A stretch of DNA of 64,000 nt from the NCBI GenBank assembly GCA_021162885.1, contig JAGGXV010000022.1, forward strand, positions 57,571 through 121,570. Direction: 5' to 3'. Origin of the DNA: a bacterium. Lineage in GTDB: Bacteria; Patescibacteriota; Minisyncoccia; Minisyncoccales; CG1-02-41-26. Of the stretch, positions 1 through 64,000 are shown piece after piece. Numbering within the stretch: the stretch's first letter is position 1; each line of letters opens with the position of its first letter. Below the pieces are notes generated by a model. It was not told where the DNA came from. It did no database searches and was given only the letters and a program-made list of their open reading frames with translations. The translations under genes and the position numbers were made by a program.

Positions 1-382
1 TTTCTTCTTTTATCTTCTGGGCATCTTCTGGAGATACTTCTCTTTTTATTACCTCTCCCTTCTCAAATAAAGAAAGAATTTCTCCTTTTTTTTCAGATAA
101 AATATCCTCAAGAAATTCAGCGGTTTTTTCTTTTTCGGTTATTTTTTTAGGAAAGATGTAAACGATGTTTTTCTTTTTGGTCTGAGCTAAAGGTTCGGTT
201 CTTTGAGCAAAAAAAATTTCCCCTCGCTGACCGGGAATTTCCTTGAAAGACACCTGTTGGCCCAAAGCCAAAGCGCTATAAAAATCTCCTTTTTTTATTT
301 GTAAAGAATAAAGCCGAGAAAAAAGGAGAACAAAAGAACCAATAAAAAGGAAAAAAATAACATAGGTTTTCCAAACTTTCAT
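1..382 (-). pseudogene. ftsI: penicillin-binding protein 2 / FtsI, N-terminal portion running off the window, with an apparent frameshift in a homopolymer
   Basis: ATG at about 382 follows the ftsL stop by 16 nt. Product starts MKVWKTYVIFFLFIGSFVLLFSRLYSLQIKKGDFY (TM helix), then ...GQRGEIFF. Frame 0 hits TAA after 78 codons. The neighbouring frame after the A8/T8 run (about 207-216) reads AQRTEPLAQTKKKNIVYIFPKK... to the window edge and matches the PBP2 'RGxIxDRxGxPLA' region. Position matches the canonical mraZ-rsmH-ftsL-ftsI order. Confidence 0.5.
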
Positions 383-397
383 GCTAAAAATTTCTTC

Positions 398-772
398 TTA
401 ATGATTTTCCCTGGCCAAAAGGTCGTAAGATATGGAGATATATTTGATTTCAGAAATCGGAACAAAATTCAATTTCTGAACCTCTTTCTCAATGTTTTCC
501 AAAGAAAGCGTCTTTATTGCTTCGGTCACCAGCATCTCATTTTCTGAAGTAAGTTTTTCGAGATCGCGACTATAATTTTTAACTAAATAGTTTTCTTTGA
601 TCACCAGCCCCACCTGAAATAAATAGAAAGACAAAAGAGGAAGAATCAAGAACAAAACCATTATCAGAGTTAATTGTCGGAAATTCGCCTTCCAAACCTC
701 AATTAGATTTCCAATCTTGGCTAAAAAACTCAAATTTGGAGTAAGTGTTTGATGATTGGTACAGTTCATCAT
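398..772 (-). CDS. ftsL: FtsL/DivIC-like cell-division protein (single TM helix plus coiled coil)
   Basis: 124 aa; hydrophobic segment LTLIMVLFLILPLLSFYLF then heptad-like region. Lies between rsmH and ftsI in dcw cluster order; overlaps the rsmH stop by 4 nt. Confidence 0.45.
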   Translation of the reverse strand: MMNCTNHQTLTPNLSFLAKIGNLIEVWKANFRQLTLIMVLFLILPLLSFYLFQVGLVIKENYLVKNYSRDLEKLTSENEMLVTEAIKTLSLENIEKEVQKLNFVPISEIKYISISYDLLARENH

Positions 773-1650
773 AATAATATCTTGATGGCCCCCCTTAATT
801 TAGCCGATCTTGATCGAGGATTTTTTTGAACTTCTTTAATTGAGGGCCTAATTGGTTTTTTGGTTAAAATCTTCAGAAGACCTTTTTTACTGTTTTCTTT
901 AAAAAAGTTTTTGACAATTCTATCTTCCAAGGAGTGAAAAGAAATAACCACTATCCTCCCTTTTTTGTCTAAAACTTCCAGAGCTTGAGGCAGCGCTTTT
1001 TTAAAATTTTCCAACTCATCATTAACCACAATCCTCAAGGCCTGGAAGGTTTTTCTGCTAAAACGCTTGCTACCGATAATCTCTACTAACTGTCCCGTGC
1101 TCTCTATTGTTTTTTTCTTTCTGGTTTCAACGATTTTTCTGGTAATCCTTCTGGCAAATCTCTCTTCGCCATACTCTCGTAAAATCCTCTCAATTTCCTT
1201 TTCTGGCCATCTATTTACAATTTCTCCAGCCGTCAAATTTTTAATTTTTAATTTTTCATTTTTATTTTCTTTACGGTATCTCATATCAAGGGGCTCCTCT
1301 CTCTGGAAACTGAATCCTCTACCTGATTTTTCCAAATGCCAACTTGACAATCCTAGGTCAAATAAGATTCCATTAACCGGCCCAAAGTTATGTTCTCGAA
1401 CAATCTTTTTAAGATTCGTATAAGAATCGTTCACTAAAATCAACCTGTTTGAAAATTGAAAATTGAAAATTGAAAATTTTTTATAGAGTTCTGGGTCAAT
1501 CTCAATCCCTAAAACCTTACCTTTAGGAGCATTCTTTTCAAGAATTTCTTTACTATGACCCCCCAACCCAAAGGTAGCATCGATAAAATTCTCATTCGGC
1601 TTAACATCAAGATATTCTATAACTTCTTTTTGTAAAACTGGAATGTGCAT
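769..1650 (-). CDS. rsmH: 16S rRNA (cytosine1402-N4)-methyltransferase RsmH
   Basis: MHIPVLQKEVIEYLDVKPNENFIDATFGLGGHSKEIL... is a typical RsmH N-terminus with the SAM-binding motif. The track ORF extends to 1794 through the GC-rich element; the likely true start is the ATG at 1650. Contains an in-frame (GAAAATT)x4 insert encoding FSIFNFQFS at 1447-1476. Confidence 0.85.
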   Translation of the reverse strand: MHIPVLQKEVIEYLDVKPNENFIDATFGLGGHSKEILEKNAPKGKVLGIEIDPELYKKFSIFNFQFSNRLILVNDSYTNLKKIVREHNFGPVNGILFDLGLSSWHLEKSGRGFSFQREEPLDMRYRKENKNEKLKIKNLTAGEIVNRWPEKEIERILREYGEERFARRITRKIVETRKKKTIESTGQLVEIIGSKRFSRKTFQALRIVVNDELENFKKALPQALEVLDKKGRIVVISFHSLEDRIVKNFFKENSKKGLLKILTKKPIRPSIKEVQKNPRSRSAKLRGAIKILL

Positions 1651-1689
1651 AACTCCACGAATTACGAATTTATATGAATAAATATACGA

Positions 1690-1850
1690 ATGGCTTCTGA
1701 GGGCGAGGCAGGCCTGCTGACCATCGACCTCTCGGAGGCCTGCTGGCTTGGTCCCCGCTGAAAGCGGGGCAGCAGGCCGAGAGTGGAGCGGCAATTTTTC
1801 GCTGGAAAAAATTGACCGCGTCCGATAGGCAGTAGGGCCCTGCCGAGCCC
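1690..1850. repeat. GC-rich MITE-like structured element, copy E1 (homologous to 60684-60812)
   Basis: About 160 nt at roughly 65% GC in a 30% GC genome. Begins gaatggcttctgagggcgaggcagg and ends ctgccgagcccttcttac (terminal inverted repeat). Internal hairpins include ctcggaggcctgctgg...ccccgctgaaagcgggg...cagcaggccgagag. Sits between mraZ and rsmH. Confidence 0.5.
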
Positions 1851-1853
1851 TTC

Positions 1854-2285
1854 TTACACTCCCAGTTCTTTCAACCTTTCAGCGATATCTCCTGCTTCTT
1901 TCTCGGTTTTTTGTTTGTAAAAGTTCCAGTTCTTCTCATCCCAAATCTCAATCCGATTATAAAGACCAGCAATAACTACTTTTTTTGAAAGATGAGCATA
2001 TTTTTTTAAATAATCAGGAATTAAAATCCTTCCTAATCTATCTAAATTAACTTCCATGGCGCCTGCCAGCATTATTCTGACAAATCCCCTGGCATCAGCT
2101 TGAGACAATGGCAATTGGGATAACTTTTTAGCCAACTTCTCCCACTCCCTAACTGGATACAAAAATAAACAGTTGTCCAGCCCTCGAGTAACAATCGCTT
2201 TTTTACCCAAAAGCTGTCTAAATTTAGCTGGAATCGCCAACCGCTTTTTATCATCAATTGTATATGTGTATTCCCCTAAAAACAT
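1854..2285 (-). CDS. mraZ: division/cell-wall cluster transcriptional regulator MraZ
   Basis: 143 aa, MFLGEYTYTIDDKKRLAIPAKFRQLL... with the duplicated MraZ domain pattern. First gene of the dcw cluster. Confidence 0.85.
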   Translation of the reverse strand: MFLGEYTYTIDDKKRLAIPAKFRQLLGKKAIVTRGLDNCLFLYPVREWEKLAKKLSQLPLSQADARGFVRIMLAGAMEVNLDRLGRILIPDYLKKYAHLSKKVVIAGLYNRIEIWDEKNWNFYKQKTEKEAGDIAERLKELGV

Positions 2286-2289
2286 AAAT

Positions 2290-2480
2290 TTTAGTTATCC
2301 ACAATTCTGCCTAGTTATCCCCACATTTATCCACAATTTCCCATCTGTTTCCATTTTCTCTCCATTTTGAACCAAAGTCAATCACTTCTCTACACTTTTT
2401 AAAACCCTTATTTTTATTGAAAAATCAAGAAAAATTCTATTTTATGGATTATTTTTCCACAGATTTTCCACAATTGGCTA
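2290..2480. promoter_or_regulatory. cluster of TTATCCACA / TTATCCCCACA / TTTTCCACA boxes (DnaA-box consensus; alternatively MraZ GTGG direct-repeat operator) upstream of mraZ
   Basis: Perfect TTATCCACA at about 2295 and 2328. TTATCCCCACA at 2315. Two TTTTCCACA 11 bp apart at about 2453-2475. All within the mraZ upstream region. Confidence 0.4.
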
Positions 2481-2506
2481 GAAACAAAAAACCACCTCTT
2501 AAAAGG
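2477..2506 (-). terminator. rho-independent terminator after the surface-protein gene
   Basis: Minus strand reads ccaccttttaagaggtgg (hairpin) followed by TTTTTTG. Confidence 0.4.
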
Positions 2507-2649
2507 TGGCGGATTCTTTCAAAGATAACTAAGAGGCCAAGAGCACTTGCTGAAGGGAATATTTAAGTAAGGACGAGGGTGACTGCAAGGCAGCTTACCC
2601 GAGCCCCCCCTTTTTTTTGCTCCCTGAAGCAAATTGCCCGAGCCTCTAA

Positions 2650-4761
2650 TTACTCTTTGAAATATCCTTGAGTTTTGAGTTGAGAAATTTTTCTTTTCAA
2701 ATTCTTTTTTGCTCGGTATTCAGCTATTTCTCTTTTTCTTTTTTCTGTCCATTTATCTAAGGCAATAAATTTCGATTTGAGAATCCAAACTACAGCAAAT
2801 GCTATTCCCAAAGGAAATAAAACGGAATCTAAAATTCTATTGGTAATACCGGTGGGAACTTCAGTAATAATTCCAGCCACCGCTTTTCTTCGAACCCTAA
2901 CTTTACAGCTATCAGTATCGGAAGTTTCCTCGTTATAAGCTCGGGCAGTGTTGATTAGCTCAGTTTGGCCGTAGCCAAATTTTCTTTCAGAAGCGACTTT
3001 TGCTCGAAAGATAATTGTCTTTGACTTTCCCGGCGACAAATCTCCTATATTAATAGCGGTTTTGGTTATATTTTTGGTTTCAGGAACATTATCTATTTCT
3101 AAATTACCTTGATAGATTATTTTTGATGGCAAATCATCTTTTACCTTTACATTTTGAACCACCGCATCACCAGTTGATTTGACTACTATCTTAAAAAGCA
3201 ATTCATCTCCAGGGTTAGCACTTCTGTAGATGTTATACCATTTGCTATCTCCCCGAGACAGATTCTTGACTGATTTTGCAACACTTAACTCTCCTTCACC
3301 TAAACTTTTTACCCTTAAACTCCATTGACAATTTTTATTAGAAGAATCTCCATCAAGCCCGATGACGATATCTGAAGAAGGGGTTCCTTGCCAAGTTTTT
3401 GTCCAATAGTTATTTTCTCTAGAATATATTTTACTGCAGCCAGAACTGTAAATAACCAAATCATTTACATTACAACCTGCTCCTGACCAACTCAATTCAA
3501 CTTTAATTTTTTTACCAGCAGATTCTCGAACTTTGTAATATTTCCAATCGCCATTGTTCAAACAACCATCTCTTGAGTCGCCAATATACATATAACCATC
3601 AGGATTGGAACAGCTTGAAGTGCTTTTTGAACAAACTTCCTCCTCTTCTTGGTTAAGCACTAAAACTTGCATGCTATCAGAATCACTAAGCCCTTTATCG
3701 TCAGTAACAGTTAAGGTACAAGTGTAGGTTCTGTCATAACTGACTTCTGGTGCCGTGAAACTTGGTTGAGCAATATATCTGTTGGAAATATAACCTCCGG
3801 TACAGGACCATCGATAGCTTATTGGGTCTCCGTCAGGATCAGAGCCAGAGCCTTCTAAAGTTATTGAGTGGCTTTCGTAAACCTCTTTATCGGGCCCTGC
3901 AAAAGCCGTCGGTGAGTGATTGATATTATCCACTTTGGTAGTTACGATATTGCTTTCCAATGGCTCTGTTTCAGAGCTATCAATAACCGCTTTGTTGTAA
4001 ATGTAAGTTGTGCCAACCGGAAGACCATCTTTAATTCTAACTTTAAATATCTTAGTGCTCGAATCGCCTGCCTCTAAAGTCCCAATATTCCAGCTGATTT
4101 TTCCCCCAGAAACACTGCCTCCATCATTATCGTAAATATCAAGATAATTCTCGTCGTAATCATCGGATATTACTACCCCAGTGGCTGCGGCTTTCCCAGA
4201 ATTTTTGTAAGATAAAATATAACTTAATATTTCACCTGGTTGAGCCGTACTTTTATCAACCGATTTGCTTATTGAGAGTTCTGGAGTAAAAATTTCTTTA
4301 AGAGAAAAAGTTGCTGATATGTTGCGCACGCTATTTGCTTGGCCCGGCCAGTCATGGGTGTTCCAGCGATGGTCAACTCTAAGTGTATGCACCCCAGCAC
4401 TAAGGTCTCTTTCTCCTAAATTCTCATTTATATAACAATCTGTTCCGCAATCATGTGTTGTGCCAATATATTCTCCGTCAACAAAAAATTTAACTTGTTC
4501 GTGCTTTTGTATCTCGGGGCCATTGCAGTAAGCGTTAAGATAGAGGTCGTATTTTCCCCCATAAGGTAAATTAATGGTGGTTGTTCGCGAATGGATTGGA
4601 TGGTAATCGTCCCAAGCGCAAACTCCTCCTCCAAAATCTGCTGTGTATTCAGCAATATAGCTCTGAGCAAAAGCAAAATTTAAAGGCAAAACTATCCCTA
4701 TTAGAACTAAAGATAACATTTTGCTAGAGATTATTAGTTTGTTTTTGTTTTCGTCAGTCAT
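2650..4761 (-). CDS. large secreted cell-surface protein with DUF11/CARDB-like repeats and a PKD domain, C-terminal TM anchor and charged tail
   Basis: 703 aa. N-terminal signal/TM (LSLVLIGIVLPLNFAFA). PKD-like PDGDPISYRWSCTGG. C-terminus ...EVPTGITNRILDSVLFPLGIAFAVVWIL then KSKF...KRKREIAEYRAKK (sorting-signal-like). Confidence 0.6.
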   Translation of the reverse strand: MTDENKNKLIISSKMLSLVLIGIVLPLNFAFAQSYIAEYTADFGGGVCAWDDYHPIHSRTTTINLPYGGKYDLYLNAYCNGPEIQKHEQVKFFVDGEYIGTTHDCGTDCYINENLGERDLSAGVHTLRVDHRWNTHDWPGQANSVRNISATFSLKEIFTPELSISKSVDKSTAQPGEILSYILSYKNSGKAAATGVVISDDYDENYLDIYDNDGGSVSGGKISWNIGTLEAGDSSTKIFKVRIKDGLPVGTTYIYNKAVIDSSETEPLESNIVTTKVDNINHSPTAFAGPDKEVYESHSITLEGSGSDPDGDPISYRWSCTGGYISNRYIAQPSFTAPEVSYDRTYTCTLTVTDDKGLSDSDSMQVLVLNQEEEEVCSKSTSSCSNPDGYMYIGDSRDGCLNNGDWKYYKVRESAGKKIKVELSWSGAGCNVNDLVIYSSGCSKIYSRENNYWTKTWQGTPSSDIVIGLDGDSSNKNCQWSLRVKSLGEGELSVAKSVKNLSRGDSKWYNIYRSANPGDELLFKIVVKSTGDAVVQNVKVKDDLPSKIIYQGNLEIDNVPETKNITKTAINIGDLSPGKSKTIIFRAKVASERKFGYGQTELINTARAYNEETSDTDSCKVRVRRKAVAGIITEVPTGITNRILDSVLFPLGIAFAVVWILKSKFIALDKWTEKRKREIAEYRAKKNLKRKISQLKTQGYFKE

Positions 4762-4816
4762 AAATTTTATGATTAAATTTTATCACTTATTATATTCTTT
4801 GTCAAGAGGAGAGTTA

Positions 4817-5428
4817 CTAAATGGGTTTTGCTAAAATAGCCAATCTTTTGAAATCTTTTCCCGGTGGCCAACATGTTATAAGCACTAATTGGGAATTATC
4901 TTTATTGTTTTCTGACAAGAAGTTTTGACCATTTTGGGGATAAAAAATATTTTTATCATAAACTTGATAAACATACTTGCGATTCCTGTAATAAATAATA
5001 ATTTCATCTCCCTTTTGTAATTCATCTAAACGACTGAAAACATCGTCATAATTTATCTTTGGCCAGTTAGGAGGCGCGCTGTGGCCAAAAATTAATGTCC
5101 TGCCATGCTCGTTTGGCAAAGAATAATCTGGATGTAGCAAAACTCCTTTTTTTAAGGCATTTTTAAAATCTTTTTCATTGTTGCTTTCAGTAAAAATAAT
5201 TGGAGCTTCAATTCCAATTTTAGGAATCTCAATAGAGTTTTCTTTATCAAAATAACTCTCTTTTCTTAACTTCTCCTCGGATTTGTCTTTTTGGAAAAAA
5301 TCAGAGACCTGAGCAGAAATAACTCTATAATTAAAAATCCAGGAAATATCGTTCCAGTTTACAATCAAAAAACTTACCAGAAATATAGAAATAAAAAACT
5401 TGTAAAGATGTTTGATATCCTCTTTCAT
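4817..5428 (-). CDS. sortase-family transpeptidase
   Basis: 203 aa with N-terminal TM. His motif TLIFGHSAPP, catalytic Cys motif LVLITCWPPG (TLxTC), downstream Arg (KDFKRLAIL). Adjacent to the candidate substrate. Confidence 0.55.
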   Translation of the reverse strand: MKEDIKHLYKFFISIFLVSFLIVNWNDISWIFNYRVISAQVSDFFQKDKSEEKLRKESYFDKENSIEIPKIGIEAPIIFTESNNEKDFKNALKKGVLLHPDYSLPNEHGRTLIFGHSAPPNWPKINYDDVFSRLDELQKGDEIIIYYRNRKYVYQVYDKNIFYPQNGQNFLSENNKDNSQLVLITCWPPGKDFKRLAILAKPI

Positions 5429-5433
5429 ACCTT

Positions 5434-6402
5434 TTAATAAATACCTAAGTTATGCGGAATGAATTGAATTACAAAATCTTTGCTTATGAAGATGAACAAA
5501 ACCAATATGGCTCCAATGAGAACTGTTTTTAAAATTAAATCTTTATGTTGAATGTCAAACCTGACAAAAACATTTAAAAATAAAGCAGAAACAATAAAAA
5601 TCAATGAATAGGATATAATTTTGTGCAATAAATTATTATATTTTTTTGTCATAAATTTCAAAAAATTAAAGAAAGTGCTGGTTTCTCCTTTAACTTCTTC
5701 TTGAATATCTCCTTGTTTTTGTCTTTGTTCCGATTTTTGCTCTGGTTCTGTTTCTGGAGCTGAGACGGGAGCTGTTTCGACAACTCCTTCAACCCTCTTT
5801 TTTTTCGGTTCAACAAGTGATTGTTGGGGCGAACCAAAAAGCTGAACAACCACTGTCGCTTCGTTTCCTTTAAAATTTCCCTTTAAAATAGCAATTCCAA
5901 TATCTTGGTATTTCGGATTTAAGAGATTTGCTCTATGAGAAGGAGAATTGTCCCAGGCTCGATAGATTTCTTCTGAATCCAGAAATCCTATACCTAAATT
6001 CTCCCCTGCTACTTGATAATTATAATTTGCCTTTCGGAACCAGTACCAGGGAGTTGTTCCATCGGGACTTTGGTGACTAAAATAACCTTTATTGAGCATA
6101 TCTTGAGCTTTAAGCTGAGCTGCTTTATTTAATAGCGGGTTTTCTCTCAGTGGGTTAAGGCCTAAATCCTTCCTTTGTTGATTAGTCAGTTCAATTAAAG
6201 TAATTCTTGAAATCTCAGCGAAAAAGGGTGTGTTTGGAAAATAAAACAGAAAAGAAATAAAAACAAACTTTAAAAGAACTACAACCAAAAGATAATAAAA
6301 TAAAAATTTGCTCTCTAAAAACTTCGGCCGATAACTATTTTCCTCACAGGGAACAAATATTATTTTTAGTTTTACAGCAATCTTTTTGAACTTCGATTTC
6401 AT
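5434..6402 (-). CDS. CAP/SCP/PR-1-like domain protein (YkwD-like), membrane anchored
   Basis: 322 aa. NQQRKDLGLNPLRENPLLNKAAQLKAQDMLNKGYFSHQSPDGTTPWYWF...GENLGIGF...NSPSHRANLLNPKYQDIGIAI matches the CAP domain. N- and C-terminal hydrophobic segments. Confidence 0.6.
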   Translation of the reverse strand: MKSKFKKIAVKLKIIFVPCEENSYRPKFLESKFLFYYLLVVVLLKFVFISFLFYFPNTPFFAEISRITLIELTNQQRKDLGLNPLRENPLLNKAAQLKAQDMLNKGYFSHQSPDGTTPWYWFRKANYNYQVAGENLGIGFLDSEEIYRAWDNSPSHRANLLNPKYQDIGIAILKGNFKGNEATVVVQLFGSPQQSLVEPKKKRVEGVVETAPVSAPETEPEQKSEQRQKQGDIQEEVKGETSTFFNFLKFMTKKYNNLLHKIISYSLIFIVSALFLNVFVRFDIQHKDLILKTVLIGAILVLFIFISKDFVIQFIPHNLGIY

Positions 6403-6509
6403 ATTAATACCTCTATTAATATTATACTAATATTTTTAATAAAAGTCAACCTCCAAAATTTACTGGAGGTTGATAACTTTTTACCGCTAAAAAGAGTTTC
6501 TAAATTAAC

Positions 6510-7673
6510 TTATTCTTCAGGAAAACTCTCTAATAATTTCTTAAGTTCTTCCATTTCTTCTGGAGAAGGAAGTTGTTCGGAAGGATTTTTTTCCGGGGTT
6601 GAGGAAAAAAGTCCAGAACTCTGAAGCGATGATTCTTGAGGAGAAAATCCAAATACTCCCGAGGGTAAAATTTCCTCCAAGGGTTTGAACTCTCCAGGAG
6701 CTTCAATTTTTAACTCTTGATTGAAATCGGAAAATTTAAAATCAATCGCCATTTTTATTTTTGCTTGCTCCGCTTCAGTCTCTTGGAATTGCTCAAACTG
6801 ACTTAAATTTATTTCTTTTTCTCCTTTAATTCTTCTTAACCAACTATTCCTACTTATCCAAACCTCAAAAGTTATCGGTCCAACTTTACTGAAAAACTTC
6901 TCAAAATTTTGAGGCAAACTAACCATTGCTTCTTTCAATTTTTCTTCGTAACTGACTTTCTCTTCCTCGGGCAGATACTTTTTAAGTCTTGGTAAGAACT
7001 CCAAAATCACCTCTTTAACTTCTTCTTTTTTCAAACTAACCAAAAGGTGGTTAACTTTAACTCCATCAATTTCTTCTGTGCCAAAATCTTTTTCAATTTT
7101 GAAAAACTTTCTTCCTTTCAAAGCCTCAACAAACTCTTCAACCATTTCTTTTGTTTTCTCTTTATCGGTAGATTGAGTGGTGGTTGGAATTTTACCTTGT
7201 AATCTTTGGGTTAGCGATTCTTTACTGATTTTGAACCATTGATTTTTAAATTCTTCCAAACCTTGAGCCAGAAAAGGAATAGTTGGTAAGCGGTTAAAAA
7301 CGAAATAGAGGTCTCCCTCAATAGTTCTCAACTCGCCAGCAAAACAAAACTCTATCCCTTCACTTCCCAAAGTTATTTCAAAATCAGAAGAACTTTTCGC
7401 ATTTTTAATATCTAAATTGTTCAAAAAATCAGCAGAAATCTGAAAACTCTCGGTTCTTTCTTCCCCAACTTCCTCAATAGTAAAGTCAATATCTCCCTCA
7501 GTTTTCAAACTCTCCAATTTTATCATTTCAGCCATTGCTCTCTCAACCATTTCTTCTCGAGAAGAAACAAAAGGATTCCAGAGAGGGTTCCAAAGTTGAG
7601 TATAAAGAGCCAGCAATGTTCCCCCAATCGCCACCACGATAACTATTGGTATTAAAATTTTAAGTTTTGGCAT
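6510..7673 (-). CDS. hypothetical secreted/membrane protein, acidic
   Basis: 387 aa, N-terminal TM (ILIPIVIVVAIGGTLLALY). No recognisable domain. Confidence 0.4.
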   Translation of the reverse strand: MPKLKILIPIVIVVAIGGTLLALYTQLWNPLWNPFVSSREEMVERAMAEMIKLESLKTEGDIDFTIEEVGEERTESFQISADFLNNLDIKNAKSSSDFEITLGSEGIEFCFAGELRTIEGDLYFVFNRLPTIPFLAQGLEEFKNQWFKISKESLTQRLQGKIPTTTQSTDKEKTKEMVEEFVEALKGRKFFKIEKDFGTEEIDGVKVNHLLVSLKKEEVKEVILEFLPRLKKYLPEEEKVSYEEKLKEAMVSLPQNFEKFFSKVGPITFEVWISRNSWLRRIKGEKEINLSQFEQFQETEAEQAKIKMAIDFKFSDFNQELKIEAPGEFKPLEEILPSGVFGFSPQESSLQSSGLFSSTPEKNPSEQLPSPEEMEELKKLLESFPEE

Positions 7674-7681
7674 TTCTCTTA

Positions 7682-10237
7682 TTATCTTTTAGTAATGATT
7701 AAACTAAAATTTTTAGGATTAACCTTAACCATATCTCCCCTTTTTAACTTACCACTTAAAATTGCCGTTGCCAAGACATTTTCTACTTTATCTTGAATTA
7801 CTCTCCGCATCTCCCGTGCTCCAAATTCTGGGGAATAGCCAAGCTCTGCAATTTTCTCTTTTAATCCTTGAGTAATCTCAAATTCTATCCCCTTATCTCT
7901 TAAATTTTCCGCCAACTTTTTAAGCATTAACTGGGCAATATCTAAAAGATTTTCTCGAGAGAGAGGTTTAAAAACAACTATTGCATCAAAACGGTTAATA
8001 AATTCTGGTCGAAAAATTCCTTTTTTCAAAAGATAGTCCAAAAGATCTTCCTTGATAATATCCAATTTTTTATCTTCAGCAATGTCTTCTCTAATAACCT
8101 CTGCTCCCGCATTACTGGTAGCAATAATAATAGTATTTCTAAAATCGACTTTTCTCCCATCTCCTCCGGTCACCCATCCTTCATCTAAAACTTGTAAAAA
8201 CAAATTTAAGATATTTGGATGGGCTTTTTCAATTTCATCAAAAAGAATTAAAGAAAATGGATTTTCCCTAACCGGAGTTGTCAAAAGTCCTTCTTGTTCC
8301 CTGCTTCCAATCAATCTTTTGATATCGCGAAGATTCTGAAACTCTGACATATCTAATCTTATCATTTTTTCTTCTCCTTTAAAATAGATAGCGCTTAAGG
8401 CCTTTGAGGTTTCGGTTTTGCCAACTCCAGTGGGTCCAAGAAACAAAAAACTGCCTATCGGTCGGTTTCTCACTTGAATCTCTGCTCTGGCTCTTCTCAA
8501 AGCAGCACTTATTTCTTTAACCGCCTCTTGCTGGTCAATAATTCTTTGATGAATTAATTTTTCTAAATTCAACAAAATCTCTTTCTCTCTAACTTCAAGT
8601 TTTTCTAATGGCATTTCAATTCTTTCTGAAACTACTTTCTTAATATGTTCTGGCAACAGAACCGGACTTTTGGTTTCTCTGCTTAAATAAACCATTGCTT
8701 CATCCAAAACATCAATGGCTTTTTTGGGAAAGGGAATATCAGTAATATATCGAGCCCCCAATCTTAAAATTTCCCGCAAGGCCTTGTAACCAATAAATCT
8801 TTTGAATTTTCTTTCAAAAAAAGGAACGTAATTTTCCAAAAATCGCAAAGTTTCAGCTTGAGAAAGCTCTGATACTTCAACCTTCTCAAAAAGATTTAAG
8901 AGAGAAGGATTCCTTTCAATGATTCGGTGAAGACCATCGTAAGTGGTAATAGCAATAATTTGAAAGGTAGAAAGAGGCAAATAGCGAGCCAAAACCTTAG
9001 AGACATTTATTGTTCCTGGTTTTGGAATTTCAGAAACGAAATTATGAAATTTATCAATAACCAAAATTACATTCCCGGCCCTGACTGCTTCAGCAAAACA
9101 GCTATCTAAAGTGGTTTCGGCTTGCTCAAAAGAACGAATTTGGGCAGCCAAACCGGTGAGGTCAAAATCTAAAACTCTTTTGTAATTTATAGTTGGTGAC
9201 CCTTTTCCTAATAAGGCTTTTTGAGCTAACCCTTCAACAATACTTTTCCTCCCTACTCCTGGTTCCCCAACCAACAAAACATTATTCTGTTCGGTTTTTT
9301 CTAATATCCTCTCAATTTGTTCAAGTTCTTTTTGATGACCAATAATTTCTCTGAAACCTGTTCTTTTTAACTTCTCTCTCAAATCTAAAGAATAAGTATC
9401 CAAGTTCAAAGTAAAACCAGCGGCCCAATCTCGGCCAATCGAACCTTTCTTCAATAAATTCTCATACTCCCAAAACTTCTTAGATTTTGAAACTCTCTTC
9501 TCTACCCTCTCAAACCAATCGGCTAAATTCTTAATATCCTCTTTTTTAAGGTCTTCCTCAATTAAAATTTTTTGAAAAAACGGATCATTTTCAGCAAAAC
9601 TTATCAAAATATCCCCTACTCCAATTCTTCCTTTTCCTCTCTGAAAAGCAATTTTTCCAGCAGTAAACAAAATATCTTCAAAATCGTCTCTGGTATCTTT
9701 TCCTTTTTTAATTTCCCTTAAAATTTTTTTGAGAGATTTTTTTATTGCTTTTAAATTCAATTCCCCTCGACCAAAAATAAAATCAATTTCTTTGTTTTTG
9801 CTTTTCAATAAAGAATATAACAAAGCGGGTCGCAGAATTTTTCTGACCTTCTTTCTTTTGGCAAATTTTAAAGTTGAGAAACAAACTTTCGCTGCTTCAA
9901 AATCCAAAAAGCCAGCAAAATTAAACTCCTCTGGCCTGAGGAGAGCTTCTGAAAGTGGATACTTCAATTTTGGTCTTCTCAATTTTCCTTCAAAAAAGAG
10001 ATCAACTTGCCAAAAAAAGACCAAAAAAGTTAAAGAAAAAAGAAATCCTCCAAAAAATCTGGCCGCAGCATTTTCTGAAAGAACTCCAGTAAAAACTCCA
10101 ACTAAAAATACCGAAAAAAAAGCCAAAGTCAAAACAAAAAACAAAATCTTAAAAAACCTCCGCTTTTTAAATATCAGATGTCTTTCCCATTTCACTGCCT
10201 GATAAATCCCAGTGGCTTTTAAATTAAAGTTAATCAT
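7682..10237 (-). CDS. Clp-family AAA+ ATPase (ClpA/ClpB/ClpC-like, two nucleotide-binding domains) with N-terminal membrane segments
   Basis: 851 aa. D1 Walker A VLLVGEPGVGRKSIVEGLAQK. D2 Walker A FLFLGPTGVGKTETSKALS. Sensor ILFDEIEKAHPNILNLFLQVLDEG. N-terminal 90 aa hydrophobic (FFKILFFVLTLAFFSVFLVGVFTGVL...). Confidence 0.75.
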   Translation of the reverse strand: MINFNLKATGIYQAVKWERHLIFKKRRFFKILFFVLTLAFFSVFLVGVFTGVLSENAAARFFGGFLFSLTFLVFFWQVDLFFEGKLRRPKLKYPLSEALLRPEEFNFAGFLDFEAAKVCFSTLKFAKRKKVRKILRPALLYSLLKSKNKEIDFIFGRGELNLKAIKKSLKKILREIKKGKDTRDDFEDILFTAGKIAFQRGKGRIGVGDILISFAENDPFFQKILIEEDLKKEDIKNLADWFERVEKRVSKSKKFWEYENLLKKGSIGRDWAAGFTLNLDTYSLDLREKLKRTGFREIIGHQKELEQIERILEKTEQNNVLLVGEPGVGRKSIVEGLAQKALLGKGSPTINYKRVLDFDLTGLAAQIRSFEQAETTLDSCFAEAVRAGNVILVIDKFHNFVSEIPKPGTINVSKVLARYLPLSTFQIIAITTYDGLHRIIERNPSLLNLFEKVEVSELSQAETLRFLENYVPFFERKFKRFIGYKALREILRLGARYITDIPFPKKAIDVLDEAMVYLSRETKSPVLLPEHIKKVVSERIEMPLEKLEVREKEILLNLEKLIHQRIIDQQEAVKEISAALRRARAEIQVRNRPIGSFLFLGPTGVGKTETSKALSAIYFKGEEKMIRLDMSEFQNLRDIKRLIGSREQEGLLTTPVRENPFSLILFDEIEKAHPNILNLFLQVLDEGWVTGGDGRKVDFRNTIIIATSNAGAEVIREDIAEDKKLDIIKEDLLDYLLKKGIFRPEFINRFDAIVVFKPLSRENLLDIAQLMLKKLAENLRDKGIEFEITQGLKEKIAELGYSPEFGAREMRRVIQDKVENVLATAILSGKLKRGDMVKVNPKNFSLIITKR

Positions 10238-10295
10238 ATAGCTTCCCTAACGCGCCAGGGTAGTTGCCCAAGCAACTTAGCCGAGCGTTCTTAAC

Positions 10296-10694
10296 TTAAA
10301 TTAAAAATTTTAAACCAAAATAAAAACCCAAAATCAGTAAAATTGGCGAAAATAACCAAACTAAGAAAACAATTAGGCCTGCCAAAAAAATAGCAACTTC
10401 AATCACTAACCCAATAATAATCACCACGGTCCGAACCAAAGCCCCCAAAATGCGAGAAATCATATTGCCAACAAAAACGCTGAAATATCTCTTAATGTCA
10501 AATCCTCGAGGATAAAACTCCCGATACCTTCGCCAATGAGAGAAAAGAGTTTTCGCCAAAAGTCCGATTGAAAAATAATTAAAATTAAAAACTAAAAAAT
10601 TCTTGAATGCTTTCAAAATTCCTTTTGGGGCATCGTAAAAATGCCAAACCAACAATTTCAAAAATATATTCCTTTTAGGTGATGCCTCAATCAT
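10296..10694 (-). CDS. hypothetical small membrane protein
   Basis: 132 aa, two to three hydrophobic helices. Confidence 0.35.
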   Translation of the reverse strand: MIEASPKRNIFLKLLVWHFYDAPKGILKAFKNFLVFNFNYFSIGLLAKTLFSHWRRYREFYPRGFDIKRYFSVFVGNMISRILGALVRTVVIIIGLVIEVAIFLAGLIVFLVWLFSPILLILGFYFGLKFLI

Positions 10695-10768
10695 TTTAAC
10701 TCAACTTTTTATAATTCCTATTATTTTTCACGATCGTAAACAACGGTAGAATTGATATTTTAGTTATT

Positions 10769-11104
10769 TCACAAAAGTTTAATTCCTAAACTTGATAATT
10801 TTCCAGCCCCAAAAACTAAAATCCCCATAAAAATCGACCAGGCAATCAAATTAAAAAGTTTTGGCAGGAAATCCGAAGGTAACATCTTCTCAAACTGTTC
10901 TTTGATAACCTGTTGCATTTGTTCTTGCATTTGTCCTTCAAGACCAGCTTTCTCTTGCTTCAAAGAAACCTCCTCTGCTTCTGGAGTTTTAAAAATCTCA
11001 TATGGGGGCTTTTTAGCCGTAAAAATCTCAAAAGACGACCAAATCCCCCAAATTATCACCAAAACCCCTATCAAAAAGAGAGTCCAGCCAATTACCTTTT
11101 TCAT
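10769..11104 (-). CDS. hypothetical small membrane protein
   Basis: 111 aa, TM helices at both ends, Q/E-rich middle. Confidence 0.35.
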   Translation of the reverse strand: MKKVIGWTLFLIGVLVIIWGIWSSFEIFTAKKPPYEIFKTPEAEEVSLKQEKAGLEGQMQEQMQQVIKEQFEKMLPSDFLPKLFNLIAWSIFMGILVFGAGKLSSLGIKLL

Positions 11105-11237
11105 AGTTTTAGAAAATTACTGACCTTTATTAAATTATATCAAATTAATTGTAAACAAAAAAGGAGAGGAAGAATAGAATCTTTAAAAAGATTTCCCTTC
11201 ACTCTCCTTGATTCAACCTTGCCTTTTCCCTTGGGAC

Positions 11238-11510
11238 TTACTTCTGTTCATCAAGTATCTCTTGATAGATTCCGATAATCAGTCCATGGAGCTTCTCCGG
11301 GTTAACCCCTATCTGCTTTGCCACATTGGGGATTTCCCGTTTTAAGCTCCCAAGTTTTACCTGACGCTCAGCCAGAAAAAACTTGAGTACTTCTCGTTCT
11401 AAATTTTTAGCCACTCTTTTCCACCTCCTTTTTTTATTTTTTGTACCCGAAAAATTATTAAGGTGCTTGGAAGGACTCCTAGGAATGGATTCCTTTCTTC
11501 GTCTTTCCAT
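11238..11510 (-). CDS. hypothetical basic small protein (possible HTH)
   Basis: 90 aa, very basic N-terminus (KKRRWKR); possible helix-turn-helix REVLKFFLAERQVKLGSLKREIPNVAKQIG. Confidence 0.3.
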   Translation of the reverse strand: MERRRKESIPRSPSKHLNNFSGTKNKKRRWKRVAKNLEREVLKFFLAERQVKLGSLKREIPNVAKQIGVNPEKLHGLIIGIYQEILDEQK

Positions 11511-11563
11511 CTAAATTATAGAAAAAAATTGCCCCTGTCAAGGACAATTTTGTTATTTCTTAG

Positions 11564-11665
11564 TTGAAATTTTGCATTTTACAAATTCAATTCCAATTTT
11601 ATTTTTTATTTTCACTTTTATTTTCAGTTTTTATTTTCACTTTTATTTTCACTTTCCCTCCAAAC
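11564..11665. repeat. tandem TTTTATTTTCAC(T) repeat (4-5 units), AT-rich intergenic
   Basis: ttttattttcacttttattttcagtttttattttcacttttattttcac. Confidence 0.6.
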
Positions 11666-11707
11666 ATTCATTCAATAATTCGAGACGATCGCACCGAATT
11701 ACAGAAT

Positions 11708-12280
11708 CTATCTGTTGAAAGTCGATTTAAGGTTAAAATGTTGTTTAAGGTCAGAGTCATTATCTATTTTTTCTATTACCAAAAATCTAATGTCTCCACC
11801 AAAATCTCTCTTCCATAATTTAAGTAAGGTTTTTAACTCTCTTTCGAAATCAAATGGCGCAACCCAAACACTTTTTTGAAGCTCTCGGAAACCCATCTGA
11901 TAAAGCTCTTTTCTTAAAAAGTTTCTATCCCTTCTATCCAATTCAGGTATATCAAAAATAATACCTCGCCATTTTCCATCCCATTTTTTAACTTTTCCCT
12001 TATTTCTTTTTTTAATTATCAATTTGATAATCTTTTCTCTTCCTTTTTGAGTAAGATAAAGTTTGTCATTTTTATATTTAAAATATTTACTTCTTTTCAA
12101 ATAAGAAATATCTTTAGACAACCGTGGTTTAGAATAGCTACCAAATGGCCCTTCTCCCCTCAGAAAACGATGAGGATCAATTGCTATGGTTGCCCCTAAA
12201 CTTAGAAGCCCTACTGAAGTTTCGCCCAAATAAACCAAAATCTTTTTAATTAATGAATCTTCTTTAAATGGTTTAGCCAT
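11708..12280 (-). CDS. PaaX-family-like regulator domain protein (Cas2-like fold)
   Basis: 190 aa. WDGKWRGIIFDIPELDRRDRNFLRKELYQMGFRELQKSVWVAPFD matches the PaaX C-terminal / Cas2-like core motif W.G.W..v.fDipE...R..LR..L...Gf..LQ.SVw. Confidence 0.4.
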   Translation of the reverse strand: MAKPFKEDSLIKKILVYLGETSVGLLSLGATIAIDPHRFLRGEGPFGSYSKPRLSKDISYLKRSKYFKYKNDKLYLTQKGREKIIKLIIKKRNKGKVKKWDGKWRGIIFDIPELDRRDRNFLRKELYQMGFRELQKSVWVAPFDFERELKTLLKLWKRDFGGDIRFLVIEKIDNDSDLKQHFNLKSTFNR

Positions 12281-12440
12281 AAAAACTATCTCTCTTTTTC
12301 TATAATTGCAGACGATCGTCGCAAATAATAGAATAACTTTAGTTTAATTATAACCTATAACTAATTATTAACATACAACTATACAAAAATATAAGATAAA
12401 AATATAAGGTTAGAAATACAAAAATTAAAAAAATAAAAAA

Positions 12441-12514
12441 TGGGCGGTAGTGGATTTGAACCACTGACCTCACGTATGTGAAACGTACGCTCTTACCAAC
12501 TGAGCTAACCGCCC
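12441..12514 (-). tRNA. tRNA-Val (anticodon CAC)
   Basis: Minus strand GGGCGGTTAGCTCAGTTGGTAAGAGCGTACGTTTCACATACGTGAGGTCAGTGGTTCAAATCCACTACCGCCCA: cloverleaf with anticodon loop TTCACAT and T-loop TTCAAAT. Confidence 0.8.
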
Positions 12515-12553
12515 TCCTTATAGTTTAATGCATTTATTTTTTAGTGTAAAGCG

Positions 12554-13489
12554 TTGTATAATGAAATTAAGATGAGGTTTTTTGAATTTCATTTTAATCC
12601 TGTTAAATTCCACGAAACGGGAATTTCGCTGAAGGCGAAATTATTTAACAGGGTGAATCCCCAAATTAAAAAAGAAGATACTATCTTTGATAGTTTTTGT
12701 TTTGTACCAGAAACAAAGGCAGAGGAAGATTTGGGATATTTGTATTTAATTGGAGAACTAAAAAATGCCTTACCCAAAAAAAATGAAGATCTTTTAACTA
12801 ATCTTGCTGAAATTATTAAACAAAAATACTATAAACTCCCTTTGGAATCACCGGGCGATAACTTCAAACAAAGTTTGGAGAAAGCCAATGAATTTTTAGC
12901 TCAAGAGATTAAAAAAGAAAATGTGAGTTGGCTGGGAAACTTAAACTTTGCTGTCGTTTCTTTAACTCCAGATTTCTTAATCAATTTCTCTAAAGTTGGC
13001 AATTTGAAAATTCTTCTTTTGAGAAATAAAGAAATTTTTGATATTGGGGAGCAAATAAACTCTGTTCCCTCCCCCGCTAAAACATTTCCCAATGTTGTTG
13101 AGGGAAAATTAGAAAAAGGTGATAAAATATTGTTGCTAACCCAAGAGCCTTTTGAGGTTTTTAAAAAAGAAGAGATTCTCCAAAACTTAACCGATATCAA
13201 AAAACCAAGAAAAATAAAAAAGATTTTCAAAGAAAAAAAGAAAATCTTAAAAGAAATTTTTGGTGCTTGTCTTTTGATAATTCCTGAAAAAAAGGGAATT
13301 TTAACCAGAAAGATTTATCTCCCCAAAATCCTCCCCAGCGTTAATTTGCGAGGACCGTTCAAGATTTTTAACTTTCCACAAAAAATTTTCTCTCAATCTC
13401 CTGTCTTGCAAGAAAAATTCAAAAAAGCCTCGCTTGCCATTTTAATTTTAATTATTGTTTTAGTTCTTGGCTGGTTAATTTTTAGATGA
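12554..13489 (+). CDS. hypothetical protein with C-terminal TM anchor
   Basis: 311 aa; C-terminal hydrophobic SLAILILIIVLVLGWLIF; no recognisable domain. Confidence 0.35.
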   Translation: MYNEIKMRFFEFHFNPVKFHETGISLKAKLFNRVNPQIKKEDTIFDSFCFVPETKAEEDLGYLYLIGELKNALPKKNEDLLTNLAEIIKQKYYKLPLESPGDNFKQSLEKANEFLAQEIKKENVSWLGNLNFAVVSLTPDFLINFSKVGNLKILLLRNKEIFDIGEQINSVPSPAKTFPNVVEGKLEKGDKILLLTQEPFEVFKKEEILQNLTDIKKPRKIKKIFKEKKKILKEIFGACLLIIPEKKGILTRKIYLPKILPSVNLRGPFKIFNFPQKIFSQSPVLQEKFKKASLAILILIIVLVLGWLIFR

Positions 13490-13521
13490 GAAAAAATCAA
13501 AAATGGCAAGTCATAGTTATG

Positions 13522-13959
13522 TTATGGCCTGCCATTTAAATTTAATCTCTTTCTCATCTTTTTCAACTCTGAAATTAGCTCTTCAATTCCGCTTCGTATT
13601 CTTATCTCCTGTGTGATAATCACAGAAGTATCCTCTTTTTCTAAAGATTGCATTTTTTGTTTAACCTCTTTCAACCTTTTTTCCGTGTGATATAAAAAAT
13701 CTCTCACCTCTTGTATTTTTGTTTTTGAAAGCAATTCTTCTATCCATTCAAGTTTCCTTCTTATCTTTTCTTTCTCTGCTTCTTCAGTTTTCTTTGCTTT
13801 TTCTAATTCCTTGACCTTTCTTTTTAAAGTTTTTATTCGTTTTCTTCTTAATTTCGCTGCGAGACCATCTTTTCTTTTCATCTCTCTCCACGCCTCCTCT
13901 AAAATTCTTTTTTGGTCAGGATTTCTTATTCCTATAAAAATGGGTAATTTAAAGAACAT
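13522..13959 (-). CDS. hypothetical basic coiled-coil protein
   Basis: 145 aa, K/E/R-rich heptads. Confidence 0.35.
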   Translation of the reverse strand: MFFKLPIFIGIRNPDQKRILEEAWREMKRKDGLAAKLRRKRIKTLKRKVKELEKAKKTEEAEKEKIRRKLEWIEELLSKTKIQEVRDFLYHTEKRLKEVKQKMQSLEKEDTSVIITQEIRIRSGIEELISELKKMRKRLNLNGRP

Positions 13960-14049
13960 TTTAATCGCCTCCTCAGATATTTTAAAATTAAAACAGTGGT
14001 ACTTCTCTATTCAAAATACCACTGTTTCTAAAAATGTCAACGACTAATC

Positions 14050-14595
14050 TTATTTTAGTTCAACTTTTGCGCCTGCTTGCTCAAATTTCTTTTTTATCTC
14101 TTCTGCCTCTTCTTTCTTTACATTCTCTTTAATCATCTGCGGCTCTTTTTCTGCAGCGTCAACTAAATCTTTTGATTCCTTCAATCCTTTTTGAGTGATA
14201 TCTCGAACAACTTTTATCACTTCAATTTTTTTAGCACCAACCTCTTGGAGCTCAATGTTAAAAACAGTTTTTTCTTCAGCAACCGCTTCTGTTGAAGCTG
14301 CTCCTCCACCAGCAGGAGATGAACTAACCACTTGAGGAATAGCCGAAACTCCAAATTTCTCTTCTAAAATTTTAACTAATTCTGCCAAATCAACAACTTT
14401 CATCTTCTCGATTTCTTCAACTATTTTTTTGAATTTCTCTGGCACTTTAACTTCTTTCGGTTTTTCTTCTTTTTCTTCTGGTGTTTTCTCTTTTATTTCC
14501 TGTTTTGGAGCTTCTTCTTTTTTAGGCTCTTTTTCTTTTTTAGCTTCTTCTTCTTTTTTCTTTTCTTCAGCCATAATTTTGTTAATACATTTCAA
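14050..14595 (-). CDS. rplL: 50S ribosomal protein L7/L12 with K/E-rich N-terminal extension
   Basis: [73 protein letters not shown]. Track start is TTG; about 60 aa KE-rich leader. Confidence 0.8.
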
Positions 14596-14627
14596 GCGAC
14601 CGCTTAAAATGTTATTACAATTAAATT

Positions 14628-15155
14628 TTACTGAGTGACCTTTATTTGGCTCAAAATATAAATTAGTTTTCTCAAATTTCCTTTTAAAATGTTCGCCAGT
14701 CCTGAAATTGGACTTTGTAAACTCCCAACTAATCTTGCCAAAAATTCTTCTCTTGTAGGAAGCTGAGCTATTTCCATTACTTTTTCTGGAGTCAAAAACT
14801 CATTTCCCAAAATTCCCCCCAGAATTTTCAAATTCTCATTGTCTTTGGCAATCTTGTAGCAAATTCTAAAAGGCGCTATTTCATCTTCAAACCCAAAAGC
14901 CAAAGCCAGCTGCCCTTTAATTTTTTCAATTTCTTCCAAAAAATCTTCTTTTTTTAAATTCTTGAGAATATTTTTTAATAAAGTTTTTTTGACAACCTGA
15001 AAAGAACCTTCCAACTCTTTTAGCTCTTCTCTTAATTGCCAGAGGATTGGAGCTTGTAAGCCGCTAAAATCAACAAAAACAATTGATTTCTGCTTCTGGA
15101 TTTTTTCTTTTAAGTCCTCAATTATTTTTTGTTTTTGTTCTCTACTCTTTGCCAT
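14628..15155 (-). CDS. rplJ: 50S ribosomal protein L10
   Basis: [35 protein letters not shown]... is a typical L10 N-terminus. Track ORF starts at an upstream TTG inside the leader; ATG for MAKSREQ is at about 15155. Confidence 0.85.
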
Positions 15156-15331
15156 ACTAAATAAAGAAAAAATGTCTACACCGTAGACATTAATATTACT
15201 TTTGCCTCGATAGGATTTATTTACCCTGTGAAACAATTTCGCTTCAGTAAAATTCTTTTAAAAACCATCGAGTTTCAATTTAACAGGGTAAACCTATTGT
15301 CTACGGCTATCTTATTTAACTATACACTAAT
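15156..15331 (-). promoter_or_regulatory. candidate ribosomal-protein L10 (rplJL) leader RNA
   Basis: Structured 5' UTR directly upstream of rplJ. Hairpin tgtctacaccgtagaca. Long stem tttaccctgtgaaacaatttcgcttcagtaaaattcttttaaaaaccatcgagtttcaatttaacagggtaaa. Confidence 0.45.
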
Positions 15332-15886
15332 TTAAAAATTTTGCAATACCCTAACAATTGTCTCCCCAAATTTCCTTGCTGCTTCCGGCCCGTTTGCCGT
15401 AATAATTTTTCCATCAATTGCTACTTGCTCAGCTTGATAATTTGCCCCTTCCTCTTTTAAAATTTTAACCGCTGATTTGTCTAATCTGCTTGACCAAACC
15501 GTTGCCTTTTTGTCTTTTAAAACCCCAGCCCTTGCTAATATTGCTGGTGCAATACAAATTGCTCCAAGAAGTTTATTTTGAGAAACCGCTTCCTTGGCAA
15601 TTTTATGACATCTTTCATCGTTTATATATTTTGCTGCCCCCGATCCTCCAACAAAAACAATTACATCAAAATCTCGAACATCCAATTCATCTAAACTTAA
15701 ATCTACATTTACCACTCCCCCATAACTCCCTATCGCTTTCTCTTTTTTACTGCTCACAATTTTAACTTGAGCTCTTGCTGCTAAAAAAATACTCCGAGGA
15801 ATAAAAAGTTCTTCGTCTCGAAAATCCTGCTGAGCAATTATCATCGCAATTTTTTTATTGTTTTTTTTGTTTGAAAATTGAGTCAT
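15332..15886 (-). CDS. DJ-1/PfpI family protein (class I glutamine amidotransferase-like)
   Basis: KKIAMIIAQQDFRDEE...DVIVFVGGSGA...LLGAICIAPAILARAG (nucleophile-elbow Cys). Track N-terminal extension (EFSIFNYQFS) is a translation of the GAAAATT repeat; start at MTQFSNKK (about 15886) or MIIAQ (about 15844). Confidence 0.75.
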   Translation of the reverse strand: MTQFSNKKNNKKIAMIIAQQDFRDEELFIPRSIFLAARAQVKIVSSKKEKAIGSYGGVVNVDLSLDELDVRDFDVIVFVGGSGAAKYINDERCHKIAKEAVSQNKLLGAICIAPAILARAGVLKDKKATVWSSRLDKSAVKILKEEGANYQAEQVAIDGKIITANGPEAARKFGETIVRVLQNF

Positions 15887-15914
15887 TGAAAATTGATAAT
15901 TGAAAATTGAAAAT

Positions 15915-16964
15915 TCACTGTAAATATTTCGCTCTAGCAATGTTATGTTCTCTCAAAGTTTTACTAAAGATGACTTCTCCTTCAGGTGTTGTCAAATAGA
16001 ACCAATAAGGACTGTCTTTATAATAAACTGCGGCTCGGATAGCTTCAAGTCCAGGATTACAAATGGGGCCAAGGGGCAAGCCATAATATTTATAGGTATT
16101 CCAGGGAGAATCAATATTCATATCTTCTTTAGTTAACTCCGAGCTGGCTTTACCAGTCAGATAGGTTAAAGTCGCGTCAACTTGCAAAGGCCAACCACTT
16201 CTTAATCTTTTCCACAAAATTCCAGCTGCTACTTGACGATCCTCATAACTTTTTATTTCGTCTTCCAATAAAGAAGCCATAGTTAAAACTTCATGTAAAG
16301 TTTTACCCTGAGAGGCAATTTCTTCTCGTAAATCAGGGGTAATTTTTTGCTCGAAATTCTGAAGCATTTTTCTGACAATCTCCCCTACTGGTGCTGCCGG
16401 ATCAATCTCATAAGTATCGGGGAAAAGATAACCTTCCAAACTCACCTCATTTGGTTTCTCTTTTAAAAATTCAAACTCCTCAGAAAAATCCATTGGCTGA
16501 GGCAAGTCAGAAACCTTCGTATAATCAACGGCCGGGAACCCAGTCACCTCAAAAAGTTCTTCGGCCTGAAACATACCCTTGTTTTCAAAATACCAACCAA
16601 TATCTCTCAAATCCCAACCTTCAATAATAGTAATTTTTTCTTTAATTGTGTCGCCCTGAGTTAACTTGTTGAGTATCTGAGGAATATTCATTGACGAGGT
16701 CAAATTATATTTGCCTGCTTGAAGTTTTCTGGCTGAGTTCAACGCCAAAGCAGATAACTCAAACAAAAATCTGGATTTAACCAGGCCTTGTTTTTCCAAA
16801 TCAGAAGCAATGTCTCGCAAACTTTGCCCTTTTTCAACTGAAAAGAGAATTTCAGTTTGGGTTCCGGGTTCTTTGGGCAAATAAATTCCTTGCCAAAGCC
16901 AAGCCCCAATCAAAATCAAAACTAAAATAATTAGAATATAATATTTTTTAGAAAATTTTCTCAT
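15915..16964 (-). CDS. mltG: endolytic murein transglycosylase MltG (YceG family)
   Basis: 349 aa. N-terminal TM. YLFPDTYEI and SPWNTYKYYGLPLGPICNPGLEAIRAAVY are YceG-like motifs. Confidence 0.8.
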   Translation of the reverse strand: MRKFSKKYYILIILVLILIGAWLWQGIYLPKEPGTQTEILFSVEKGQSLRDIASDLEKQGLVKSRFLFELSALALNSARKLQAGKYNLTSSMNIPQILNKLTQGDTIKEKITIIEGWDLRDIGWYFENKGMFQAEELFEVTGFPAVDYTKVSDLPQPMDFSEEFEFLKEKPNEVSLEGYLFPDTYEIDPAAPVGEIVRKMLQNFEQKITPDLREEIASQGKTLHEVLTMASLLEDEIKSYEDRQVAAGILWKRLRSGWPLQVDATLTYLTGKASSELTKEDMNIDSPWNTYKYYGLPLGPICNPGLEAIRAAVYYKDSPYWFYLTTPEGEVIFSKTLREHNIARAKYLQ

Positions 16965-16977
16965 AATTTATTATCAA

Positions 16978-17625
16978 TTACCTGTCACCTGTCACCAGAG
17001 GCACAAAAGCAAAGCCAGGATATTCTTTTGATTTAAATTTCATTTCTGAAATTTTCTCAAAAAGCCAGATGGAAGAACCAATCGGACTGACAATCTTGCC
17101 ACCAATTTTCAATTGAGTTTTCCACGCTGGAGGTATCTCTTTTGCCTCAGCCGAACACAAAATTTTATCAAAAGGAGCCTCTTTCCAATAACCCTTGGAG
17201 CCATCAGCACAAATAAATTCAACAATCCCCTTCTCTATATAATTATACTTAGAAACATTTCTTTCTCCAAACTCTTTTAATTCAGGCACTATTTCAATCG
17301 CAATCACCTTTCCGTTTCCGTCAATTTTTGATTTTAGCTCTTTTTCGCTCACTACGTAAGCGAGAAGAGCTGTTGTCCAGCCCGAGCCAGCCCCTACATC
17401 CAAAACTTTATCACCTTTTTCTGGAGCCAAAAGCTCTATCATAAAAGCCACCACCAATGGCTGAGAAATGGTTTGACCGTAACCAATAGACAAAGCCTCA
17501 TTCAATTCAGCCAAATCTTTCATATCCTCTGGCAAAAAATCAACTCTTTTTATTTTGCGGAAAGCTTCAATAATCCTTGGAGTCCGTAACCACCCTCCTT
17601 CAATTAAAGAATCAATTAGTCTCAT
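16978..17625 (-). CDS. pcm: protein-L-isoaspartate O-methyltransferase
   Basis: RVDFLPEDMKDLAELNEALSIGYGQTISQPLVVAFMIELLAPEKGDKVLDVGAGSGWTTALLA is the PIMT signature. Confidence 0.85.
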   Translation of the reverse strand: MRLIDSLIEGGWLRTPRIIEAFRKIKRVDFLPEDMKDLAELNEALSIGYGQTISQPLVVAFMIELLAPEKGDKVLDVGAGSGWTTALLAYVVSEKELKSKIDGNGKVIAIEIVPELKEFGERNVSKYNYIEKGIVEFICADGSKGYWKEAPFDKILCSAEAKEIPPAWKTQLKIGGKIVSPIGSSIWLFEKISEMKFKSKEYPGFAFVPLVTGDR

Positions 17626-17630
17626 TTCTA

Positions 17631-17963
17631 TTATTTGCGACGATCGTCGAGTTTTATAGAATTATCTTTAGGATAAAAAGAGGATTTTTTGATGATGATT
17701 TTGTAAATACTTTCGATAAAGTCGCCCCCGGCATACCCGACGATAAAAGCCAGAGCGGGAGTAAAAAAACTCTGATACGTAAACCCAATTTCCTTAACAG
17801 CAGCCGCTACCGATATTCCGATTATCCCCGATAAAAAACTCATCCCCAAAAAATATTTCAAGTTAAAAGGAACATCTTTATAGCTAAATTGATGCTTAAT
17901 AAACCCAATTAATCCCCTTACCACTCCGCCAAAAAATCCAGCGATTAAAACAGAAAAATACAT
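17631..17963 (-). CDS. hypothetical small membrane protein
   Basis: 110 aa with 3 TM helices (GxxxG-rich). Confidence 0.4.
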   Translation of the reverse strand: MYFSVLIAGFFGGVVRGLIGFIKHQFSYKDVPFNLKYFLGMSFLSGIIGISVAAAVKEIGFTYQSFFTPALAFIVGYAGGDFIESIYKIIIKKSSFYPKDNSIKLDDRRK

Positions 17964-17968
17964 AAATT

Positions 17969-18073
17969 CTACCAGCTAATAAAAGCACCGATGGTCTCGG
18001 GATAACCTTTTACTAAAAAATAAACAGCAATTATAAAAAATATAACTACAACTATAAAATCAATTATTTTCAT
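17969..18073 (-). CDS. putative 34-aa membrane peptide translationally coupled to ychF (ATGA start/stop overlap)
   Basis: MKIIDFIVVVIFFIIAVYFLVKGYPETIGAFISW. Its ATG overlaps the ychF TGA. Confidence 0.25.
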   Translation of the reverse strand: MKIIDFIVVVIFFIIAVYFLVKGYPETIGAFISW

Positions 18074-19137
18074 ATTTTTATTTCAATAACATCGCCATCT
18101 CTTAAAACATAATCTTTACCGACCGTTTTCAAGAGCCCCTGTTCTCCGGCTTTTTTCCAACTGCCAACTTCAACCAATTTTTGCCAAGCTATCACTTCCC
18201 CCCTAACAAATTTTTCCTGAAAATCACTGTGAATTTTGCCAGCGCCTTGTAAAATTGTGCTCCCTTTCTCTATAGGCCAAGCCCTTGTTTCTTCTTTGCC
18301 AACAATGGTGAAAAAACTTATTAGATTTAATACTTCATAGCATTTTTTAATCAAATTATCAAGCTTTGGTTCTGCTAAAGCCAATTCTTTTCTTTCATCT
18401 TGAGAAAGTTCTGTTTTGTCCAATTCATCTCTTAAATTCATTGCCAACCAATCGCTTCCCTCTTTTGTTAATTCTTTTTTTAAATCTTGAGGAACTTCCT
18501 CCTCGTCAGAGTTTAAAAGATAAATTTGAGGTTTGGCGGTTAATAAAAAAAGATCCTCTACAAATTTCTTTTTTTCTGGCTCAAAATCCTTTAAAAAAGC
18601 GATAACTGCTTTCCCTTGGTTTAATTTTTCTTTTAGAAAGTTTAAAATCTCAAATTCAATTTCTGCCCCTGTTTTTTTGGCTTTAACATCTTTTTCAATT
18701 TTTTGCAATCTTCGTTCAATTGTTTCTAAGTCCTTAAAAATCAACTCGCTCTTTATTGTCTCGATATCTCTTTTGGGATTAATTTCACCATCAACATGGG
18801 CTATCTGTTCTGCTTTAAAACATCTAATAATCTGCAACAAAGCATCACACTCTCTGAGATGAGCCAGAAACTGATTACCCAAACCCTCTCCCTTATGAGC
18901 CCCTCGGACCAAACCAGCCACATCAACAAATTTAATCACCGAGGGTAAAACTTTTTTAGGTTGAGTGATTTGGGCTAATTTTTTTAATCTCTTGTCAGGA
19001 ACCTGAACTATCCCAACATTTGGTTCAACCGTACAAAAAGGATAGTTTGAGATATCAACCTTCTTTTTGGTTAAGGCCTGAAACAAGGTTGATTTGCCAA
19101 CATTAGGCAAACCAAAAATTCCAATCGAAAGTGACAT
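18070..19137 (-). CDS. ychF: ribosome-binding ATPase YchF (Obg-family GTPase)
   Basis: MSLSIGIFGLPNVGKSTLFQALTKKKVDISNYPFCTVEPNVGIV...; C-terminal TGS domain VLRDGDVIEIKI. Confidence 0.9.
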   Translation of the reverse strand: MSLSIGIFGLPNVGKSTLFQALTKKKVDISNYPFCTVEPNVGIVQVPDKRLKKLAQITQPKKVLPSVIKFVDVAGLVRGAHKGEGLGNQFLAHLRECDALLQIIRCFKAEQIAHVDGEINPKRDIETIKSELIFKDLETIERRLQKIEKDVKAKKTGAEIEFEILNFLKEKLNQGKAVIAFLKDFEPEKKKFVEDLFLLTAKPQIYLLNSDEEEVPQDLKKELTKEGSDWLAMNLRDELDKTELSQDERKELALAEPKLDNLIKKCYEVLNLISFFTIVGKEETRAWPIEKGSTILQGAGKIHSDFQEKFVRGEVIAWQKLVEVGSWKKAGEQGLLKTVGKDYVLRDGDVIEIKI

Positions 19138-19192
19138 AAAAGTTAATTTTTAATTAGCAATTAGAATCTTCACTAACCTTCACTATTTTAGT

Positions 19193-19705
19193 TTAATTCT
19201 CAAACTCTTCAAAAGAGACTATTTCTTCAAAACTTTTTCTTGATTTCGGCCCCGCTTTGTCAGCGGGAAAACCCAAAGGCAAAAGGGCAACCACTTTACA
19301 TTCTTCTGGTATGTGCAGAATCTTTTTTACTCTATCCTGATTAAAAGCACCAATCCAACAAGTGCCAAGTCCTTCTTCAACTGCTTGCAAAGTCATATGG
19401 TCAACAGCGATTGCCAAATCAACAGCGAAAGCGGGAACTCCACAGCCCATAATATGTTCTGGATTTAAACTAACTGCTGCAATAACCACCGGGGCTTCAG
19501 CAACAAAACTTTGTCCAGCGGCTTCTGATAATTCTTTCCTCTTTTTTTCATCTTGCACAACTACAAATTTCCATTCTTGCTCATTGTGAGCAGAAGGAGC
19601 CAATCTTGCTGCCTCTAAAACCTTTTTTAATTTATCTTCTGGTACTGGGTCGGGTCTGTATTTCCTAACGCTTCTTCTATTTTTTATTGCTTCAAAGACC
19701 TCCAT
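19193..19705 (-). CDS. nitroreductase family protein
   Basis: MEVFEAIKNRRSVRKYRPDPVPEDKLKKVLEAARLAPSAHNEQEWKFVVV is the nitroreductase-fold N-terminus. Confidence 0.8.
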   Translation of the reverse strand: MEVFEAIKNRRSVRKYRPDPVPEDKLKKVLEAARLAPSAHNEQEWKFVVVQDEKKRKELSEAAGQSFVAEAPVVIAAVSLNPEHIMGCGVPAFAVDLAIAVDHMTLQAVEEGLGTCWIGAFNQDRVKKILHIPEECKVVALLPLGFPADKAGPKSRKSFEEIVSFEEFEN

Positions 19706-19716
19706 GTTAGAAGTTA

Positions 19717-20100
19717 TTATATTTTAAATTTTTTAGTTTCAATTTTTCTTACCTGACTCTCTCCTATCCCAAAATGATGAGCAATTTCGTGCCAAACTAC
19801 TCTTTTTACTAATTGACGAATCTTTTCTTTTGAACCTCCGGCTTTCTTTTCTATTGGTTTCTGGAAAATAGTAATTTTATCTGGTAAAACCCCACTATAA
19901 AAAGTGGTTCTCTTTGTCCTTGGCACTCCCTGATAAAGACCTAAAAGAGAAAGATTTTTATGGTCTCCACCAAAATCGCGAAGCGATTTTGGTGGAGATT
20001 CTTCAATCACAATATCAACATTATCAAGCTTGTCTCTAAATTTTTTAGGGATGGCTCTGATTCCCTCTGAAACAAGTACTTCAAATTGGGCTCGGGTCAT
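19717..20100 (-). CDS. zincin-like metallopeptidase (DUF1025/PF06262-like)
   Basis: 127 aa. LLGLYQGVP...RVVWHEIAHHFGIGESQV with HExxH zinc motif. Confidence 0.5.
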   Translation of the reverse strand: MTRAQFEVLVSEGIRAIPKKFRDKLDNVDIVIEESPPKSLRDFGGDHKNLSLLGLYQGVPRTKRTTFYSGVLPDKITIFQKPIEKKAGGSKEKIRQLVKRVVWHEIAHHFGIGESQVRKIETKKFKI

Positions 20101-20103
20101 AAA

Positions 20104-20424
20104 TTAGAGTAACTTCTTTTGAGCAAGATTTCTTGCGATTTCTTGGGCTATTTTTTTTCCTTGAAGGGTCAATGAAAAAGAAATTTTTGGGTCGCCTTTA
20201 ATTAGTTTTCTCTTTCTCAAAGTTCGCAAAGGCCGATCAAGCTTTCTGGCATCAGGCCATTGAGGATAACCTTTTAAAGCAAAAACTTTGGGAAATCGAT
20301 TAAAACTTTCTTTGACCAATTTCTCGAAAGAACATTTCCCCTCAGAAGAAGAATACAAACTGAAGAGAATCAAATCATTTATGGAGTTTAATTTTCTTGT
20401 TGGCATACGGCTCCCGTAGGACAT
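20104..20424 (-). CDS. hypothetical protein
   Basis: 106 aa, basic; no recognisable domain. Confidence 0.3.
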   Translation of the reverse strand: MSYGSRMPTRKLNSINDLILFSLYSSSEGKCSFEKLVKESFNRFPKVFALKGYPQWPDARKLDRPLRTLRKRKLIKGDPKISFSLTLQGKKIAQEIARNLAQKKLL

Positions 20425-20595
20425 TGTTAATAAAAAACATTGTTCTCTTTTTAAAATCTAATGGGTAATAAAATACAAAAACCCAGTATGACAACTTTGA
20501 AAGGAAAATTTCTTTGAAATTTTCTTATTGCCTGGCAGAACATTCAAAGTTGCTCTACCGACCATGCCTAAAATACAATTTGACGTCCTACGGGG

Positions 20596-20667
20596 CGGGG
20601 GTACCAGGATTCGAACCCGGAAGTCGGCTTTTGGAGAGCCGCAGTTTACCATTAAGCTTATACCCCC
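20596..20667 (-). tRNA. tRNA-Trp (anticodon CCA)
   Basis: Minus strand GGGGGTATAAGCTTAATGGTAAACTGCGGCTCTCCAAAAGCCGACTTCCGGGTTCGAATCCTGGTACCCCCG. Anticodon loop CTCCAAA; acceptor GGGGGTA/TACCCCC. Confidence 0.75.
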
Positions 20668-20756
20668 TTGTCGTCTCGCCTCACTCAACTCCGGGATCTC
20701 TTTTTCTTTTGAAAAAAAAGAAAAGGTGTCCAACTTCCAAAAGAAAATAGAATAAA

Positions 20757-20918
20757 CTATTTCTTCATTTCTTTATGTAACGTGTGTTTCCTGCAAAATT
20801 TGCAAAATTTTTTCAACTCTAATTTTCCCTCAACATTTTTTGACTTGCGAGTATAATAATTAATTCTTTTACACTCAGAACACTGAAGTTTTATAAATGG
20901 TTTTTTCTTTTTTGCCAT
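20757..20918 (-). CDS. rpmG: 50S ribosomal protein L33
   Basis: [50 protein letters not shown] with zinc-ribbon Cys pairs. ATG at 20918. Confidence 0.85.
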
Positions 20919-20936
20919 GATTGTCTTATATTGCTG

Positions 20937-21009
20937 AGCCAACGCGCGGATTTGAACCGCGAACCTACCCCTTACCATGGGGTTGCTCTACCGACTGAGC
21001 TACGTTGGC
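20937..21009 (-). tRNA. tRNA-Thr (anticodon GGT)
   Basis: Minus strand GCCAACGTAGCTCAGTCGGTAGAGCAACCCCATGGTAAGGGGTAGGTTCGCGGTTCAAATCCGCGCGTTGGCT; anticodon loop ATGGTAA. Confidence 0.8.
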
Positions 21010-21026
21010 ATTAAAAAATTAAAGCT

Positions 21027-21617
21027 TTATTGAACTTCTCTAATCATCTTAAAAATCTTCTCCTTTAATTTTTTATTGGTTACAGTTATATTCAATACTC
21101 CAAATTTACTCTTTTTTCGGTAAGTCCCTTTTCCTTGAGGAGGTATCCTAATTATTTTACCAAGCTGGTCCTTTTTAATTCCAAGATGTTGCTCCCAAAA
21201 TTTTATGGCCTCTTTTTCATTACAATCATTAAATAAAGTTAGATAATATCCAAATTTTTCTTCTTTAGTACCGCATATCTCTACTAAAAATTCCCGAAAT
21301 TTCTTAATGAGTTGAGGGTCACTATTACTCATTCGAACGGCTGTATTATTACTACTTTTATCCCCTTCGCCCCAGTATAAACCTAACCCGATTCCTTTTA
21401 ATAAAATTTCCTCCTTATTGAGCTTATTTTTGATCTCAAATGGATCACCATTTGGATTTCTTTTGACATAAGTAGCTTCGCTCATCGATCTCCGTGGAAT
21501 GCCAAATTTTCTCATCCAATAAACGATTTTTTCATATTTCCACCCTGTTCTATCAGAAATTTCCATCATTGATAAACCACTCTTATATAGTTTTTTTAAT
21601 TTTTCTTTGGGCAACAT
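21027..21617 (-). CDS. free-standing LAGLIDADG-like homing endonuclease with N-terminal HTH, paralog of 62296-62982
   Basis: LYKSGLSMMEISDRTGWKYEKIVYWMRKFGI (HTH). GIGLGLYWGEGDK (LAGLIDADG-like). NSDPQLIKKFREFLVEICG. Shares motif order with the second copy (YWSEG..., NSDPKMILLMLRWFKEIC). Flanked directly by tRNA-Tyr (1 nt away) and tRNA-Thr (17 nt). Confidence 0.5.
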   Translation of the reverse strand: MLPKEKLKKLYKSGLSMMEISDRTGWKYEKIVYWMRKFGIPRRSMSEATYVKRNPNGDPFEIKNKLNKEEILLKGIGLGLYWGEGDKSSNNTAVRMSNSDPQLIKKFREFLVEICGTKEEKFGYYLTLFNDCNEKEAIKFWEQHLGIKKDQLGKIIRIPPQGKGTYRKKSKFGVLNITVTNKKLKEKIFKMIREVQ

Positions 21618-21701
21618 TGGGTGTGAGTGGAGTCGAACCACCTGGGCTCAGAGAGCTATGGTTTTACAGACCATCCCCGCGCCGTACGGGACTACACACC
21701 C
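21618..21701 (-). tRNA. tRNA-Tyr (anticodon GTA), long variable arm
   Basis: Minus strand GGGTGTGTAGTCCCGTACGGCGCGGGGATGGTCTGTAAAACCATAGCTCTCTGAGCCCAGGTGGTTCGACTCCACTCACACCCA. Anticodon stem ATGGT/ACCAT with loop CTGTAAA. Confidence 0.8.
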
Positions 21702-21735
21702 TTTTATTTTTCTAATTTTAGCAAAAAATTTTGGT

Positions 21736-22413
21736 TTATTCAATGATTTTGCTGTGTTTTTTCCGCCATTCTTCAATTTTTTTGTGATTTCCAGATAAAA
21801 GGACTTTGGGTACTTTCCATTGAACTCCTTTTTTTGGTTCAAAAACTTCGGGCCTGGTATATTGAGGATATTCTCGAAATCCTTTCTCTTTGGTAATTCT
21901 TTCTTCTAATAGTTCGGATTTGCCAATAACTCCCTTAATCAATCTTGCCACTGTTTCAATAAACACTAAAGCGGGCAACTCACCGCCCATTAAAACATAA
22001 TCTCCTATCGAAATCTGTTCATCGCAGAGATACTTTGCCACCCTTTCGTCAATCCCTTCATACCTGCCACAAATTAAAATTAACTGCTCAAGTTTTGCAA
22101 ATTGACTTGCCATTTTTTGATTAAATTTTTTCCCTCGCGGGGTAAACAAAATCACTCTCGATTTGGGATTTGGGATTTGTTTGGGATTTCTCAAGCTGGA
22201 AACCGCTTTAAATATAGGTTCCAGCTTGAGTATCATTCCCCTACCCCCACCAAAAGGTTTGTCATCAACCTTTTTGTGTTTGTCTTCAGTAAAATCTCGG
22301 AGATTATGAACTTTAATTTTTATCACTCCTTTTTCTTGAGCTTTTTTTAAAATGGAATGTTTGAAATAAAAATCAAAAATCTCGGGAAAAATGGTAATGA
22401 TGTCAAATTTCAT
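21736..22413 (-). CDS. trmD: tRNA (guanine37-N1)-methyltransferase TrmD
   Basis: [41 protein letters not shown]...[12 protein letters not shown]...; contains in-frame GGGATTT repeat insert ([13 protein letters not shown]). Confidence 0.9.
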
Positions 22414-22481
22414 AAAAATGAAAAAACGAAAACGGCGCTATCTTTATAATAGCACCGTCTCCGCGAGAATTCAATTGGAAG

Positions 22482-22802
22482 TTATAGCTTTAAATCTTCC
22501 AATCCTTCTTCTTTCTTTTCTGGAGCCTTCTCTTTTGCGGGAGCTTTTCCGCCGGCGGGCTCTTCAATCTTTAAGTTAACTCTGGCATGATTCTTGAGCC
22601 CAACAATCCGGACAAGATTCCTGATTGCTCTAGCGGTTGCTCCAGCCTTGCCAATAACAGCGCCCATATCTTCAGGATGGACTTTTAGGCTGAGCAAGAC
22701 TCCCATCTCATCCACTTTCCGGTCCACTTTAACATCATCAGGATGATCAACCAAAGCCTTAACTACGTACTCCAGAAATTCTTTATCAGTCTCTTTTGCC
22801 AT
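22482..22802 (-). CDS. KH-domain RNA-binding protein (YlqC/UPF0109 family)
   Basis: MAKETDKEFLEYVVKALVDHPDDVKVDRKVDEMGVLLSLKVHPEDMGAVIGKAGATARAIRNLV. Usual neighbour of rpsP/trmD. Confidence 0.75.
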   Translation of the reverse strand: MAKETDKEFLEYVVKALVDHPDDVKVDRKVDEMGVLLSLKVHPEDMGAVIGKAGATARAIRNLVRIVGLKNHARVNLKIEEPAGGKAPAKEKAPEKKEEGLEDLKL

Positions 22803-23206
22803 ATTCTTTATCTTTGAATTCAATTATTCACTTTTAATCAGTAGCTCGACCTTTCTTTCCTCCGATCTCCTCAATAATTCAGAGAGTCGGTCCTTGAAGA
22901 AAAGCTACATTTTTCATTTTACCCATTTAACAAAATATGTCAAGGGAAATCGCAAAAACTGCCACAAGCAGGATATCAAATAAGCTTTTCTCCAGGAAGC
23001 TGCCAGCAGGTCCCAGAATGATACGAGCATTTTCTGAGAAAGCGAGGAGAGAGATTTTTGTCTCAGGCAATTGCCAGAGACAACTTTCTCGTCTAATGCC
23101 TGATCTGGATTCAGTCCCTCGGGGGAGGGGCTAAAACCTGCTGACAGCTCCCTGAAGAAAAACCCATTTTTAATTTTACCATTTTTTTTCTTCTCCGTCA
23201 AACTCT

Positions 23207-23278
23207 CCCAGTCTCCTAAACCCAGAATAATTAACATTTCGGCACAATCGTGCCCATTTGTTAACGATTGATTTTGTT
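23207..23278. promoter_or_regulatory. 58-bp repeat R1 containing palindromic operator TTAACATTTCGGCACAATCGTGCCCATTTGTTAA (second copy at 27785-27852)
   Basis: Near-identical to 27785-27852 (3 mismatches). Imperfect palindrome with a GCAC-AATC-GTGC core. Lies at the left edge of the GC-rich island. Confidence 0.45.
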
Positions 23279-23364
23279 TCAATTTGGAAAGCTTTTTAAA
23301 GCATTTCAAGTCCAGAATAAATATTTGACACTCTCTTTTAGAATTGCTAAACTGAAGTTAGGAT

Positions 23365-23529
23365 ATGCAAAAAGCAACCACTCAACCAAAAACTAAACTA
23401 CCTCGAATTCAAACCCCAAAAGAAATTCTGAAAATCTGGGAAAGAGCTCGAGGAATATGGAAAAGCAAGAAACTCGACCCTATTAGGTATCTCAAGAAAA
23501 CTCGCAAAGAATGGGAGAAAATTTTGTAA
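23365..23529 (+). CDS. putative VapB-like antitoxin (54 aa)
   Basis: MQKATTQPKTKLPRIQTPKEILKIWERARGIWKSKKLDPIRYLKKTRKEWEKIL. Stops 4 nt before the PIN-domain gene. RGIWK...DPI.Y..K.RKEW pattern resembles small antitoxins. Confidence 0.45.
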   Translation: MQKATTQPKTKLPRIQTPKEILKIWERARGIWKSKKLDPIRYLKKTRKEWEKIL

Positions 23530-23532
23530 TCT

Positions 23533-23904
23533 ATGTTTACTCTCGATACCAATATTATCATTTATTATCTTAAAGATGAATCTAAAGTATTAAAATTTTT
23601 GCGTGAGGAGATTTTAGCCGGCTCACGCTTTTTTATTTCAACAATCACCGAGGCAGAGCTTTTTGGTTATCCTCAAATTACTTCTGAAGAGGCAATAAGA
23701 ATCAACGAAGTTTTAGCCACTCTTTCAATTATTCCTATCGATTCTCAAATAGCCAGATTGGCTGGTCTTTTCAAAAGAAAATATCAGATTTCTCTTCCTG
23801 ATGCCATTATTGCTGCCACCACCTATCTCACTAATTCCACTCTTGTTACTCGCAATATTCGAGATTTCCAAAAAATCAAAGAAATTAAAGTAAAATCTAT
23901 TTAA
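23533..23904 (+). CDS. vapC: PIN-domain toxin VapC
   Basis: MFTLDTNIIIYYLKDE...TITEAELFGYP...ISLPDAIIAATTYLTNSTLVTRNIRDF with PIN acidic residues. Confidence 0.8.
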   Translation: MFTLDTNIIIYYLKDESKVLKFLREEILAGSRFFISTITEAELFGYPQITSEEAIRINEVLATLSIIPIDSQIARLAGLFKRKYQISLPDAIIAATTYLTNSTLVTRNIRDFQKIKEIKVKSI

Positions 23905-24039
23905 CCCTCATCCAATATTTATTTTCAAAGAACTCACTTACAGATTTCCCGTAAGTTTTTTTTATTCCCAATCTCCTAAATCCAGAATAGTTTACCCCAT
24001 TAGAAATGGAATTTCTAAGCAGAGTAAATTCCAAACTTG

Positions 24040-24215
24040 GGAGATTAGGGAAGGAGGGAGATAAAGTGCGAAAAAACTCTTCCTCCTTCCTTATTATTTC
24101 AACCCTTATCTTTTTACAGCCGGCCAGGGTAACTCCGGCTAACCTTTTAGTTTTAGTTCCTCTTCAGAACTATGGCAGTCGGCTACTGTCAGGAATCTTT
24201 GCCGCCTTTTCTCAC
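24040..24215. repeat. about 175-bp repeat, copy A (shared with 25205-25365), begins with purine/pyrimidine hairpin GGAAGGAGG...CCTCCTTCC
   Basis: gggaaggagggagataaagtgcgaaaaaactcttcctccttccttattatttcaacccttatctttttacagccggccagggtaactccggctaaccttttagttttagttcctcttcagaactatggcagtcggctactgtcaggaatctttgccgc is nearly identical in both copies. Confidence 0.6.
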
Positions 24216-24231
24216 CGTGTTACCACGGGAA

Positions 24232-24729
24232 TCACGGCTTATCGACCCTTTCCAAGGCCGATTTTTTACTGTCCAATTTCTGTCCAACCACTACCGCCCA
24301 TTTCCCGGTTCGAATCGCCGCCTCAATTTCTGCTTGGGGTAGATCCGGAGTAATCAACTTGAACGAATCTTCCGGAATGAAATCCACAAGAGAAAGAGTT
24401 GGTTTCCACTCTCTCAGCCCCATCCAGATATTGCTCCTTTCCTGCCGGGAAAATCCAGAATAAACCCCAGCCCGATCAAATGACCCAGCAGGAATAAAGA
24501 CCTTCACATCCCATTTCTGTTTCAACCCAGCAAGAATTCCTTGAATTGCTACTGGTGTCCTGTCCTCATTCCATGGTTCTGAATTCCACTCTCCTCGAGC
24601 GGTCCAGAATTTCAGCTCCTTATAGATAGATTCCGGTTTCCGGCCAATCTCCTCCGACAACCGATAAACTCTTAACACAAAATTAAGCCCGATAAAAACA
24701 AGAACTTTCATTTTTTCACCTCCTTTCAT
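24232..24729 (-). CDS. hypothetical protein (GC-rich island)
   Basis: 165 aa; GC-rich codon usage unlike the host genes. Confidence 0.35.
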   Translation of the reverse strand: MKGGEKMKVLVFIGLNFVLRVYRLSEEIGRKPESIYKELKFWTARGEWNSEPWNEDRTPVAIQGILAGLKQKWDVKVFIPAGSFDRAGVYSGFSRQERSNIWMGLREWKPTLSLVDFIPEDSFKLITPDLPQAEIEAAIRTGKWAVVVGQKLDSKKSALERVDKP

Positions 24730-24730
24730 T

Positions 24731-25078
24731 TCATTTCTTTAACCAGCCCGGTATCGGGACCTCTCGGCCATCTCGCCGAGAGAGCCCTAACTCTTCAAGC
24801 GTAAACTCAAAGAGTACGGCTCCCCGGGAGATGTAACGAGAACATCTTCCTCGTTGGCGAAGAATCTCCTTCTTCACCAGCTCCCGGGCTTCATCCTTCC
24901 GGCCATCTCGAATCAGCTGGATAACCGGAAGATGCCTCCCCTCCGCGAACTTAATTTGTGGATCACCCGGGGAGTAGGCAATCCACAAATCCGGACGTTT
25001 GAAGGGGTTAACTACATAAACAACCCCTTCATCCGCCTTTCGGCCCCGGGGAGGGCCGAGGGATTTAAAAAATTCCAT
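24731..25078 (-). CDS. hypothetical protein (GC-rich island)
   Basis: 115 aa; tightly packed after previous gene. Confidence 0.35.
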   Translation of the reverse strand: MEFFKSLGPPRGRKADEGVVYVVNPFKRPDLWIAYSPGDPQIKFAEGRHLPVIQLIRDGRKDEARELVKKEILRQRGRCSRYISRGAVLFEFTLEELGLSRRDGREVPIPGWLKK

Positions 25079-25204
25079 TTTATCCTCCTTTCCCTGCCTG
25101 CCATTACTGTACTGGTCAGGTCTTACGGGAAAACTCCGTTTAAATTTTTAATCTACTAACCGTTTAAATTTAGAATCTTACTATTCTAAACTTAAATTGG
25201 TTAG

Positions 25205-25365
25205 GGAAGGAGGAAGATAAAGTGGGAAAAAACTCTTCCTCCTTCCTTATTATTTCAACCCTTATCTTTTTGCAGCCGGCCAGGGCGCTCCGGCTAACCT
25301 TTTAGTTTTAGTTCCTCTTCAGAACTATGGCAGTCGGCTACTGCCAGGAATCTTTGCCGCTCTCT
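25205..25365. repeat. about 165-bp repeat, copy B; followed by about 140 nt not present in copy A before homology resumes at cacggcttatcgaccctttgcc
   Basis: See copy A. Plus-strand ORFs over the two copies are in different frames, so the repeat is likely non-coding. Confidence 0.6.
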
Positions 25366-25527
25366 ACCGGGTTGCTGCTGCCCTCCGATTGGTTACGGTT
25401 GAGACAACCTTGGCCCGCAGTTCCCCGTTGTTTACGGGACTGCCCTTCGGCTTCTCGGGCTTACCTCGCTATCATCCCGAGTCGCCTAGACACACGGCTT
25501 ATCGACCCTTTGCCAGGGCCGGGGTTA

Positions 25528-25794
25528 CTACCTCAAAACCTCCCAATTTGTGACCTCCCAAATTCCATAATGGGAGGCCACATCCCCCACACAGGCTTTC
25601 ACCCATGTGAGGACAGAAAACAAACTCATCTGAGGTAGCAACCCAGCGATCGAGAGTTCCAACTCCCCCTTTTTTTTCGGGGTGAGCTGGACGCCCTCGA
25701 TCGCCAGCTCACTTAAAATGTACTTCCGCAATGATTCCGGAAAAGAATCCGGAAACTCTTTTCCGTCATTGCGGAAAATTTTTATTTTTAACAT
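25528..25794 (-). CDS. hypothetical small protein (island)
   Basis: 88 aa; good RBS ggaggtgagaggATG; C-terminal half overlaps the hairpin-rich region. Confidence 0.25.
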   Translation of the reverse strand: MLKIKIFRNDGKEFPDSFPESLRKYILSELAIEGVQLTPKKKGELELSIAGLLPQMSLFSVLTWVKACVGDVASHYGIWEVTNWEVLR

Positions 25795-26023
25795 CCTCTC
25801 ACCTCCATTTTCTCCCCGTCGGGCTCCAAGGCCTTAATGGGGATTGATGCGAGGCCGCTATTCGCGAAATTAGTGGTAAATTCGCGCAAATTCGCGAATA
25901 ACCACGAACACCGGCCTCGCTTCAATTATCCTAAATTACATCTCCTTTCTCAATTCACTAAAATTTAATTAATGGACTAAGAAGGAAGGTGGAAGAAAAT
26001 GGAAACTTTCTTCCACTTTATTT

Positions 26024-26395
26024 CTATTTCTTTTTGTAATAAAACTTTATCGCTTCTTCCACTATCTCAGGAAACTCCGCCTGAGGGTCTTTATCCTTTT
26101 CTGATTTCCAAATAGCAGCTCCAATTGGACAATAGCCAATTCCATAAACTGCATTTTTGCAGACCTTTGGATATTCAGGAGTGTCATGGATTTTACACCT
26201 GGCCTGAATCCATTTATTCCCTTTTTTGTGCCGTCGAACAAGATACTTACAATAGCTACAATCCGATTTCCAGGATCCATCGGGTAATTCCAAAGAATAA
26301 CTCCAACAACACCAGCCGCATCGGAGACAAATAAATGTCTCTCTTGCCATTTTCAGAAACTCCTTGAATTTCTCATAATCAAACTTTTCTGCCAT
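26024..26395 (-). CDS. YkgJ-family putative zinc/iron-chelating Cys-rich protein (CxxCGxCC, PF03692-like)
   Basis: FICLRCGWCCWSYSLELPDG...CSYCKYLV...ARCKIHDTPEYPKVCKNAVYGIGYCP. Confidence 0.55.
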   Translation of the reverse strand: MAEKFDYEKFKEFLKMARETFICLRCGWCCWSYSLELPDGSWKSDCSYCKYLVRRHKKGNKWIQARCKIHDTPEYPKVCKNAVYGIGYCPIGAAIWKSEKDKDPQAEFPEIVEEAIKFYYKKK

Positions 26396-26720
26396 TTTTT
26401 ACTCCTTATAATTTTTTTTTCAAAAGAACTATTTTTTACTCACCCTCCTTACTCAACTCCTTATTTCAGTATAAGGAACTAAGTATGAAGGGGGAAGAAA
26501 AGTAATGAGTAACTTTCTTCCCCTTTTTTTCTAATTGTCCGGGATGTCGGCCGACTTCGAAGGCGCCGACTCTGGCCCTCCCTTAAGGCACGGCTCACCA
26601 AAGGGTTCGCCGTGGAGGTTATTCGCGTAGGACCTTATTTCGGGTTACCCCTTATTCGTGTCCTACCTTATTTCCCTCACCCCAGGCACTAACCCGGCCT
26701 GGCGGGTAATTGCAGGGCGG

Positions 26721-27041
26721 TTACACCTTTACCACATCTCCTACCTTAACGGTAGGAGAGTGGCTTTCCACTACCACCCCACCCAATCTTGGGTCAAAAC
26801 ATCCGACCCAAGTAGTGGGGTGGTAGTGGTGAACCAGCGTGGCAAAAAGCCACACTGGTCCCCGCCCCGAGAGGATGACCCCTTTTTGAGGGTTGACCTC
26901 CGGGGCGGATTTCACCACCCCTTCGAGCTCTTGGGGAGTTAAACTCCCCTCGAGCTCAAACCTGACAAGCGTGAATTGCTCACGCTCATCAGGAAAAAAT
27001 TTCATTTTTCTCACCTCCTTTCCCGAATCCGCAATTTTCAT
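26721..27041 (-). CDS. Csx3/Crn3-like protein (CRISPR-associated cyclic-oligoadenylate ring nuclease / deadenylase family), standalone
   Basis: FTLVRFELEGSLTPQELEGVVKSAPEVNPQKGVILSGRGPVWLFATLVHHYHPTTWVGCFDPRLGGVVVESHSPTVKVGDVV matches the recalled Csx3 core (GV.ISGRGP.WL...LVH..H...WV..FDPRLG..VVV.SH). Alternative start M13 at about 27005. Confidence 0.5.
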   Translation of the reverse strand: MKIADSGKEVRKMKFFPDEREQFTLVRFELEGSLTPQELEGVVKSAPEVNPQKGVILSGRGPVWLFATLVHHYHPTTWVGCFDPRLGGVVVESHSPTVKVGDVVKV

Positions 27042-27092
27042 TCCGAACTCGGGAAATTAGGGAAACCCGAGAGTGTAAAGGTTTCCCTTATT

Positions 27093-27713
27093 TTATTTTT
27101 TATTATCACCTCCTTTCCAAACGACAGCATAGGGAGTGAAAAAGTAATCTGCTTCCCATCCGCCGTCGTAATTAATGTCCCCAAACCTTTTCTTCCCCAT
27201 ATAGGCAATATGCCTCAGGGGATTAAATTTTTCCGGTTTGGGTTTTATCAGCTTCCGCCCTATCCAATTCTGTCCACAAATCCACCGGTCAGCTTCTACC
27301 CAACTGTAAGCCACAACTTCAGCCCAGTTCACTTCCACAATCTGCCAGTTCACTTCCGGGTACTCTTCCTTTACCTTAGGAAAATCAGCTGCTTTTATTG
27401 CCCAGCCCCAGACTCCAGTATCTAGTACCCGCTCCGCTTGAGAATTATCGTAATTAGGATTCCGAATGAACAACAAATCCATCAGGGGACAAATCACATC
27501 TTTCCAGCCAGCAGTGGGTAGTTTCTTCCAGTTGCAGATCGGCATTCCTAACTTGCCACTCTTTTCTCCACAAATCACACATTTCCAATACACCGTTCTC
27601 CGATCAGCACAGTCCCGATAGCATCCTGCATTAACCCACGGACATTCCCCATACCTTAATGCCTTTAAGACATGGGTATGGGTTACCCCAACTTTTTTTT
27701 TCATCTTTCTCAC
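27093..27713 (-). CDS. hypothetical Cys-rich protein (island)
   Basis: 206 aa. N-terminus GECPWVNAGCYRDCADRRTVYWKCVICGEKSGKLGMPICNWKK; Trp-rich C-terminal domain. Confidence 0.4.
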   Translation of the reverse strand: MRKMKKKVGVTHTHVLKALRYGECPWVNAGCYRDCADRRTVYWKCVICGEKSGKLGMPICNWKKLPTAGWKDVICPLMDLLFIRNPNYDNSQAERVLDTGVWGWAIKAADFPKVKEEYPEVNWQIVEVNWAEVVAYSWVEADRWICGQNWIGRKLIKPKPEKFNPLRHIAYMGKKRFGDINYDGGWEADYFFTPYAVVWKGGDNKK

Positions 27714-27784
27714 CTCCCTCCAGCCAACTATTTCTAATTAACTAAAGGGAGGCGAGAAATTCCATATTCAATTTTCAAACAACA

Positions 27785-27900
27785 TCCAGTCTCCTAAACC
27801 CAGAATAATTAACATTTCGGCGCGATCGTGCCCATTTGTTAATGATTATTTCTTGTTTTAATTTTGTAACAAATCTCTGCGATCGTAAGATTTTGTTACA
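27785..27900. promoter_or_regulatory. two tandem palindromic operators with GCGATCG cores upstream of the 27713 gene
   Basis: O1 TTAACATTTCGGCGCGATCGTGCCCATTTGTTAA is a copy of R1. O2 is TGTAACAAATCTCTGCGATCGTAAGATTTTGTTACA. Confidence 0.45.
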
Positions 27901-27962
27901 CTTTATTCCGAACTTGGGAGATTGGGGAACTTAATAAGTTGTGCCTCCTTTCAGTTCCCCGG

Positions 27963-28346
27963 TTATCTATTGTTGAGAGTGCGGCGAGTCCAGTGGGGCT
28001 TCCGAAATTTTTTTACCGCTGGAAAATTCTGGAGAATTTTTTCCACTCGAGCGAGAAACTCTTTCACCAGTTCCTGCCCATTTCCATTTCGAAAAGCAAC
28101 TTCAAGCTCTGTTCCGCTCATCCACATCGGGATAATTCCTCTCTGAAGCGAATCCATTCCTTTTCCATTGAGAATCGCTTTTCTATTCACTGAGAATTGA
28201 ATCGGAAGCCAACTTCCATCGTGTCGAACCCAGAAATCTACCTTGAATTTTTCGTCTTCTGCTCGAGTAGCCCGTCGAACCTCAGTCCCGTTGCGATCCA
28301 GAAGCTCAACCATCCATTCCTCGGCCTTCAAACCGAACTTTTTCAT
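27963..28346 (-). CDS. hypothetical protein (island)
   Basis: 127 aa, no recognisable domain. Confidence 0.35.
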   Translation of the reverse strand: MKKFGLKAEEWMVELLDRNGTEVRRATRAEDEKFKVDFWVRHDGSWLPIQFSVNRKAILNGKGMDSLQRGIIPMWMSGTELEVAFRNGNGQELVKEFLARVEKILQNFPAVKKFRKPHWTRRTLNNR

Positions 28347-28468
28347 CCTTTCTCACCTCCCTTTCTTCTTTCTCAATCCCCTACCTTGTAAGGGACTAAG
28401 AAAGAAAAGGGATGGACTTTGAATTGAGTGCTTCTCTCCAGCCATCCCTTCTGGAGAGAGTTATTGAG

Positions 28469-29083
28469 TTACCATTTTCCGTTGAAAGGGTACACTTTCT
28501 CCACCCGGACATGAGAGAATAACTTAGTATTCTCTAGTCGATCCAAGGTATCCATTAGAATTTCAACCGGTTTCTTTAGGGGTTCCTTCCCAATCCAGTC
28601 ATTACCCAATTCTACAATCGCCCGCACGTAATAGGATTCCGGAGACCAAGTTTGCAAGCCCTTGGCTTCTAATCTATCCGCTGCTTCCTGATCTATCCCG
28701 ACAGACAAATTCATAAGCAAATTGCCATCGGAATTACAATATAGAAACCACTTGAAAGGATTCCCTCTATAGAATCCAGTGCCATATCCGAACCTTCTCG
28801 CCCATGCATGTTTTCCGTCCTCTTCATAAGAACTCTCGAACCTTGTCTCGCACAACTGGAAAAAACTCTCCTGTGCCTTCAATGTATACAGTTCTCCCCG
28901 CAACACCCCAGCTTCATTTTTAATCTTTACCACTTCATTTTCCAGTTCTATTCTTGCAGTTTCCAGAATCTCCACCTTTCCCTTCCATCTCTCCACTTCT
29001 TTCTGAAGAGAAGAGATATAGAATGCTCCGACTGCCACAACGACAGCCAATCCAACTGCCAGACCAATCATACCCTTAGTCAT
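28469..29083 (-). CDS. hypothetical membrane-anchored coiled-coil protein (first gene after the structured leader)
   Basis: 204 aa. N-terminal TM MIGLAVGLAVVVAVGAFYI, coiled coil, then a W/Y-rich globular domain. RBS aggaggaaaggtATG. Confidence 0.4.
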   Translation of the reverse strand: MTKGMIGLAVGLAVVVAVGAFYISSLQKEVERWKGKVEILETARIELENEVVKIKNEAGVLRGELYTLKAQESFFQLCETRFESSYEEDGKHAWARRFGYGTGFYRGNPFKWFLYCNSDGNLLMNLSVGIDQEAADRLEAKGLQTWSPESYYVRAIVELGNDWIGKEPLKKPVEILMDTLDRLENTKLFSHVRVEKVYPFNGKW

Positions 29084-29099
29084 ACCTTTCCTCCTAATT

Positions 29100-29955
29100 T
29101 TTATTCTCCTTCTATTTTAGCAAGGAGTGCACCGCGCACTTTCGGCCAACAACTTACTTTTGGACAGCAAGTGTTGGTTGGCGCGTCCGCCGATGAAAGT
29201 GCACGGGCGCACTCATTACTAAGGTTGAGAGGGGCGGAGGCGAGCGAAATTCACTTTTCTTCTCCTCGGAGAGAAAAGTCAACCTCACTCCTTATTTACG
29301 TCCCTTAGCGGGAAACCTCACATTACATTTACCCCTGATTGCCGCAACCTGTCTTTTAAGGTACTGACTCTCTCCTCTGAGAGAAGGATGGAGGAGAATT
29401 GATTAGGAACTGAGGAAGATTGAGGCCAAAATTTTTAATCTCCTAAGGGAGGGGCTTGCCTTCTTCCTCAAAGCCATTTTATTGCCTACCGAGTAAGGGC
29501 ACACAAAGCCACAAACCAAGCCAGGCATTTTAGCTCACATTCCGCTTTCAGCGAAATGACTCTCTCCTCCATCCTTCTCCCCCAGAAGTTTTTCAACCTC
29601 CGGAAGAGTTCCTTATTAAGTTGGAAGGTGCTTTCTCCTCAAAATTCTTTGAATTTTGAGGACCCCACTTTCGCCAGCGACTCCTTCCGCTTTTAGCGGG
29701 AGTCGTGCTCGCTGGCGGCCAAAGGAGACTTATCTCCTTTGGAATTCTTTTTTTTAAACAAACAGGCGGCTCTCGGAGAGAGCCGCCTGTTTGCTAAATT
29801 TTCGTTATAAAGCTCTATAACGAACGGCTTTTTTTCCGCCACGCTTTTACCGCGCGACGACTCTCTCCTCTGCCCCGTTAGATACGAAGTTATCTAACTG
29901 GGGTCTTTTTTTTTATTTTTATTTAATTTGGAAGAGCTTTTTTATTTTCTCCAGA
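29100..29955 (-). ncRNA. about 850-nt hairpin-rich untranslated leader / candidate ncRNA downstream of the triple promoter
   Basis: No ORF of 60 aa or more on the minus strand. Strong hairpins: aaacaggcggctctc..gagccgcctgttt; cgccagcgagcacgactcccgctaaaagcggaaggagtcgctggcg; ccaaaggagataagtctcctttgg; cctcaaaattcaaagaattttgagg. GAGGAGAGAGTC recurs three times; inverted copies lie about 190 bp apart. Confidence 0.3.
29873..29920 (+). terminator. plus-strand intrinsic-terminator-like hairpin plus T9 run; on the minus strand it sits just downstream of the P1 transcription start
   Basis: ccccgttagatacgaagttatctaactggggtcttttttttt. Confidence 0.35.
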
Positions 29956-29962
29956 CACTTAC

Positions 29963-29991
29963 ATTATAGCATATCGTTAAATTCTTGTCAA
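29963..29991 (-). promoter_or_regulatory. perfect consensus sigma70 promoter P1 (TTGACA-17-TATAAT)
   Basis: Minus strand ccTCTTGACAagaatttaacgatatgcTATAATgta. Confidence 0.7.
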
Positions 29992-30030
29992 GAGGTTTGA
30001 AGGAATTTTCATCTTTTTGCAACCGCTTTA

Positions 30031-30059
30031 ATTATAGTATATTTTCATATTCTTGTCAA
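30031..30059 (-). promoter_or_regulatory. perfect consensus sigma70 promoter P2 (TTGACA-17-TATAAT)
   Basis: Minus strand TTGACAagaatatgaaaatatacTATAATtaa. Confidence 0.7.
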
Positions 30060-30111
30060 GGACATTTGCATTCTTTCAACAAATTTCTTCTCACACTCTC
30101 AGACATTTTTA

Positions 30112-30140
30112 ATTATAGCAAATTGAATTAGTTTTGTCAA
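30112..30140 (-). promoter_or_regulatory. perfect consensus sigma70 promoter P3 (TTGACA-17-TATAAT)
   Basis: Minus strand TTGACAaaactaattcaatttgcTATAATtaa. Confidence 0.7.
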
Positions 30141-30159
30141 GAGCTAAACAACTTATTTA

Positions 30160-30759
30160 TTAATTAAAACCAAATCTGCGTATTTTTTCTGAGGTGCAAC
30201 AAATTTTTTGTGCATTCTTAACGCTCTTTAGCCATTGCCAAAGAACGCTCTCTTTCGTTCTTCCTCTTTCTTTAATGTCTCGATTCATTCTTCTTTGAAG
30301 CCGTAATTTTTCGGGAGCTTCCACAAACACTTTAAGATCAAGTTCTCCTCTCAAAGCCCTATTTAAAGCAAATAACCCCTCAACAATTATCACTTTTGAG
30401 GGGAAATAACTCTCATACCTCACTCTTTTGCGAATAACAAAATTATAAACTGGCTTTCTTATTACCTTACCTTTTTTCAAAAGTTTAAGATGTTTTTTTA
30501 ACAAACTCATCTCAAAAGCCGAGGGACAGTCAAAATTTCTATCTTTCATCTTATCAATTCCAATATAATAGTCATCCATTAGAAAAATTTTAGCCCCTGT
30601 AGCTTTTGAAATGGCTACCGCTACATATCCCTTTCCTGAACCAGAACCTCCAGCAATTCCAATAATAACTACTCCTTTTCCTTTTTCTATTAGTTCTTTT
30701 ATGGAATCTATGATTTTATTAATTCCCTGTTTTAGATTAAATATTTTTTTCTTCCTCAT
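30160..30759 (-). CDS. udk: uridine kinase / phosphoribulokinase-family nucleoside kinase
   Basis: P-loop VVIIGIAGGSGSGKGYVAVAISK; PRK/Udk-like fold. Confidence 0.6.
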   Translation of the reverse strand: MRKKKIFNLKQGINKIIDSIKELIEKGKGVVIIGIAGGSGSGKGYVAVAISKATGAKIFLMDDYYIGIDKMKDRNFDCPSAFEMSLLKKHLKLLKKGKVIRKPVYNFVIRKRVRYESYFPSKVIIVEGLFALNRALRGELDLKVFVEAPEKLRLQRRMNRDIKERGRTKESVLWQWLKSVKNAQKICCTSEKIRRFGFN

Positions 30760-30794
30760 GAAACCTCACTCAGTTTTTTCTTTTGTTTCTTCCT

Positions 30795-31370
30795 TCACCT
30801 CTTTTTTTCCTTATCTTCAGAGGGAGCACTCGCTTTCAGGATGGTATCTGGTGTTTCAGCGGAAGCTTCAGCAGCGACGGATTTCTTCTCTTCTTTCGGC
30901 TCTTCCTCTTGTTTCTCTTTCTGGGTTTTTGGTTGTTTTGGTGGAGTTTTTTCTTCTTTCACCTCTTCTTTTGGTTGCTCTTCTTCCTTTTTTTCCTTTT
31001 CTGGTTCTTTCGATGCCTCTCCAGATGGCACCTCTTTCCCTTTTTCTTCAGTTTCTCTGGCTTCAGCTTTTTCCTCTTTTGCTGCCTCTTTTTCTTTCTT
31101 TTTTGACTTTTTATGAACATCTATTTTCTTTCCTTTAATAATCCCCTCCTTTACTAATAAATTATGAACACTTTCAGATGGTTGAGCGCCAACACCTAAC
31201 CAATGTTTAATGCGTTCTGCCTTCAATTTTTTCTCTTTAGTTAGAGGATTAAAAAATCCAAGAATTTCCAAAAACCTGCCACCTCTTGGTGGATTCTTTT
31301 TGTCGGTAACCACTATTCTGAAAAATGGCTGATTCTTTTTTCCAGTGCGTAAGAAACGAATGACTAACAT
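30795..31370 (-). CDS. rpsP: 30S ribosomal protein S16 with about 100-aa K/E-rich C-terminal extension
   Basis: MLVIRFLRTGKKNQPFFRIVVTDKKNPPRGGRFLEILGFFNP... then KEKEAAKEEKAEARETEEKGKE... tail. Confidence 0.85.
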   Translation of the reverse strand: MLVIRFLRTGKKNQPFFRIVVTDKKNPPRGGRFLEILGFFNPLTKEKKLKAERIKHWLGVGAQPSESVHNLLVKEGIIKGKKIDVHKKSKKKEKEAAKEEKAEARETEEKGKEVPSGEASKEPEKEKKEEEQPKEEVKEEKTPPKQPKTQKEKQEEEPKEEKKSVAAEASAETPDTILKASAPSEDKEKKR

Positions 31371-31380
31371 AGCTAATAAT

Positions 31381-31535
31381 TTTCAACTTACAATTTTCAA
31401 CTTACAATTTTCAATTTTCAATCAAGCTCCAATTTTCCAATTTTCAATGAAATTCACTCCGAGATTAGCAAAGAACTGTTTGAAAATTGGGTAATTGAAA
31501 ATTCATTGATAATTGGTCATTGAAAATTGATAATT
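31381..31535. repeat. intergenic inverted-repeat element built from ATTTTCA / TGAAAAT heptamer repeats (family seen at many intergenic sites)
   Basis: Left arm (t)tttcaacttacaattttcaa... Right arm ...tgaaaattgggtaattgaaaattcattgataattggtcattgaaaattga. Can fold into a long imperfect hairpin. Confidence 0.6.
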
Positions 31536-31539
31536 TAAT

Positions 31540-32259
31540 CTACCAATTTTTAACTTTTAAAGCTTCTCGAGCTGCTGCTTCTTCTGCTTCCTGTTTCGAA
31601 CTTCCCTCTCCTTCAGCAACCAATTCCTCTCCCAAAAAAACTCCAACCACAAAATGTTTGGCATGGTCAGGCCCCCATTCTTTCAAAACTTTATAGGTTG
31701 GAGTAATTCTCACTCTCTCTTGAGCCTCTTCTTGAAATCTCGATTTGGCATCTCGCCAACCTCCTTCTTTTAAAATCTTGGATAGCTGGTTAATCAAATG
31801 AGTTTCTATAAATTCCCGAACCTTTCCCAACCCTTGGTCAAGATAAAAAGCCCCTAAAAATGCCTCAAAAGTGTTTGCTAAAATATATTCTCTGGCTTTC
31901 CCGGTATCTTTTGCTTCACCGCGAGAAAGCAAAAGATATTCTTCAAAACCAAGTTTCTTTGCCGTTCCAGCTAAACTTTGAGCGTTAACCAAGGCCGCTC
32001 GCCAATTGGTCAATTCACCCTCAGACCTTTTTGGATATTTCTGATAAAGATATTCTGTAACAATTAGTTCTAAAACCGCATCTCCTAAAAACTCCAATCT
32101 TTCATTGTGGGGTAGCGAAAACTTTGGGTTTTCGTTTAAATAAGACCTATGGACGAATGCTTGTTTTAATAAATCCTTATTTTTAAATTCAATGCTTAAT
32201 TTCTTTTCAAGTCTTTTGAAATCTGACACAAAATTTCTGTAACGTCCAACATATAACAC
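31540..32259 (-). CDS. rnc: ribonuclease III
   Basis: ERLEFLGDAVLELIVTEYLYQKYP signature plus C-terminal dsRBD. Confidence 0.9.
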   Translation of the reverse strand: MLYVGRYRNFVSDFKRLEKKLSIEFKNKDLLKQAFVHRSYLNENPKFSLPHNERLEFLGDAVLELIVTEYLYQKYPKRSEGELTNWRAALVNAQSLAGTAKKLGFEEYLLLSRGEAKDTGKAREYILANTFEAFLGAFYLDQGLGKVREFIETHLINQLSKILKEGGWRDAKSRFQEEAQERVRITPTYKVLKEWGPDHAKHFVVGVFLGEELVAEGEGSSKQEAEEAAAREALKVKNW

Positions 32260-32307
32260 AAGGAAGATTGAATTTTATCTTGGGTTACAAGTTACACGTT
32301 ACAAGTT

Positions 32308-32733
32308 TTACAAATTCTTTTCCATTTCTTTGTAAATAGCGCCCAACACCCCATTAACAAATCTTCCCGAGCTCTCTGAACCAAAACTTTTGGCTAACTC
32401 AATTGCCTCGTTTATAGCAACTTTTGGCGGCACTTCTTTTTTATCGCCAAACAAAAGTTCAAAAAGCCCAATTCTTAAAATATTTCTATCAACAATGCCT
32501 AACTGTTCAACTGGTCGTTCGGGAGCCGCCTTTTCAATAATTTTATTAATCTTGGTAAAATTTTTGACTATTCCTTTAGAAAGCCTGTTGATAAAATTTT
32601 TTTCATCAAAATCGCCACCGAATTTTTCAATATTTCTTTTGACAATCTTACTCAAATCAGAAGTCCGGTGGTAAAAATCCCACTCAAACAATGATTGCAA
32701 AACAATAGAACGTGCTAAATGACGCGATGCCAT
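32308..32733 (-). CDS. nusB: transcription antitermination factor NusB
   Basis: [20 protein letters not shown]... Track N-terminus MIIKF is translated heptamer repeat. Confidence 0.8.
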
Positions 32734-32984
32734 AAATTTAATTATCAATTTTCAAGCACCAATGAAGCTCCAACTTCCAATTTTCAAACCTTGTTTTTGC
32801 TTGATTTCATAATGCTTGAAAACAATCTATTCTCTCATCTTTTTGTTGATGCTGTTATCTGGTATTTTTTTCATAAGTTCGATTACTGCTTCGACAAACC
32901 TTGAGGTTTTTTCCTCTAAATTATAGTTTTTGGAATTTGGTACTTGAGATTTCACTGAAAATTAAAATTTAAAAATTGAAAATT

Positions 32985-33284
32985 TTAAAACTTTTTCTGT
33001 GATAACTCCTCTAAGGTCAATGGTCTCTCTTTTTCTTTGCCTTTTTCCTTTCTTTCTCTTTCTTTTATTTCTTTTTCCCGCTTTTTTCGCTCTTTCTTTT
33101 CAAGCTTTTTCAAAACATCAATAACCTCCACCCTCTTATAATAACCACAGTTTGGACAAACGGTGTGGGGACGAGTTGGCTTGCCACACTTTGGACAGGT
33201 AACAAGAGAGGGAGATTTTAAAAAAATGTGCATCCTTCTTTTATTCCTCTTCGATTTTGTCGTATGTTTTTTGGGTACAGCCAT
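32985..33284 (-). CDS. rpmF: 50S ribosomal protein L32 with K/E-rich C-terminal extension
   Basis: MAVPKKHTTKSKRNKRR...CPKCGKP...CPNCGYY zinc ribbon. Confidence 0.85.
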   Translation of the reverse strand: MAVPKKHTTKSKRNKRRMHIFLKSPSLVTCPKCGKPTRPHTVCPNCGYYKRVEVIDVLKKLEKKERKKREKEIKERERKEKGKEKERPLTLEELSQKKF

Positions 33285-33324
33285 ATAACCACTTTAACAA
33301 ATGTTAAAAATTTTTCAAGGGTTG

Positions 33325-33450
33325 CTAATTTTCAATTTACAATTTACAATTTTCAATCAAATCCCAATTTTCAATTTTCAATTATCGTTTGAAAATTAAA
33401 TCATTAAAAATTCATTGAAAATTGGTCATTGAAAATTGAGAATTTCCTTC
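33325..33450. repeat. intergenic heptamer inverted-repeat element (ATTTTCA...TGAAAAT)
   Basis: ttgctaattttcaatttacaatttacaattttcaatcaaatcccaattttcaattttcaattatcgtttgaaaattaaatcattaaaaattcattgaaaattggtcattgaaaattgagaattt. Confidence 0.6.
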
Positions 33451-34040
33451 ACCGGCCTGAATGTTTTTCGGTGTATCTTGCAAGGGCCATATTTTTTTAA
33501 CATTTTAAAATGCAATTTCGTTCCATAACCCTTGTGTTTATCAAAGCGATATTGAGGATATTTTTTATGATATCTCAACATTGCTCTGTCTCTGGTAACT
33601 TTAGCCACAATAGAGGCAAGTTTTATCAGAAACACTTTTTCATCGCCTTTTATAATTGACTTTTGAGGAAATTGCGAATCTATCCTAAAATTTCCATCAA
33701 TCAACAAAAATTTTTCTCTCGTTAAATCATTGCTATAGCAGTAATTCGACGATAGTTTTTTCTCTAAATTTTTTACTGCTTTTTTCATTGCTAATTTTGT
33801 CGCTTTGAAAATATTTATTTTATCTATCACCTTCTCAGAAACCCGTCCTATCCCCCACTCAATCTCTGGTGATTTTTTTAAAATCTCAAAAATCTCTTGC
33901 CGTTTTTTAGGACTAAGTTTTTTTGAGTCCTTCAACGTATTTGAAAATTGAAAATTGAAAATTGAAAATTTCTGGGCTGTAATTGCACAAGCAATTACCA
34001 GGCCAGCTAATGATCCTCTCCCTGATTCATCGATTCCCAT
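33426..34040 (-). CDS. rnhB: ribonuclease HII
   Basis: MGIDESGRGSLAGLVIACAI...; contains in-frame GAAAATT repeat insert (FSIFNFQFS). Confidence 0.85.
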   Translation of the reverse strand: MGIDESGRGSLAGLVIACAITAQKFSIFNFQFSNTLKDSKKLSPKKRQEIFEILKKSPEIEWGIGRVSEKVIDKINIFKATKLAMKKAVKNLEKKLSSNYCYSNDLTREKFLLIDGNFRIDSQFPQKSIIKGDEKVFLIKLASIVAKVTRDRAMLRYHKKYPQYRFDKHKGYGTKLHFKMLKKYGPCKIHRKTFRPVKEILNFQ

Positions 34041-34114
34041 AATTATTTTCTTTTTGTATTTGCAATACATTTTAGAAAAAAGTATAATATATTAATTTAT
34101 TATACCAGAGTTAA

Positions 34115-34786
34115 ATGGCAGATAAAAACATACTCTCTCAGATCGACATCGAAGAGGAAATAAGAAAAGCAGAATTTGAGGGAAGAGAAACGAATTTCAG
34201 GGGAAAAGTCCTTTCCTCACTTTCTCTTTCAGAAAGAACAATCGACACCGGCTTGGATCTGAGTGGAGCGGTCATTTTGGGCTCAGTTTCTTTTGAAGGA
34301 ACAACCATCAAGGGCAATTTAAATTTTAACCAGGCTATTATCAGAGAATCATTTTATTTTGGCTCAGCAGTCCTTAATGGAGATTTGAATTTAAAAGGAA
34401 CGGTCGTTAAGGGAGTAATCAATCTGGTTGGAGCTAAAATAAAAGGTAATTTGAATTTTGAGGAATTAAAAGTAACTGGCTTTTTAAGTTTGGCTAAAAC
34501 CCAGGTTGGTAGAGACGTTAATCTTCAAGGAATAAAAGTTAACGATTCTTACCACTCGGGATTAATCGTTAAGGGGGATGTTTATTTAAGAGAAGCCGTA
34601 ATTAACGGAAGTTTTCAGTTAAATAATTCTTTTGTTGAAGGATCTTTGGATATGCTCAGAGCTTTTATTGGCAGCGACGTTGATTTGACAGGAGTTAATA
34701 TTCAGGAGTTTTTGGTTTTGAAAGAAACTGACATCAAAGGTGAATTAAACTTAACCAAAGCAAAATATAAAGAATTGGTAAAATAA
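34115..34786 (+). CDS. pentapeptide-repeat protein
   Basis: 223 aa of A(D/N)LxG-type tandem pentapeptides (GAVILGSVSFEGTTIKGNLNFNQAII...). Confidence 0.7.
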   Translation: MADKNILSQIDIEEEIRKAEFEGRETNFRGKVLSSLSLSERTIDTGLDLSGAVILGSVSFEGTTIKGNLNFNQAIIRESFYFGSAVLNGDLNLKGTVVKGVINLVGAKIKGNLNFEELKVTGFLSLAKTQVGRDVNLQGIKVNDSYHSGLIVKGDVYLREAVINGSFQLNNSFVEGSLDMLRAFIGSDVDLTGVNIQEFLVLKETDIKGELNLTKAKYKELVK

Positions 34787-34806
34787 GAGAAAATAATCAT
34801 AAAATT

Positions 34807-37800
34807 ATGATAAAATTCACCCATTTACATGTTCATAGTCACTACTCTTTATTGGATGGCCTGCCCAAGATCGATGAAATTCTGGACTATGTCAAAAAAC
34901 TTGGTATGGATGCGGTAGCCCTGACCGACCATGGAGTTTTATACGGAGCAGTTGAATTTTATAAAAAAGCGAAAAAAGCAGGGATAAAACCAATTATCGG
35001 TTCTGAATTGTATATGTCTTTTGAACGAATGTTTCAAAAACGGCCTAATATTGATGACAAAAGATACCACTTGGTCTTGTTAATAAAAAATGACCAGGGC
35101 TATAAAAACTTAGTCAAACTCATCAGCCGAGCTCATCTGGAGGGTTTTTATTACAAACCAAGAATTGACGAAGAACTTTTAGCAGAGCATGCTCAAGGTT
35201 TGATTGGTTTATCTGGTTGTTTGCAAGGAAAAATCCCCCAATTAATCATAGCGAATAAAATTGATGAAGCCAAAAGAGTGGCACAAAAATACCAAGAGAT
35301 TTTTGGTCAAGACAATTTTTATCTTGAGATTCAAGACCATCCTAACCTCAAAGAACAAAAAAAAGTAAATCAAGTGTTAATCGAATTTTCTAAAACGCTG
35401 GGCATTCCTTTGGTCGCCACTAATGACGCTCATTATTTAAAACCAGAAGATGCCCAAGCCCAAGACATTTTGATGTTAATAAATACCGGAGCCAAAGAAG
35501 ATGACCCCGAAAGATTAACTATGAGAGCCGATGATTTTTCAATAAGGTCTCCAGAGAAAATGGCAAATTCCTTCAAAGAAACACCAGAAGCCCTTGAGAA
35601 CACCCAAAAGATTCAAGAGCTTTGTAATTTTAATTTTAAACTAGGCGAAACAAAACTTCCCTATTTTGAAGTTCCCAATGGCAAAACTGCAGATGAGTAT
35701 CTAAAAGAACTTTGCTATCAGGGTTTAGAAAATCATAAATCTCAGATTAAAGACAAGAAAAAAGCCATTGAAAGATTGGAACACGAACTTTCAGTAATCG
35801 CAAAAACTGGCTTTGCCTCTTACTTTCTTATCGTTCAAGATTTAGTTAATTGGGCAAAACAAAATCACATAGTATGTGGCCCCGGTAGAGGAAGTGTCGG
35901 AGGTTCAATAGTTGCTTATCTTTTGGATATTACTGAAATCAATCCCCTCAAACATGGCCTTTTGTTTGAAAGATTTTTAAGTGGTCAAAGAATCACTCTC
36001 CCTGACATTGACCTTGACTTCACTGACCGAAGAAGAGACGAGGTAATAAATTATGTCAGCCAAAAATATGGTAGAGATAAAGTAGCCCAAATCATCACTT
36101 TTGGAACAATGGCAGCAAGAGCGGTAGTCAGGGATGTAGGAAGGGCAATGAAATTGAGTTACAGTTTTTGCGATAAAATTGCCAAGATGATTCCTTTTGG
36201 TTGGACCCTTGATGAAACTTTGGAAAAAAATTCAGAATTCCGTCAACTTTATCAAACCGACGAAAAAGTCAAAGAATTGGTTGATTTTTCCAAAAAACTT
36301 GAGGGTTGTGCCAGGCATGCTTCAACTCATGCTTGCGGAGTAGTCATTTCCAAAGAAAATCTGCAAGATCTGGTTCCCCTCCAACATCCCACCCAAAATG
36401 ATAAGAATATTGTTACCCAGTACGAAATGCATTCAATCGAAGATTTAGGACTTTTGAAAATGGACTTTTTGGGCTTGAAAAACTTAACCATTATTGAAGA
36501 TACTTTAGCTAGAATTTTTAAGGTCCAAGATAAAAAAATAGATATTGAAAAAATTCCTTTCGACGACAAAAAAACTTACCGACTTCTGCAGCAAGGTCAA
36601 ACAACCGGGGTTTTCCAAATGGAAAGCGAAGGTTTCAAAAGATATTTAAAAGAACTAAAACCAACTCAGTTTGAAGATATAATAGCTATGGTTGCTCTCT
36701 ATCGACCAGGTCCTATTCAATTTATTCCAGAGTATATTGAAAGAAAACGCAAAAGAAAAAAAGTTCAATACTTACATCCAAAACTAAAACCAATTTTAGA
36801 AAAAACCCAAGGAATTTGTATTTTTCAAGAACAATTGATGCAAATTGCCAGAGACTTAGCAGGATTTTCTCTGTCTGAAGCAGATGTTTTAAGAAAAGCC
36901 GTTGGCAAAAAAATAAAAAGTTTACTTATTAGCCAAAAACAGAAATTAATAAATGGGATGATAAAAAATGGTATAAAAAAAGAAATCGCTCAAAAAATCT
37001 GGGATTGGATTTTACCTTTCGCTCATTATGGTTTCAACAAAGCCCATAGCGTGGCTTACGGAATGATTGCCTATCAGACCGCCTATTTAAAAGCTCACTT
37101 CCCAGTTGAATTTATGGCTGCCCTTTTAACTTCAGAAAAAGCAGATATTGAAAGAATTGCTTTTTTGATAGAAGAATGCAAAAATATGGGAATTGAAGTT
37201 TTGCCCCCAGATATAAACGAAAGTTTCCGGAATTTCTCGGTAATTCCCGGAAAAAAACAAATCAGGTTTGGGCTCTTGGCTATTAAAAATGTCGGGCACA
37301 ATGTGGTTGAAGCAATAATAAAAGAAAGAGAAGAAAAAGGAAGTTTCAAATCATTTGCTGATTTTATTTCAAGAATTCATTCAAAGGACTTAAATAAAAA
37401 ATCTTTAGAGAGTTTAATCAAAGCAGGAGTTTTTGATAGATTCGAAGAAAGAAATAAACTTCTAACCAATCTTGAGGAAATTTTAAACTATAACCGCGAT
37501 ATGCAAAGGGCCCAACTCAATGGTCAAAAAAGTTTGTTCGATAGAATTTCAAATATAATCCCCTCTTTCCGGTTAAAACCAGCAAAATCAAGTGATCTGC
37601 AGCAAAATTTGTTGTGGGAAAAAGAACTTTTAGGTCTTTACATTTCCTCCCATCCTTTAGAAAGATTTAAAAATATTTTACAAAACAAAACTCTCCCCCT
37701 CCGGGAATTAAAAAATGGAAACTTCAATCATAATATTAGAGTGGGAGGAATAATTTCTCACATCAAAAAAATCCTAACTAAAAAAGGTCAACCTATGCTT

Positions 37801-37983
37801 TTTATGAAACTGGAAGATTTAACTGACAAAATCGAGGTAATTGTCTTTCCTTCTGCGCTTGAAAGAAATCCCACTTGCTTTCAAGAAAATAAAATTGTTT
37901 TTGTCACCGGCAAGGTCGAGAACTGGCACAACCCTCCAAAATTGATCTGCGAAGATATCGAAGAAATTTTAGAAGAAACATAA
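34807..37983 (+). CDS. dnaE: DNA polymerase III alpha subunit
   Basis: PHP domain FTHLHVHSHYSLLDG; polymerase core; OB-fold at C-terminus. Confidence 0.9.
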   Translation: MIKFTHLHVHSHYSLLDGLPKIDEILDYVKKLGMDAVALTDHGVLYGAVEFYKKAKKAGIKPIIGSELYMSFERMFQKRPNIDDKRYHLVLLIKNDQGYKNLVKLISRAHLEGFYYKPRIDEELLAEHAQGLIGLSGCLQGKIPQLIIANKIDEAKRVAQKYQEIFGQDNFYLEIQDHPNLKEQKKVNQVLIEFSKTLGIPLVATNDAHYLKPEDAQAQDILMLINTGAKEDDPERLTMRADDFSIRSPEKMANSFKETPEALENTQKIQELCNFNFKLGETKLPYFEVPNGKTADEYLKELCYQGLENHKSQIKDKKKAIERLEHELSVIAKTGFASYFLIVQDLVNWAKQNHIVCGPGRGSVGGSIVAYLLDITEINPLKHGLLFERFLSGQRITLPDIDLDFTDRRRDEVINYVSQKYGRDKVAQIITFGTMAARAVVRDVGRAMKLSYSFCDKIAKMIPFGWTLDETLEKNSEFRQLYQTDEKVKELVDFSKKLEGCARHASTHACGVVISKENLQDLVPLQHPTQNDKNIVTQYEMHSIEDLGLLKMDFLGLKNLTIIEDTLARIFKVQDKKIDIEKIPFDDKKTYRLLQQGQTTGVFQMESEGFKRYLKELKPTQFEDIIAMVALYRPGPIQFIPEYIERKRKRKKVQYLHPKLKPILEKTQGICIFQEQLMQIARDLAGFSLSEADVLRKAVGKKIKSLLISQKQKLINGMIKNGIKKEIAQKIWDWILPFAHYGFNKAHSVAYGMIAYQTAYLKAHFPVEFMAALLTSEKADIERIAFLIEECKNMGIEVLPPDINESFRNFSVIPGKKQIRFGLLAIKNVGHNVVEAIIKEREEKGSFKSFADFISRIHSKDLNKKSLESLIKAGVFDRFEERNKLLTNLEEILNYNRDMQRAQLNGQKSLFDRISNIIPSFRLKPAKSSDLQQNLLWEKELLGLYISSHPLERFKNILQNKTLPLRELKNGNFNHNIRVGGIISHIKKILTKKGQPMLFMKLEDLTDKIEVIVFPSALERNPTCFQENKIVFVTGKVENWHNPPKLICEDIEEILEET

Positions 37984-38039
37984 AATTTCTTCTCCCACCC
38001 TACGCTCGCTTTCGCTCGCGTGGATAATTGAAGAAACCG

Positions 38040-38118
38040 AAGAGAAATAATTTTCAATTTTCAATTATCAATTTTCAATTTTCATTGAATTCCCAATTTT
38101 CAATTTTCAAACTTAAAA
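38040..38118. repeat. ATTTTCA heptamer repeat array between dnaE and thrS
   Basis: aattttcaattttcaattatcaattttcaattttcattgaattcccaattttcaattttcaaac. Confidence 0.6.
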
Positions 38119-38119
38119 T

Positions 38120-39868
38120 ATGTCAATAAAAATTGATACCATTAGACACTCCCTTGCCCATATTCTAGCTGCGGCGGTTCAGGAATTATATCCTGGAGCT
38201 AAGTTTGGAATTGGACCGTCGATTGAGAATGGATTCTACTATGACTTTGACCTACCCAAAACTTTGACTCCCAAAGATTTACCGAAAATTGAGAAAAAGA
38301 TGAGAGAACTAATTAAACAGGACATCAGATTTGAAAAGAAAATTATTTCAAAAAATGAAGCGAAAAAGATATTTAAAGCACAACCCTATAAATTGGAATT
38401 AACAGAACAAAAATCAAAAATACCTATTAAAAATCAAATTAAAAATCAAAAATTGTCTATTTATAAACTCGGGAATTTTATTGACCTTTGCAAAGGGCCT
38501 CATGTTAAATCAACAAAAGAAATCAGCCCAGAAATATTTAAATTAACCAAAATCGCCGGCGCTTACTGGAAAGGTTCAGAAAAAAATCCAATGCTAACCC
38601 GTATTTATGGAGTAGCTTTCCGAACCAAAAAAGAATTAGAAAATTATTTAAAAATTCAAAAAGAAGCCGAAAAAAGAGACCATCGAATTTTAGGCCAAAA
38701 ACTAGCACTTTTTGTGTTTGACGAGGAAGTCGGAGCCGGCCTCCCTCTATGGCTTCCAAAAGGTGAAACTCTGCGCCATATTATTGAAGAATATCTTTAC
38801 CGTGAATTAAAATCTCAAGGATACCTTTGGGTAAGAACTTCTCATATTGGTCGACTAAAACTTTGGAAAACTTCGGGACATTGGGAACTTTACAGAGAAA
38901 ACATGTACTCTCCTATTGAAATTGAGGGAGAAAAATACTTATTGAAACCAATGAATTGTCCTTTCCATGTAAAAATTTATAAGTCAAAAATTCGCTCTTA
39001 CAAGGATTTGCCTTTTCGATTGGCTGAATTGGGAACTGTTTACCGCTACGAAAAATCCGGAGTTTTACACGGTTTAACCAGGGTTCGCGGTTTTACTCAA
39101 GATGACGCTCATATTTGGTGCACTCCCGAGCAACTAAATGCAGAACTCGAAAGGATTCTGAAATATGGATTAAAAATTCTAAAAGCATTTGGTTTCAAAG
39201 ATTTTAATATTTATTTGTCAACTAGACCGGAAAAATATGCCGGAACTTCCAAAGGTTGGCAAAAAGCAACAAATTGCTTGAAGTATGTTTTGAAAAAACT
39301 TAAATTGGAATATCAAATTGACAAAGGTGGTGGAGTTTTTTATGGGCCAAAAATAGATATTAAAATAAAAGATAGCTTGGGTAGAGAATGGCAATGCACA
39401 ACAATTCAGGTTGATTTTAATTTACCCGAACGTTTTAAAATAACCTATATTGACAAAAACGGTAAAAAGCGTCAACCAATTATGATTCATCGAGCTCTCC
39501 TGGGTTCTTTGGAAAGATTTATTGGAGTTTTACTTGAACATTATGGAGGAGCCTTACCTTTATGGCTCTCCCCTGAACAGTTTTGGGTAATTCCAGTAGG
39601 CACCGTCCATCGAAAGTACGCTAAAGAAATCACTGAAAAACTGAAATCAGAAGGTTTAAGAGTTAAAACGAAAATCGAAGCTGAAACTGTTTCCAAAAAA
39701 ATAAGAGATGGTGAAATCCAAAAAATCCCCTATCTTTTAGTTGTTGGCGACAAAGAACTGGCTGAGAAAAATGTCAGAGTCCGTAAGCGCGCCAAGGGCG
39801 ACTTAGGACAAATGTCCTTGACAAGGTTCTTAGAAAAAGCGAAAATGGAAATAGAACAAAAAAGCTAA
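38120..39868 (+). CDS. thrS: threonyl-tRNA synthetase
   Basis: Editing-domain HSLAHILAAAV; class II motifs; anticodon-binding domain. Confidence 0.9.
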   Translation: MSIKIDTIRHSLAHILAAAVQELYPGAKFGIGPSIENGFYYDFDLPKTLTPKDLPKIEKKMRELIKQDIRFEKKIISKNEAKKIFKAQPYKLELTEQKSKIPIKNQIKNQKLSIYKLGNFIDLCKGPHVKSTKEISPEIFKLTKIAGAYWKGSEKNPMLTRIYGVAFRTKKELENYLKIQKEAEKRDHRILGQKLALFVFDEEVGAGLPLWLPKGETLRHIIEEYLYRELKSQGYLWVRTSHIGRLKLWKTSGHWELYRENMYSPIEIEGEKYLLKPMNCPFHVKIYKSKIRSYKDLPFRLAELGTVYRYEKSGVLHGLTRVRGFTQDDAHIWCTPEQLNAELERILKYGLKILKAFGFKDFNIYLSTRPEKYAGTSKGWQKATNCLKYVLKKLKLEYQIDKGGGVFYGPKIDIKIKDSLGREWQCTTIQVDFNLPERFKITYIDKNGKKRQPIMIHRALLGSLERFIGVLLEHYGGALPLWLSPEQFWVIPVGTVHRKYAKEITEKLKSEGLRVKTKIEAETVSKKIRDGEIQKIPYLLVVGDKELAEKNVRVRKRAKGDLGQMSLTRFLEKAKMEIEQKS

Positions 39869-39869
39869 T

Positions 39870-39965
39870 TATCAATTATCAATTATCAATTTCCAATTTT
39901 CAATTTTCAATCATTGTTTAAAGTTAATTCGTTGAAAATTGGTCATTGAAAATTGAGAATTTTAA
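39870..39965. repeat. heptamer inverted-repeat element (AATTATC/ATTTTCA...TGAAAAT)
   Basis: taattatcaattatcaattatcaatttccaattttcaattttcaatcattgtttaaagttaattcgttgaaaattggtcattgaaaattgagaatttta. Confidence 0.6.
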
Positions 39966-39970
39966 GGCAT

Positions 39971-41254
39971 ATGTCCAAACTAATAAAACTCTCTATTTTA
40001 ACGGTTGGTTTAATGTTTCTTTTTGGATCCGTGGCTTTAGCTCAAGACGTGCCAAACGAAGTAGAACTTGACGAAACTGTAAAACCAGAAGATTTAGAAG
40101 TTTCAGAACCAACTTTGCTTCCAGACAGTCCATTTTATTTTTTGAAAAATTGGGGAAGAGCTATCCGAACTTTCTTTGCACTTCGACCAATTGATAAAGC
40201 AAATTTGAGGTTAAAATTTGCTTCAGAAAAACTTCTTGAGGCAGAGAAATTAGCCCAAAAAACAAAAAAAGCGGATATTCTTAAAAAAGCAACAGAAAAT
40301 TACAACAACGAAATAGAAAAACTTAAAAATGTCGCTGACAGAATAAAAGAAAAAGCGGAGCAAAATCCCAAAGTTGGCAAATTCTTAGACAAATTTACAA
40401 AACAGACAATTTTACACCAAAAAATCCTTGAGAAATTAGAACAACAAGTTCCCACCACTACTCTCCAAAAAATAAAACAAGCCAGAGAAAAACATTTAAA
40501 AAGATTCGGAGAAGTAATGCAAAAATTGGAAGAGAAAACAAAAATTGGAGAAAGATTATCTAAAATTTTAAGAGAAATGAAAGGAAGCGAGTTTAAAGAA
40601 GTTAAGGCTTTACAAATTTTAAAAGAATTACAAAAAAGAGTGCCAGAGGCTGCAAAAGAAGGAATTAAAAAAGCCCAAGAGAATGTAATGAGAAGATTAA
40701 AAGAAAGGTTAGAAAAATCATCAACCTCAACCCAAGAAAAATTGAAAAAATACATTGAAAAAATTCGCGGCAATCCCGAAGGAAAAATGGAAATTTTACA
40801 AGATATTAAATCGGCTTTAAAAAATCGACCAGAAATCAGAAAAAAATTGGAAAATGTTAAGGAAAAAATTTTAGAGAAAATTCAAGAAAGAGGAAAGAAA
40901 CTCGGTTGTCCGGAGATTCAAAAGCCAGCGCCTAATTTTTGTCCTAAAGGGCGAATCGTCCCCCAAAGAGACAATAAGGGCTGCATCGTGAAATTTCGCT
41001 GTATTGTTCCTGGCGAAGAAGAAATACCTTCGCCAACTTCTACCCAAATACTCCCCAAAAAACTAGTTTGTGTAACTTTATGGGATCCTGTTTGCGGTAA
41101 AGATGGCAAAACTTATTCTAATGCCTGTTTCGCAAAAGTGGCTGGAGTGGAAATCGCCCATAAGGGGGTTTGCGAACAACCTTTGAAAAAAATTGAGCAA
41201 AAATTTGAAGAGAAAATTGAAAATTTTAAGCAGAAAAAAACACCACAAAAATAA
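39971..41254 (+). CDS. secreted coiled-coil protein with two C-terminal Kazal-type protease-inhibitor domains
   Basis: Signal peptide MSKLIKLSILTVGLMFLFGSVALAQD. Kazal-like CPKGRIVPQRDNKGCIVKFRC and CVTLWDPVCGKDGKTYSNACFAKVAGVEIAHKGVC. Confidence 0.55.
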   Translation: MSKLIKLSILTVGLMFLFGSVALAQDVPNEVELDETVKPEDLEVSEPTLLPDSPFYFLKNWGRAIRTFFALRPIDKANLRLKFASEKLLEAEKLAQKTKKADILKKATENYNNEIEKLKNVADRIKEKAEQNPKVGKFLDKFTKQTILHQKILEKLEQQVPTTTLQKIKQAREKHLKRFGEVMQKLEEKTKIGERLSKILREMKGSEFKEVKALQILKELQKRVPEAAKEGIKKAQENVMRRLKERLEKSSTSTQEKLKKYIEKIRGNPEGKMEILQDIKSALKNRPEIRKKLENVKEKILEKIQERGKKLGCPEIQKPAPNFCPKGRIVPQRDNKGCIVKFRCIVPGEEEIPSPTSTQILPKKLVCVTLWDPVCGKDGKTYSNACFAKVAGVEIAHKGVCEQPLKKIEQKFEEKIENFKQKKTPQK

Positions 41255-41300
41255 ATTTGAGCTCTTTGAAAATCCTCCTGCTTAATGAAAGGAGGAGAAA

Positions 41301-41702
41301 ATGAAAGACCTCAGAGATTTTTTTGAAAAAATAGATAAAATTTTGAAAGACAAAAAAATCAATACCGATCTTTTTGTTGAAAAGTTTAACGGACAGTACG
41401 GGAAAATACGAGACGGTCCGGAATTAGAAAAATTTAAAAAAGATAAACAACAATACCTGATTGAGCGAGCACGGCTGCTCGCTTTGGCCTCACACTTAAA
41501 TGAGTTAAGAAACTCAGGATACAGAAAAGACCAATTGACGAAGTTGGCTGTGGAAGTTGAAATGCAAAAAGAGAGATTTATAGAATGGACAGAAGATAAA
41601 TATAGAAAATGGAAACCGCTTTGGGACAAATTAAGAAAGGAGAGAGAAATTGAAGAGAGAGAAATTAAAAGAAAGTTCGGGCTCAAACCCGAACCCGAAT
41701 AA
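41301..41702 (+). CDS. hypothetical coiled-coil protein
   Basis: 133 aa, K/E-rich. Confidence 0.35.
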   Translation: MKDLRDFFEKIDKILKDKKINTDLFVEKFNGQYGKIRDGPELEKFKKDKQQYLIERARLLALASHLNELRNSGYRKDQLTKLAVEVEMQKERFIEWTEDKYRKWKPLWDKLRKEREIEEREIKRKFGLKPEPE

Positions 41703-41805
41703 AAAAGCAGGAGGATATAGATGCCCTGGAAAAATTATTTTAAATTATCTTTAAAAAATTCCAGGGCATCTTTTAATTTCCGAACAAATATTATAAGATG
41801 TTTTT

Positions 41806-43167
41806 ATGAAGTATTTTATCATTACATACGGCTGTCAAATGAACAAATCGGACTCTGAACGAATTGCTGCTGTTTTAGAAAAAATCGGTTACAAAAATGC
41901 CTCAAAGATAGATGAGGCAGATTTAATTGTGGTTAATATGTGCTCTGTCAGGCAATCAGCAGTTGATAGAGTTTACGGACTTCAACCAATGTTTAAAACT
42001 CTAAAAACTAAAAACTACAAACTACAAACTATTTTAACTGGTTGTATTCTAAAAAAAGATAGAAAAAAATTTATTGAATATTTTGATTATATTTTAAATA
42101 TCAAAAATCTAACAAGATGGTCTAAAGTCCTTGCTACCCCAAACTCACTTAACCAATCCACGATCGTTAGTGATTTAAGTCAATCTGGAAATTACCTTAA
42201 AATTAAGCCAGAATATTCATCTTTTCCAATAGGCTATGTGCCTATTTCTACTGGCTGTAATAACTTCTGTTCTTATTGCGTTGTCCCCTATACTCGGGGC
42301 CCCGAGATTTGTCGGCCGGTAAAAGATATTATATCTGAAGTAAGAGATTTAGTGAAAAAAGGATATAAAGAGATTTGGTTGTTGGGACAAAATGTTAATA
42401 GTTACAACTCCCAAATATCCATAAATGTGAATTCGCGAATATCCGCGAATAAAATTCGTGAAGATTCACGAGATATAAATTTTCCAAAACTCTTAAAAAT
42501 AATCAATAATATTCCGGGGGATTTTTGGATTAGGTTCACTTCTTCCCATCCGAAAGATTTTTCTGATGAATTAATTGAAGCAATGTCCCGCTGCAAAAAA
42601 ATAACTCCCTATTTAAATCTGCCAGTCCAGTCAGGAGATAACGAAATCTTGAAAAAGATGAATCGGAATTATACAGTTGAGTATTATAAAAATTTAGTTA
42701 AAAAAATCCGTCAGACATTCGCAAAAATTCGTGGTAAATCCGTGTCTATTAGTATTTCAACCGACATCATTGTTGGGTTTCCGGGCGAAACTAAAAAACA
42801 ATTCAAAAATACTGTTCGCCTTTTCAAAGAAATCAAATTCGATATGGCTTACATCGCCCAATACTCTCCTCGTCCCGGGACTGCTGCCTTTAAGATGAAA
42901 GACGATGTCACAAAAGAAAAAAAGAGAGAAAGAGAGAAAATTTTAACTGAGGTTTTAAAGAAAACCGCTCTGGCAAAAAATAAAAAATTAATCGGCAAAA
43001 CAATCACCATCTTGCCAAGTGAATATAAAAATGGATTTTTAATCGGCAAATCTTTTCATTACAAAACGGTAAAATGGGTGGGCTCAAAAGATCTAATCGG
43101 CAAATTCGTTAGAGTAAAAATCACCGATGCTCAACCATGGGGATTAAAAGGAAAATTACTAAAATAA
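41806..43167 (+). CDS. miaB: radical-SAM methylthiotransferase MiaB (MiaB/RimO family) with TRAM domain
   Basis: MTTase N-domain; CNNFCSYCVVPYTRG (CxxxCxxC). miaA is adjacent. Contains in-frame ATTCGCGAAT-family insert (NSRISANKIREDSRD). Confidence 0.8.
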   Translation: MKYFIITYGCQMNKSDSERIAAVLEKIGYKNASKIDEADLIVVNMCSVRQSAVDRVYGLQPMFKTLKTKNYKLQTILTGCILKKDRKKFIEYFDYILNIKNLTRWSKVLATPNSLNQSTIVSDLSQSGNYLKIKPEYSSFPIGYVPISTGCNNFCSYCVVPYTRGPEICRPVKDIISEVRDLVKKGYKEIWLLGQNVNSYNSQISINVNSRISANKIREDSRDINFPKLLKIINNIPGDFWIRFTSSHPKDFSDELIEAMSRCKKITPYLNLPVQSGDNEILKKMNRNYTVEYYKNLVKKIRQTFAKIRGKSVSISISTDIIVGFPGETKKQFKNTVRLFKEIKFDMAYIAQYSPRPGTAAFKMKDDVTKEKKREREKILTEVLKKTALAKNKKLIGKTITILPSEYKNGFLIGKSFHYKTVKWVGSKDLIGKFVRVKITDAQPWGLKGKLLK

Positions 43168-43194
43168 AAAGTGCCTATATATCAACTTTCTTGA

Positions 43195-43635
43195 TTATAG
43201 GCACTTAGCAAATACGATAACCATAAGGCCTATCTTTCCTGTATTCCCAGCAAGAATAAGAGTTAATCCATAATACCAAGGGACTCTCGCTAGTTTTACA
43301 GCAACAATTGTCGCTGGAGTCACATAAGGTATGTAAGGAATTAAGTTTAGGGTAGCTAAAAATAAATAAAAGAATAGATTTCCCCTTAATTGAGATATCT
43401 TTTCTCCCCATTTCTTAGCTAATTGACTTAATTTTAGCCGCTTTCTTATCATATCTATTCCTTTGAAAATTCCGCTAAAAAGTAAGTAGTTCAGTATCAC
43501 TAATCCGTCTGAAATTATAACCATTACCAAAAATGTATACATACCTTCTTTTCCTGCTTCTATCCAAGAGATAATAGCAAAATCTGTATAAGTAAAAGCT
43601 AACAACCAATTTATAATTTCCCAAAAAGCTTTCAT
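43195..43635 (-). CDS. hypothetical membrane protein
   Basis: 146 aa, 4 TM helices. Confidence 0.35.
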   Translation of the reverse strand: MKAFWEIINWLLAFTYTDFAIISWIEAGKEGMYTFLVMVIISDGLVILNYLLFSGIFKGIDMIRKRLKLSQLAKKWGEKISQLRGNLFFYLFLATLNLIPYIPYVTPATIVAVKLARVPWYYGLTLILAGNTGKIGLMVIVFAKCL

Positions 43636-43705
43636 TTTCTCCTCCTTTTTAAATTTTTAAAGTAATTACTTTGTTAATTTACTACCTTATATTTTAATAA
43701 ATATT

Positions 43706-44611
43706 ATGTCAAGGATAACGAAAAAACTTATTGTTATTTTAGGACCTACTGCTTCAGGTAAAACTGCTTTATCTATAAAACTTGCTAAAAATTTTAATGG
43801 CGAAATTGTTTCAGCCGATTCAAGGCAGGTTTACAAAGGAATGAACATTGGAACTGGAAAAGTAACAAAAAAAGAAATGCAAGGAATCAAACATTATCTT
43901 TTGGATGTTGCTTCGCCAAAAAGACGATTTTCAGTCGCCCAATACCAAAGGTTAGCTCTTGAGGCAATAAATAAAATTTTGAAAAAAAATAAAGTCCCCT
44001 TTTTGGTCGGTGGTTCGCCTTTTTATATTTACTCGGTAGTTGAAAAATGGATTTTTCCTAAACTTAAACCAGACCAGAAATTAAGAAAGGAATTAGAAAA
44101 AAAATCAGCAAAAGAACTTTTTCAAATATTAAAAAAATTAGATTCAAAAAGAGCGAAAACAATTGAGAAAGAAAATAAAAGAAGATTAATTAGAGCGATT
44201 GAAATTGCTAAAAAATTAGGAAGGGTTCCGCTATTAAAAAAAACTCCCCAATTTAATTGTTTACTGATAGGGATTAAAAAATCTAAAGAAGAACTTAAAA
44301 AATTAATTGAAAAGCGTCTCTTGAAAAGATTAAAAAAAGGAATGATAGAAGAAGTTAGAAAATTAAGAAGAGAAGGACTTTCTTGGCAACGTCTTGAAGA
44401 ATTTGGATTAGAATATCGCTGGATTGCAAAATATCTCCAAGGAAAAATAGATTATGAAGAAATGATAAAGAATCTCCAAAAGGATATTGAACATTTTGCC
44501 AAACACCAGATGACTTGGTTCAAAAAAGATAAAAGAATTAAATGGACGCCATCCACCCACCATCCTTATAGGTGGGCAAAAAAATTAATAAAAGAATTTT
44601 TAAAAAAATAA
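43706..44611 (+). CDS. miaA: tRNA dimethylallyltransferase MiaA
   Basis: LIVILGPTASGKTALSIKLAKNFNGEIVSADSRQVYKGMNIGTGK. Confidence 0.85.
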   Translation: MSRITKKLIVILGPTASGKTALSIKLAKNFNGEIVSADSRQVYKGMNIGTGKVTKKEMQGIKHYLLDVASPKRRFSVAQYQRLALEAINKILKKNKVPFLVGGSPFYIYSVVEKWIFPKLKPDQKLRKELEKKSAKELFQILKKLDSKRAKTIEKENKRRLIRAIEIAKKLGRVPLLKKTPQFNCLLIGIKKSKEELKKLIEKRLLKRLKKGMIEEVRKLRREGLSWQRLEEFGLEYRWIAKYLQGKIDYEEMIKNLQKDIEHFAKHQMTWFKKDKRIKWTPSTHHPYRWAKKLIKEFLKK

Positions 44612-44768
44612 AGAGGAGGGTTTCAGAACCTCCTCTTTTCGTTAATTAGCTTTTTCCTTCTTTTTCTTTTTTCCTTTTTCTGTAAAAAAATCACAATAGC
44701 TCCTTTTTTAATCGCTGTGAAAGAAATAGGTGTTTCTCCTTCACCTTCTAGATTTACTAATACCTCAT

Positions 44769-45002
44769 TTACCTCATTTTCCATTTTTTCCCTTCCTCCT
44801 TTCTTTCTAAATTTTGTTTTATCTTTCTCTCTCTTCTTTGCCACCTTCTTAATGATTTCTTTTTCCTGATCCGCCTTTCCTTACTTGGTGAAATTCTCTC
44901 CCGATGTCTTCTCATATCTTTTGACAAACCACTCTCCTCGCAGAGAGATTTAAAGTATTTTAACGCCTGATGCAAAGATCCATCTACTTTTATTTCAATC
45001 AT
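44769..45002 (-). CDS. rpsU: 30S ribosomal protein S21
   Basis: MIEIKVDGSLHQALKYFKSLCEESGLSKDMRRHRERISPSKERRIRKKKS... matches S21 (ALRRFKRSCEKAG...RRREFYEKP). Confidence 0.65.
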   Translation of the reverse strand: MIEIKVDGSLHQALKYFKSLCEESGLSKDMRRHRERISPSKERRIRKKKSLRRWQRRERKIKQNLERKEEGKKWKMR

Positions 45003-45040
45003 ACATCTCACCTCCTTTTTAAAAGATCATTATTTAAATC

Positions 45041-46144
45041 TTATAAATAAATCTTTTCAATAAGATATTTTGTTCCAGAAACGTTTAACTTTTGGAAAAA
45101 GAATCGGAATTTCTCTTCCAATTCCTCGCAAATTTTATCAATGTTTTTTTGAGGAATACTCCAGATATCTTTTTTGAAAGCACCTAAAGCTCTTTTTCTA
45201 AATTTGTAAATAAATTGTTCCTCGGAATCGGACGGTTTTTTCTTTTTCCAGAATTTCTCTTTTAACCAAGAATATATTTTCTCTCTCAAATCTTTTGGAA
45301 AATAATCAGAATCGTAAATTATATTTTGAAATTGAGTGGCCAAGTGAATTTCGCAACAGCCGGTTTTTGGAAACCTCTCAAAATATTTTTCAGGAAGTGT
45401 TGAAGCTCCATGCTGGACAGCCCCGGCCATACCATACTTTTTAGCTTCTCTTGATAATTCTGTCAAGGTGTCAAAATCAGCTTCAATCTGTTTAAGATGA
45501 CCCGAAGGAAGAACAATCCCGCCGTGTGAGGTACCGGTTTGAACCGCAACTTTAATTATTCCTTTAACTCCTTTATATTTCGAGATTTCGCTTTGATAAG
45601 TTTTAGCAAACTCTTTGAATTCTTCTGAAGTGGTATTTTTACCCCCTATCTTACTTATTTCCCCGCCAATTGTAATTTCGATTGACTTTGGTTGTAAATT
45701 TCTTATAAAAAAAGTTAAACTTGCTGTTTTTTTAGCATTTTCTTTTAAATTATCAAAAACTGAGCCATCAATATCGATATTAAAAAAACCTGCCTTAATT
45801 GATTCTTTGATTAGATTTTTTAAATTTTTTGAGTTTGCTTTAAAATGATCTCCCTGAAAAAAAAGAGGCCCCTCAAATTTTTCTTTAAGGGCCGCCTCAG
45901 TCACATTTTTAACATATTCTTTTGGAGATTGATCGGTATAATTTATTTCCGATTGAGCAAGTTCTAAAATAAAAGCTCCCGCCTCTTCTTTTTTTGCTGC
46001 TCTAAAAAGGGCTCGAGCAACATCGAAAGTTAAAGTTCTTATATTAAAAGCAGGAACAGTAAATCCTTTGAATTCTCCTTTGGCTATTTTTTCATAAAGT
46101 TTTTGCGTTGAAGTTAAAACCATAGCTTCCAAACAAACTTCCAC
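45041..46144 (-). CDS. class II aldolase family protein (FBA/tagatose-bisphosphate aldolase-like)
   Basis: FNIRTLTFDVARALFRAAKKEEAGAFILELAQSE and VQTGTSHGG / AVQHGASTLP resemble class II FBA motifs; weak. Confidence 0.45.
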   Translation of the reverse strand: MEVCLEAMVLTSTQKLYEKIAKGEFKGFTVPAFNIRTLTFDVARALFRAAKKEEAGAFILELAQSEINYTDQSPKEYVKNVTEAALKEKFEGPLFFQGDHFKANSKNLKNLIKESIKAGFFNIDIDGSVFDNLKENAKKTASLTFFIRNLQPKSIEITIGGEISKIGGKNTTSEEFKEFAKTYQSEISKYKGVKGIIKVAVQTGTSHGGIVLPSGHLKQIEADFDTLTELSREAKKYGMAGAVQHGASTLPEKYFERFPKTGCCEIHLATQFQNIIYDSDYFPKDLREKIYSWLKEKFWKKKKPSDSEEQFIYKFRKRALGAFKKDIWSIPQKNIDKICEELEEKFRFFFQKLNVSGTKYLIEKIYL

Positions 46145-46149
46145 ACCCC

Positions 46150-46182
46150 CCCCCGCAGCGTGCCCGCTGCGGGGGGTCGTGC
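46150..46182. repeat. isolated GC-rich perfect hairpin
   Basis: ccccccgcagcgtgcccgctgcgggggg between gatB stop and next start. Confidence 0.5.
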
Positions 46183-46184
46183 AT

Positions 46185-47753
46185 TTATTTTTGCTTTACT
46201 AATAATTTTTTAAGAAGTTGAAGAATTATTTGTGGATTTGCCTTGCCTTTGGTTTCTTTCATCACTTGACCAACCAAAAATTGCAAAGCGGCTTCTTTTC
46301 CTTTTTTATAATCCTCCACTGGTTTTTTATTTTTATCAATCACTTCTCCAACTATTTTCTCCAACTCTTCTTCATCACTTATTTGTCTTAACCCCTTATC
46401 TTTCACAATCTGGGAAGGGTCTTTGCCAGTGCCAAACATTTCTTTTAATAAAGTTTTGGCAATTTTACTTGAGATTTCGCCAAGATAAATCATACTGACA
46501 AATTCAGCAAAATTTTCAGCAGTAATTAAAAAGTTCTTGTCACTAACAGAAACTCCCTTCAAAAGTCCCTGGAGATCAGTTGTTATATAATTTGAGGCCA
46601 ACTTAACTAATTTTTTAAGTTCTCTATTCTTAACTTTCTCTTTAAATCTCTTTTCTTTAACCCAATTAGTCAATTCTGAAATCACTTTTTCAAAGTATTC
46701 TCCCAAATCTTTCTGAGAAACATAAAGTTCTATTTCTTTATCAGAAAGCCCGTATTCCTTTTCAAACCTCTCTCTCCTCGATTGAGGTAATTCGGGAATT
46801 TCCATTTTAATCTCTTTTAAAAACTCTTTTTTAAGATTTAGAGGTGGCAAGTCAGGCTCTGGAAAATAGCGATAATCATAGGCCTCTTCCTTTTCCCTTT
46901 GAGCCAATGTTATTTCTTTTTTCTCGTCCCAGCCCCTGGTTTCCTGAACAATTTTTTTGCCTTTTTTTAAAATTTCACTCTGTCTTTTAATCTCATATTC
47001 AATTGCCTTCTCTACTGCCCTTAAAGAATTCAAATTTTTTATTTCCACTTTCGTCCCCAATGTTCGCGAATTTGCACGAATTTTATTCGCGGATATTCGC
47101 GAATTTTCATCCGTGGGCATTAGCGAGATATTTACTTCCGCCCTCATCTCCCCTTTCTCCATATTAGCTCCAGAAACACCTAAATATCTTAAAATCAGTT
47201 GCAACTCATGAACAAATGCGCGAGCTTCTGCAGCTGATTCAATATCCGGCTCGGTTACCAACTCCATTAAAGGAATTCCAGCTCTGTTAAAGTCCACTAA
47301 AGAATAATCTTTTCCTTCAGGATGTATTAGTTTTCCAGTATCTTCTTCCAAATGAATGCGTTGAATTCTTATCTTCTTTAATTTTTTATTTTTAATTTTA
47401 TTTTTTGAGATTTGAGATTTGAGATTTGAGATTTCAAGATAGCCCCCTTTGCCCAACGGAGCATTATACTGTGATATTTGATATCCTTTTGGTAGGTCAG
47501 GATAAAAATAATTTTTCCTTTCAAAATGGGTTGCTTTTTGAATCTGACAATTCAAAGCTATCGCAGTCTTTATCGCTTTTCTTACAGCAGTTTTGTTAAT
47601 AACCGGTAATGTTCCTGGATGTGCCACGCAGATTGGACAGATGTTCACATTCGGTTGAGTTTCATCAGGATCATTTTCACAAGAACAAAACATCTTGGAT
47701 TTTGTCCTAAGTTCCACATGTATTTCCAGACCAATTGTTGGCTTATAGTTCAT
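46185..47753 (-). CDS. gatB: aspartyl/glutamyl-tRNA amidotransferase subunit B
   Basis: MNYKPTIGLEIHVELRTKSKMFCSC...; contains two in-frame repeat inserts (GAGATTT array and ATTCGCGAAT family, ENSRISANKIRANSR). Confidence 0.9.
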   Translation of the reverse strand: MNYKPTIGLEIHVELRTKSKMFCSCENDPDETQPNVNICPICVAHPGTLPVINKTAVRKAIKTAIALNCQIQKATHFERKNYFYPDLPKGYQISQYNAPLGKGGYLEISNLKSQISKNKIKNKKLKKIRIQRIHLEEDTGKLIHPEGKDYSLVDFNRAGIPLMELVTEPDIESAAEARAFVHELQLILRYLGVSGANMEKGEMRAEVNISLMPTDENSRISANKIRANSRTLGTKVEIKNLNSLRAVEKAIEYEIKRQSEILKKGKKIVQETRGWDEKKEITLAQREKEEAYDYRYFPEPDLPPLNLKKEFLKEIKMEIPELPQSRRERFEKEYGLSDKEIELYVSQKDLGEYFEKVISELTNWVKEKRFKEKVKNRELKKLVKLASNYITTDLQGLLKGVSVSDKNFLITAENFAEFVSMIYLGEISSKIAKTLLKEMFGTGKDPSQIVKDKGLRQISDEEELEKIVGEVIDKNKKPVEDYKKGKEAALQFLVGQVMKETKGKANPQIILQLLKKLLVKQK

Positions 47754-47887
47754 ACAAAAATGAATGACTAATTAACCTAATCAATATCAATGGCCAATGT
47801 CTAATGACTAAATGACCAAAATTAAATAAAGATTAGACATTTAGGAATTGGGATTTGATTAGAAATTAGCCATTAGAAATTAGGAAT

Positions 47888-48550
47888 TTACTTTTTCTTC
47901 CTCTTGTATTGTTTCATTATCTCAACTCCCAAGCTTGTCCCAATGATGTCAGCTCCCGCTTCAACCATCATTAACAAATCTTTGTAAGTTCTGATCTTTC
48001 CAGAGGCCTTTATTTTCAACCCCGGCGCCCCCTCTCTCATAATTTTTAAATGCTTGGCTTTTTCTTTTAATTCAATATGCTCTAAGGGGTCTTTCTCAGT
48101 AGCTGTTTTCACACAAAAAGCACCAGCTTTCTTAACTATTTCTGAGGCCTTTTTGATCTCTTCATCAGTTAAATATCCCGAACCAATAATTACTTTAGTG
48201 GGTAAAATTTTGCAGATTTCCTTCAAATCCTTTAAGATATCGTCGTATCTTCCATATTTCATATCAATAATATTCATTACAATATCCAATTCATCTGCTC
48301 CATCTTTTTTGGCTTTTTTGCACATTTCCACTCTTTTTGAATGAGAACTTAACCCCATTGGTGGATCAATTAGAACAACCGTTTTAACACCCGCGCTCTT
48401 CAACTCATTATGAACCAACCTAACCCATTCTGGATTGCAACAAACTCCCCGAAATTTATATTTTTTAGCCTCTTGACAGGTTTTTTTAATATCTTTCTCT
48501 CTCGCTTTTGGGTCTATATTTGTATGGTCAATAATTTTTGCTGGATTCAT
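47888..48550 (-). CDS. deoC: deoxyribose-phosphate aldolase
   Basis: Schiff-base lysine region FCVKTATE and ...KIKASGKIRT...GADIIGTSLG. Confidence 0.7.
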   Translation of the reverse strand: MNPAKIIDHTNIDPKAREKDIKKTCQEAKKYKFRGVCCNPEWVRLVHNELKSAGVKTVVLIDPPMGLSSHSKRVEMCKKAKKDGADELDIVMNIIDMKYGRYDDILKDLKEICKILPTKVIIGSGYLTDEEIKKASEIVKKAGAFCVKTATEKDPLEHIELKEKAKHLKIMREGAPGLKIKASGKIRTYKDLLMMVEAGADIIGTSLGVEIMKQYKRKKK

Positions 48551-48593
48551 AACTTCGCTAATTTGCCAAAATTTGACTCGCGAATATTCGCAA

Positions 48594-49307
48594 CTAACTT
48601 ATTCGTGAAATTCGTGGTAAATTAGTGGATATTCGCGATTTAATGTCTTTAAAAACTTCTTTAATAGACCTTTCTCCATTTATCGTATATACATTTTCAA
48701 ACCGAGAAGGTAAAATTTTGTAAATTTGCCAAACTTTTTTAAGTTTTTCTTTCACCTCAAAAAGGGTTCTATCCGTCCCCCTTTTTTGAATCCTCTTTAA
48801 ACAAACTTCGGGAGAAACCACTAAAATAAAAGTTAAATCAGGCAGTAAAAACTCATCATTTATTTTAATCAACCAATTTAAATCTAATCCTTCTGCTGTT
48901 CCATAAGCAAAGCTTGAAAAGAAATAACGGTCAGAGACAACAATTTTATTTCTTTTTAAAGCTGGAATTATTACATTTTTCTGGTGCCAATCTCTATCTT
49001 TAGCAAATAACTCTTGAAGTTCTTGTGAAGAAATTTTTTCTTTTTTAGTTAAGATTTTCTCGATTTTCTTTCCTGCTTTCGAATCTTTTGTCGGTTCTTT
49101 TGTTTTTAAAACCTGATATCCTTTCTTTTTTAAAAATCCGGTTAAAAGTTCAACCTGAGTTGACTGCCCCGACCCATCCAGTCCCTCAAAAACAACAAAC
49201 CTCGCACTTTTTACCCGACGCAAAATAGGCTTACCATCCAATGAAATAAACCATGTTTTTTGAAAAAGGTACGGGGTAAGTTTTCTCAGGTAAGAGTTTT
49301 TAATCAT
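48594..49307 (-). CDS. tmk: thymidylate kinase
   Basis: FVVFEGLDGSGQSTQ P-loop. C-terminal tail ...NLPRISRIS is encoded by ATTCGCGAAT-family repeats; N-terminal 34 aa may be an extension. Confidence 0.8.
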   Translation of the reverse strand: MIKNSYLRKLTPYLFQKTWFISLDGKPILRRVKSARFVVFEGLDGSGQSTQVELLTGFLKKKGYQVLKTKEPTKDSKAGKKIEKILTKKEKISSQELQELFAKDRDWHQKNVIIPALKRNKIVVSDRYFFSSFAYGTAEGLDLNWLIKINDEFLLPDLTFILVVSPEVCLKRIQKRGTDRTLFEVKEKLKKVWQIYKILPSRFENVYTINGERSIKEVFKDIKSRISTNLPRISRIS

Positions 49308-49316
49308 ATTTTAAAT

Positions 49317-50162
49317 TTATTTCTCTTTTTTTTGAATTTTCTGAGCAAAATAAACATTTCTTAAAAGCAAACTAACTGTTAAGGGACCCAAACCACCGGG
49401 CACCGGAGTCAAAAATGATGCCTTTTCTTTTACGCTTTCTCTGGCAACATCGCCAACTAATTTGCCCTTTTTCGTTAAAGTTATCCCGCCATCAATCAAA
49501 ATAGCTCCTTTCTTTATCATTTTACCTTCTATTAAATTAGGTTGACCACAAGCAACAATAATTACATCAGCTAATTTTAACTTCTTTTCAATTTCAGAAA
49601 GAGAATAATTTTTCTTTATCAAATAGTTTATTTTTATTTTTTTTCTTTCTAAAAAATTCTTTAGCGTCTGGCCAAAAATTCCAGAGTTAACCAAAGCTAA
49701 TATTCTCTTTTTCTGATAGGATTTTTTAGCCCCTCGCAAAGCAAACAAAATAGCCGATGGCAAAACTGGAAAAAAATATGGCTTCCCCTTTTTCAATGAC
49801 TTGACTGAAAGAAAACCATCAACATCTTTTTTGGGATTAATCTTTCCAATAATTTTATCAGTATCAAAACCTTCTGGCAAAGGTAACTGGACGAGAATTC
49901 CATTAACCGAAGGGTCGAGATTCAGTTTTTCTATTTTTTCAATAATTTTTTTCTGAGATACGCTTCTTTTATACTTAAATAACTTCACTTTTATCCCAAC
50001 AATTTTAGCCGCTTCTTTCTTTTTTCTGATAAAAAGTTTTGAGGCCTTGTTTTCTCCAACCAAGATAACCGCTAACCTGGGAACAATTTTTTCTTTTTTG
50101 ATTTTCTTTTTTAAATCAAAAATTATTCTTTCGGCTTCCTTTTTACCATTGAAAGTCCTCAT
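49317..50162 (-). CDS. folD: bifunctional methylenetetrahydrofolate dehydrogenase/cyclohydrolase
   Basis: ...GGITLTKKGKLVGDV...PVPGGLGPLTVSLLLRNV. Confidence 0.85.
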   Translation of the reverse strand: MRTFNGKKEAERIIFDLKKKIKKEKIVPRLAVILVGENKASKLFIRKKKEAAKIVGIKVKLFKYKRSVSQKKIIEKIEKLNLDPSVNGILVQLPLPEGFDTDKIIGKINPKKDVDGFLSVKSLKKGKPYFFPVLPSAILFALRGAKKSYQKKRILALVNSGIFGQTLKNFLERKKIKINYLIKKNYSLSEIEKKLKLADVIIVACGQPNLIEGKMIKKGAILIDGGITLTKKGKLVGDVARESVKEKASFLTPVPGGLGPLTVSLLLRNVYFAQKIQKKEK

Positions 50163-51435
50163 AAATAGGGAATTTTTTTGTTAATTTTTTAACTTCCTCA
50201 GCCACTTCTTTTTTTACTTTCTGATTGTCAATATTTTCTATCACTTCTAAAATCAATCTAACTACCTTTCTCGCTTCTTTCTCCCGAAATCCTCTGGTAG
50301 TGATGGCTGGCGAACCCAATCTGATACCCGAAGGATTGTAAGGAGGCCCTTTGTCAAAAGGGATGGCGTTTCGATTAACAAAAATGCCAACTTTATCTAA
50401 TTCGTCTTGAATTATTTTTGAGCCAATTCCAAAAGGAGAAATATCTATAACCATTAAATGATTGTCAGTTCCTCCGCTGATTACCCGAATTCCTCTTTTT
50501 TTAAATTCTTCAGCCATAACTCGGCTATTGCGGATAATCTGTGCTTGATACTTCTTAAAAGCCGGTTTCATCGCTTCAAGAAAGCAAACTGCTTTACTAG
50601 CAATAACATGGTCTTGAGGTCCACCTTGAATTCCGGGGAATACTGCTCTGTCAATCTTTTCTGCTAAATTTAATTTTCCTTTTTTATCTAATCTATCCTC
50701 AATTTTTGATAAAATCAATCCACCTCGAGGACCTCGTAAAGTTTTATGAGTGGTAGTGGTAACAACATCACACCACGGAAAAGGATGAGGATGCAATCCA
50801 GCGATAACTAAACCAGCGATATGAGCAATATCAGCCATCAAATAAGCTCCGACTTCGTCGGCAATCCGGCGAAATTTTCTAAAATTAAGTTTTCTTGAAT
50901 AACTGGTCGTGCTGGTGATAATTAATTTTGGCTTGAATTTCCGGACTTTTCTTCTGACCTCTTCAAAATCAATTCTTTCCGTTTTAGGGCTTACTCCATA
51001 ATGCCAGAATTTATAGAATTTAGTAGAGAAATTAACTGGCGAGCCGTGAGTTAAATGACCGCCGGCTTTCAAATCAATTCCTAAAACTCTATCGCCTGGC
51101 CTCAAAAGAGCCAAATAGCAGGCAGCATTTGCTTGAGAGCCAGAATGAGGCTGAACATTGGCATGTTCAGCTCGGAAAATTTTTTTTGCTCTTTCAATCG
51201 CTATTTCTTCAATTTGGTCAATAAACTTATTTCCGCTGTAGTATCTTTTTTGAGGATAACCCTCAGAATACTTATTACTTAAAGGAGTTCCCATTGCTTT
51301 CAAAACAGCCGGACTAGCATAATTCTCTGAGGGAATCAAAACTAAACCATTTCGCTGGCGAGCGATTTCTTTTTTAATTAAAGCGTAAATTTTAGGGTCA
51401 GTTCTTGATAATTGCATTATAGTCAATTCTAACAA
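50143..51435 (-). CDS. glyA: serine hydroxymethyltransferase
   Basis: PLP site TTTTHKTLRGPRGGLI. Confidence 0.9.
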   Translation of the reverse strand: MLELTIMQLSRTDPKIYALIKKEIARQRNGLVLIPSENYASPAVLKAMGTPLSNKYSEGYPQKRYYSGNKFIDQIEEIAIERAKKIFRAEHANVQPHSGSQANAACYLALLRPGDRVLGIDLKAGGHLTHGSPVNFSTKFYKFWHYGVSPKTERIDFEEVRRKVRKFKPKLIITSTTSYSRKLNFRKFRRIADEVGAYLMADIAHIAGLVIAGLHPHPFPWCDVVTTTTHKTLRGPRGGLILSKIEDRLDKKGKLNLAEKIDRAVFPGIQGGPQDHVIASKAVCFLEAMKPAFKKYQAQIIRNSRVMAEEFKKRGIRVISGGTDNHLMVIDISPFGIGSKIIQDELDKVGIFVNRNAIPFDKGPPYNPSGIRLGSPAITTRGFREKEARKVVRLILEVIENIDNQKVKKEVAEEVKKLTKKFPIYEDFQW

Positions 51436-51483
51436 ATTTTTAGTGCCGAGGACTTTTGAAAGCTCTTATTTTTTAACTTAAAA

Positions 51484-52821
51484 TTACTGTCTATTTTTCT
51501 TTCGGTAGTAACCACAATCTCTGATTTCTGGACATTTCCCATAAGTTATGCATTGGGGTTCGGCCCAATCTTGGAACGCCGGAATCGCTTTCTTGATGTC
51601 TTTGGCAATTTTTTTAGCAATAAAGCGAATTTCCCATTGGGCCTTCGTGCAGGTTCGCTTGCCAATACTGTGGATGGCGTTCCAACCGTTAATGTGCACC
51701 CAATCGTAAATTTTCAAACAATGAGGTAAAACTCCAACTGCTTCTGATTTCGCAATCCCCTGTTTTGTTAATTCTTTGTAAAGATTCAACAGCGAAAAGT
51801 AAAGTTTTTTATATTCTGAAGCGAAGGCGGAGTTTTTTATAGAAGGAGGGATAATCATCCTTTCTTCAGGGTGAGAGATGGCGTCTTGGGCCGCCTCATA
51901 AATTGATTCTACACTTTGGTTCCAAGTTCTCTGCCTGGTGGCTTGATGAAAACAGACAAGAGACATTGGCACCAAAAACTCAAAATGAAGATGTTTCAGA
52001 TTGGCCAGTTCCGCTTCATCTCTACCTCTCACTGCCTGCTTTAGGGTTTTCGGAGTAATTTTAAAAGGTGACATCCAACCCAAAAGCCGGGGCATTGTTG
52101 GATCTTTCTGAGATGAATTGATTAGATTTTTTAAGGTCGGGTTTTCCAAAGCGAAAAGTTGGGAAGAAGGATACCAAGAAAGAACTTCGTAGTTAAAGCC
52201 GTAATCTTCAAAAAGATAGGGAGCCACATTTGAGGCCTGATTAATCATTTCATCAACGACCTCGGTTGAAACCCTGGGAACGCCCGGACGATGAGCCATA
52301 GAAGAAATGTGACATAACTCCCGAGCATTGCCGGTGGTTGTAATGTTGGTCTTAGCGTAAAGCGGAAGGACGAACCTGGCATCTTCAGCCGGGATGCCAC
52401 CTCCACAGCCCTTTTCGTATAAATCAAAAGTTCGGCTAAGCAATTTCCTTGCTTTATTGGCCAAGGCCGAGTTCTTTACCGCTTCAGGCAAATAAAACCC
52501 TCGGCTTGCTTTGGCTCGTCTAAATGATTGCTGAAGGTGCTCCAGATATTCGGCTGAACAGAGGAAAAGAGTAGTTATTCTGGGAACATTTTCTATATTG
52601 AAAGTAAAGTGAACCTGATCTCCTACAGAACCATGACCCCGGCCGAAACTATTTTTGAGCATGACTCTCTCTTTCTTAAGCCGTTCTTCTTTTGGCAATT
52701 TCAAAAGCTCATCCAATATCTGGGAAGCAGATTTCTCATCAAAACATCCCAGAGCCGCCGCCACCGCCAGAGTTTGGGCCTGAGAGGGATTGCCTATGAG
52801 TTTAACCTTAAATTCTCCCAT
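51484..52821 (-). CDS. thyX: ThyX-like FAD-dependent thymidylate synthase, tandem-duplicated Thy1 domains (445 aa)
   Basis: GRGHGSVGDQVHFTFNIENVPRITTLF... (Thy1 fold). Canonical RHR..S motif replaced by CSAEYLEHLQQSFRR. Sits in the dTMP cluster. Confidence 0.65.
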   Translation of the reverse strand: MGEFKVKLIGNPSQAQTLAVAAALGCFDEKSASQILDELLKLPKEERLKKERVMLKNSFGRGHGSVGDQVHFTFNIENVPRITTLFLCSAEYLEHLQQSFRRAKASRGFYLPEAVKNSALANKARKLLSRTFDLYEKGCGGGIPAEDARFVLPLYAKTNITTTGNARELCHISSMAHRPGVPRVSTEVVDEMINQASNVAPYLFEDYGFNYEVLSWYPSSQLFALENPTLKNLINSSQKDPTMPRLLGWMSPFKITPKTLKQAVRGRDEAELANLKHLHFEFLVPMSLVCFHQATRQRTWNQSVESIYEAAQDAISHPEERMIIPPSIKNSAFASEYKKLYFSLLNLYKELTKQGIAKSEAVGVLPHCLKIYDWVHINGWNAIHSIGKRTCTKAQWEIRFIAKKIAKDIKKAIPAFQDWAEPQCITYGKCPEIRDCGYYRKKNRQ

Positions 52822-52906
52822 AAATTTTCCATCACTTTTTCAATCTCTTTGTAAAAGATAGCAAAAGCCCAATACAATAAGCTCATTGCCATCCTCTTTC
52901 GAAGGA

Positions 52907-53446
52907 TTATAAAAGGCCATCTTTTAAACCTTCTTTTATATTTAAATCCGTTCCATATTGGAATCTGTCGTCTAAAACATCTTTTTCCTGCCAATCTTTG
53001 ACCCAATCTTTGATGTAGAAAATTTTATACTTTCCGTCCCGGGTTGCGGAAATTACCCGATTTAATCCGGCATTAATGATCATTTTTTTGCAAATAAAAC
53101 AGGGGAAAGAGTCAATCACTTTCCCCTCTCTGTCGGTTTCCCAAATATACATATCGCCTCCCAAAACTGAACTTCCGCTTCTGGCTGCGTTAATTATACA
53201 ATTCATTTCAGCATGCACAGACCGGCAAATTTCATAATGCCTGCCGTGAGGAATTTTTAATTTATCTCGCAAACATTCCCTTCTTTCTAAACAATCCTTC
53301 GTCTTTCGTGGAGCACCAATATAGCCAGTAGCAACTATAACATCATCTTTAACGATGAGCGCCCCTCCTTTATTTCTAAAACAAGTTGCCCTCTTACCAA
53401 CTTCTCTGGCGAGATTTAGATAGTATTCTTCTTTTGAAGGTCTCAT
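52907..53446 (-). CDS. dCMP deaminase (ComEB-like cytidine/deoxycytidylate deaminase)
   Basis: HAEMNCIINAARSG...PCFICKKMIINAGL zinc motifs. Confidence 0.75.
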   Translation of the reverse strand: MRPSKEEYYLNLAREVGKRATCFRNKGGALIVKDDVIVATGYIGAPRKTKDCLERRECLRDKLKIPHGRHYEICRSVHAEMNCIINAARSGSSVLGGDMYIWETDREGKVIDSFPCFICKKMIINAGLNRVISATRDGKYKIFYIKDWVKDWQEKDVLDDRFQYGTDLNIKEGLKDGLL

Positions 53447-53470
53447 AAATTTGATACTCTTATATAGGAA

Positions 53471-53893
53471 TTACTCAACCGTAATTCCCATGTTCTTGGC
53501 TGTACCCTCAATAATTTTCATCGCTTTCTCGATGTCATTAGTGTTTAAATCGGGCAATTTCTTTTTAGCGATCTCTCGCAATTGAGCTCTGTTGATTTTG
53601 CCAACTTTCTTCCGATTGGGTTCGCCAGAACCTTTCTCAATTCCGGCTGCTTTTTTTAGAAGTTCGGAAGTTAAGGGGGTTTTTAATTTAAAACTGAAGG
53701 TTCTATCTTCAAAAATGGTCACTTCAACAGGAAGGGTAAAACCTTCCTGGCCTTTGCTTGCCTCGTTAAACTTTTGGCAAAAATCTCCGATATTAATGCC
53801 ATGTTGAGCCAAAGCTGGCCCGATAGGTGGAGCCGGAGTTGCTTTACCAGCTGGAATATGTAGTTTTACAATAGCTTGTATTTTTTTTGTCAT
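53471..53893 (-). CDS. rplK: 50S ribosomal protein L11
   Basis: [35 protein letters not shown]... Confidence 0.9.
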
Positions 53894-53915
53894 AATTTAA
53901 GCACCACTTAACTGC

Positions 53916-54461
53916 TCATAATTTTTTAATCTGTAATGAGTCCACTTCAACCGGAGTGTCCCTGCCAAAAATATTTATCAGAACTTTAATTTTTCCCCTC
54001 TCTTCATCAATCTCTGAAACCTTTCCCTCAAAATCTTTAAAAGACCCATCGGTAATCCTGACTAAACTCCCGGGAGTGACATCAATTTTATATTGAGGAG
54101 CCTCAACTCCCATTCTTTTTTTCAGAATTTCAATCTCTTTTGGCGAAACCGGAATAGGAGTGGTTCCTGCCCCAATAAAGCCGGTTACTCGGGGGGTGTT
54201 ACGAACCACATACCAAGAGTCGTCAGTAACTATCATCTCTACTAAAACATATCCGGGATAAATTCTCTCCTCAATTACTTTCCTTTTACCATCTTTAATT
54301 TTAATCTTTTTTTCTTTTGGAACTAAAACATTAAAAATTTTGTCTTCCATGCCCAAACTCTCAATGCGGTGTTTTAAATTTCGAGCCACCGCATCTTCTT
54401 CTCCCGGATAGGTATGTAAAACATACCAGTTTCTTCCTTGTTTTATTTTTTGCCTTGGCAT
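53916..54461 (-). CDS. nusG: transcription termination/antitermination factor NusG
   Basis: NWYVLHTYPGEEDAVARNL... NGN domain; KOW GSLVRITDGSFKDFEGKV. Start at MPRQK (about 54461); track extension runs into GC-rich sequence. Confidence 0.85.
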   Translation of the reverse strand: MPRQKIKQGRNWYVLHTYPGEEDAVARNLKHRIESLGMEDKIFNVLVPKEKKIKIKDGKRKVIEERIYPGYVLVEMIVTDDSWYVVRNTPRVTGFIGAGTTPIPVSPKEIEILKKRMGVEAPQYKIDVTPGSLVRITDGSFKDFEGKVSEIDEERGKIKVLINIFGRDTPVEVDSLQIKKL

Positions 54462-54567
54462 ATTTCTTCCCCCTCGCTCCCCTTCGCTTTGCTCAGGGTC
54501 GCTCGGCTCAGTCAAAATAAAATATTTCTGCGTTTTTTGTTTGTGTTTTTATTTTTAGTTTTTTATT

Positions 54568-54762
54568 TTAAAAAATGAATTTTCCTAAAATTTTCAAAAA
54601 AATAAAATCTAAAATTCCCAAAAAAGCTGCCACTGCCACTGAAATACCAATAACAATCAAAGTGTAACGAAAGGTCTCCTGTCTTGTGGGCCAGTCAATT
54701 TTTTTGGCTTCTTGCCAAACTTCTTTAAAGAAAGTTTTAATTTTCTCAACAATTTTTTTCAT
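54568..54762 (-). CDS. secE: preprotein translocase subunit SecE
   Basis: 64 aa; WPTRQETFRYTLIVIGISVAVAAFLGILDFIF. Confidence 0.7.
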   Translation of the reverse strand: MKKIVEKIKTFFKEVWQEAKKIDWPTRQETFRYTLIVIGISVAVAAFLGILDFIFLKILGKFIF

Positions 54763-54902
54763 TTGTTTTAAAAAAGCCCTCTGGGGCTCTGATCTAATAA
54801 TAAACCCCTACTTGAACTTTGTCAAGATCGATTTTAGAAAGGTAAAGAAGATTTAGAAATTAAAAATTTAGGATTTCGAAATTCCTTTTACAAAGCGAAA
54901 GG

Positions 54903-57900
54903 CTATATATCCAAGTTCTTTACTTTTTTAGCATGAACCTGAATAAACTTTTTCCTCGGCAAAACTTCTTTCCCCATCAAAATGTCAAAAATATGATCAG
55001 CGGCTTTGGCGTCTTCAATAGTTACTTGAAGTAATATTCGATTCTCTGGATTCATAGTCGTTTCCCAGAGTTCTTCGGGGTTCATCTCTCCCAACCCCTT
55101 GTAGCGCTGAATATTAATACTCTTTTCTTCTTTCTTCGTCTTTTTAATATCAGATAAAATCTCTTGTTTGTCTTGCTCAGTATAAGCATATTCTGTTCTT
55201 TTCCCTACTTGGATTTTATATAAGGGTGGTTGAGCAATATAAAGGTATCCTTTTTCAACCACTTCTCTGAAATAGCGGAAAAACAAAGTTAAAAGAAGCG
55301 TCCTTATATGGGCACCATCGGTATTCTTAAGAAGAACTCCACCAGGACTGGCAATAAAATTCTGATCTCCTAAAACAGAAAGGTCATAGACAAATTTGTC
55401 TTTAATATTTTTTAGCTTTTTAATGCTTTTTACTTTAAGTCCGACGAAATCTTGAGAAATGGGTTGGATATATTTTCCAATAACTTTTTTATAATTTACT
55501 TCTTTGAGAAGATACATTTCTAATCTTTCAGCATCTTTATGATCCTGCCAAACATTTTTAGTTTTCCATAAATAATCCACTGTAGATATTGATAAATCAT
55601 AAGATTTAAAATTAGACCTGATAAGCTTCCCGTCTTTGCTGTAATGGTTTTTGGTTTGATTAACACCATAAGCTGGAAATATTCCCCATTGCCGAAAAAT
55701 AGTAAGTATTCCTTCAATCAATCTCTGCGAAGACAAACGCCAGCCATAAATTGCTTTAGTTTTACTGGTTTTTTTACTTGTCCAAACTATAATAAAGCCA
55801 TCGCTCTGAAGCAATCCTTTAAGGAGTGCCGTTTGAATTTCTCTTTTTGTATTGAAAAATATATCTGGAATAAACTTCTCATTTGCTCTCTTGCCCAGTA
55901 CTCCAAGCTTTGCAAGAAGTAACCGAAACTCAAAAGAATGAAAGTGTAACTGAATATTATTCTCTTTCTTATAATCTAAAATAGGTTTAGCATTAAACTT
56001 TTCTTTTATAATCCGGGAAAGATTTTTAATATATTTACTTTCTTTTTCTTTGTTTAGAGAAAATGCAAACCTATTTGGATTCTTATCTTCGGGTATTGCA
56101 CAGCCATCTCCTAAAAACCAGCCAATTAAATACGCTAAATCTTTATCTAGCTTAAATTCAGTTTTAATTTTGTGAGTATGATTTCCGTAATAAAATTTGG
56201 CGGATTCAGGAAATTTATTTCCTTTCCAATCTTCTAAAGGAATATAAACATTACAATTGATTCGATAAAAATCCTGATTAATTTGGTTTAAATAATTTCG
56301 GAGGAGAGCGAATCTTGGCATTACATTGTCAAATTTCTCCTCCCATTGCTGGATTACTCCTCTTCCTACTTTAACTAAATTCTCCATTTTTAATCTTGAA
56401 ATTTGGTTTTTTACTCTTTCTTGTTTTAACTTCTGAAAATAATATTTTGGAATCTCTATCCAAGCAGAAGAAGGAATTTTTTTTAGTACTTCCTTTTTCA
56501 CCTTTACAGAAACATTTTTTGGTTTTTCCTTTAAAAGAACACTTTTTAAATCAATAATAAAATCTTTATCTTGACGCGGAAATAATCTTGGAAATATTAA
56601 GAGATCTCCCCTCTTAATATCTTTTGTTTTCTTAGTTCTAATCTTTTTGTTTTCATAAACATAAACGCTATGACAATCAGTTACTTTAACAGGGTAACCA
56701 CAATAAGTTTTAATTTCATATAAATCTGTCCTTAAGGGATGACGGATCGTCTGTAAAATTTCTTTAAGTTCTAGTTTTTTTGTCTTCAGATTGCAAGTTA
56801 AAACCTTGTATTTTGTGGTATCGTCGCAATTTTCAATAAACTCGCCGGCTTGGGTGCAAAAGAAACTCTTCTTTTCTTTGTCATAAAGGAAAATTGAAGT
56901 ATCTCCGGTTATTGAGTCCGCGTCAGTCATTATTATAATTCGGTGATACCGCAGTTTGTTTATGTCAAAATCTTGAGCGATGGCCGTACCCAAAGCAATG
57001 ATTAAAGATTTTAATTCTTGGGAAGCTAAAATTTTATCTAACCTCGCTCTTTCAACATTCAAAATCTTTCCTTTTAAAGGCAGAATTGCTTGAAACGTTC
57101 TGTCTCTGGCTTGTTTTCCACTGCCACCAGCCGAATCACCTTCAACAATATAAAGCTCAGAGTCCTCAGGATTTTTAGAAGAGCAATCAGCTAATTTTCC
57201 GGGCAAAGTTAAACCTTCCAAAACTCCTTTTCTTAAAACTGTAGTTCTGGCTGCCTTGGCCGCTCTCCGAGCTCTGGCTGCTAAAAGACAATTCTCAATA
57301 ATCGCTTTGGCATCTTGGGGATTTTTTTCCAGAAAATCAGCTAAACCTTCTGAGAAAACGCTATCAACAACGGTCTTGGCTTCAGGGTTACCAAGTTTTG
57401 CCTTGGTCTGACCTTCAAATTGAGGTTCTTTTAATTTTACCGAAATTGCTGCCACCAATCCCTCTCTAACATCTCCCCCACTAAAATTTTCCTCTTTTTC
57501 GGAAAGGTAGCCATTTTTTCTGGCATAATCATTCAGGACTCGAGTCAAAGCAGTCCGGAAACCAGTCAAATGAGTCCCACCCTCGCCTGTAAAAATATTA
57601 TTGACAAACCCTTCTTCAAGAGCCTCCATCTCTTTAGCATATTGAAAAGCGACCTCAACTAAAATTCCTTCTTTCTCTCCTCGAGTATAACAAATGTTCT
57701 CGTGACGAACTTCCCCGTCCCCAATTAAATATTTAATGTAAGAGCGAAGTCCTCCTTCAAAATAAAAGTTATATAAAGTTGGTGGAGATTCTCGCTCGTC
57801 CCGAACACTTATTTTAACTCCCGGAGTTAGATAGGCCTGTTGACGGAGATGATTTAAAATCCTTTCCGAGTTAAAGTAAATACTCCTGAAAATCTCTGGA

Positions 57901-58457
57901 TCAGGTTCAAAAATGACGGTGGTACCTGACTTTTTACACTTCCCAATTTTCTTTACTTTTGTGATTGCCTTGCCTCGAGAGTATTCTTGAGCATATCTCT
58001 CTCCCTGCCGACAAACCTCCACTCTCATATACTTTGATAAGGCACAAACAACTGAAACCCCCACGCCGTGCAAACCACCAGCTACCTGATAGGCTTTTCC
58101 TCCAAATTTCGCTCCAGCATGCAAAGTGGTCATTACTGTTTCTAAAGCAGATTTACCAGTTTGAGGATGCTTCTCAACCGGAATCCCTCTGCCATTGTCT
58201 TCACATCTAACTCTATTATCTGGAAGAAGAGTAATCTTTATTTCGTTGGCGTAACCAGCCACGCATTCGTCAATTCCGTTATCCAATACTTCCCAGATTA
58301 AGTGGTGTAAACCTTCGGGACCTGTTGAACCGATATACATTCCCGGCCTTTTTCTCACCGGCTCCAAACCCTTTAAGACATATATATCCTCGGCTGTGTA
58401 TGACTCCTTTTTAGTTTTCTTTTTTGCTTTTTTAGAAGGCATGGTTTTAATTTTCAA
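54903..58457 (-). CDS. gyrB: DNA gyrase subunit B precursor containing a 531-aa intein
   Basis: GHKL ATPase N-terminus ...GLHHLIWEVLDNGIDE... Toprim ...RYHRIIIMTDAD | intein | TDGAHIRTLLLTLFFRY... C-terminus. Extein total about 653 aa. Confidence 0.9.
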   Translation of the reverse strand: MKIKTMPSKKAKKKTKKESYTAEDIYVLKGLEPVRKRPGMYIGSTGPEGLHHLIWEVLDNGIDECVAGYANEIKITLLPDNRVRCEDNGRGIPVEKHPQTGKSALETVMTTLHAGAKFGGKAYQVAGGLHGVGVSVVCALSKYMRVEVCRQGERYAQEYSRGKAITKVKKIGKCKKSGTTVIFEPDPEIFRSIYFNSERILNHLRQQAYLTPGVKISVRDERESPPTLYNFYFEGGLRSYIKYLIGDGEVRHENICYTRGEKEGILVEVAFQYAKEMEALEEGFVNNIFTGEGGTHLTGFRTALTRVLNDYARKNGYLSEKEENFSGGDVREGLVAAISVKLKEPQFEGQTKAKLGNPEAKTVVDSVFSEGLADFLEKNPQDAKAIIENCLLAARARRAAKAARTTVLRKGVLEGLTLPGKLADCSSKNPEDSELYIVEGDSAGGSGKQARDRTFQAILPLKGKILNVERARLDKILASQELKSLIIALGTAIAQDFDINKLRYHRIIIMTDADSITGDTSIFLYDKEKKSFFCTQAGEFIENCDDTTKYKVLTCNLKTKKLELKEILQTIRHPLRTDLYEIKTYCGYPVKVTDCHSVYVYENKKIRTKKTKDIKRGDLLIFPRLFPRQDKDFIIDLKSVLLKEKPKNVSVKVKKEVLKKIPSSAWIEIPKYYFQKLKQERVKNQISRLKMENLVKVGRGVIQQWEEKFDNVMPRFALLRNYLNQINQDFYRINCNVYIPLEDWKGNKFPESAKFYYGNHTHKIKTEFKLDKDLAYLIGWFLGDGCAIPEDKNPNRFAFSLNKEKESKYIKNLSRIIKEKFNAKPILDYKKENNIQLHFHSFEFRLLLAKLGVLGKRANEKFIPDIFFNTKREIQTALLKGLLQSDGFIIVWTSKKTSKTKAIYGWRLSSQRLIEGILTIFRQWGIFPAYGVNQTKNHYSKDGKLIRSNFKSYDLSISTVDYLWKTKNVWQDHKDAERLEMYLLKEVNYKKVIGKYIQPISQDFVGLKVKSIKKLKNIKDKFVYDLSVLGDQNFIASPGGVLLKNTDGAHIRTLLLTLFFRYFREVVEKGYLYIAQPPLYKIQVGKRTEYAYTEQDKQEILSDIKKTKKEEKSINIQRYKGLGEMNPEELWETTMNPENRILLQVTIEDAKAADHIFDILMGKEVLPRKKFIQVHAKKVKNLDI
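55323..56915 (-). mobile_element. GyrB intein with LAGLIDADG homing-endonuclease domain (inserted after the Toprim DAD motif)
   Basis: Intein N-terminus SITGDTSIF... LAGLIDADG motifs LAYLIGWFLGDGCAIPED and LLKGLLQSDGFIIVW. C-terminus ...GVLLKN followed by Thr +1. Confidence 0.7.
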
Positions 58458-58595
58458 TTTACAATTTTCAATTTACAATCAATTCCCAATTTTCAATGAT
58501 TTAATTTCCAAACAAGAATAAACAAAGATTGAAAATTTGGTCATTGAAAATTCATTGAAAATTGGTACTTGAAAATTGAAAATTTACTTACGTAC
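58445..58595. repeat. heptamer inverted-repeat element between gyrB and pheT
   Basis: ttttcaatttacaattttcaatttacaatcaattcccaattttcaatgatt...gattgaaaatttggtcattgaaaattcattgaaaattggtacttgaaaattgaaaattt. Confidence 0.6.
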
Positions 58596-60683
58596 TTCCC
58601 AGGCCGGTCTTTCTTCCAGAGCTTTAATTATTTTTTGATGAATTTTATCAATTTCTCGGGAAGATAAAGTTCTATCTTCGGCTTGATAGATTATATGAAA
58701 AGCAAAATTCTCTTTACCTTCAGGAATTCCTTCGCCTGAGTAAACATCAAAAAGATCAACATCCCGCACCAATTTTCCTCCAGCTGCATTTATAATATTT
58801 AAAACTTCCACTGTTTTCGTCCCAAGGGGAACCAAAACCGCCAAATCTCTAACGGCAGCTGGGTGAACTGAAATTGGCTGATATTCATGTTCCTCACAAG
58901 CAAATTTTTTCAATTTTTCGAAATTAAGATCGAACACAAATACTTTCTCGGCAATCTTTAATTGTTCTAAAATGTTTGGATGAATTTCCCCCAAAAATCC
59001 AATTTCTTTACCATCGATTTTAATTTCGGCACTTTTTTTGGGATGCCATATTCCAAAGTGGGATTCTTCTGGAGTTTGTTGATAATCGTCAAACCAAACA
59101 TTACTAATTCCTAATTTATTAAGCAACAATTCCACTACTCCCTTTAACTCATAAAACCCCTCATTACCTATCCCTTTCCTTGTTAGTACTCCTCCTAACA
59201 TCTTTTTTTCTAAGATTTGAGATTTGCGATTTGAGGCTTGAGACTTCTTAAATGTTTTTCCAATTTCAAAAATTTTAATTTCATCAAAAAATTTTAAGTT
59301 TTCTTTAACATTTTTTAGCAAATTTGGAATCAAACTCGGCCTCAAATATCTGTTAAAAGAACTAATTGGATTTTCTAATTCCACTACCGCTGATTTACGC
59401 TGCCAAAACTGATAAATGCTAATATCTTTTTCACCAATAAAAGAATAATTGTAAATTTCAGAAAATCCTGTCTCTTTTAAAATATCTTTTACATTTTTCT
59501 GCCAAAAAAGCTCTTCATTTTTCTCGGGAGGAATTAAAGCGGCTTGAGGAAAAACTAAAGGGATATTTTCGTAACCATAAATTCTCCCGATTTCCTCAAT
59601 TAAATCTTCCTGAATAGAAACATCTAATCTTCTGGTTGGTACTTCTACTGTTAAAATTTTCAATTTACAATTTTCAATTTTCAAACCTAATGATTTCAAA
59701 ATTCTAATTACTTTTGACTCAGAAATATTAACTCCTAATAATCTTTCAACATACTTTAAATCTAGTTTAACTTTCTTAGGACGGGTTTTCTTTGGATAAA
59801 AATCAACCATTCCTCCAACAATCTTGCCATCGGCTATTTTTTGAACCAAAGAACATACTCTCTTTTGAGCAAAATCAATCAAGTTGAGATCAATCCCGTT
59901 CTCAAAACGCCAGGAAGCATCGGTTTTCAGTTTTAATTTTCGAGAGGCCTTCCGAATTACTCTTGGATTAAAACTAGCCGCTTCAATAATTATATTTTTT
60001 GTCTTATTGTCAATGCCAGTACTCTCGCCTCCTTTTATTCCCGCGATAGCAATTGGCTTTTCCGCATCAGCAATCAGCAAAATATCTTTATCTAAAGTAT
60101 AAGTTTTATCATCTAAGGCAGTAATTTTCTCTCCCTTTTTCGCCCTTCTGACAATTATCTTCTTTTTTTGGATTTGGGATTTGGGATTTAAGCTTTTGAT
60201 TTTATCTAAATCAAAAGCGTGTATCGGCTGTCCGGTTTCTAACATCACATAATTTGTTATGTCAACAATATTGTTGATTGGCTCCAATCCACAAACTTTC
60301 AATCTCTCTTGAATCCACTTCGGCGAAGGTTTCACTTTCACCCCCAAAATTACTTTTGCTGTATAACGCGGGCAATCCTCTTTATTTTCAACTTCAACCC
60401 CAATAAAATCTTTAGCTTTTAAATTTTTATTTTCCTTTATTTCAGAATCTGGAATTTGAAATTTAGAATTTGTAAGAACAGCGCACTCCCGAGCTATTCC
60501 AAGATGAGAAAAACAATCAGGAGCCCGATTGGGTAAAACATCAATGTCTAAAATCCAATCCTTTCCTACACGTTTTACTTCCTCTACTTCAAAACTATGT
60601 AAAGTCAAAATCTCTGCCAATTTCTCAGGAGTTGGCATCTTTCCATTTATATAATCTTTTAACCAGTTATAAGAGAATATCAT
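58584..60683 (-). CDS. pheT: phenylalanyl-tRNA synthetase beta subunit
   Basis: MIFSYNWLKDYI...; B3/4 and B5 domains; carries at least four in-frame heptamer-repeat inserts. Confidence 0.9.
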   Translation of the reverse strand: MIFSYNWLKDYINGKMPTPEKLAEILTLHSFEVEEVKRVGKDWILDIDVLPNRAPDCFSHLGIARECAVLTNSKFQIPDSEIKENKNLKAKDFIGVEVENKEDCPRYTAKVILGVKVKPSPKWIQERLKVCGLEPINNIVDITNYVMLETGQPIHAFDLDKIKSLNPKSQIQKKKIIVRRAKKGEKITALDDKTYTLDKDILLIADAEKPIAIAGIKGGESTGIDNKTKNIIIEAASFNPRVIRKASRKLKLKTDASWRFENGIDLNLIDFAQKRVCSLVQKIADGKIVGGMVDFYPKKTRPKKVKLDLKYVERLLGVNISESKVIRILKSLGLKIENCKLKILTVEVPTRRLDVSIQEDLIEEIGRIYGYENIPLVFPQAALIPPEKNEELFWQKNVKDILKETGFSEIYNYSFIGEKDISIYQFWQRKSAVVELENPISSFNRYLRPSLIPNLLKNVKENLKFFDEIKIFEIGKTFKKSQASNRKSQILEKKMLGGVLTRKGIGNEGFYELKGVVELLLNKLGISNVWFDDYQQTPEESHFGIWHPKKSAEIKIDGKEIGFLGEIHPNILEQLKIAEKVFVFDLNFEKLKKFACEEHEYQPISVHPAAVRDLAVLVPLGTKTVEVLNIINAAGGKLVRDVDLFDVYSGEGIPEGKENFAFHIIYQAEDRTLSSREIDKIHQKIIKALEERPAWEVRK

Positions 60684-60812
60684 GGCGAATAGCTTCTAAG
60701 GACAAGGCAGGTTCGCTCTCCATCGGCCTCTCAGAAGCAGCTGAATACGGTCTCCGGCCGAAGGAAGGAGTCAGCCGCCAAGCGCAGAGCTGACTGCCGA
60801 GTCCTTACTTTA
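60684..60812. repeat. GC-rich MITE-like structured element, copy E2 (homolog of 1690-1850)
   Basis: gaatagcttctaaggacaaggcagg...ctgccgagtccttactttatc. Terminal inverted repeat CTAAGGAC(a/t)(a/c)GGCAG. Internal hairpin gtcagccgccaagcgcagagctgac. Confidence 0.5.
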
Positions 60813-61865
60813 TCAGAATTGTTTTAAAAATCTTAAATCGCCGCTGTAAAATAAACGGATGTCGTTAATTTTATATCGGAGCATAGCCAGTCTGTCCAGA
60901 CCCACTCCGAAAGCAAATCCTTGCCAGTTTTTTGGGTTAATGCCAGCCGCTTTAAAAACATTTGGGTGAACCATCCCCGCTCCCAAAAGTTCAGTCCAGT
61001 TTCCTTTTTTTTCTCCACGAATATCAATTTCAAAACTTGGCTCAGTAAAAGGGAAATAACTTGGTCGCAATCTAATTTCAATTTTGGTTTTAAAAAATCT
61101 TTTTAAAAATTCTTCAATTATTGCTTTAAAGTTTGCTACCGAAACATTTTCGTCAACCATTAAACATTCGAGCTGATAGAACTGAATCTCATGGGAAGCA
61201 TCGGTTGCCTCGTGCCGGAAACATTTTCCTGGGACCACAATCCTCAAAGGAGGACTGTGCTTTTCCATATAACGAATCTGTACCGGACTGGTATGCGTCC
61301 GCAAAAGAAGTTTTTGAAATTTCGAATTTTGAATTTTAAATTTGTTTGGGATTTGGGATTTGTGATTTGGGATTTTTTGGTTGCGAAGCAACCAAAAGGT
61401 GTCCCAAAAATCTCTGGCTGGATGATCTTTGGGAATATTTAAAGCGTCGAAATTGTACCATTCTGTTTCAACCTCCGGTCCCAGAACCACTGAAAATCCC
61501 AACGATTGAAAAATCTCCAAAACTTCTCTCTGAACTAAAGTCAAAGGATGCAAATGGCCAACTCCTAACTTCTTTCCAGGGCGTGTCACATCGATTTTCT
61601 CTTTCTCAATTTTTTGCTTTCTAAGTTTTCCTTGGAGTTCTTTTAATTTCTCTTTTATCATTTCTTCAACCTCCCTTTTTACCAGATTGGCTTCCTTGCC
61701 GAGTTTCTTTTTCTCTTTCTCTGAAAGCCCTTTTAACGAACTAAAAATTCGGCTAATCTCCCCTTTCTTACCCAAATATTTCTTAAAAATCTTGTCCAAT
61801 TCTTTCAAATTCTTGGCTTTTCTTATCTCTTTTTGAGCTCTGGTTTTTAGTTCATTTAAGTCCAT
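60813..61865 (-). CDS. pheS: phenylalanyl-tRNA synthetase alpha subunit
   Basis: ...LLLRTHTSPVQIRYME... class II motifs; in-frame heptamer insert NQKIPNHKSQIPNKFKIQNSKFQK. Confidence 0.9.
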   Translation of the reverse strand: MDLNELKTRAQKEIRKAKNLKELDKIFKKYLGKKGEISRIFSSLKGLSEKEKKKLGKEANLVKREVEEMIKEKLKELQGKLRKQKIEKEKIDVTRPGKKLGVGHLHPLTLVQREVLEIFQSLGFSVVLGPEVETEWYNFDALNIPKDHPARDFWDTFWLLRNQKIPNHKSQIPNKFKIQNSKFQKLLLRTHTSPVQIRYMEKHSPPLRIVVPGKCFRHEATDASHEIQFYQLECLMVDENVSVANFKAIIEEFLKRFFKTKIEIRLRPSYFPFTEPSFEIDIRGEKKGNWTELLGAGMVHPNVFKAAGINPKNWQGFAFGVGLDRLAMLRYKINDIRLFYSGDLRFLKQF

Positions 61866-62131
61866 ATTATTCTTTCATTTTACCCTAATTTTCAACAAGA
61901 AACAAGCTATAGTTATCCACAAAAAAACTCTGGAATATCTATTTCCAGAGGAACAAATAAGGACAATTTTCATTGTTATAAACCCTTTAAAAATGTTTAA
62001 TTGGATGGTAGATGGCAAAGTTCAAACAAACTTTGACTAAAATCTAATACGTAAAATAATGGCGATCGTCTCTGTCTTACATATTCACTGAAACAAAAAG
62101 CCAAGCGTTTGAGCTTGCTTTTTTTGTACTG

Positions 62132-62205
62132 CGCGGGCGATCGGATTTGAACCGACGGTCTCCACTGTGACAGAGTGGCGCTTTAAACCACTAAGCTACG
62201 CCCGC
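62132..62205 (-). tRNA. tRNA-Asp (anticodon GTC)
   Basis: Minus strand GCGGGCGTAGCTTAGTGGTTTAAAGCGCCACTCTGTCACAGTGGAGACCGTCGGTTCAAATCCGATCGCCCGC. Confidence 0.8.
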
Positions 62206-62212
62206 ATTTTCA

Positions 62213-62283
62213 TGTCGGGGGTGGGAATCGAACCCACATTAACCGCTTATGAGACGGCTTTAGAAACCACTCTACTCCCCGAC
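62213..62283 (-). tRNA. tRNA-Met (anticodon CAT; elongator-type or Ile2-type, not initiator-like)
   Basis: Minus strand GTCGGGGAGTAGAGTGGTTTCTAAAGCCGTCTCATAAGCGGTTAATGTGGGTTCGATTCCCACCCCCGAC. Anticodon loop CTCATAA; T-loop TTCGATT. Confidence 0.65.
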
Positions 62284-62295
62284 ATCATCAACGCA

Positions 62296-62982
62296 TCATT
62301 TAATCCCCTTCGCTAACCCTTCAATCCAGCCATGAATCCTTCTTCTTAGTTGAGTGCCCTGCCGAACTGTGATTCTCAAAGTACCATAATAGTTATTATA
62401 ATTTGAGTAAATCTTTTTGGTTTTGCTTTTTATTAAAACCGTTTTATTAAATTGTCCAACTGGAATCTTGGTAAGATCTGACCAATAATTCTCTACTTCT
62501 TTAGTTCTATCTTTATGAGTTTCATTTATTTTAACCTGTAGAGAAATATCATCATCTGAAACCTTACAAATTTCTTTAAACCATCGTAACATTAACAGAA
62601 TCATTTTCGGGTCTGAATTTGTAAAACCGACCTGCTCTCCACCAGAATATGTATATCCTTCGCTCCAATACATGGCTACTCCGGCGATGAAAAGATCTCT
62701 TTTGCTTAACTTACCAATTTCCTTTATCCCCTGTTTTCGCAAAAGCGCTACTTCTTTTATTCTTTCTTTTCTTATTCTTTCTAAAAATTTCATTCTTCCT
62801 TTATAACTTCCGGATTCTTGTCTTTTGGCTAACCTCTCAATTTGTTCTGGACCAAGTTGAATATTGCGGCACCACGAACTTACAGTACTTTTGGCTATAT
62901 TTAACTTCGCAGAAATTTCATTTATGCTTCTCCCTTTCTTGCGTAGTTTAAGCGCTTTATTTTTTTCTATAAATCTAACCAT
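62296..62982 (-). CDS. LAGLIDADG-like homing endonuclease with N-terminal HTH (second copy), downstream of a group I intron-like core
   Basis: LRKKGRSINEISAKLNIAKSTVSSWCRNIQL (HTH). IAGVAMYWSEGYTYSGG, FTNSDPKMILLMLRWFKEIC share motif order with 21027-21617. Confidence 0.5.
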   Translation of the reverse strand: MVRFIEKNKALKLRKKGRSINEISAKLNIAKSTVSSWCRNIQLGPEQIERLAKRQESGSYKGRMKFLERIRKERIKEVALLRKQGIKEIGKLSKRDLFIAGVAMYWSEGYTYSGGEQVGFTNSDPKMILLMLRWFKEICKVSDDDISLQVKINETHKDRTKEVENYWSDLTKIPVGQFNKTVLIKSKTKKIYSNYNNYYGTLRITVRQGTQLRRRIHGWIEGLAKGIK

Positions 62983-62989
62983 GAACCCA

Positions 62990-63400
62990 CCGTAATATAT
63001 ATTATTTAATTATACCGTGGGTCCAAAAATATCGCAATGTAGATAAACTTGTTGCGGGGCTGGGAATTGCACCCAGGTCTCGAGGTTCTTTAATGTTAGC
63101 CATTTGTTTCCAAATGGAACGGACTATACCATTCCCCTTCTTTTAATCAAAAGAAGGGGACTCCCATTATAGTCTCTGAACCTTCCAAGCACATATAGCG
63201 TTATATGCTCGGCTTGGCTGCTGATTACCCCACCCACTATGCTAATTGTAGATATTATTCCTTGCTTAGAGGACGGGTTTCTCAGCAATTTAGGGAATTT
63301 TTCACGAAATGTTGCCATTTCGAGCCACAAAGTCTTATGGGCCTCGCAAGATACTACTTCTCCACCCCGCGATTTCATTTTATATTAAATTTAAAAGAAA
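62990..63400 (-). ncRNA. group I intron-like ribozyme core (P, Q, R, S elements, P8 and P9 hairpins)
   Basis: Minus strand: P AAATTGCTGAGAAACCC; Q TAATCAGCAGCC; R GTTCAGAGACTATAATG (Tetrahymena GTTCACAGACTAAATG); P8 CCCCTTCTTTTGATTAAAAGAAGGGG; S GGTATAGTCCG (AAGATATAGTCGG); P9 CCATTTGGAAACAAATGG. Located immediately 5' of the homing-endonuclease ORF. Confidence 0.5.
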
Positions 63401-63407
63401 TTCAACC

Positions 63408-63971
63408 CTAAAATATCTCCAAATCTTTAAAAACTTTTTCAAAGGTATCGATAACTTCTTCTGCTTTTTCTTTTGACAACAGATAATCAGGGTCACGAGC
63501 GATATCCTGACAAACCTGAACAGCTTCTTTGACCGATGAAAGATTTGAAATATCATCTTCAGTTAACTTCTCCAATCTCTCGGTTAAACTTTCTCCAGCA
63601 AAACCAGCTCTTTTTAAAATATTGTCAAACATCTCTAATCCTTCAAGTAAGCTAAGTTTTTGTTGGGCTGGAGTACCTTTTTTAAATCGTTTTTTAATCT
63701 TTTCCCATTTTCTGGCTATTCTCCTTTGGCTAAAGTCTCGGAAAGATGAAAAATCCCCAAAATCTTCTCCCATTACCTCGTTAAGGTAACTGGATCTGGC
63801 AAGAAGATACAAAATAGCCAGAAAAAACAAAACAGAAATAGTAATGCAAATTATTTTTAAAACAAAAAGTTGCTCCTGAAGTTGAGGAGAAACGAGAAAC
63901 TGAAAAATCTCTTTGGCTTTCTGAATGGGTTGGCCAAGATTAGTTGTTTTTGGGACAATTTCTGACCACAT
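63408..63971 (-). CDS. hypothetical membrane protein
   Basis: 187 aa, one TM (LKIICITISVLFFLAILYLLA); acidic C-terminal domain. Confidence 0.35.
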   Translation of the reverse strand: MWSEIVPKTTNLGQPIQKAKEIFQFLVSPQLQEQLFVLKIICITISVLFFLAILYLLARSSYLNEVMGEDFGDFSSFRDFSQRRIARKWEKIKKRFKKGTPAQQKLSLLEGLEMFDNILKRAGFAGESLTERLEKLTEDDISNLSSVKEAVQVCQDIARDPDYLLSKEKAEEVIDTFEKVFKDLEIF

Positions 63972-64000
63972 TTTCTTATTCGCTTAAACTAATTTTTCAG

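What the first reader, a model, noticed from the sequence alone, without database searches (positions are those of the whole stretch)
25860..48650. ATTCGCGAAT palindrome family: the same about 30-nt element inserted in frame in gatB and miaB, forming the tmk C-terminus, and present in the island flanked by a 9-bp inverted repeat
The core aattcgcgaatatccgcgaataaaattcgtg is identical in miaB (42421-42470, plus strand, giving NVNSRISANKIREDSRDI) and gatB (47055-47110, minus strand, giving ENSRISANKIRANSRT). Related copies encode the tmk tail ...NLPRISRIS (48570-48650). Another copy sits at 25860-25915 inside the island, bracketed by a perfect 9-bp inverted repeat gcgaggccg...cggcctcgc. The element is built from palindromes (ATTCGCGAAT, CGTGAAnnTTCACG; TCGCGA is an NruI-type site). 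This is a second, independent family of small elements that insert into essential genes without destroying them; the flanking inverted repeat suggests a transposition- or recombination-based origin.
Basis: seen in the sequence. Interest (0 to 1): 0.65.

Follow-up and report, generated by a model that had tools for sequence, protein, structure and literature searches.

The report
Palindromic repeat element inside essential genes
The repeats are worn copies of an about 80-base palindromic DNA element that is widespread in Patescibacteria, sits between genes or in frame inside essential genes, and in its full form carries a small nuclease gene of unknown function.

Summary
A 31-nt string is identical in miaB and gatB, and related copies form the tmk tail and lie in the GC-rich island.

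The "30-nt ATTCGCGAAT palindrome" is only the centre of longer elements. These are built from 7-nt units, CACNAAT on the left arm and ATTNGTG on the right. The canonical form is 82 nt, with 4+4 units and termini TCGC...GCGA.

A metagenome scan found at least 120 loci carrying the right-arm module, against about 1 expected. Canonical copies have no target-site duplication. They fill stop-to-start gene junctions exactly, or lie in frame in loops of GatB, MiaB, UvrB, RecG, MurE and LepA.

The same arms flank a GxxExxY PD-(D/E)XK nuclease gene (PF13366/TIGR04256). Its start codon lies in the left arm and its stop codon in the right arm. In one relative the whole cassette sits in frame in the GatB loop.

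Paired positions are invariant and show no covariation, and the central N is free. Copies are about 95% identical where flanking genes are about 75%. This points to sequence-specific recognition.

Best reading: ORF-less derivatives of a nuclease-carrying hairpin element, analogous to Rickettsia palindromic elements and REPIN/RAYT. Mobilisation by the nuclease is inferred. The restriction-site and flanking-repeat ideas are not supported.

The parts
48555..48638 (.). Copy D: full-length element at the tmk/deoC junction. Left-arm units are decayed. Right arm: ATTCGTGA, ATTCGTGG, ATTAGTGG, ATTCGCGA. It supplies the last 14 codons of tmk (SRISTNLPRISRIS) and the TAG stop at 48594-48596. It ends 4 nt before the deoC start codon at 48548-48550.
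   Evidence: nhmmer profile positions 1-82, E=1.8e-11. Sequence and translation. About 95% identical to the orthologous copy in relative L047, where the flanks are 72-79% identical. RNA fold -21.6 kcal/mol, z=-4.0.
47056..47126 (-). Copy C: in-frame element in the GatB loop between EVNISL and LGTKVEIKN. It has 4 left units (TCGCTAAT, which encodes the conserved S-L; CACGGAT; TTCGCGAAT; CCGCGAAT), an AAA loop and 2 right units (ATTCGTG, ATTCGCGA). It contains the 31-mer shared with miaB.
   Evidence: E=2e-5. The loop is 20 aa, against 5-7 aa in 54 of 119 relatives. It is a gap against solved GatB structures. Canonical 4+4 copies occupy the same site in L035, L005, L006, L003 and L112.
42410..42472 (+). 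Copy B: in-frame shortened element in the MiaB loop between GQNVNSY and NFPKLL. It has degenerate left units, then TTCGCGAAT, CCGCGAAT, an AAA loop, ATTCGTGA and ATTCACGA. It contains the 31-mer shared with gatB.
   Evidence: E=0.003. It is a 14-aa gap against solved MiaB. The same loop and frame hold a canonical copy in L093 (SRIRTNLPQISRIKNKKSSDISGKFVQISD).
42717..42755 (+). Possible fifth copy: a right-arm-like array ATTCGCA, ATTCGTGG, ATCCGTG, ATTAGTA. It lies in frame in MiaB (FAKIRGKSVSIS) and adds about 7 residues relative to homologues.
   Evidence: nhmmer E=0.025, borderline. Sequence. Seven-residue gap in the alignment to solved MiaB.
25851..25921 (.). Copy A: solo right arm (ATTCGCGA, ATTAGTGG, ATTCGCG, ATTCGCGA at 25860-25897) plus one left-type unit (CCACGAAC). 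It is clamped by the 9-bp GC-rich inverted repeat at 25851-25859 and 25913-25921. It is intergenic, between two minus-strand ORFs of the GC-rich island.
   Evidence: profile positions 43-82, E=4e-7. The arm is near-identical to the right arm of the GatB copy in L005. RNA fold -45.9 kcal/mol, z=-6.8 on the minus strand, mostly from the GC clamp.

Best explanation
The four or five sequences are copies of one family of small palindromic elements that is widespread in Patescibacteria (Candidate Phyla Radiation). One copy is full length, three are shortened and one is a solo arm.

Shown:
- The canonical element is 82 nt. Its left arm is TCGCNAAT, CACNAAT, (G/C)CACNAAT, TCACNAAT. A 0-5 nt loop follows. 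The mirror-image right arm is ATTNGTGA, ATTNGTGG, ATTNGTG, ATTNGCGA. Unit starts are spaced 9-12 nt apart.
- The full form of the family is a cassette with a GxxExxY PD-(D/E)XK nuclease gene (PF13366/TIGR04256) in the loop. The gene's ATG lies in the left arm and its stop codon inside the first right-arm unit.
- The window's copies are ORF-less derivatives. They carry a genome-specific CAC to CGC (GTG to GCG) variant, which creates the ATTCGCGAAT palindromes.

Inferred:
- The units are binding sites for a sequence-specific protein, most likely the GxxExxY nuclease. Cutting followed by copying from another element (homing or gene conversion, without target-site duplication) spreads and homogenises copies. 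This would explain the identical 31-mer in gatB and miaB.
- Copies survive only where an 80-nt palindrome does no harm in a compact genome. That means exactly between a stop codon and the next start codon, or in an open frame in a surface loop of a protein. The hairpin base brings stop and start together, which may keep translational coupling intact.
- Effects on the host proteins are probably neutral loop extensions of 12-30 hydrophilic residues.
For: Family and anatomy:
- 21 distinct canonical copies share sharp termini.
- A profile built from them recovers all window copies.

Sequence-level constraint rather than structure alone:
- All 18 predicted pairs are invariant, with 0 compensatory changes. 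The consensus fold energy is only -6.1 kcal/mol.
- The central N of paired units is Watson-Crick in only 3-4 of 17 copies.
- Copy D is about 95% identical to L047, where the genomes are 72-79% identical.
- The GatB elements of L035 and L005 differ at 5 of 81 positions by my count, while gatB itself is 69-77% identical.

Partner gene:
- GxxExxY ORFs lie between identical 4-unit arms in L017, L019, L025, L048, L070, L078, L102 and L118.
- They also lie between related arms at tsf|pyrH and nusG|rplK.
- Of 12 cases with an ORF enclosed between a left and a right array, 9 are GxxExxY. The other 3 are ordinary genes lying between two separate elements.
- A whole cassette lies in frame in the same GatB loop in L001.
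- D69, E79 and K81 are invariant in 35 homologues.
- The model (pLDDT 93) matches restriction-endonuclease-like folds.
- GxxExxY genes lie on the same contigs as in-frame short copies (L014, L096).

Mobility:
- Occupancy of the GatB loop is patchy across the GatB tree.
- The closest relative found has a different element there.
- The same short subtype, TCGCGAATAT(T/C)CGCGAATAAA, occurs in MurE of another organism.
- A 31-nt identity links two genes of this genome.

Junction filling:
- Nine of the 21 canonical copies have the upstream stop at -8..+4 and the downstream ATG at -1..+8. The stop is often the TAA inside TCGCTAAT.
- Copy D follows this rule.

In-frame hosts: GatB, MiaB, UvrB, RecG, MurE, LepA and a glycosyltransferase.
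Against: - No GxxExxY gene lies in the 64-kb window. The rest of the source genome could not be read, so a cognate nuclease in this organism is unproven.
- No nuclease activity, binding or movement has been observed. The association could be the reverse, with the gene a passenger that lands in hairpin loops.
- Presence at identical sites in distant lineages could reflect ancient insertion under strong purifying selection for a host function, rather than ongoing copying.
- No presence/absence polymorphism between near-identical genomes was found.
- Arm flavours (CACGAAT, CTCTAAT, ACGAAT) do not obviously track GxxExxY clades in the few cases seen.
- My gene calls in the loci are ORF-based, not curated.
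Confidence: 0.6

Rival explanations
1. Host-serving cis elements. The arrays would be binding sites or RNA hairpins kept by the cell for operon mRNA processing, stability or translational coupling at gene junctions, like REP/BIME. Coding copies and the GxxExxY gene would be side issues.
For: Placement between stop and start codons is precise. Conservation far exceeds that of the flanking genes. A second family with the same habit lies in the same window. The window copies fold better than shuffles (z -3.2 to -6.8).
Against: Many copies lie inside coding loops of unrelated proteins, where a junction function cannot apply. Occupancy of orthologous sites is patchy, and the GatB site is filled by an unrelated hairpin in L047. 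No compensatory changes support an RNA structure. Half copies and decayed copies are common.
Confidence: 0.2
2. Elements removed at the RNA level, like rRNA intervening sequences. The hairpin would be cut out of transcripts, for example by RNase III, so that inserts never reach the protein or only modulate mRNA half-life.
For: The architecture is a hairpin with an optional ORF in the loop. This parallels 23S rRNA intervening sequences such as that of Coxiella (PMC4990558).
Against: All coding copies keep an open reading frame through 60-450 nt. That is expected only if they are translated. Bacteria have no known mRNA religation pathway of this kind (own knowledge). None of 20 loci scanned shows an rRNA context, and the window has none. 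The consensus helix is weak, with a mismatch every 7 nt.
Confidence: 0.07
3. DNA uptake or other genome-wide signal sequences (like DUS/USS or Chi) that accumulate by biased uptake or repair and happen to pair as inverted repeats.
For: Patescibacteria are thought to depend on DNA uptake (own knowledge). Neisseria uptake sequences also occur as inverted pairs near gene ends (own knowledge).
Against: Single units are not enriched outside the arrays in the window: 42 observed against 49 +/- 7 expected. The units come only as ordered 4+4 arrays with fixed spacing and defined termini. The inserts add 12-30 residues rather than recoding existing sequence.
Confidence: 0.04
4. Local origin. Each insert would arise in place by slippage or duplication and be kept for the peptide it encodes, or the palindromes would be restriction-modification related (TCGCGA).
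For: The same frame, NSRISANKIR, is used in gatB and miaB. TCGCGA is a known restriction site type (own knowledge).
Against: The same nucleotide element occurs in non-coding DNA and in other frames. It also occurs in at least 120 unrelated loci. TCGCGA outside the elements is at expectation. The canonical units carry GTG, not GCG, so most relatives have no TCGCGA at all.
Confidence: 0.03

Closest known systems
Rickettsia palindromic elements (RPEs; Ogata et al. 2000 and 2002, as summarised in PMC10969869)
   Same: Short palindromic repeats. Many are inserted in frame in unrelated housekeeping genes without inactivating them, adding a peptide segment compatible with the fold. Others are intergenic. 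The mechanism of spread is unknown.
   Different: RPEs are about 100-150 bp, restricted to Rickettsia, and have no known partner gene. They are not built from 7-nt units with a free central base. No sequence relation was seen or expected here. The family described here has a cognate ORF-bearing form and a strict stop-to-start junction habit.
REPIN/RAYT systems (PMC3116915, PMC3337134)
   Same: Hairpin-forming doublets of short repeats are dispersed in the genome. The same repeats, in inverted orientation, flank a small enzyme gene thought to move them. There is no target-site duplication. Copies are highly conserved within a lineage.
   Different: The RAYT is an HUH tyrosine (Y1) transposase, whereas here the flanked gene is a PD-(D/E)XK GxxExxY protein. 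REPINs are extragenic, whereas these also sit in coding loops. Each arm here has four ordered sites rather than one REP.
Classical bacterial MITEs (Correia, ERIC, etc.; review PMC10969869)
   Same: Small, without an ORF, with terminal inverted repeats and many copies. They sometimes give in-frame fusions.
   Different: No target-site duplication in 21 canonical copies. No DDE transposase relative was seen. By contrast, a true 150-bp MITE with 26-bp terminal repeats and 9-bp duplications was found in GC-rich contigs. It carries the CGAAT/ATTCG array only as an internal module.
23S rRNA intervening sequences with an ORF (Coxiella IVS/S23p, PMC4990558)
   Same: A selfish hairpin with an optional small ORF in the loop, inserted in an essential gene at a tolerated loop.
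   Different: Those lie in rRNA helices and are excised by RNase III. Here the hosts are protein genes and gene junctions, the ORF is a different family, and no rRNA copy was seen.
Homing endonuclease genes, including PD-(D/E)XK types such as I-Ssp6803I (own knowledge)
   Same: A small nuclease gene embedded in conserved host genes. Proposed spread is by cleavage and copy repair, without duplications.
   Different: No intron or intein frames the gene. It is framed by an 8-site palindrome. ORF-less copies vastly outnumber ORF-bearing ones. Target sites are many and unrelated.

Membership tests
Patescibacterial CACNAAT/ATTNGTG hairpin element (family defined here) | Ordered arrays of C[AG]CNAAT units followed by ATTNG[TC]G units at 9-12 nt spacing, with termini TCGC...GCGA | tested here: met
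   A profile of 21 canonical copies hits window copy D full length (E=2e-11), A (right arm, E=4e-7), C (E=2e-5) and B (E=3e-3). Unit-by-unit alignment to the L035 GatB copy was done.
GxxExxY cassette (PF13366 / TIGR04256 gene between the arms) | A GxxExxY ORF in the loop of the hairpin | tested here: not met
   tblastn of the domain against the window gives nothing significant. The window copies lack an ORF. Cassettes with the same arms exist in L001, L009, L017, L019, L025, L048, L070, L078, L102 and L118.
MITE (classical, transposase-mobilised) | Target-site duplication flanking the terminal inverted repeats | tested here: not met
   Flanks of 21 canonical copies show no direct repeat. The positive control behaves as expected: the 150-bp MITE in L026, L041, L085, L095, L116 and L128 has clear 9-bp duplications.
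MITE (classical, transposase-mobilised) | Small, without an ORF, with terminal inverted repeats shared with an autonomous element | tested here: inconclusive
   Size and inverted arms are met, and the arms are shared with the GxxExxY cassette. The cassette gene is not a known transposase.
REPIN/RAYT | Repeats flank a REP-associated tyrosine (Y1/HUH) transposase gene | tested here: not met
   The only ORF type found between arms is GxxExxY, in 9 of 12 cases; the other 3 are ordinary genes between two separate elements. Its model has a restriction-endonuclease-like fold.
Rickettsia palindromic elements | Membership of one of the RPE sequence families of Rickettsia | not tested
   No RPE sequences were available in the tools. 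The organism is a Patescibacteria-group bacterium. The unit architecture differs from published descriptions (PMC10969869). Only the behaviour (in-frame palindromes) is shared.
23S rRNA intervening sequence | Located in a 23S rRNA helix and removed by RNase III | tested here: not met
   No rRNA in the window or in 20 element-bearing loci. RNase III cleavage is not testable with these tools.
DNA uptake / genome-wide signal sequence | Genome-wide excess of the single motif outside arrays | tested here: not met
   42 units outside the elements, against 49 +/- 7 in first-order Markov simulations.
Known structured RNA family (Rfam) | A match to a curated covariance model | tested here: not met
   No relevant hit at gathering score or at E<=5 across 42000-49000.

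The most novel reading that the evidence does not exclude
The GxxExxY PD-(D/E)XK proteins are a family of thousands of members with no known function. They may be the engines of an undescribed class of selfish element. In this reading, a nuclease gene is nested in the loop of an eight-site palindrome. ORF-less copies colonise stop/start junctions and surface loops of essential proteins across Patescibacteria. They spread and homogenise by nuclease-triggered copying, without target-site duplication. This would make them a main source of the lineage-specific loop insertions seen in these bacteria's core proteins.
Probability: 0.35. Interest if true: 0.8.

Novelty: new variant of a known kind. 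Interest (0 to 1): 0.64.

Why it matters
- It would explain a visible oddity of Patescibacteria genomes: short, hydrophilic, lineage-specific insertions in highly conserved enzymes such as GatB, MiaB, UvrB, RecG, MurE and LepA, and the repeats that fill their tiny intergenic spacers.
- It gives a concrete, testable job to the GxxExxY family (PF13366/TIGR04256, listed as "unknown" in PMC3424549): binding or cutting arrays of CACNAAT sites.
- It offers a second, independent case beside Rickettsia of palindromic selfish DNA living inside essential genes. This one has a candidate enzyme, which RPEs lack.
- On the practical side, these elements can mislead gene callers through extended C-termini and fused ORFs.
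- They mark permissive insertion sites in essential proteins.

Tried and rejected
- Source genome. Exact look-ups of the window's GatB found no contig on record. The protein is NCBI MCD6500816.1 on a 142,737-bp contig of an unnamed "bacterium". I could not census the whole genome.
- Genome-contig scan with the 20-mer ATTCGCGAATATCCGCGAAT. It gave one hit, in an Opitutaceae genome, at the level expected by chance. This was uninformative and spent the only scan.
- Rfam. No family covers the elements.
- Restriction-modification or NruI idea. Rejected, because TCGCGA outside the elements is at expectation.
- Target-site duplications. None in canonical copies.
- Uptake-sequence idea. Rejected.
- RNA covariation. 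None; all pairs are invariant, so RNA structure is neither supported nor excluded by covariation.
- Other ORF types in loops. None found, in particular no four-helix-bundle "IVS protein".
- Phage vector. Only 2 viral-contig hits, one a duplicate of L027.
- PDB sequence search for GxxExxY. Nothing significant. The fold search gives only generic PD-(D/E)XK neighbours with TM about 0.45-0.55, so no specific substrate can be inferred.
- TIGR-Tas arrays. They came up in a literature search but have a 36-nt period and a different organisation (own knowledge), so I did not pursue them.
- Literature. Searches found no description of these elements or of repeats flanking GxxExxY genes. One search was wasted on too general a term.
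Full report
**1.

- The 31-mer AATTCGCGAATATCCGCGAATAAAATTCGTG occurs exactly twice, at 42430-42460 (+) and 47075-47105 (-), with none in shuffles.
- ATTCGCGAAT occurs three times against 0.11 expected.
- Clusters of three or more ATTCGYG-type units occur at only four places: 25860-25899, 42431-42470, 47065-47125 and 48556-48637. Shuffles give a mean of 0.46.
- The ORFs are MiaB (41806-43167, +), GatB (46185-47753, -) and Tmk (48594-49307, -).
- Against solved structures, both inserts fall in alignment gaps of 12-14 residues.
- The 9-bp inverted repeat GCGAGGCCG/CGGCCTCGC brackets the island copy.
- The organism is a Patescibacteria-group bacterium. Its GatB is NCBI MCD6500816.1, and its nearest relatives are labelled Patescibacteria, Gribaldobacteria or Paceibacterales.

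**2. The GatB loop is an insertion hotspot**

- Of 119 close GatB homologues whose loop could be parsed, 54 have 5-7 residues between EVNISL and LGTKVEIKN. The rest carry inserts of up to 41 residues, and one carries 149.
- Several lineages scattered across a neighbour-joining tree (P0032, P0039, P0099, P0117, P0037) carry peptides such as IREISGQIRADSR or IRENSRL.
- The DNA of these inserts (L003, L005, L006) shows a left arm of CACGAAT units and a right arm of ATTCGTG/ATTCGCG units.
- The 149-residue insert (P0114, locus L001) is a complete GxxExxY PD-(D/E)XK domain (PF13366, TIGR04256). It lies in frame, between a left arm of ACGAAT units and a right arm of ATTCGA units.

**3. The family is large and has a fixed architecture**

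- I scanned the metagenome collection for the right-arm module ATTCGYGAAATTNGTGGN{2,5}ATTNGYG. I estimate about one hit by chance.
- Twenty-one distinct copies share one plan:
  - left arm TCGCNAAT, CACNAAT, (G/C)CACNAAT, TCACNAAT;
  - a 0-5 nt loop in most copies;
  - right arm ATTNGTGA, ATTNGTGG, ATTNGTG, ATTNGCGA.
- The consensus is TCGCGAATTTACACGAATTTGAGCACGAATATCACGAATAATTATTCGTGAAATTTGTGGTCAAATTCGTGAATATTCGCGA.
- The flanks are unrelated, and there is no target-site duplication.
- Contigs with canonical copies have 32-46% GC, like the window.

**4. Where the copies sit**

- Nine of the 21 canonical copies fill a gene junction exactly. The upstream stop lies at -8 to +4 of the element start, often the TAA inside TCGCTAAT. 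The downstream ATG lies at -1 to +8 of the element end.
- Five of the 21 are in frame inside genes.
- Across all hits, the in-frame hosts are GatB, MiaB (same loop and frame as in the window), UvrB, RecG, a MurE-type ligase, LepA and a glycosyltransferase. A half copy lies in MiaA.
- These gene assignments rest on my ORF calls and on sequence recognition, not on curated annotation.

**5. The partner gene**

- GxxExxY genes close to the one in L001 lie between tsf and pyrH (L007, L011) and between nusG and rplK (L009, L010). They have CTAAT/CGAAT arrays upstream and ATTAG/ATTCG arrays downstream.
- Among the pattern hits, 14 loci have a GxxExxY ORF next to the arm.
- In L019, L025, L048, L070, L078, L102 and L118 the anatomy is exact:
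  - four left units, with the ORF's ATG in the spacer between units 2 and 3;
  - the ORF;
  - the stop codon TAG inside the first right unit, ATTAGTGA;
  - four right units;
  - then the ATG of murC or efp.
- Of 12 cases with an ORF enclosed between a left and a right array, 9 are GxxExxY. The other 3 are ordinary genes lying between two separate elements.
- The protein keeps D69, E79 and K81 invariant. It folds with pLDDT 93 into a restriction-endonuclease-like fold. No closer functional neighbour was found.
- A profile search returned 3,664 such proteins. Almost all are free-standing at 122-165 residues. One of the top 120 also carries a RuvX/YqgF domain, PF03652.

**6. What kind of constraint acts on the arms**

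- RNAalifold on 18 canonical copies predicts 3-bp CAC/GUG and AAU/AUU helices separated by a 1x1 mismatch. All 18 pairs are invariant, none shows a compensatory change, and the consensus energy is only -6.1 kcal/mol.
- The central N of paired units is Watson-Crick in 3-4 of 17 copies, which is about random.
- The elements are nevertheless far more conserved than their surroundings:
  - Copy D is about 95% identical to its orthologue in L047, where the two genomes are 72-79% identical.
  - The GatB elements of L035 and L005 differ at 5 of 81 positions by my count, where gatB itself is 69-77% identical.
- Single units are not enriched outside the arrays.
- I read this as sequence-specific recognition of CAC-N-AAT sites, with hairpin potential a by-product of inverted site arrays. 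Frequent re-copying from a conserved source is an alternative. Both readings fit a nuclease-driven element. Neither is proven.

**7. The window's copies re-read**

- **Copy D (48555-48638)** is full length. It gives Tmk its last 14 residues and its stop codon, and it ends 4 nt before the deoC start. This is the canonical junction habit.
- **Copy C (47056-47126)** aligns unit by unit with the canonical GatB copy of L035 but lacks right units 1-2. Its first unit, TCGCTAAT, encodes the conserved Ser-Leu. The relative L047 encodes the same Ser-Leu as TCACTC and carries an unrelated insert: a tandem pair of the GC-rich hairpin CCCCATTCCGC-ttcca-GCGGAATGGGG. The site has therefore been filled more than once.
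- **Copy B (42410-42472)** is a shortened copy in the MiaB loop. Locus L093 holds a canonical copy in the same loop.
- **The shared 31-mer** covers two left units, the loop and one right unit. The same subtype, TCGCGAATAT(T/C)CGCGAATAAA, occurs in MurE of another organism, L073. It is therefore a heritable short variant, not two local accidents.
- **Copy A (25859-25897)** is a solo right arm, near-identical to the right arm of the L005 GatB copy. It sits inside a GC-rich 9-bp clamp that other family members lack.
- **A fifth, borderline copy** lies at 42717-42755.
- Each copy folds better than its shuffles, with z from -3.2 to -6.8.

**8.

- TCGCGA is not avoided or enriched outside the elements. 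Canonical relatives have GTG, not GCG, so the NruI-type site is a local variant.
- The flanking 9-bp repeat is not a family trait.
- The refutation test offered was conservation of NSRISANKIR in distant orthologues. It is not met literally. However, element-encoded peptides do recur at the same loops in distant orthologues, because the DNA element recurs there.

**9. Comparison with known systems**

- In behaviour this is closest to Rickettsia palindromic elements (in-frame palindromes in housekeeping genes; PMC10969869).
- In organisation it is closest to REPIN/RAYT systems (dispersed hairpins whose repeats also flank a single enzyme gene; PMC3116915, PMC3337134).
- It is not a member of either. 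The enzyme is a PD-(D/E)XK protein, the arms have four ordered sites each, and there is no target-site duplication.
- It also resembles 23S rRNA intervening sequences that carry an ORF (PMC4990558), but no rRNA copy was seen.
- Six literature searches found no description of these elements or of repeats around GxxExxY genes (one search lists PF13366 as of unknown function). The library is incomplete, so this is weak evidence of novelty.

**10. Verdict**

- The family, its anatomy, its distribution and its link to GxxExxY genes are shown.
- That the nuclease binds the units and drives copying is inferred, with a probability of roughly 0.35-0.45.
- The finding is a new variant of a known kind of element and is of moderately high interest.

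Noticed in passing
window 31392-31535, 33327-33444, 38054-38136, 39874-39961, 58445-58584: A second hairpin family built from AATTTTCAA / TTGAAAATT units. Arms are 30-57 nt and 74-87% complementary. Each fills the spacer between a stop codon and the next start codon, the same architecture and habit as the ATTCG family. It may be a sister flavour, since its units also end in AAT and begin with ATT.
   Followed up: partly
window 63050-63372 (-): A group I intron (Rfam RF00028, 69 bits, 63100-63347) interrupts the anticodon loop of a tRNA with anticodon CAT. The flanks read GCGGGGTGGAGAAGT...GGCCCATAA | intron | CCTCGAGACCTGGGTGCAATTCCCAGCCCCGCA. ARAGORN did not call this tRNA.
   Followed up: partly
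window 24000-30000: A GC-rich island of 44-47% GC, against about 34% elsewhere. Its minus-strand ORFs have no Pfam match except a Csx3 homologue (PF09620, E=8e-30) at 26721-27041. A PIN-domain gene at 23533-23904 borders it on the left. A 21-nt, 90% complementary hairpin at 29754-29798 borders it on the right.
   Followed up: partly
L026, L041, L085, L095, L116, L128 and about 10 more loci (e.g. L041:7278-7427): A 150-bp MITE in GC-rich contigs (median 59% GC). It has about 26-bp terminal inverted repeats (GGGCGTATCTACAAGTTGGGGGAG...) and clear 9-bp target-site duplications. It carries a CGAAT/ATTCG unit hairpin as an internal module.
   Followed up: partly
L047:1882-2004 (GatB loop of the closest relative found): A different insert at the same GatB site: two tandem copies of the GC-rich hairpin CCCCATTCCGC-ttcca-GCGGAATGGGG. 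It matches the P0007-type peptide ...FRGPHSAGSGMGQESSFQWSPFRWKRNGAG....
   Followed up: no
L001:2285-4210: A complete GxxExxY nuclease domain (about 120 residues, catalytic D...ExK intact) lies in frame inside GatB, so the predicted protein is 641 residues. Whether this GatB is functional is unknown. P0172 (282 aa) carries both a GxxExxY and a RuvX/YqgF (PF03652) domain.
   Followed up: partly
window 47330-47430 and other GatB segments; homologues: The window's GatB has further lineage-specific insertions (SQISKNKIKNKKLKK, and about 20 extra residues in the helical domain). Many relatives carry K/S/Q-rich loop inserts (KSQKSKVKSQK, LKSKIQN...) that look like products of other short-unit repeat families.
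   Followed up: no
L014 / L079 (UvrB): The same UvrB carries two separate element-derived inserts: SRIGTNLTTNFTNIREI, and further on NNTRMISNEKRIFDKNSLPFEKNSG. L031 has two canonical elements, one on each side of what reads as the rplE (ribosomal protein L5) gene.
   Followed up: no
L082, L098, L022, L129: Long tandem arrays of ATTCGTGGACAAA or ATTCGTGTAATTCGTGGTTACCATTAGTGTA units in other, partly GC-rich contigs. They use the same 7-nt unit in a head-to-tail rather than a hairpin arrangement.
   Followed up: no

Follow-up and report, generated by a model that had tools for sequence, protein, structure and literature searches.

The 64-kb stretch of DNA analysed here (the window) is core chromosome of a member of the Parcubacteria (CPR). 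Set between the KH-trmD genes with an adjacent VapBC pair on one side and udk-rpsP on the other is an accessory segment whose eight ORFs all lie on the minus strand. The features of this region are as follows.

29963–30140, minus strand: three tandem sigma70-type promoters, each a perfect 12/12 match to TTGACA-17-TATAAT, directed into the segment.
23905–30150, minus strand: the foreign, hypervariable accessory segment, delimited by GC, GC3 and the gene content of relatives.
28469–29083, minus strand: p204, a protein with an N-terminal transmembrane segment and a coiled coil, the first gene of the segment.
27963–28346, minus strand: p127, the commonest hotspot cargo in relatives (tblastn).
27785–27927, minus strand: an intergenic inverted-repeat hairpin element, G.U-rich, with arms CCCCAATCTCCCAAGTTCGGAATA / TATTCTGGGTTTAGGAGACTGG.
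27093–27704, minus strand: p203/p206, a Cys-rich protein directly upstream of Csx3, after an 88-nt gap.
27006–27064, minus strand: the Csx3 5′ region, with a 14-bp hairpin (27059–27046 / 27041–27028, GAAA loop), read from the sequence.
26721–27005, minus strand: the Crn3/Csx3 ring nuclease coding sequence, 94 aa, stop included, assigned by family HMMs, predicted fold and functional residues.
26024–26395, minus strand: a CLRCGWCC protein of 123 aa, downstream of Csx3.
24232–25794, minus strand: three ORFs of 165 aa (24232–24729), 115 aa (24731–25078) and 88 aa (25528–25794).
23365–23904, plus strand: a VapB-like protein (54 aa) and a VapC PIN toxin (123 aa; Pfam PIN, E=1.8e-16).
22985–23165, minus strand: a candidate conserved structured RNA at the inner hotspot edge, just upstream of the KH-trmD promoter (alignments A5 and A8).

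The initial annotation had placed Csx3 in a foreign, accessory setting, and composition and variable gene content in relatives both agree with this: GC is 43–47% over 24–30 kb versus ~34% in the rest of the window, and the GC3 of Csx3 is 0.57 versus 0.26–0.33 in core genes. High GC3 (0.45–0.58) is also found in the three ORFs of 24232–25794. The VapBC pair, lying within the variable region on the opposite strand, has low GC and is missing at that position in the relatives L020 and L022.

The Csx3 gene had been assigned the span 26721–27041, and an ORF of 106 aa does occupy it on the minus strand, but translation almost certainly starts at the ATG at 27005 rather than at 27041. Preceding this ATG by 7 nt is a GGAGGTGA Shine–Dalgarno (SD) sequence, the product (MKFFPDE...) has 94 aa, as in public gene calls, and the ORF extension up to 27041 is probably untranslated. 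The 5′ hairpin is built on a CCCTAATTTCCCGAGTTCGGAAT motif and is followed by the SD sequence; the block upstream of Csx3 also precedes another ORF in L020 and L117.

Assignment to the Csx3/Crn3 family, first made from a core motif, is confirmed by the exact presence of that core (GVILSGRGPVWLFATLVHHYHPTTWVGCFDPRLGGVVVESHSP) in the ORF and by profile matches above curated cutoffs. PF09620 aligns over its full length (model positions 2–78 of 78; E=7.7e-30, 103 bits, cutoff 21), the NCBIfam equivalog TIGR02579 scores 111 bits (cutoff 55.4), PADLOC Csx3 models give values of 1e-28 to 1e-32, and the PDB chains of Archaeoglobus fulgidus Csx3 (AfCsx3) match at ~1e-23; judged by these sequence comparisons, the family match is far above chance. 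The AF2 model (pLDDT 97.1, pTM 0.88) has the Csx3-type β-α-β sandwich of AfCsx3, distantly STAS/CARF-like. AfCsx3 chains account for all top 13 Foldseek matches (TM 0.90–0.93, rmsd ~1.0 Å), among them 6YUD, the complex of AfCsx3 with cyclic tetra-adenylate (cA4; TM 0.93, rmsd 1.0 Å), so the proposed structural comparison also bears out the Csx3 fold.

The closest characterized counterpart, AfCsx3 (AF1864; PDB 6YUD, 6VJG, 3WZG-I), is a single-domain protein like the window protein, with 47–55% identity to it, and is slightly longer in its native form (~104 aa versus 94 aa). Invariant in 20- and 28-sequence alignments are S46, G47, R48, G49, P50, W52, H59, H62, D71, P72, R73, L74 and H82. Of these, S46, G47, R48, H59, H62, D71, R73 and H82 correspond to AfCsx3 S44, G45, R46, H57, H60, D69, R71 and H80, whose roles in cA4 binding or catalysis have been described (PMC7371418); the cA4-binding (S, G, R, R) and catalytic (H, H, D, H) sets are thus identical in the two proteins. 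In comparison with the copy that the L022 lineage has at its homologous hotspot (80% identity), dN/dS is 0.22, and Csx3 is therefore a maintained gene under purifying selection. From the conserved residues and the predicted fold we infer that the window protein cleaves cA4. By homology, Csx3 dimers would stack head-to-tail around cA4, which would be cut to linear A2 products with Mn2+ where the H59/H62/H82 face of one dimer meets the D71/R73/S46–R48 face of its neighbour (residues numbered as in the window protein).

The proteins encoded around Csx3 mostly match no known family: when the eight island proteins and VapBC were searched against Pfam, PHROGs, NCBIfam and PADLOC, only the VapC PIN domain matched apart from Csx3, and integrase, relaxase, type IV secretion (T4SS) and phage structural genes were absent among the island proteins. 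A search of the Csx3 neighbours with Pfam and PADLOC detected no cyclase-like or sensor-like domain. For p203, whose SD sequence is apparently sequestered in a hairpin (27756–27743 / 27724–27711), only 3 homologues were found among 5.8e9 proteins, and an AF2 model from four sequences was unusable (pLDDT 35). The downstream neighbour, separated from Csx3 by a hairpin and 325 nt of non-coding DNA, had been described as a YkgJ-like CxxCGxCC protein. It has the CLRCGWCC motif, and shares with YkgJ/UPF0153 (PF03692) a CLRCGxCC motif, downstream conserved cysteines and similar length, but lacks a direct Pfam match (none to PF03692 at E<=1); PF03692 is weakly matched by 5 of the 26 members of its small family (best E 2.5e-4), so that it appears to be at most a distant branch of the CxxCxxCC/YkgJ superfamily. 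Elsewhere it is not linked to Csx3. A 303-aa neighbour of its homologue in L114 was considered as a DHH phosphoesterase, a motif-based guess that was dropped for lack of Pfam support.

Throughout the lineage, the site between rpsP/udk and KH-trmD serves as a cargo hotspot, with conserved hairpins and the conserved structured RNA at its borders. Its occupants vary independently: p203 is found there without Csx3 in L020, L021 and L117 (77% identity in L020/L021), a 57%-identical homologue of the CxxC protein occurs without Csx3 in L114, Csx3 occurs without p203 or the CxxC protein in L022 and L023, and Csx3 is missing in some relatives. Matches to p127 at 42–59% (tblastn) are present in L104, L108, L110–112, L115 and L119. 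Within a single genome pair, dS is 0.59 for p203 and 1.67 for KH and trmD at its flank, which fits a cargo exchanged more recently. Three other assemblies (short contigs L001–L003) match the island interior at >99.8% identity, ending inside repeats. As they stop short of the junctions to core genes, chromosomal placement of the island rests on the present assembly and on synteny in relatives; an assembly chimera was weighed against the matching interiors and the synteny in L020, L114, L119 and L022, and set aside.

Downstream of the three tandem promoters is an 850-nt ORF-poor leader (29950–29100). The hairpin element at 27785–27927 has a second copy at 23966–24052 and is shared by 20 metagenome contigs, where it frequently occupies the rpsP–KH site; in viral contigs the motif was found zero times, so that the hotspot elements look chromosomal (Parcubacteria) rather than viral. 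The RNA candidate at 22985–23165 has 65–70 predicted pairs, 14–18 of them with compensatory changes. Neither at gathering thresholds nor at E<=1 did Rfam offer a credible family for this RNA or for the GC-rich non-coding stretches, and a resemblance to RNase P or SRP RNA, seen by eye, was dropped for want of an Rfam signal. Single-sequence folding gave z=-2.5 for 25260–25530 and a value that was not significant (z=-1.8) for the Csx3 3′ region.

In its layout the hotspot recalls chromosomal integron and CALIN arrays: a one-orientation row of small, mostly ORFan genes behind strong promoters, with imperfect inverted-repeat hairpins between genes and an embedded toxin–antitoxin pair, the whole at a fixed chromosomal site whose content differs from one close relative to another. 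It differs from them in having no recognizable attI and in the many genes that have their own terminators. The intergenic hairpins are conserved, but their arms do not carry the R″/R′ consensus of attC sites, and recombination at them is only hypothetical. An IntI-type integrase was found neither among the island proteins (Pfam, NCBIfam, PHROGs) nor, by eye, among the translated ORFs of the window. With no integrase and no attC consensus, the integron reading was not adopted.

The observation that Csx3 stands alone, without a CRISPR array or cas genes in the window, held in all scans. Tandem Repeats Finder (TRF) and a repeat finder revealed no CRISPR array in the 64 kb, and among the ORFs of at least 110 aa, which comprise housekeeping genes and unknowns, none was a cas, CARF, SAVED or cyclase gene; the CRISPR-free span extends ~26 kb to one side of Csx3 and ~37 kb to the other. 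Elsewhere csx3 usually adjoins type III loci, its neighbours being most commonly csx1 or csm6 (PMC8284326); AfCsx3 itself is an archaeal protein encoded next to type III CRISPR genes, whereas the window gene is solitary in a bacterial CPR chromosome. Neither a type III CRISPR-Cas locus nor a csx1/csm6 effector accompanies Csx3 within the window; because such an association is a typical context and not a structural feature of the family, the assignment to Csx3 stands. CRISPR-Cas systems occur in 1.4–2.4% of Parcubacteria/Microgenomates genomes (PMC4742961, PMC6509639), and given this rarity their absence from the lineage is a reasonable prior, although hot-spring CPR bacteria do have type III-A systems (PMC6509639). 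The sources of the homologues may suggest a hydrothermal origin of the samples.

The closest homologues of the window protein are solitary mobile-element genes, alongside canonical archaeal CRISPR loci. Three with 61–63% identity (P0004, P0005, P0006) adjoin TraG/VirD4, TrbC, TopoIII-DUF3945 and ArdC genes on conjugative-type contigs; a fourth (P0013, 57%) adjoins Prim-Pol, terminase and portal genes on a phage contig. On six IMG/VR contigs Csx3 has phage genes for replication, lysis and methylases as neighbours, and there is no cas family among the top 25 of the 61 Pfam families of the whole loci or among 25 of the 26 families within ~3 kb of it. A plasmid-like contig labelled Patescibacteria (L050) has a frameshifted copy adjoining a type IV-B cas operon, and a temperate-phage-like Pyramidobacter record has crn3, encoding WP_317539484.1, in the early operon. 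The catalytic residues are kept in all of these copies. Two other homologues, P0011 (60%) and P0020 (55%), lie in canonical CRISPR neighbourhoods, so that clade membership alone is no sign of a mobile-element lifestyle. Csx3 is the only gene common to the window locus and the loci of its closest homologues. A tblastn search for Csx3 in 50,697 phage records found none.

The lifestyle of the solitary genes on phage and conjugative contigs is that of AcrIII-1 (DUF1874)/Crn2, a small stand-alone cA4-degrading anti-type III CRISPR protein of viruses and plasmids. AcrIII-1 has an unrelated fold and a different chemistry: a single dimer binds cA4 and no metal is needed, while Crn3 requires Mn2+ and head-to-tail tetramerization. 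To our knowledge, no mobile-element Csx3 has been shown to have anti-CRISPR activity. In vivo, AfCsx3 neutralized Csx1 only partially compared with AcrIII-1 (PMC8284326).

On balance we consider it probable, if modestly so, that the window gene is a horizontally acquired, functional cA4-degrading off-switch, solitary counter-defence or anti-toxicity cargo of mobile-element origin that is now borne by the hotspot. Csx3 would have been taken up horizontally from a higher-GC pool, the presumed source and direction of transfer, in which phages, conjugative elements and type IV-B plasmid-like elements carry solitary copies. In the Parcubacteria hotspot it is one interchangeable cargo gene, outside any local CRISPR locus or obligate module, that would act as a stand-alone off-switch for cA4-activated effectors and, probably mobile in origin, is now retained in the host chromosome by purifying selection. 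Of the three roles proposed in the initial annotation, that of an anti-defence ring nuclease on a mobile element fits best, by analogy with the mobile relatives, and it is this analogy that suggests a counter-defence role; the island itself is devoid of integrase, relaxase, T4SS and phage structural genes, so that its own mobile-element origin is presumed. Against this reading, a counter-defence gene in the chromosome is without an obvious beneficiary if the cell makes no cA4.

It is rather unlikely that Csx3 is instead an ordinary host regulator that resets cA4 after infection, with a type III system or an orphan cA4 effector elsewhere in the genome. This is the canonical role of Crn3, as a host-side regulator of type III cA4 signalling (PMC7371418, PMC8284326), and it would accommodate an intact gene under purifying selection, the type III-A systems of hot-spring CPR bacteria and the CRISPR linkage of P0011 and P0020; the cas-free surroundings of a gene that usually lies beside type III loci, the rarity of CRISPR-Cas in Parcubacteria/Microgenomates, and the behaviour of Csx3 as a variable foreign cassette, missing at the same site in relatives, argue against it.

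An extension of the favoured reading, which we regard as distinctly unlikely in its full scope, is that Crn3/Csx3 has been repeatedly recruited as a mobile anti-type III CRISPR factor, the Parcubacteria copy residing in a hairpin-bounded, integrase-less cassette-exchange hotspot. The carriers would be phages, conjugative elements and type IV-B plasmids of thermal and sediment communities, the rpsP to KH-trmD hotspot would be previously undescribed, and Csx3 might shield either the episymbiont or a co-resident element from effectors that cA4 triggers, perhaps the effectors of a partner cell.

Very doubtful is a different substrate, 3′ oligo(A) tails or a non-CRISPR cyclic oligonucleotide, with a role in RNA turnover or another defence. 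Mn2+-dependent cleavage of RNA and poly(A) by AfCsx3 (Yan et al. 2015, as summarized in PMC7371418 and PMC8284326) and the absence of a visible cA4 source in the window speak for it, but every residue in contact with cA4 is conserved, later work regards the RNA activity as secondary to ring-nuclease function (PMC7371418, PMC8284326), and the window has no alternative cyclase. Similarly, we think it very improbable that Csx3 has no function and is a hitch-hiking remnant of a recent transfer, as its strongly foreign composition, the absence of partner genes and the frameshift in L050 might suggest; the ORF is intact, with a strong SD sequence and all catalytic residues kept, and its dN/dS indicates constraint. 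Finally, a novel CRISPR-independent nucleotide-signalling module of Csx3 with p203, the CxxC protein and others, also proposed initially, is hardly credible: the genes are close together on one strand with a common upstream hairpin and SD architecture, and every neighbour is uncharacterized, but relatives have the neighbours without Csx3 or Csx3 without the neighbours, the loci of its closest homologues share only Csx3 with the window locus, non-coding DNA parts it from the CxxC gene, and cyclase-like and sensor-like domains are lacking.

The family is known and the context of this Csx3 unusual; were a type III system present elsewhere in the genome, the finding would be ordinary. Should the solitary Csx3 genes of phages, of conjugative elements and of this hotspot prove to be active anti-CRISPRs, mobile elements would have taken two cellular ring-nuclease families into use, AcrIII-1/Crn2 and Crn3; a published survey of 28,114 cultured-phage genomes reported AcrIII-1, Csx20 and Csx16 only, Crn3 not being listed (PMC12409355). 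The conserved RNA elements of the hotspot merit study in their own right. For CPR biology, the locus provides a concrete case of turnover of defence-related cargo at a fixed site in mostly CRISPR-free genomes.

The minus-strand open reading frame at window positions 26721–27041 carries the Csx3 core on which the initial annotation rested, with a probable start at the ATG at 27005, 7 nt behind the ribosome-binding site GGAGGTGA, and a product of 94 residues. The identical protein is already public as 'CRISPR-associated protein Csx3 [bacterium]', the 94-residue call being present on three other contigs. It matches the whole of Pfam model PF09620 (E = 7.7e-30, 103 bits, cutoff 21), the NCBIfam equivalog TIGR02579 (111 bits, cutoff 55.4) and several PADLOC Csx3 models (~1e-32), and its sole phmmer matches among PDB sequences (~1e-23) are to Archaeoglobus fulgidus Csx3 (AfCsx3; 6VJG, 3WZG-I and 6YUD). 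The AlphaFold2 model (28 homologues in the input, pLDDT 97.1) has AfCsx3 chains as its top 13 Foldseek matches, the cyclic tetra-adenylate (cA4) complex among them (TM 0.90–0.93, r.m.s.d. ~1.0 Å). With profile matches and fold in agreement, the family assignment, for which a missing PF09620 hit or a different fold had been named as grounds for rejection, therefore holds.

Across two family alignments (20 and 28 sequences), the invariant columns are S46, G47, R48, G49, P50, W52, H59, H62, D71, P72, R73, L74 and H82 (window numbering), with S44, G45, R46, H57, H60, D69, R71 and H80 as matching AfCsx3 positions. In AfCsx3, these are the residues that contact cA4 on the 'D69 face' and the metal and catalytic histidines on the 'H60 face' (Athukoralage et al. 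2020, PMC7371418). The gene product is a member of the Crn3/Csx3 ring nuclease family with an intact active site. Comparison with the copy at locus L022 gives a dN/dS of 0.22, indicating that the gene is kept by selection. Directly 3′ of its stop codon (26640–26705, minus strand) are four tandem units of ~16 nt (GAAATAAGGTAGGACAC, GAATAAGGGGTAACCC, GAAATAAGGTCCTACGC and GAATAACCTCCACGGC), set in a GC-rich 3′ region that is missing after the L022 gene and whose folding is not significant (z = −1.8).

The window represents a stretch of core chromosome from a bacterium with a small genome, encoding rsmH, mraZ, rplJ/L, ychF, trmD, a KH protein, rpsP, rnc, dnaE, thrS, miaA/B, gatB, folD, glyA, thyX, rplK, nusG, a gyrB with an apparent intein and pheST; ThrS matches, at 73–75% identity, proteins that bear the labels Parcubacteria, Patescibacteria and Candidatus Nealsonbacteria, placing the host among Parcubacteria-type CPR bacteria. 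The absence of CRISPR components from the window, claimed initially, was borne out: TRF and a repeat finder located no array in the 64 kb, its ORFs include no cas-like gene, and CARF, SAVED, cyclase and effector domains are absent from ten otherwise unassigned ORFs. A double-length, 445-residue ThyX-like protein with two Thy1 stretches is encoded at 51484–52821, with GC (43.5%) and GC3 (0.42) higher than its neighbours. The core genes also bear a load of apparent selfish elements, all but the last recognized by reading:
54903–58457, 1184-residue GyrB that appears to hold an intein-like insertion
21027–21641, LAGLIDADG-type homing endonuclease-like ORF adjoining tRNA genes
62296–62982, LAGLIDADG-type homing endonuclease-like ORF adjoining tRNA genes
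63100–63347, group I intron (Rfam, 69 bits)

Between ~24.0 and 30.1 kb, GC content is 43–47% as against ~34% elsewhere in the window, and the GC3 of csx3 is 0.57 as against 0.26–0.32 for trmD, udk, rpsP, rnc, thrS, dnaE and glyA, in keeping with the foreign, horizontally acquired island proposed earlier. The inner edge of this segment is occupied by a VapBC pair. All eight of its ORFs are on the minus strand, and Csx3 alone among them has a match in Pfam, PHROGs, NCBIfam or PADLOC. Upstream of the ORFs are three tandem, perfect sigma70 promoters:
30140, minus strand, TTGACA-17-TATAAT (12/12)
30059, minus strand, TTGACA-17-TATAAT (12/12)
29991, minus strand, TTGACA-17-TATAAT (12/12)

Within 29100–30141 (minus strand), these lead into an 850-nt, ORF-poor leader of 46% GC, whose sole part conserved elsewhere is a 40-nt hairpin (29754–29798), there found after rpsP. 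Three leader copies of GAGGAGAGAGUC (29870, 29569 and 29377) are complementary to the invariant UCUCUCUCCUC of a structured RNA candidate at 22985–23165. Two different genes are each followed by a copy of a 160-nt direct repeat (24045–24205 and 25201–25360, 96–99% identity) that has a terminator hairpin at its end. Ahead of the second copy is a ~270-nt GC-rich region (25260–25530, minus strand) with no Rfam match, whose folding is somewhat more stable than that of shuffled sequences (z = −2.5).

The initial annotation had also suggested a novel nucleotide-signalling module formed with the neighbouring genes, and this finds no support in a comparison of related loci. The 203/206-residue protein encoded just upstream of Csx3 (p203; 27093–27704) has just three homologues among 5.8 billion proteins, and the gene for one of them (77% identity; L020/L021/L117) is found immediately ahead of those for the KH protein and TrmD, without Csx3. 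Nucleotide homology to these loci covers the upstream hairpin, p203 and the 5′ region of csx3 to its third codon, beyond which it jumps to window position 23183. Conversely, L022/L023 encode an 80%-identical Csx3 behind a different upstream gene and lack the CxxC-protein gene; right after this csx3 come a terminator, the hairpin element and the conserved RNA that the window has at 23165–22986. A scan for the hairpin arms recovered 20 metagenome contigs, many of them the same rnc–rpsP ... KH–trmD region of related low-GC genomes, with varying sets of p127, p203, udk, the CxxC protein (57% identity in L114) and unrelated ORFans. The neighbours thus come and go independently of Csx3, which speaks against a dedicated module containing it. 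Between the window and L020, dS is 0.59 for p203, about a third of that for the adjacent flanking KH and trmD genes (~1.67; 21736–22802), which suggests exchange of cargo between lineages at a later date than the divergence of the chromosome. At the same hotspot in L114, next after the CxxC-protein homologue, is the gene for a 303-residue protein (1330–2238, minus strand) with DxD...GGSG...DHH-like motifs; a DHH phosphoesterase assignment was rejected, as it lacks Pfam support and the L108 copy (5382–5954) is without the DHH triad.

Gene boundaries in this rpsP–KH hotspot are marked by a conserved intergenic hairpin element (arms about CCCYAATYTCCCRAGTTYRGAAT and ATTCTGGRTTTAGGAGAYTGG), which is G·U-rich and so strand-specific, and often has a GGGGAA...TTCCCC terminator-like stem ahead of it; the picture of hairpin-bounded 'cassettes' is descriptive. 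The 20 contigs carrying it are from low-GC, CPR-like genomes, and a motif scan of viral contigs gave no match. The structured RNA candidate (~180 nt), just upstream of the KH–trmD promoter, is kept in six related loci, with a ~28-bp closing helix and internal hairpins, compensatory changes in 14–18 of 65–70 predicted pairs, an invariant stretch AAAUCUCUCUCCUC and no Rfam family at E ≤ 1. In the 5′ untranslated region of p203, CUCGCCUCCCUUUA can pair with CUGGAGGGAGGUG, which would sequester the Shine–Dalgarno sequence; since L119 has the same arrangement ahead of a different gene, this may be a translational control element. The elements are located as follows:
Window 22985–23165, minus strand, structured RNA candidate
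L020 1317–1512; L022 534–725; L104 725–927 (minus strand); L108 6222–6425; L119 1862–2065, structured RNA candidate
Window 27785–27927, 23966–24052, 27028–27064 and 23206–23235; L104–L123, hairpin element
Window 27711–27756, minus strand, p203 5′ fold
L119 about 1240–1300; L020 about 335–390, p203-type 5′ fold

Outside the lineage, the closest Csx3 homologues (P0004, P0005 and P0006, 61–63% identity) are solitary genes on 37–85 kb contigs, with TraG/VirD4, TrbC, topoisomerase III-DUF3945 and ArdC genes within ~10 kb and no cas genes within 10 kb; Csx3 is the sole gene these contigs share with the window. P0013 (57%) comes from a phage that has terminase, portal and Mu-F genes, and directly follows its Prim-Pol gene. 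Six IMG/VR contigs of 77–273 kb, taken as viral on gene content, encode Csx3 at 42–57% identity amid ribonucleotide reductase, ThyX, PhoH, methylase, KilA-N, RusA, primase, RecA, lysin and terminase genes, with no cas family among those listed for them. In L050 (JAQVJW010000022.1, from a 'Patescibacteria group bacterium' MAG; region 1150–6210), csx3 is frameshifted in a C8 run (P0007, 64% identical to the window protein, is the intact form), and a complete type IV-B operon (Cas11, Csf2/Cas7, Csf3/Cas5, CysH-like and Csf1/Cas8) is ~1.3 kb away. Type IV-B CRISPR systems are typical of plasmids, and the contig's GC content of 47% points to a plasmid-like element that was placed in the bin of a CPR genome.

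Among 50,697 deposited phage records tblastn found no Csx3, in agreement with a survey of 28,114 phage genomes that found AcrIII-1, Csx20 and Csx16 and does not list Crn3 (Hoikkala et al. 2025, PMC12409355). Three of 72,556 plasmid records carry it. One, NZ_CP133039.1 (Pyramidobacter sp. YE332 'plasmid unnamed', an 18-kb linear record without cas genes), has crn3 at 6603–6887 in an early rightward operon, behind cI/cro-type regulators and ahead of replication genes; with holin, Rha, integrase, LexA/cI-type repressor, cro-like HTH, DNA polymerase and VapE genes it is evidently a temperate-phage-like element, so that at least one deposited phage-like element encodes Crn3. All these mobile-element copies keep the GR...H..H...D.R...H residues. 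Canonical settings also occur, P0011 (60%) adjoining RAMP and Csx1-type genes and P0020 (55%) adjoining Cas3-like, DevR and Csx1 genes; some close homologues lie among ORFans or beside a restriction–modification methylase, and the GTDB representative genomes that encode the family belong mainly to archaea and to bacteria of thermophilic or sediment type.

On balance we lean towards Csx3 being a stand-alone off-switch for cA4 that was acquired horizontally and originated in a mobile element, because of its foreign composition, the cargo hotspot, the lack of CRISPR linkage and its solitary relatives on mobile elements. As the structure and residues of AfCsx3 are almost completely conserved, dimers would stack head-to-tail with cA4 sandwiched between the D71/R73/S46–R48 face of one and the H59/H62/H82 face of the next, followed by Mn2+-dependent cleavage to A2 products. 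Of the roles offered initially, the anti-defence ring nuclease of a mobile element is the best fit by analogy, the nearest relatives being solitary on such elements, although the island itself has no integrase, T4SS or phage hallmark gene; an anti-CRISPR effect of the window copy is putative. The main rival, that Csx3 regulates a type III system encoded outside the window, draws on the ability of thermal-environment CPR bacteria to carry type III-A, but is unlikely given the prior for any CRISPR–Cas in Parcubacteria/Microgenomates (1.4–2.4%; PMC4742961, PMC6509639). Less likely still are action on a substrate other than cA4 and a functionless relic, both of which we doubt strongly, and a module dependent on the independently assorting neighbours is the most improbable reading.

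The protein itself is a plain member of a family that is known and has been characterised biochemically, and is already so annotated publicly. The literature searched contained no report of solitary Csx3/Crn3 on phages or conjugative elements, an occurrence that parallels AcrIII-1/Crn2, the viral ring nuclease. Less ordinary are the occurrence in a CPR chromosome of a Csx3 that is solitary and under selection, the 64 kb around it being free of CRISPR genes, and the presence of solitary Csx3 genes on phage and conjugative contigs.

Follow-up and report, generated by a model that had tools for sequence, protein, structure and literature searches.

In the early region of phage T7, three tandem promoters for the host RNA polymerase (A1–A3) give rise to a polycistronic RNA that is processed by RNase III, and in other transcripts, such as that carrying the cryIIIA leader of Bacillus thuringiensis, STAB-SD elements act as 5' stabilisers. 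Protection of long non-coding transcripts by boxA has been documented for rRNA and for CRISPR arrays (PMC7665894). The boxA consensus, GYTCTTTAANA, comes from gamma-proteobacteria and may not be that of the host considered here, and the C at its position 4 is one of two bases changed in an E. coli mutant that lost boxA function (PMC5725501).

The locus described here lies in a 64 kb stretch of DNA (the window, by which we mean that whole stretch) from a Parcubacteria-like CPR genome. It is located between rpsP and the KH-protein/trmD operon, and comprises three promoters, a structured leader and a flexible island of small genes (Table 1). We propose, at a probability of about 0.5, that a single long transcription unit expresses the island and that the region supplies its promoters and its 5' untranslated leader. 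As in rRNA-operon leaders and lambda nut, tandem promoters of maximal strength precede a promoter-proximal hairpin, a U/A-rich element and a long structured transcript that is closed downstream by long-range helices; nusB and rnc lie just upstream of rpsP, and strand-specific copies of GTTCTTTGAAAA or GTTCTTTAAAAA match 10–11 of the 11 positions of the boxA consensus, which is gamma-proteobacterial and may not be the host's. The locus differs in that the island product is not rRNA, the boxA matches in the leader itself are weak, and the hairpin rather than boxA is the most conserved element. As in attenuators and riboswitch platforms, two strands, GGAGAGAGU and the 3' arm of the hairpin, vie for the same 5' arm and the alternative helix comes first, whereas the U-tract is poor, the intervening segment is variable, and neither a ligand-binding domain nor covariation is found. 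Like STAB-SD elements, the leader carries an SD-like sequence near its 5' end, with no start codon at working distance and recurring beside hairpins; here, however, the box also enters an intramolecular helix, and the likeness is one of sequence. Three strong tandem sigma-70 promoters, a long leader, hairpin-separated small genes and an anti-defence-type gene (Csx3) recall the T7 early region, from which the locus is set apart by its fixed chromosomal site among housekeeping genes and its lack of phage genes or viral matches.

Table 1. Features of the promoter block, leader and island (window coordinates).
Feature	Positions	Strand	Description
P3	30112–30140	-	exact TTGACA-17-TATAAT; extended -10 TG
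P2	30031–30059	-	exact TTGACA-17-TATAAT; no extended -10
P1	29963–29991	-	exact TTGACA-17-TATAAT; extended -10 TG
Head 5' extension	29872–29952	-	hairpin GGAGA...UCUUCC (29930–29952, kept in L003), A-rich tract, hairpin 29872–29904
First GAGGAGAGAGTC box	29859–29870	-	SD-like; no usable start codon
Head hairpin	29759–29793	-	ACAGGCGGCUCUC-UCC-GAGAGCCGCCUGU; 16 bp here; family signature
U/A-rich tract UUUGUUUAAAA	29752–29762	-	directly after head hairpin; weak boxA-like match (9/11)
Hairpin block	29600–29750	-	four strong local hairpins, e.g. 29719–29742 CCAAAGGAGA-UAAG-UCUCCUUUGG
Module B	29366–29588	-	~200-nt multi-branched domain; 19–26 bp closing helix, arms 29563–29588 / 29372–29397
Second GAGGAGAGAGTC box	29558–29569	-	inside module B
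Third GAGGAGAGAGTC box	29366–29377	-	just after module B
GUACCUUAAAA	29354–29364	-	after third box; weak boxA-like match (9/11)
Module D	29222–29297	-	AAAUAAGGAGUGAGG, then hairpin; 5' end shared with L013, L017, L024
Module C	29118–29221	-	~100 nt, Y-shaped; immediately 5' of the first gene's ribosome-binding site
First island gene	28469–29083	-	204 aa; begins at 29083, preceded by an AGGAGG ribosome-binding site; N-terminal membrane helix and coiled coil
Flexible island	22944–30159	-	~7–8 kb; ~45% GC against ~34% in the flanks; ~45% non-coding

The island contains eight small ORFs on the same strand, including an orphan Csx3/Crn3, and an opposite-strand PIN toxin pair; the largest ORF does not exceed 206 aa. 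Only Csx3/Crn3 and PIN are recognisable, the seven other island ORFs having no family in Pfam, NCBIfam, PADLOC or PHROGs. The first gene belongs to no recognised family and has a single distant homologue among 5.8 billion proteins searched; besides their own near-identical clusters, one homologous cluster was found for this gene and six for the 127-aa gene. Across loci, the gene order is rnhB-rpmF-nusB-rnc-rpsP, then the head described below with 0.7 to >12 kb of DNA, then KH-trmD. In the closest syntenic relative (L025), 556 nt take the place of the 8.1 kb of the window (31039–22944), and both flanks are 72–77% identical in nucleotide sequence. A literature search found no paper on this rpsP-KH island locus. 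TIGR arrays, which are known from CPR, were dismissed: the leader shows no tandem interspaced repeats, the island ORFs reach at most 206 aa, and Csx3 and PIN are the only recognised products.

Exact matches to TTGACA-N17-TATAAT occur three times in the window, all on the minus strand; about 0.02 would be expected by chance, and three were reached in none of 100 shuffles. Allowing up to one mismatch gives seven sites in the window, P1–P3 being the only exact ones. The initial annotation had called this tandem arrangement extraordinary, which holds for the sequence; in the family, one consensus promoter is the norm, and a sister strain lacks P2. In 11 of 13 other loci, an exact-hexamer promoter with 16–17 bp spacing lies 72–200 nt upstream of the hairpin that marks the family, and a perfect promoter directly follows rpsP in three of four island-less relatives (L025, L026 and L027). 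By position, P1 is the counterpart of the relatives' single promoter, and P2 and P3 are local copies; transcription from P1 would start near 29956. The initial transcribed bases of P3 (GTCTGAGAG) and P1 (GTCTGGAGA) are alike, and the repeat search placed P3 in a repeat family (D3) with 76% identity over 34 nt. The sister-strain contig (L001) confirms P1 but diverges upstream of 30042; five substitutions at 30016–30035 include two that turn the P2 -10 element into TCTAAG, and the sequence is unrelated where the P2 -35 element sits (30054–30059). Since L001 lacks P2 and P3 is seen in one assembly only, P2 and P3 are strain-specific or uncorroborated.

The leader opens with a head composed of a perfect promoter, an SD-like GGAGAGAG(U) box, a GC-rich hairpin of 13–16 bp and a U/A-rich tract. 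Homologous heads are present in 13 other non-redundant loci (14 heads with the window), and 19 public contigs bear one, mostly at the same syntenic position. Two routes led to the family: a protein homologue of the first gene (L003), and a DNA pattern that gave three true matches in a set of 185,579 species genomes and, in metagenomes, 16 matches of which all 16 were true. The invariance of the hairpin apex is partly imposed by this search pattern, of which only the window and L003 are independent. Across 13 heads, 96.4% of the cells in the hairpin are paired, with three compensatory pairs, and one of 500 shuffles does as well; of the 14 heads, 12 carry a GGAGAGAG-type box, and all 14 have a UU(U)RA(A) motif 6–8 nt past the hairpin. 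The compact heads of other genomes lack the 5' extension. In three loci (L009, L017 and L022) a ribosome-binding site and ORF begin 20–70 nt past the head, and polymerase must therefore read through the hairpin. Among the options listed by the initial annotation, a riboregulatory leader is favoured by these ORFs and by the position of module C, which abuts the first ORF both in the window and in L019.

The first GAGGAGAGAGTC box can pair over 13 bp with GGCGGCUCUCUCC, which makes up the 5' arm and the loop of the head hairpin, forming an alternative helix. Across the family, this helix (GGAGAGAGU with RCUCUCUCC) has 93% of its cells paired. For each of 12 heads out of 12 it is also the minimum free energy (MFE) structure of the partial transcript, although the variable insert between its strands ranges from 23 to 70 nt. 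The strands are invariant and of low complexity and show no covariation, so that the alternative helix is without evolutionary support; in L012, whose hairpin loop is inverted, the helix is broken. The inserts are unrelated in sequence, contain no conserved aptamer domain and match no Rfam riboswitch.

Based on these observations, we suggest that the promoters would fire at a very high rate and that the head would act as a co-transcriptional two-state device: the GGAGAGAG box would first pair with CUCUCUCC (5' arm and loop), and its displacement would allow the hairpin to form, which would set the extent of read-through by RNA polymerase. An rrn/nut-like boxA role may fall to the U/A-rich tract that follows the hairpin and to the clear boxA-like GTTCTTTGAAAA copies elsewhere in the islands, rendering polymerase termination-resistant over a long untranslated RNA. 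Of 21 boxA-like copies with at most one mismatch, 20 lie on the strand of the head transcript, including nine in a 12-kb stretch of L015; exact or one-mismatch copies occur deeper in the island of the window (23922–23933 and 27772–27783) and also in other islands. The two matches in the leader itself both lack the C at position 4. Searching the literature for the motif brought up nothing relevant, the sole match being a paper on CodY. Processing may be served by the long helices and by the recurring units of SD-like box and hairpin, which may also stabilise the 5' end of the polycistronic RNA. Taken from the sequence, the picture is of a cis-acting leader whose head would gate read-through and whose downstream modules would shape processing and stability; processing into stable pieces is conceivable.

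Downstream of the head, the remaining ~650 nt of the leader consist of structured RNA modules in series. Three of these or more (B, C and D) recur in other islands, in other combinations; each was compared in 2–4 sequences, and the three long leaders were related by anchored local comparison after a global MAFFT alignment had misaligned them. The inverted pair already marked by the initial annotation is borne out: its 26-nt arms are 85% complementary, include an exact core of 17 nt and form the closing helix of module B. Likewise, the repeated sequence seen there proved to be three exact GAGGAGAGAGTC copies (0.00 expected), spaced by 192 and 301 nt. Module B is common to the window, L011 and L015, its closing helix carrying one compensatory change from A-U to G-C, and ACCUUAAAA follows it in L015 as GUACCUUAAAA does in the window. 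The hairpin of module D (29254–29278) has an apex, UCUCUCCGAG, that resembles that of the head hairpin. Module C has a homologue in L019, upstream of an unrelated ORF; of 37 shared pairs, 30 are identical, three are changed on one side, four are compensatory and none is broken. The proposal that the region encodes a structured, conserved RNA, for which a search for homologues had been advised, is thus upheld by homologous heads and by modules with compensatory pairs.

An alternative is that the region encodes one or more abundant stand-alone ncRNAs, either an RNA of ~200 nt ending at the head hairpin as terminator or module B, excised at its 20-bp closing helix as a stable RNA of ~170 nt; in the latter case the RNA would be trans-acting, and its exposed GGAGAGAG box might bind C/U-rich targets or the anti-SD sequence. 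Promoters of maximal strength are typical of stable RNA genes, in the window UUUGUUU comes after the GC-rich hairpin, tracts of the CUCUCUCC type are seen again in other modules of the islands, and module B is self-contained, occurs in three loci and has a closing helix of sufficient length for RNase III. However, most relatives have poor U-tract tails (over the 14 heads, 2–5 of the 8 nt behind the 13-bp stem are U; UUGUUUAA in the window), and the ORFs 20–70 nt downstream depend on read-through. A terminator scan flags the window hairpin on the opposite strand only; a bidirectional terminator was rejected, the plus-strand T-run being peculiar to the window and not conserved. Furthermore, the modules occur in varying combinations and always in cis to ORFs, which also speaks against the single large ncRNA, or array of them, entertained in the initial annotation. 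Like OLE, GOLLD, ROOL, HEARO and raiA, the leader is ~0.8 kb long, extreme in predicted structure and situated in variable DNA, but it matches no covariance model, and only its sub-modules are conserved, in shifting order and always upstream of ORFs. At gathering thresholds, none of the 4227 families of Rfam 15 matches the leader in a search of the window and 17 loci; the best sub-threshold match scores 25.7 bits against a threshold of 100. Further searches (E≤10 on 28800–30300, E≤1 on 22700–28900) gave nothing relevant, and the tRNA/tmRNA scan found neither in the region, ARAGORN detecting no tmRNA. The other matches above threshold are tRNAs and an L10 leader in L025, together with a group I intron at 63100–63347, outside the leader; neither the window nor any of the retrieved loci contains an rRNA gene. 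The scan that the initial annotation had recommended thus yields no known family, and stand-alone ncRNAs are, on balance, unlikely.

Secondly, the leader could be an assembly of orphaned intergenic modules without collective function, i.e. UTR and intergenic pieces left over after loss of cassette ORFs, with the triple promoter as a neutral duplication and only the head and module C at work. In keeping with such an inert mosaic, modules are shuffled between genomes, the island is ~45% non-coding and contains an internal duplication of ~160 nt (96–99% identical), the sister strain lacks P2, and the block at 29600–29750 has no homologue in any fetched locus. Against it stand the folding of the leader, the conserved order of its parts and their conserved pairing. 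The strong hairpins remarked on at the outset are reflected in an MFE of -367.8 kcal/mol for the 877-nt transcript (z = -13 against dinucleotide shuffles), and folding is strand-specific across the whole leader, the sense strand being 49 kcal/mol more stable than the antisense strand (27 against 14 G.U pairs). The same order of head and then module B is found in leaders of 780–880 nt from three different genomes, and the pairing of module C and of the module B closing helix is kept across substitutions. The repeat search detected no tandem, periodic or CRISPR-like array in the leader, and the leader is not assembled from repeats that other parts of the window contain. We regard the inert mosaic as quite unlikely.

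The proposed cis-acting leader may also be set against two readings that centre on cassette exchange. In the first, which we consider decidedly unlikely, the head loci would constitute a new RNA-centred, integrase-less, integron-like cassette system in CPR, or a module such as B would be a new trans-acting structured RNA. A mobile head (perfect promoter and invariant palindromic hairpin) would serve both as expression driver and as insertion or exchange point, and the structured RNA modules, including boxA-like loaders, would let promoterless small-gene cassettes be swapped and expressed.

In the second, the function would reside in DNA recombination: the near-perfect head palindrome (arms of 11–13 bp, asymmetric centre) would be a site of recombination or insertion and the imperfect inverted repeats behind the ORFs would be cassette boundaries, giving an integron-like promoter-plus-cassette array without a recognisable integrase. 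The locus resembles an integron (Pc, attI and attC) in that a single strong promoter stands before a series of small ORFs, most of which lack a strong promoter-like site, that every ORF has a structured imperfect inverted repeat behind it, and that cassette content varies among close relatives. Between closely related heads homology stops within a few bases after the hairpin, and units of an ORF and its 3' repeat move between genomes as blocks. In addition, the head hairpin has four mismatches, each of them A.C in the sense orientation; the antisense strand would have G.U at these positions, a weak hint that the opposite strand, or DNA, is what folds. In L012 the loop is inverted. On the other hand, no island ORF contains a recombinase or integrase domain (Pfam, NCBIfam, PADLOC, PHROGs), each locus has one head hairpin rather than a flanking pair, and attC-type GTTRRRY or RYYYAAC cores are absent, the cassette repeats reading UCUCCCAAGUUCAGAAU...AUUCUGGAUUUAGGAGA. 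The G.U pairs in these repeats favour the sense RNA, which folds better, and homologous recombination in the conserved flanks (rpsP and KH) can account for the exchange. A DNA recombination system is therefore, in our view, very unlikely.

A leader peptide has also been considered. In compact heads, an AUG 16 nt past the GGAGAGAG box opens a 14-codon frame (MTPQAALSESRLLx) across the hairpin, with the stop right after it; its translation would melt the hairpin, giving ribosome-mediated attenuation. AUG and in-frame stop are present in six heads, two synonymous changes in L012 leave MTPQ intact, and in L006 the AUG opens an ORF of 40 codons instead. Six heads (the window, L003, L007, L013, L015 and L022), however, have no start codon in frame, and the U/A stop motif is kept where it is out of frame (L006, L013, L015). 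The leader of ~880 nt contains no credible ORF (the longest on the minus strand at 29084–29962 is 49 aa), the initial annotation having seen none of 60 aa or more, and its small ORFs have neither ribosome-binding sites nor conservation, which argues against the tiny-peptide genes also suggested there and makes a leader peptide highly improbable.

Finally, an artefact (chance, chimera, or vector, phage or plasmid sequence) has a negligible probability and is refuted where P1 and the leader are concerned. Engineered vectors often contain perfect promoters, and P3 is seen in one assembly, but the leader recurs at 99.85–99.95% identity in L001 and L002, which come from other samples, 19 public contigs bear a head, and neither 72,556 plasmids and 50,697 phages (blastn) nor 2.9 million viral contigs (four motifs) gave a match. 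The leader is thus neither artefactual nor of vector or phage origin, and it belongs to no known RNA family; the interpretation offered by the initial annotation is, as a whole, partly supported.

Gene regulation in CPR/Patescibacteria is almost unstudied and the organisms are uncultured. The locus provides a directly searchable promoter-and-leader signature, shared by at least 14 non-redundant loci. It also offers several candidate families of structured RNA that Rfam lacks, and an rpsP-KH hot spot at which genomes exchange small ORFan genes, among them toxin-antitoxin pairs and the gene of an orphan cA4 ring nuclease. Should the head turn out to control read-through or antitermination, it would be the first element of its kind described for this lineage and could serve CPR genetics as a strong expression cassette that is ready to use; should the modules turn out to be cassette boundaries, they would represent a new route of gene flux in reduced genomes.

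The initial annotation's three exact consensus promoters are confirmed: the 64-kb window contains exactly three TTGACA-N17-TATAAT matches, all on the minus strand, against ~0.02 expected by chance, and just seven of its sites lie within one mismatch of the consensus. As judged by their sequence, P1–P3 are maximal promoters. The leader is reproduced at 99.85–99.95% identity in two contigs assembled from other samples, one of which, the sister-strain contig L001, diverges from the window upstream of 30042 and carries five substitutions at 30016–30035, two of which change the P2 -10 hexamer to TCTAAG; P3 is seen in a single assembly only. P1 is thus solid, P2 strain-specific and P3 a one-assembly feature. 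Comparison of L001 1–55 with window 30016–30070 reveals unrelated sequence upstream of 30042 and no consensus P2 in L001, and therefore promoter copy number and the left boundary of the island vary within the population.

The region between P1 and the first island gene is indeed hairpin-dense and free of long same-strand ORFs, as first described: its 877-nt transcript folds with z = -13, and the longest ORF is 49 aa. Folding favours the sense over the antisense strand by 49 kcal/mol, and the sense strand forms twice as many G·U pairs. Also correct were the three copies of GAGGAGAGAGTC (29859–29870, 29558–29569 and 29366–29377; zero expected) and the long inverted pair, which closes module B. 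The second box lies inside this domain and the third just after it. Module B also occurs 3' of the head in two relative contigs, L011 and L015, with one compensatory A-U to G-C change in the closing helix. A module C homologue precedes an unrelated ORF in contig L019; among the 37 common pairs, 30 are unchanged, three one-sided, four compensatory and none broken. The block between module B and the head has no homologue in any fetched locus, and the Rfam scan proposed at the outset matched no part of the leader to any family. The leader is non-coding, structured in a strand-specific manner and built of modules conserved in base pairing.

Features of the island, its flanks and other non-coding elements in the window
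Feature	Position	Strand	Description
Group I intron	63100–63347 (flanks to ~63380 and ~63050)	-	Rfam 69 bits
rpsP	30795–31370		
Uridine-kinase-like gene	30160–30759	-	
P3	30112–30140	-	exact TTGACA-N17-TATAAT; extended -10 TG
P2	30031–30059	-	exact TTGACA-N17-TATAAT
P1	29963–29991	-	exact TTGACA-N17-TATAAT; extended -10 TG
Head	29752–29960	-	hairpin 29759–29793, box, U/A tract
Unmatched block	29600–29750	-	four strong hairpins
Module B	29366–29588	-	~200-nt multi-branch domain; closing arms 29372–29397/29563–29588
Module D	29222–29297	-	AAUAAGGAGUG and hairpin, common to L013, L017, L024
Module C	29118–29221	-	directly 5' of first gene's ribosome-binding site
Eight small island ORFs	28469–29083 down to 24232–24729	-	
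Orphan Csx3/Crn3	26721–27041	-	cyclic-tetra-adenylate ring nuclease; Pfam E = 8e-30
~320-nt conserved non-coding element	25200–25520; truncated copy 24045–24257	-	GGUCGAUAAGCCGUG...GGCAGUCCCGUAAACAACGGGGAACUGCGGGCC...GCCGGAG..CCGGCUG...
Imperfect inverted repeat	23968–24044, 27786–27929, partial 23208–23285	-	UCUCCCAAGUUCAGAAU-(12–48 nt hairpin)-AUUCUGGAUUUAGGAGA
PIN-domain toxin and small upstream partner	23533–23904	+	
~190-nt conserved non-coding domain	22980–23170	-	long closing helix CAGGGAGCUGUCAGCAGGU...ACCUGCUGGCAGCUUCCUGG; also L029 1400–1620
KH/trmD operon promoter and structured leader	22830–22943	-	also L025–L029, L006, L024
KH-domain protein gene	22482–22823		trmD next

A search of 5.8 billion proteins yields only one distant homologue of the first island gene, on contig L003, where a KE-rich rpsP-like tail is followed by one TTGACA-16-TATAAT and a leader. 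The L003 and window leaders have in common a AGGAGAGAG box and the hairpin ACAG-NNNN-CTCTCTCCGAGAG-NNNN-CT, and this pattern was scanned in GTDB contigs (one genome per species) and metagenomes. The GTDB scan returned three true matches (Candidatus Nealsonbacteria, 'Saccharibacteria' and Patescibacteria) and two chance matches, and all 16 metagenome matches were true; removal of duplicates left 14 head loci, window included. Exact hexamers with 16–17 bp spacing lie 72–200 nt 5' of the head hairpin at 12 of the 14, and multiple such promoters occur in the window alone. The visible upstream gene is usually rpsP and the visible downstream end is the KH gene. Compact heads are as conserved in nucleotide sequence as the rpsP coding core; sequence 3' of the hairpin is wholly different even in close relatives (0.7 kb to >12 kb). 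An unbiased sample obtained through KH-protein homologues included four genomes (L025–L028) with only 110–525 nt between rpsP and KH. A perfect consensus promoter directly follows rpsP in three of them, and all four lack the head hairpin, so the head belongs to the island and not to the KH operon. What is conserved is one consensus promoter together with the head.

Across 13 heads, 96.4% of cells in the hairpin are paired and three pairs are changed on both sides, a result equalled by only one of 500 shuffles; the invariance of the apex is partly an ascertainment artefact of the search pattern. The GGAGAGAG(U) box can alternatively pair with RCUCUCUCC in the 5' arm and loop of the hairpin. This alternative helix is 93% paired and reaches 13 bp in the window; its strands are invariant across heads, and it therefore shows no covariation. 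Partial transcripts have this helix as their minimum-energy fold in 12 of 12 heads, despite an unrelated insert of 23–70 nt between the strands. In L012 (~1117–1145, promoter orientation) the three-base loop of the hairpin reads GGA and not UCC, an inversion that leaves the orientation of arms and flanks unchanged and bears the signature of template switching inside a palindrome, or of DNA-level events. All heads carry a UU(U)RA(A) tract 6–8 nt after the hairpin. Since the tails are poor U-tracts (2–5 U of 8), the hairpin would be a leaky terminator at most. In relatives, ORFs start 20–70 nt past the head, so there the head lies in the 5' UTR and polymerase has to traverse it before it can transcribe them. 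The weak terminators and the dependence of downstream ORFs on read-through make a stand-alone small or excised RNA unlikely.

We consider it somewhat less likely still that the leader is an inert mosaic of orphaned modules; module shuffling and strain variation would fit, but the extreme, strand-specific folding stability and the presence in three genomes of 780–880-nt leaders in which B likewise follows the head do not. A DNA-level, integron-like system is improbable, though it has some support: homology breaks directly after the hairpin, ORF-plus-repeat units move together, the L012 loop is inverted and all four hairpin mismatches are A·C on the sense strand. Against it, the island ORFs include no recombinase, there are no attC cores, and each locus has one head site. 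Six compact heads (L005, L009, L011, L012, L017 and L019) contain a 14-codon putative leader-peptide ORF, MTPQAALSESRLLx, which opens 16 nt 3' of the GGAGAGAG box, runs through the hairpin and ends directly past it, but in the window and five further heads this frame lacks a start codon. For P1 and the leader, artefact or contamination, including the assembly chimera or vector sequence initially considered, is excluded by the leader in two other-sample contigs, the heads in metagenomes and the lack of blastn hits in plasmids and phages.

GC content is ~34% in the flanks vs ~45% in the block at ~24000–30000, and the gene order is rnhB, rpmF, nusB, rnc, rpsP, uridine-kinase-like gene, P3-P2-P1, leader, eight ORFs, PIN pair, KH and trmD. 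By our count, ~45% of the island is non-coding. Recognisable families among its proteins are Csx3/Crn3 and the PIN toxin only; the island ORFs include no recognisable Cas protein besides Csx3/Crn3, and no CRISPR-like repeat array accompanies them. Whereas the window has the uridine-kinase-like gene upstream of the promoters, L022 has it (1045–1662) downstream of the head, within the island; the gene thus behaves as a cassette gene. The PIN pair opposes island transcription in both the window and L015 (1356–1727), and island read-through would be antisense to it. In L025, the closest syntenic relative fetched (KH protein 95% identical), 556 nt correspond to 8.1 kb of the window (31039 to 22944), and either flank aligns at 72–77% nucleotide identity. 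A separate promoter (TTGACA-16-TAAAAT at ~22916–22943), conserved as TTGACA-16/17-TAAAAT, serves the KH gene; the conserved structured leader of the KH operon, GUAGCUUUUCUUCAG...GAAAGGUCGAGCUACU, matches no Rfam family at the gathering threshold.

Directly upstream of this promoter, the ~190-nt domain holds in its loop CUCUCUCC, the complement of the GGAGAGAG box; an overlapping, mechanically called 131-aa ORF (22914–23309) is probably not a gene. The ~320-nt element is itself a candidate structured RNA. Its two island copies are 96–99% identical, a diverged homologue lies in L029 (470–830), shorter pieces occur in L003 and L005, and no Rfam family matches it. The repeat UCUCCCAAGUUCAGAAU...AUUCUGGAUUUAGGAGA recurs in L005, L009, L012, L022, L025 and L029, follows a cassette ORF wherever context was read (window, L009, L022, L025 and L029), and in L005, L009 and L022 keeps a C·A mismatch and G·U positions; its appearance is that of a cassette-boundary or 3'-UTR module. 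Outside the island, the group I intron splits a tRNA anticodon loop; ARAGORN calls the tRNA once the flanks are joined, with an ambiguous anticodon (Leu or Phe). Such tRNA introns in Patescibacteria were reported in a 2025 bioRxiv preprint.

Hairpins in the islands are repeatedly followed by a boxA-like motif, GTTCTTTGAAAA or GTTCTTTAAAAA, with 20 of 21 copies on the head-transcript strand; L015 has nine within 12 kb and the window island two (23922–23933 and 27772–27783, minus strand). GTTCTTTGAAAA stands directly 3' of hairpin modules and almost always keeps this strand, even beside opposite-strand PIN/antitoxin genes. Both versions match 10–11 of 11 positions of the published consensus GYTCTTTAANA, which is gamma-proteobacterial (PMC5725501), and the boxA consensus drifts between phyla (PMC7665894). 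The window's own leader has only 9/11 matches to that consensus, which makes the boxA step tentative at this locus.

We propose that the head acts as a kinetic two-state switch, in which the box-to-arm helix would form first and its displacement would be required for hairpin formation. Rather than terminating, the hairpin may bind a protein or polymerase in the manner of boxB or put. The repeated units of SD-like box and hairpin, together with the long closing helices, could plausibly serve as 5' stabilisers and RNase III sites. This reading is drawn, as analogy only, from STAB-SD and T7 early RNA. The boxA-like motifs may direct Nus-type protection of untranslated island RNA. BoxA-dependent Nus complexes shield long untranslated transcripts (rRNA, CRISPR arrays) from Rho (PMC7665894), and an island with 45% untranslated RNA would be the sort of unit needing such protection.

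The closest working likeness is an rrn- or nut-type leader with an attenuator-like alternative helix, and the placement at the front of a flexible island resembles that of the integron Pc promoter. The element cannot be placed in any of these classes: boxA matches in its leader reach 9/11, the hairpin tails are poor as the U-tracts of attenuators and riboswitches, a conserved sensor is absent, and so are the defining characters of integrons. We found no description of it in Rfam 15 or the searchable literature. We see a small chance that it is categorically different, either a cassette system of RNA modules or a novel trans-acting RNA, and rate it as a leader and regulatory RNA family specific to its lineage, at the front of a flexible island, with a function that is probably cis-regulatory. 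It is a real and conserved element that lacks annotation and is amenable to experiments.
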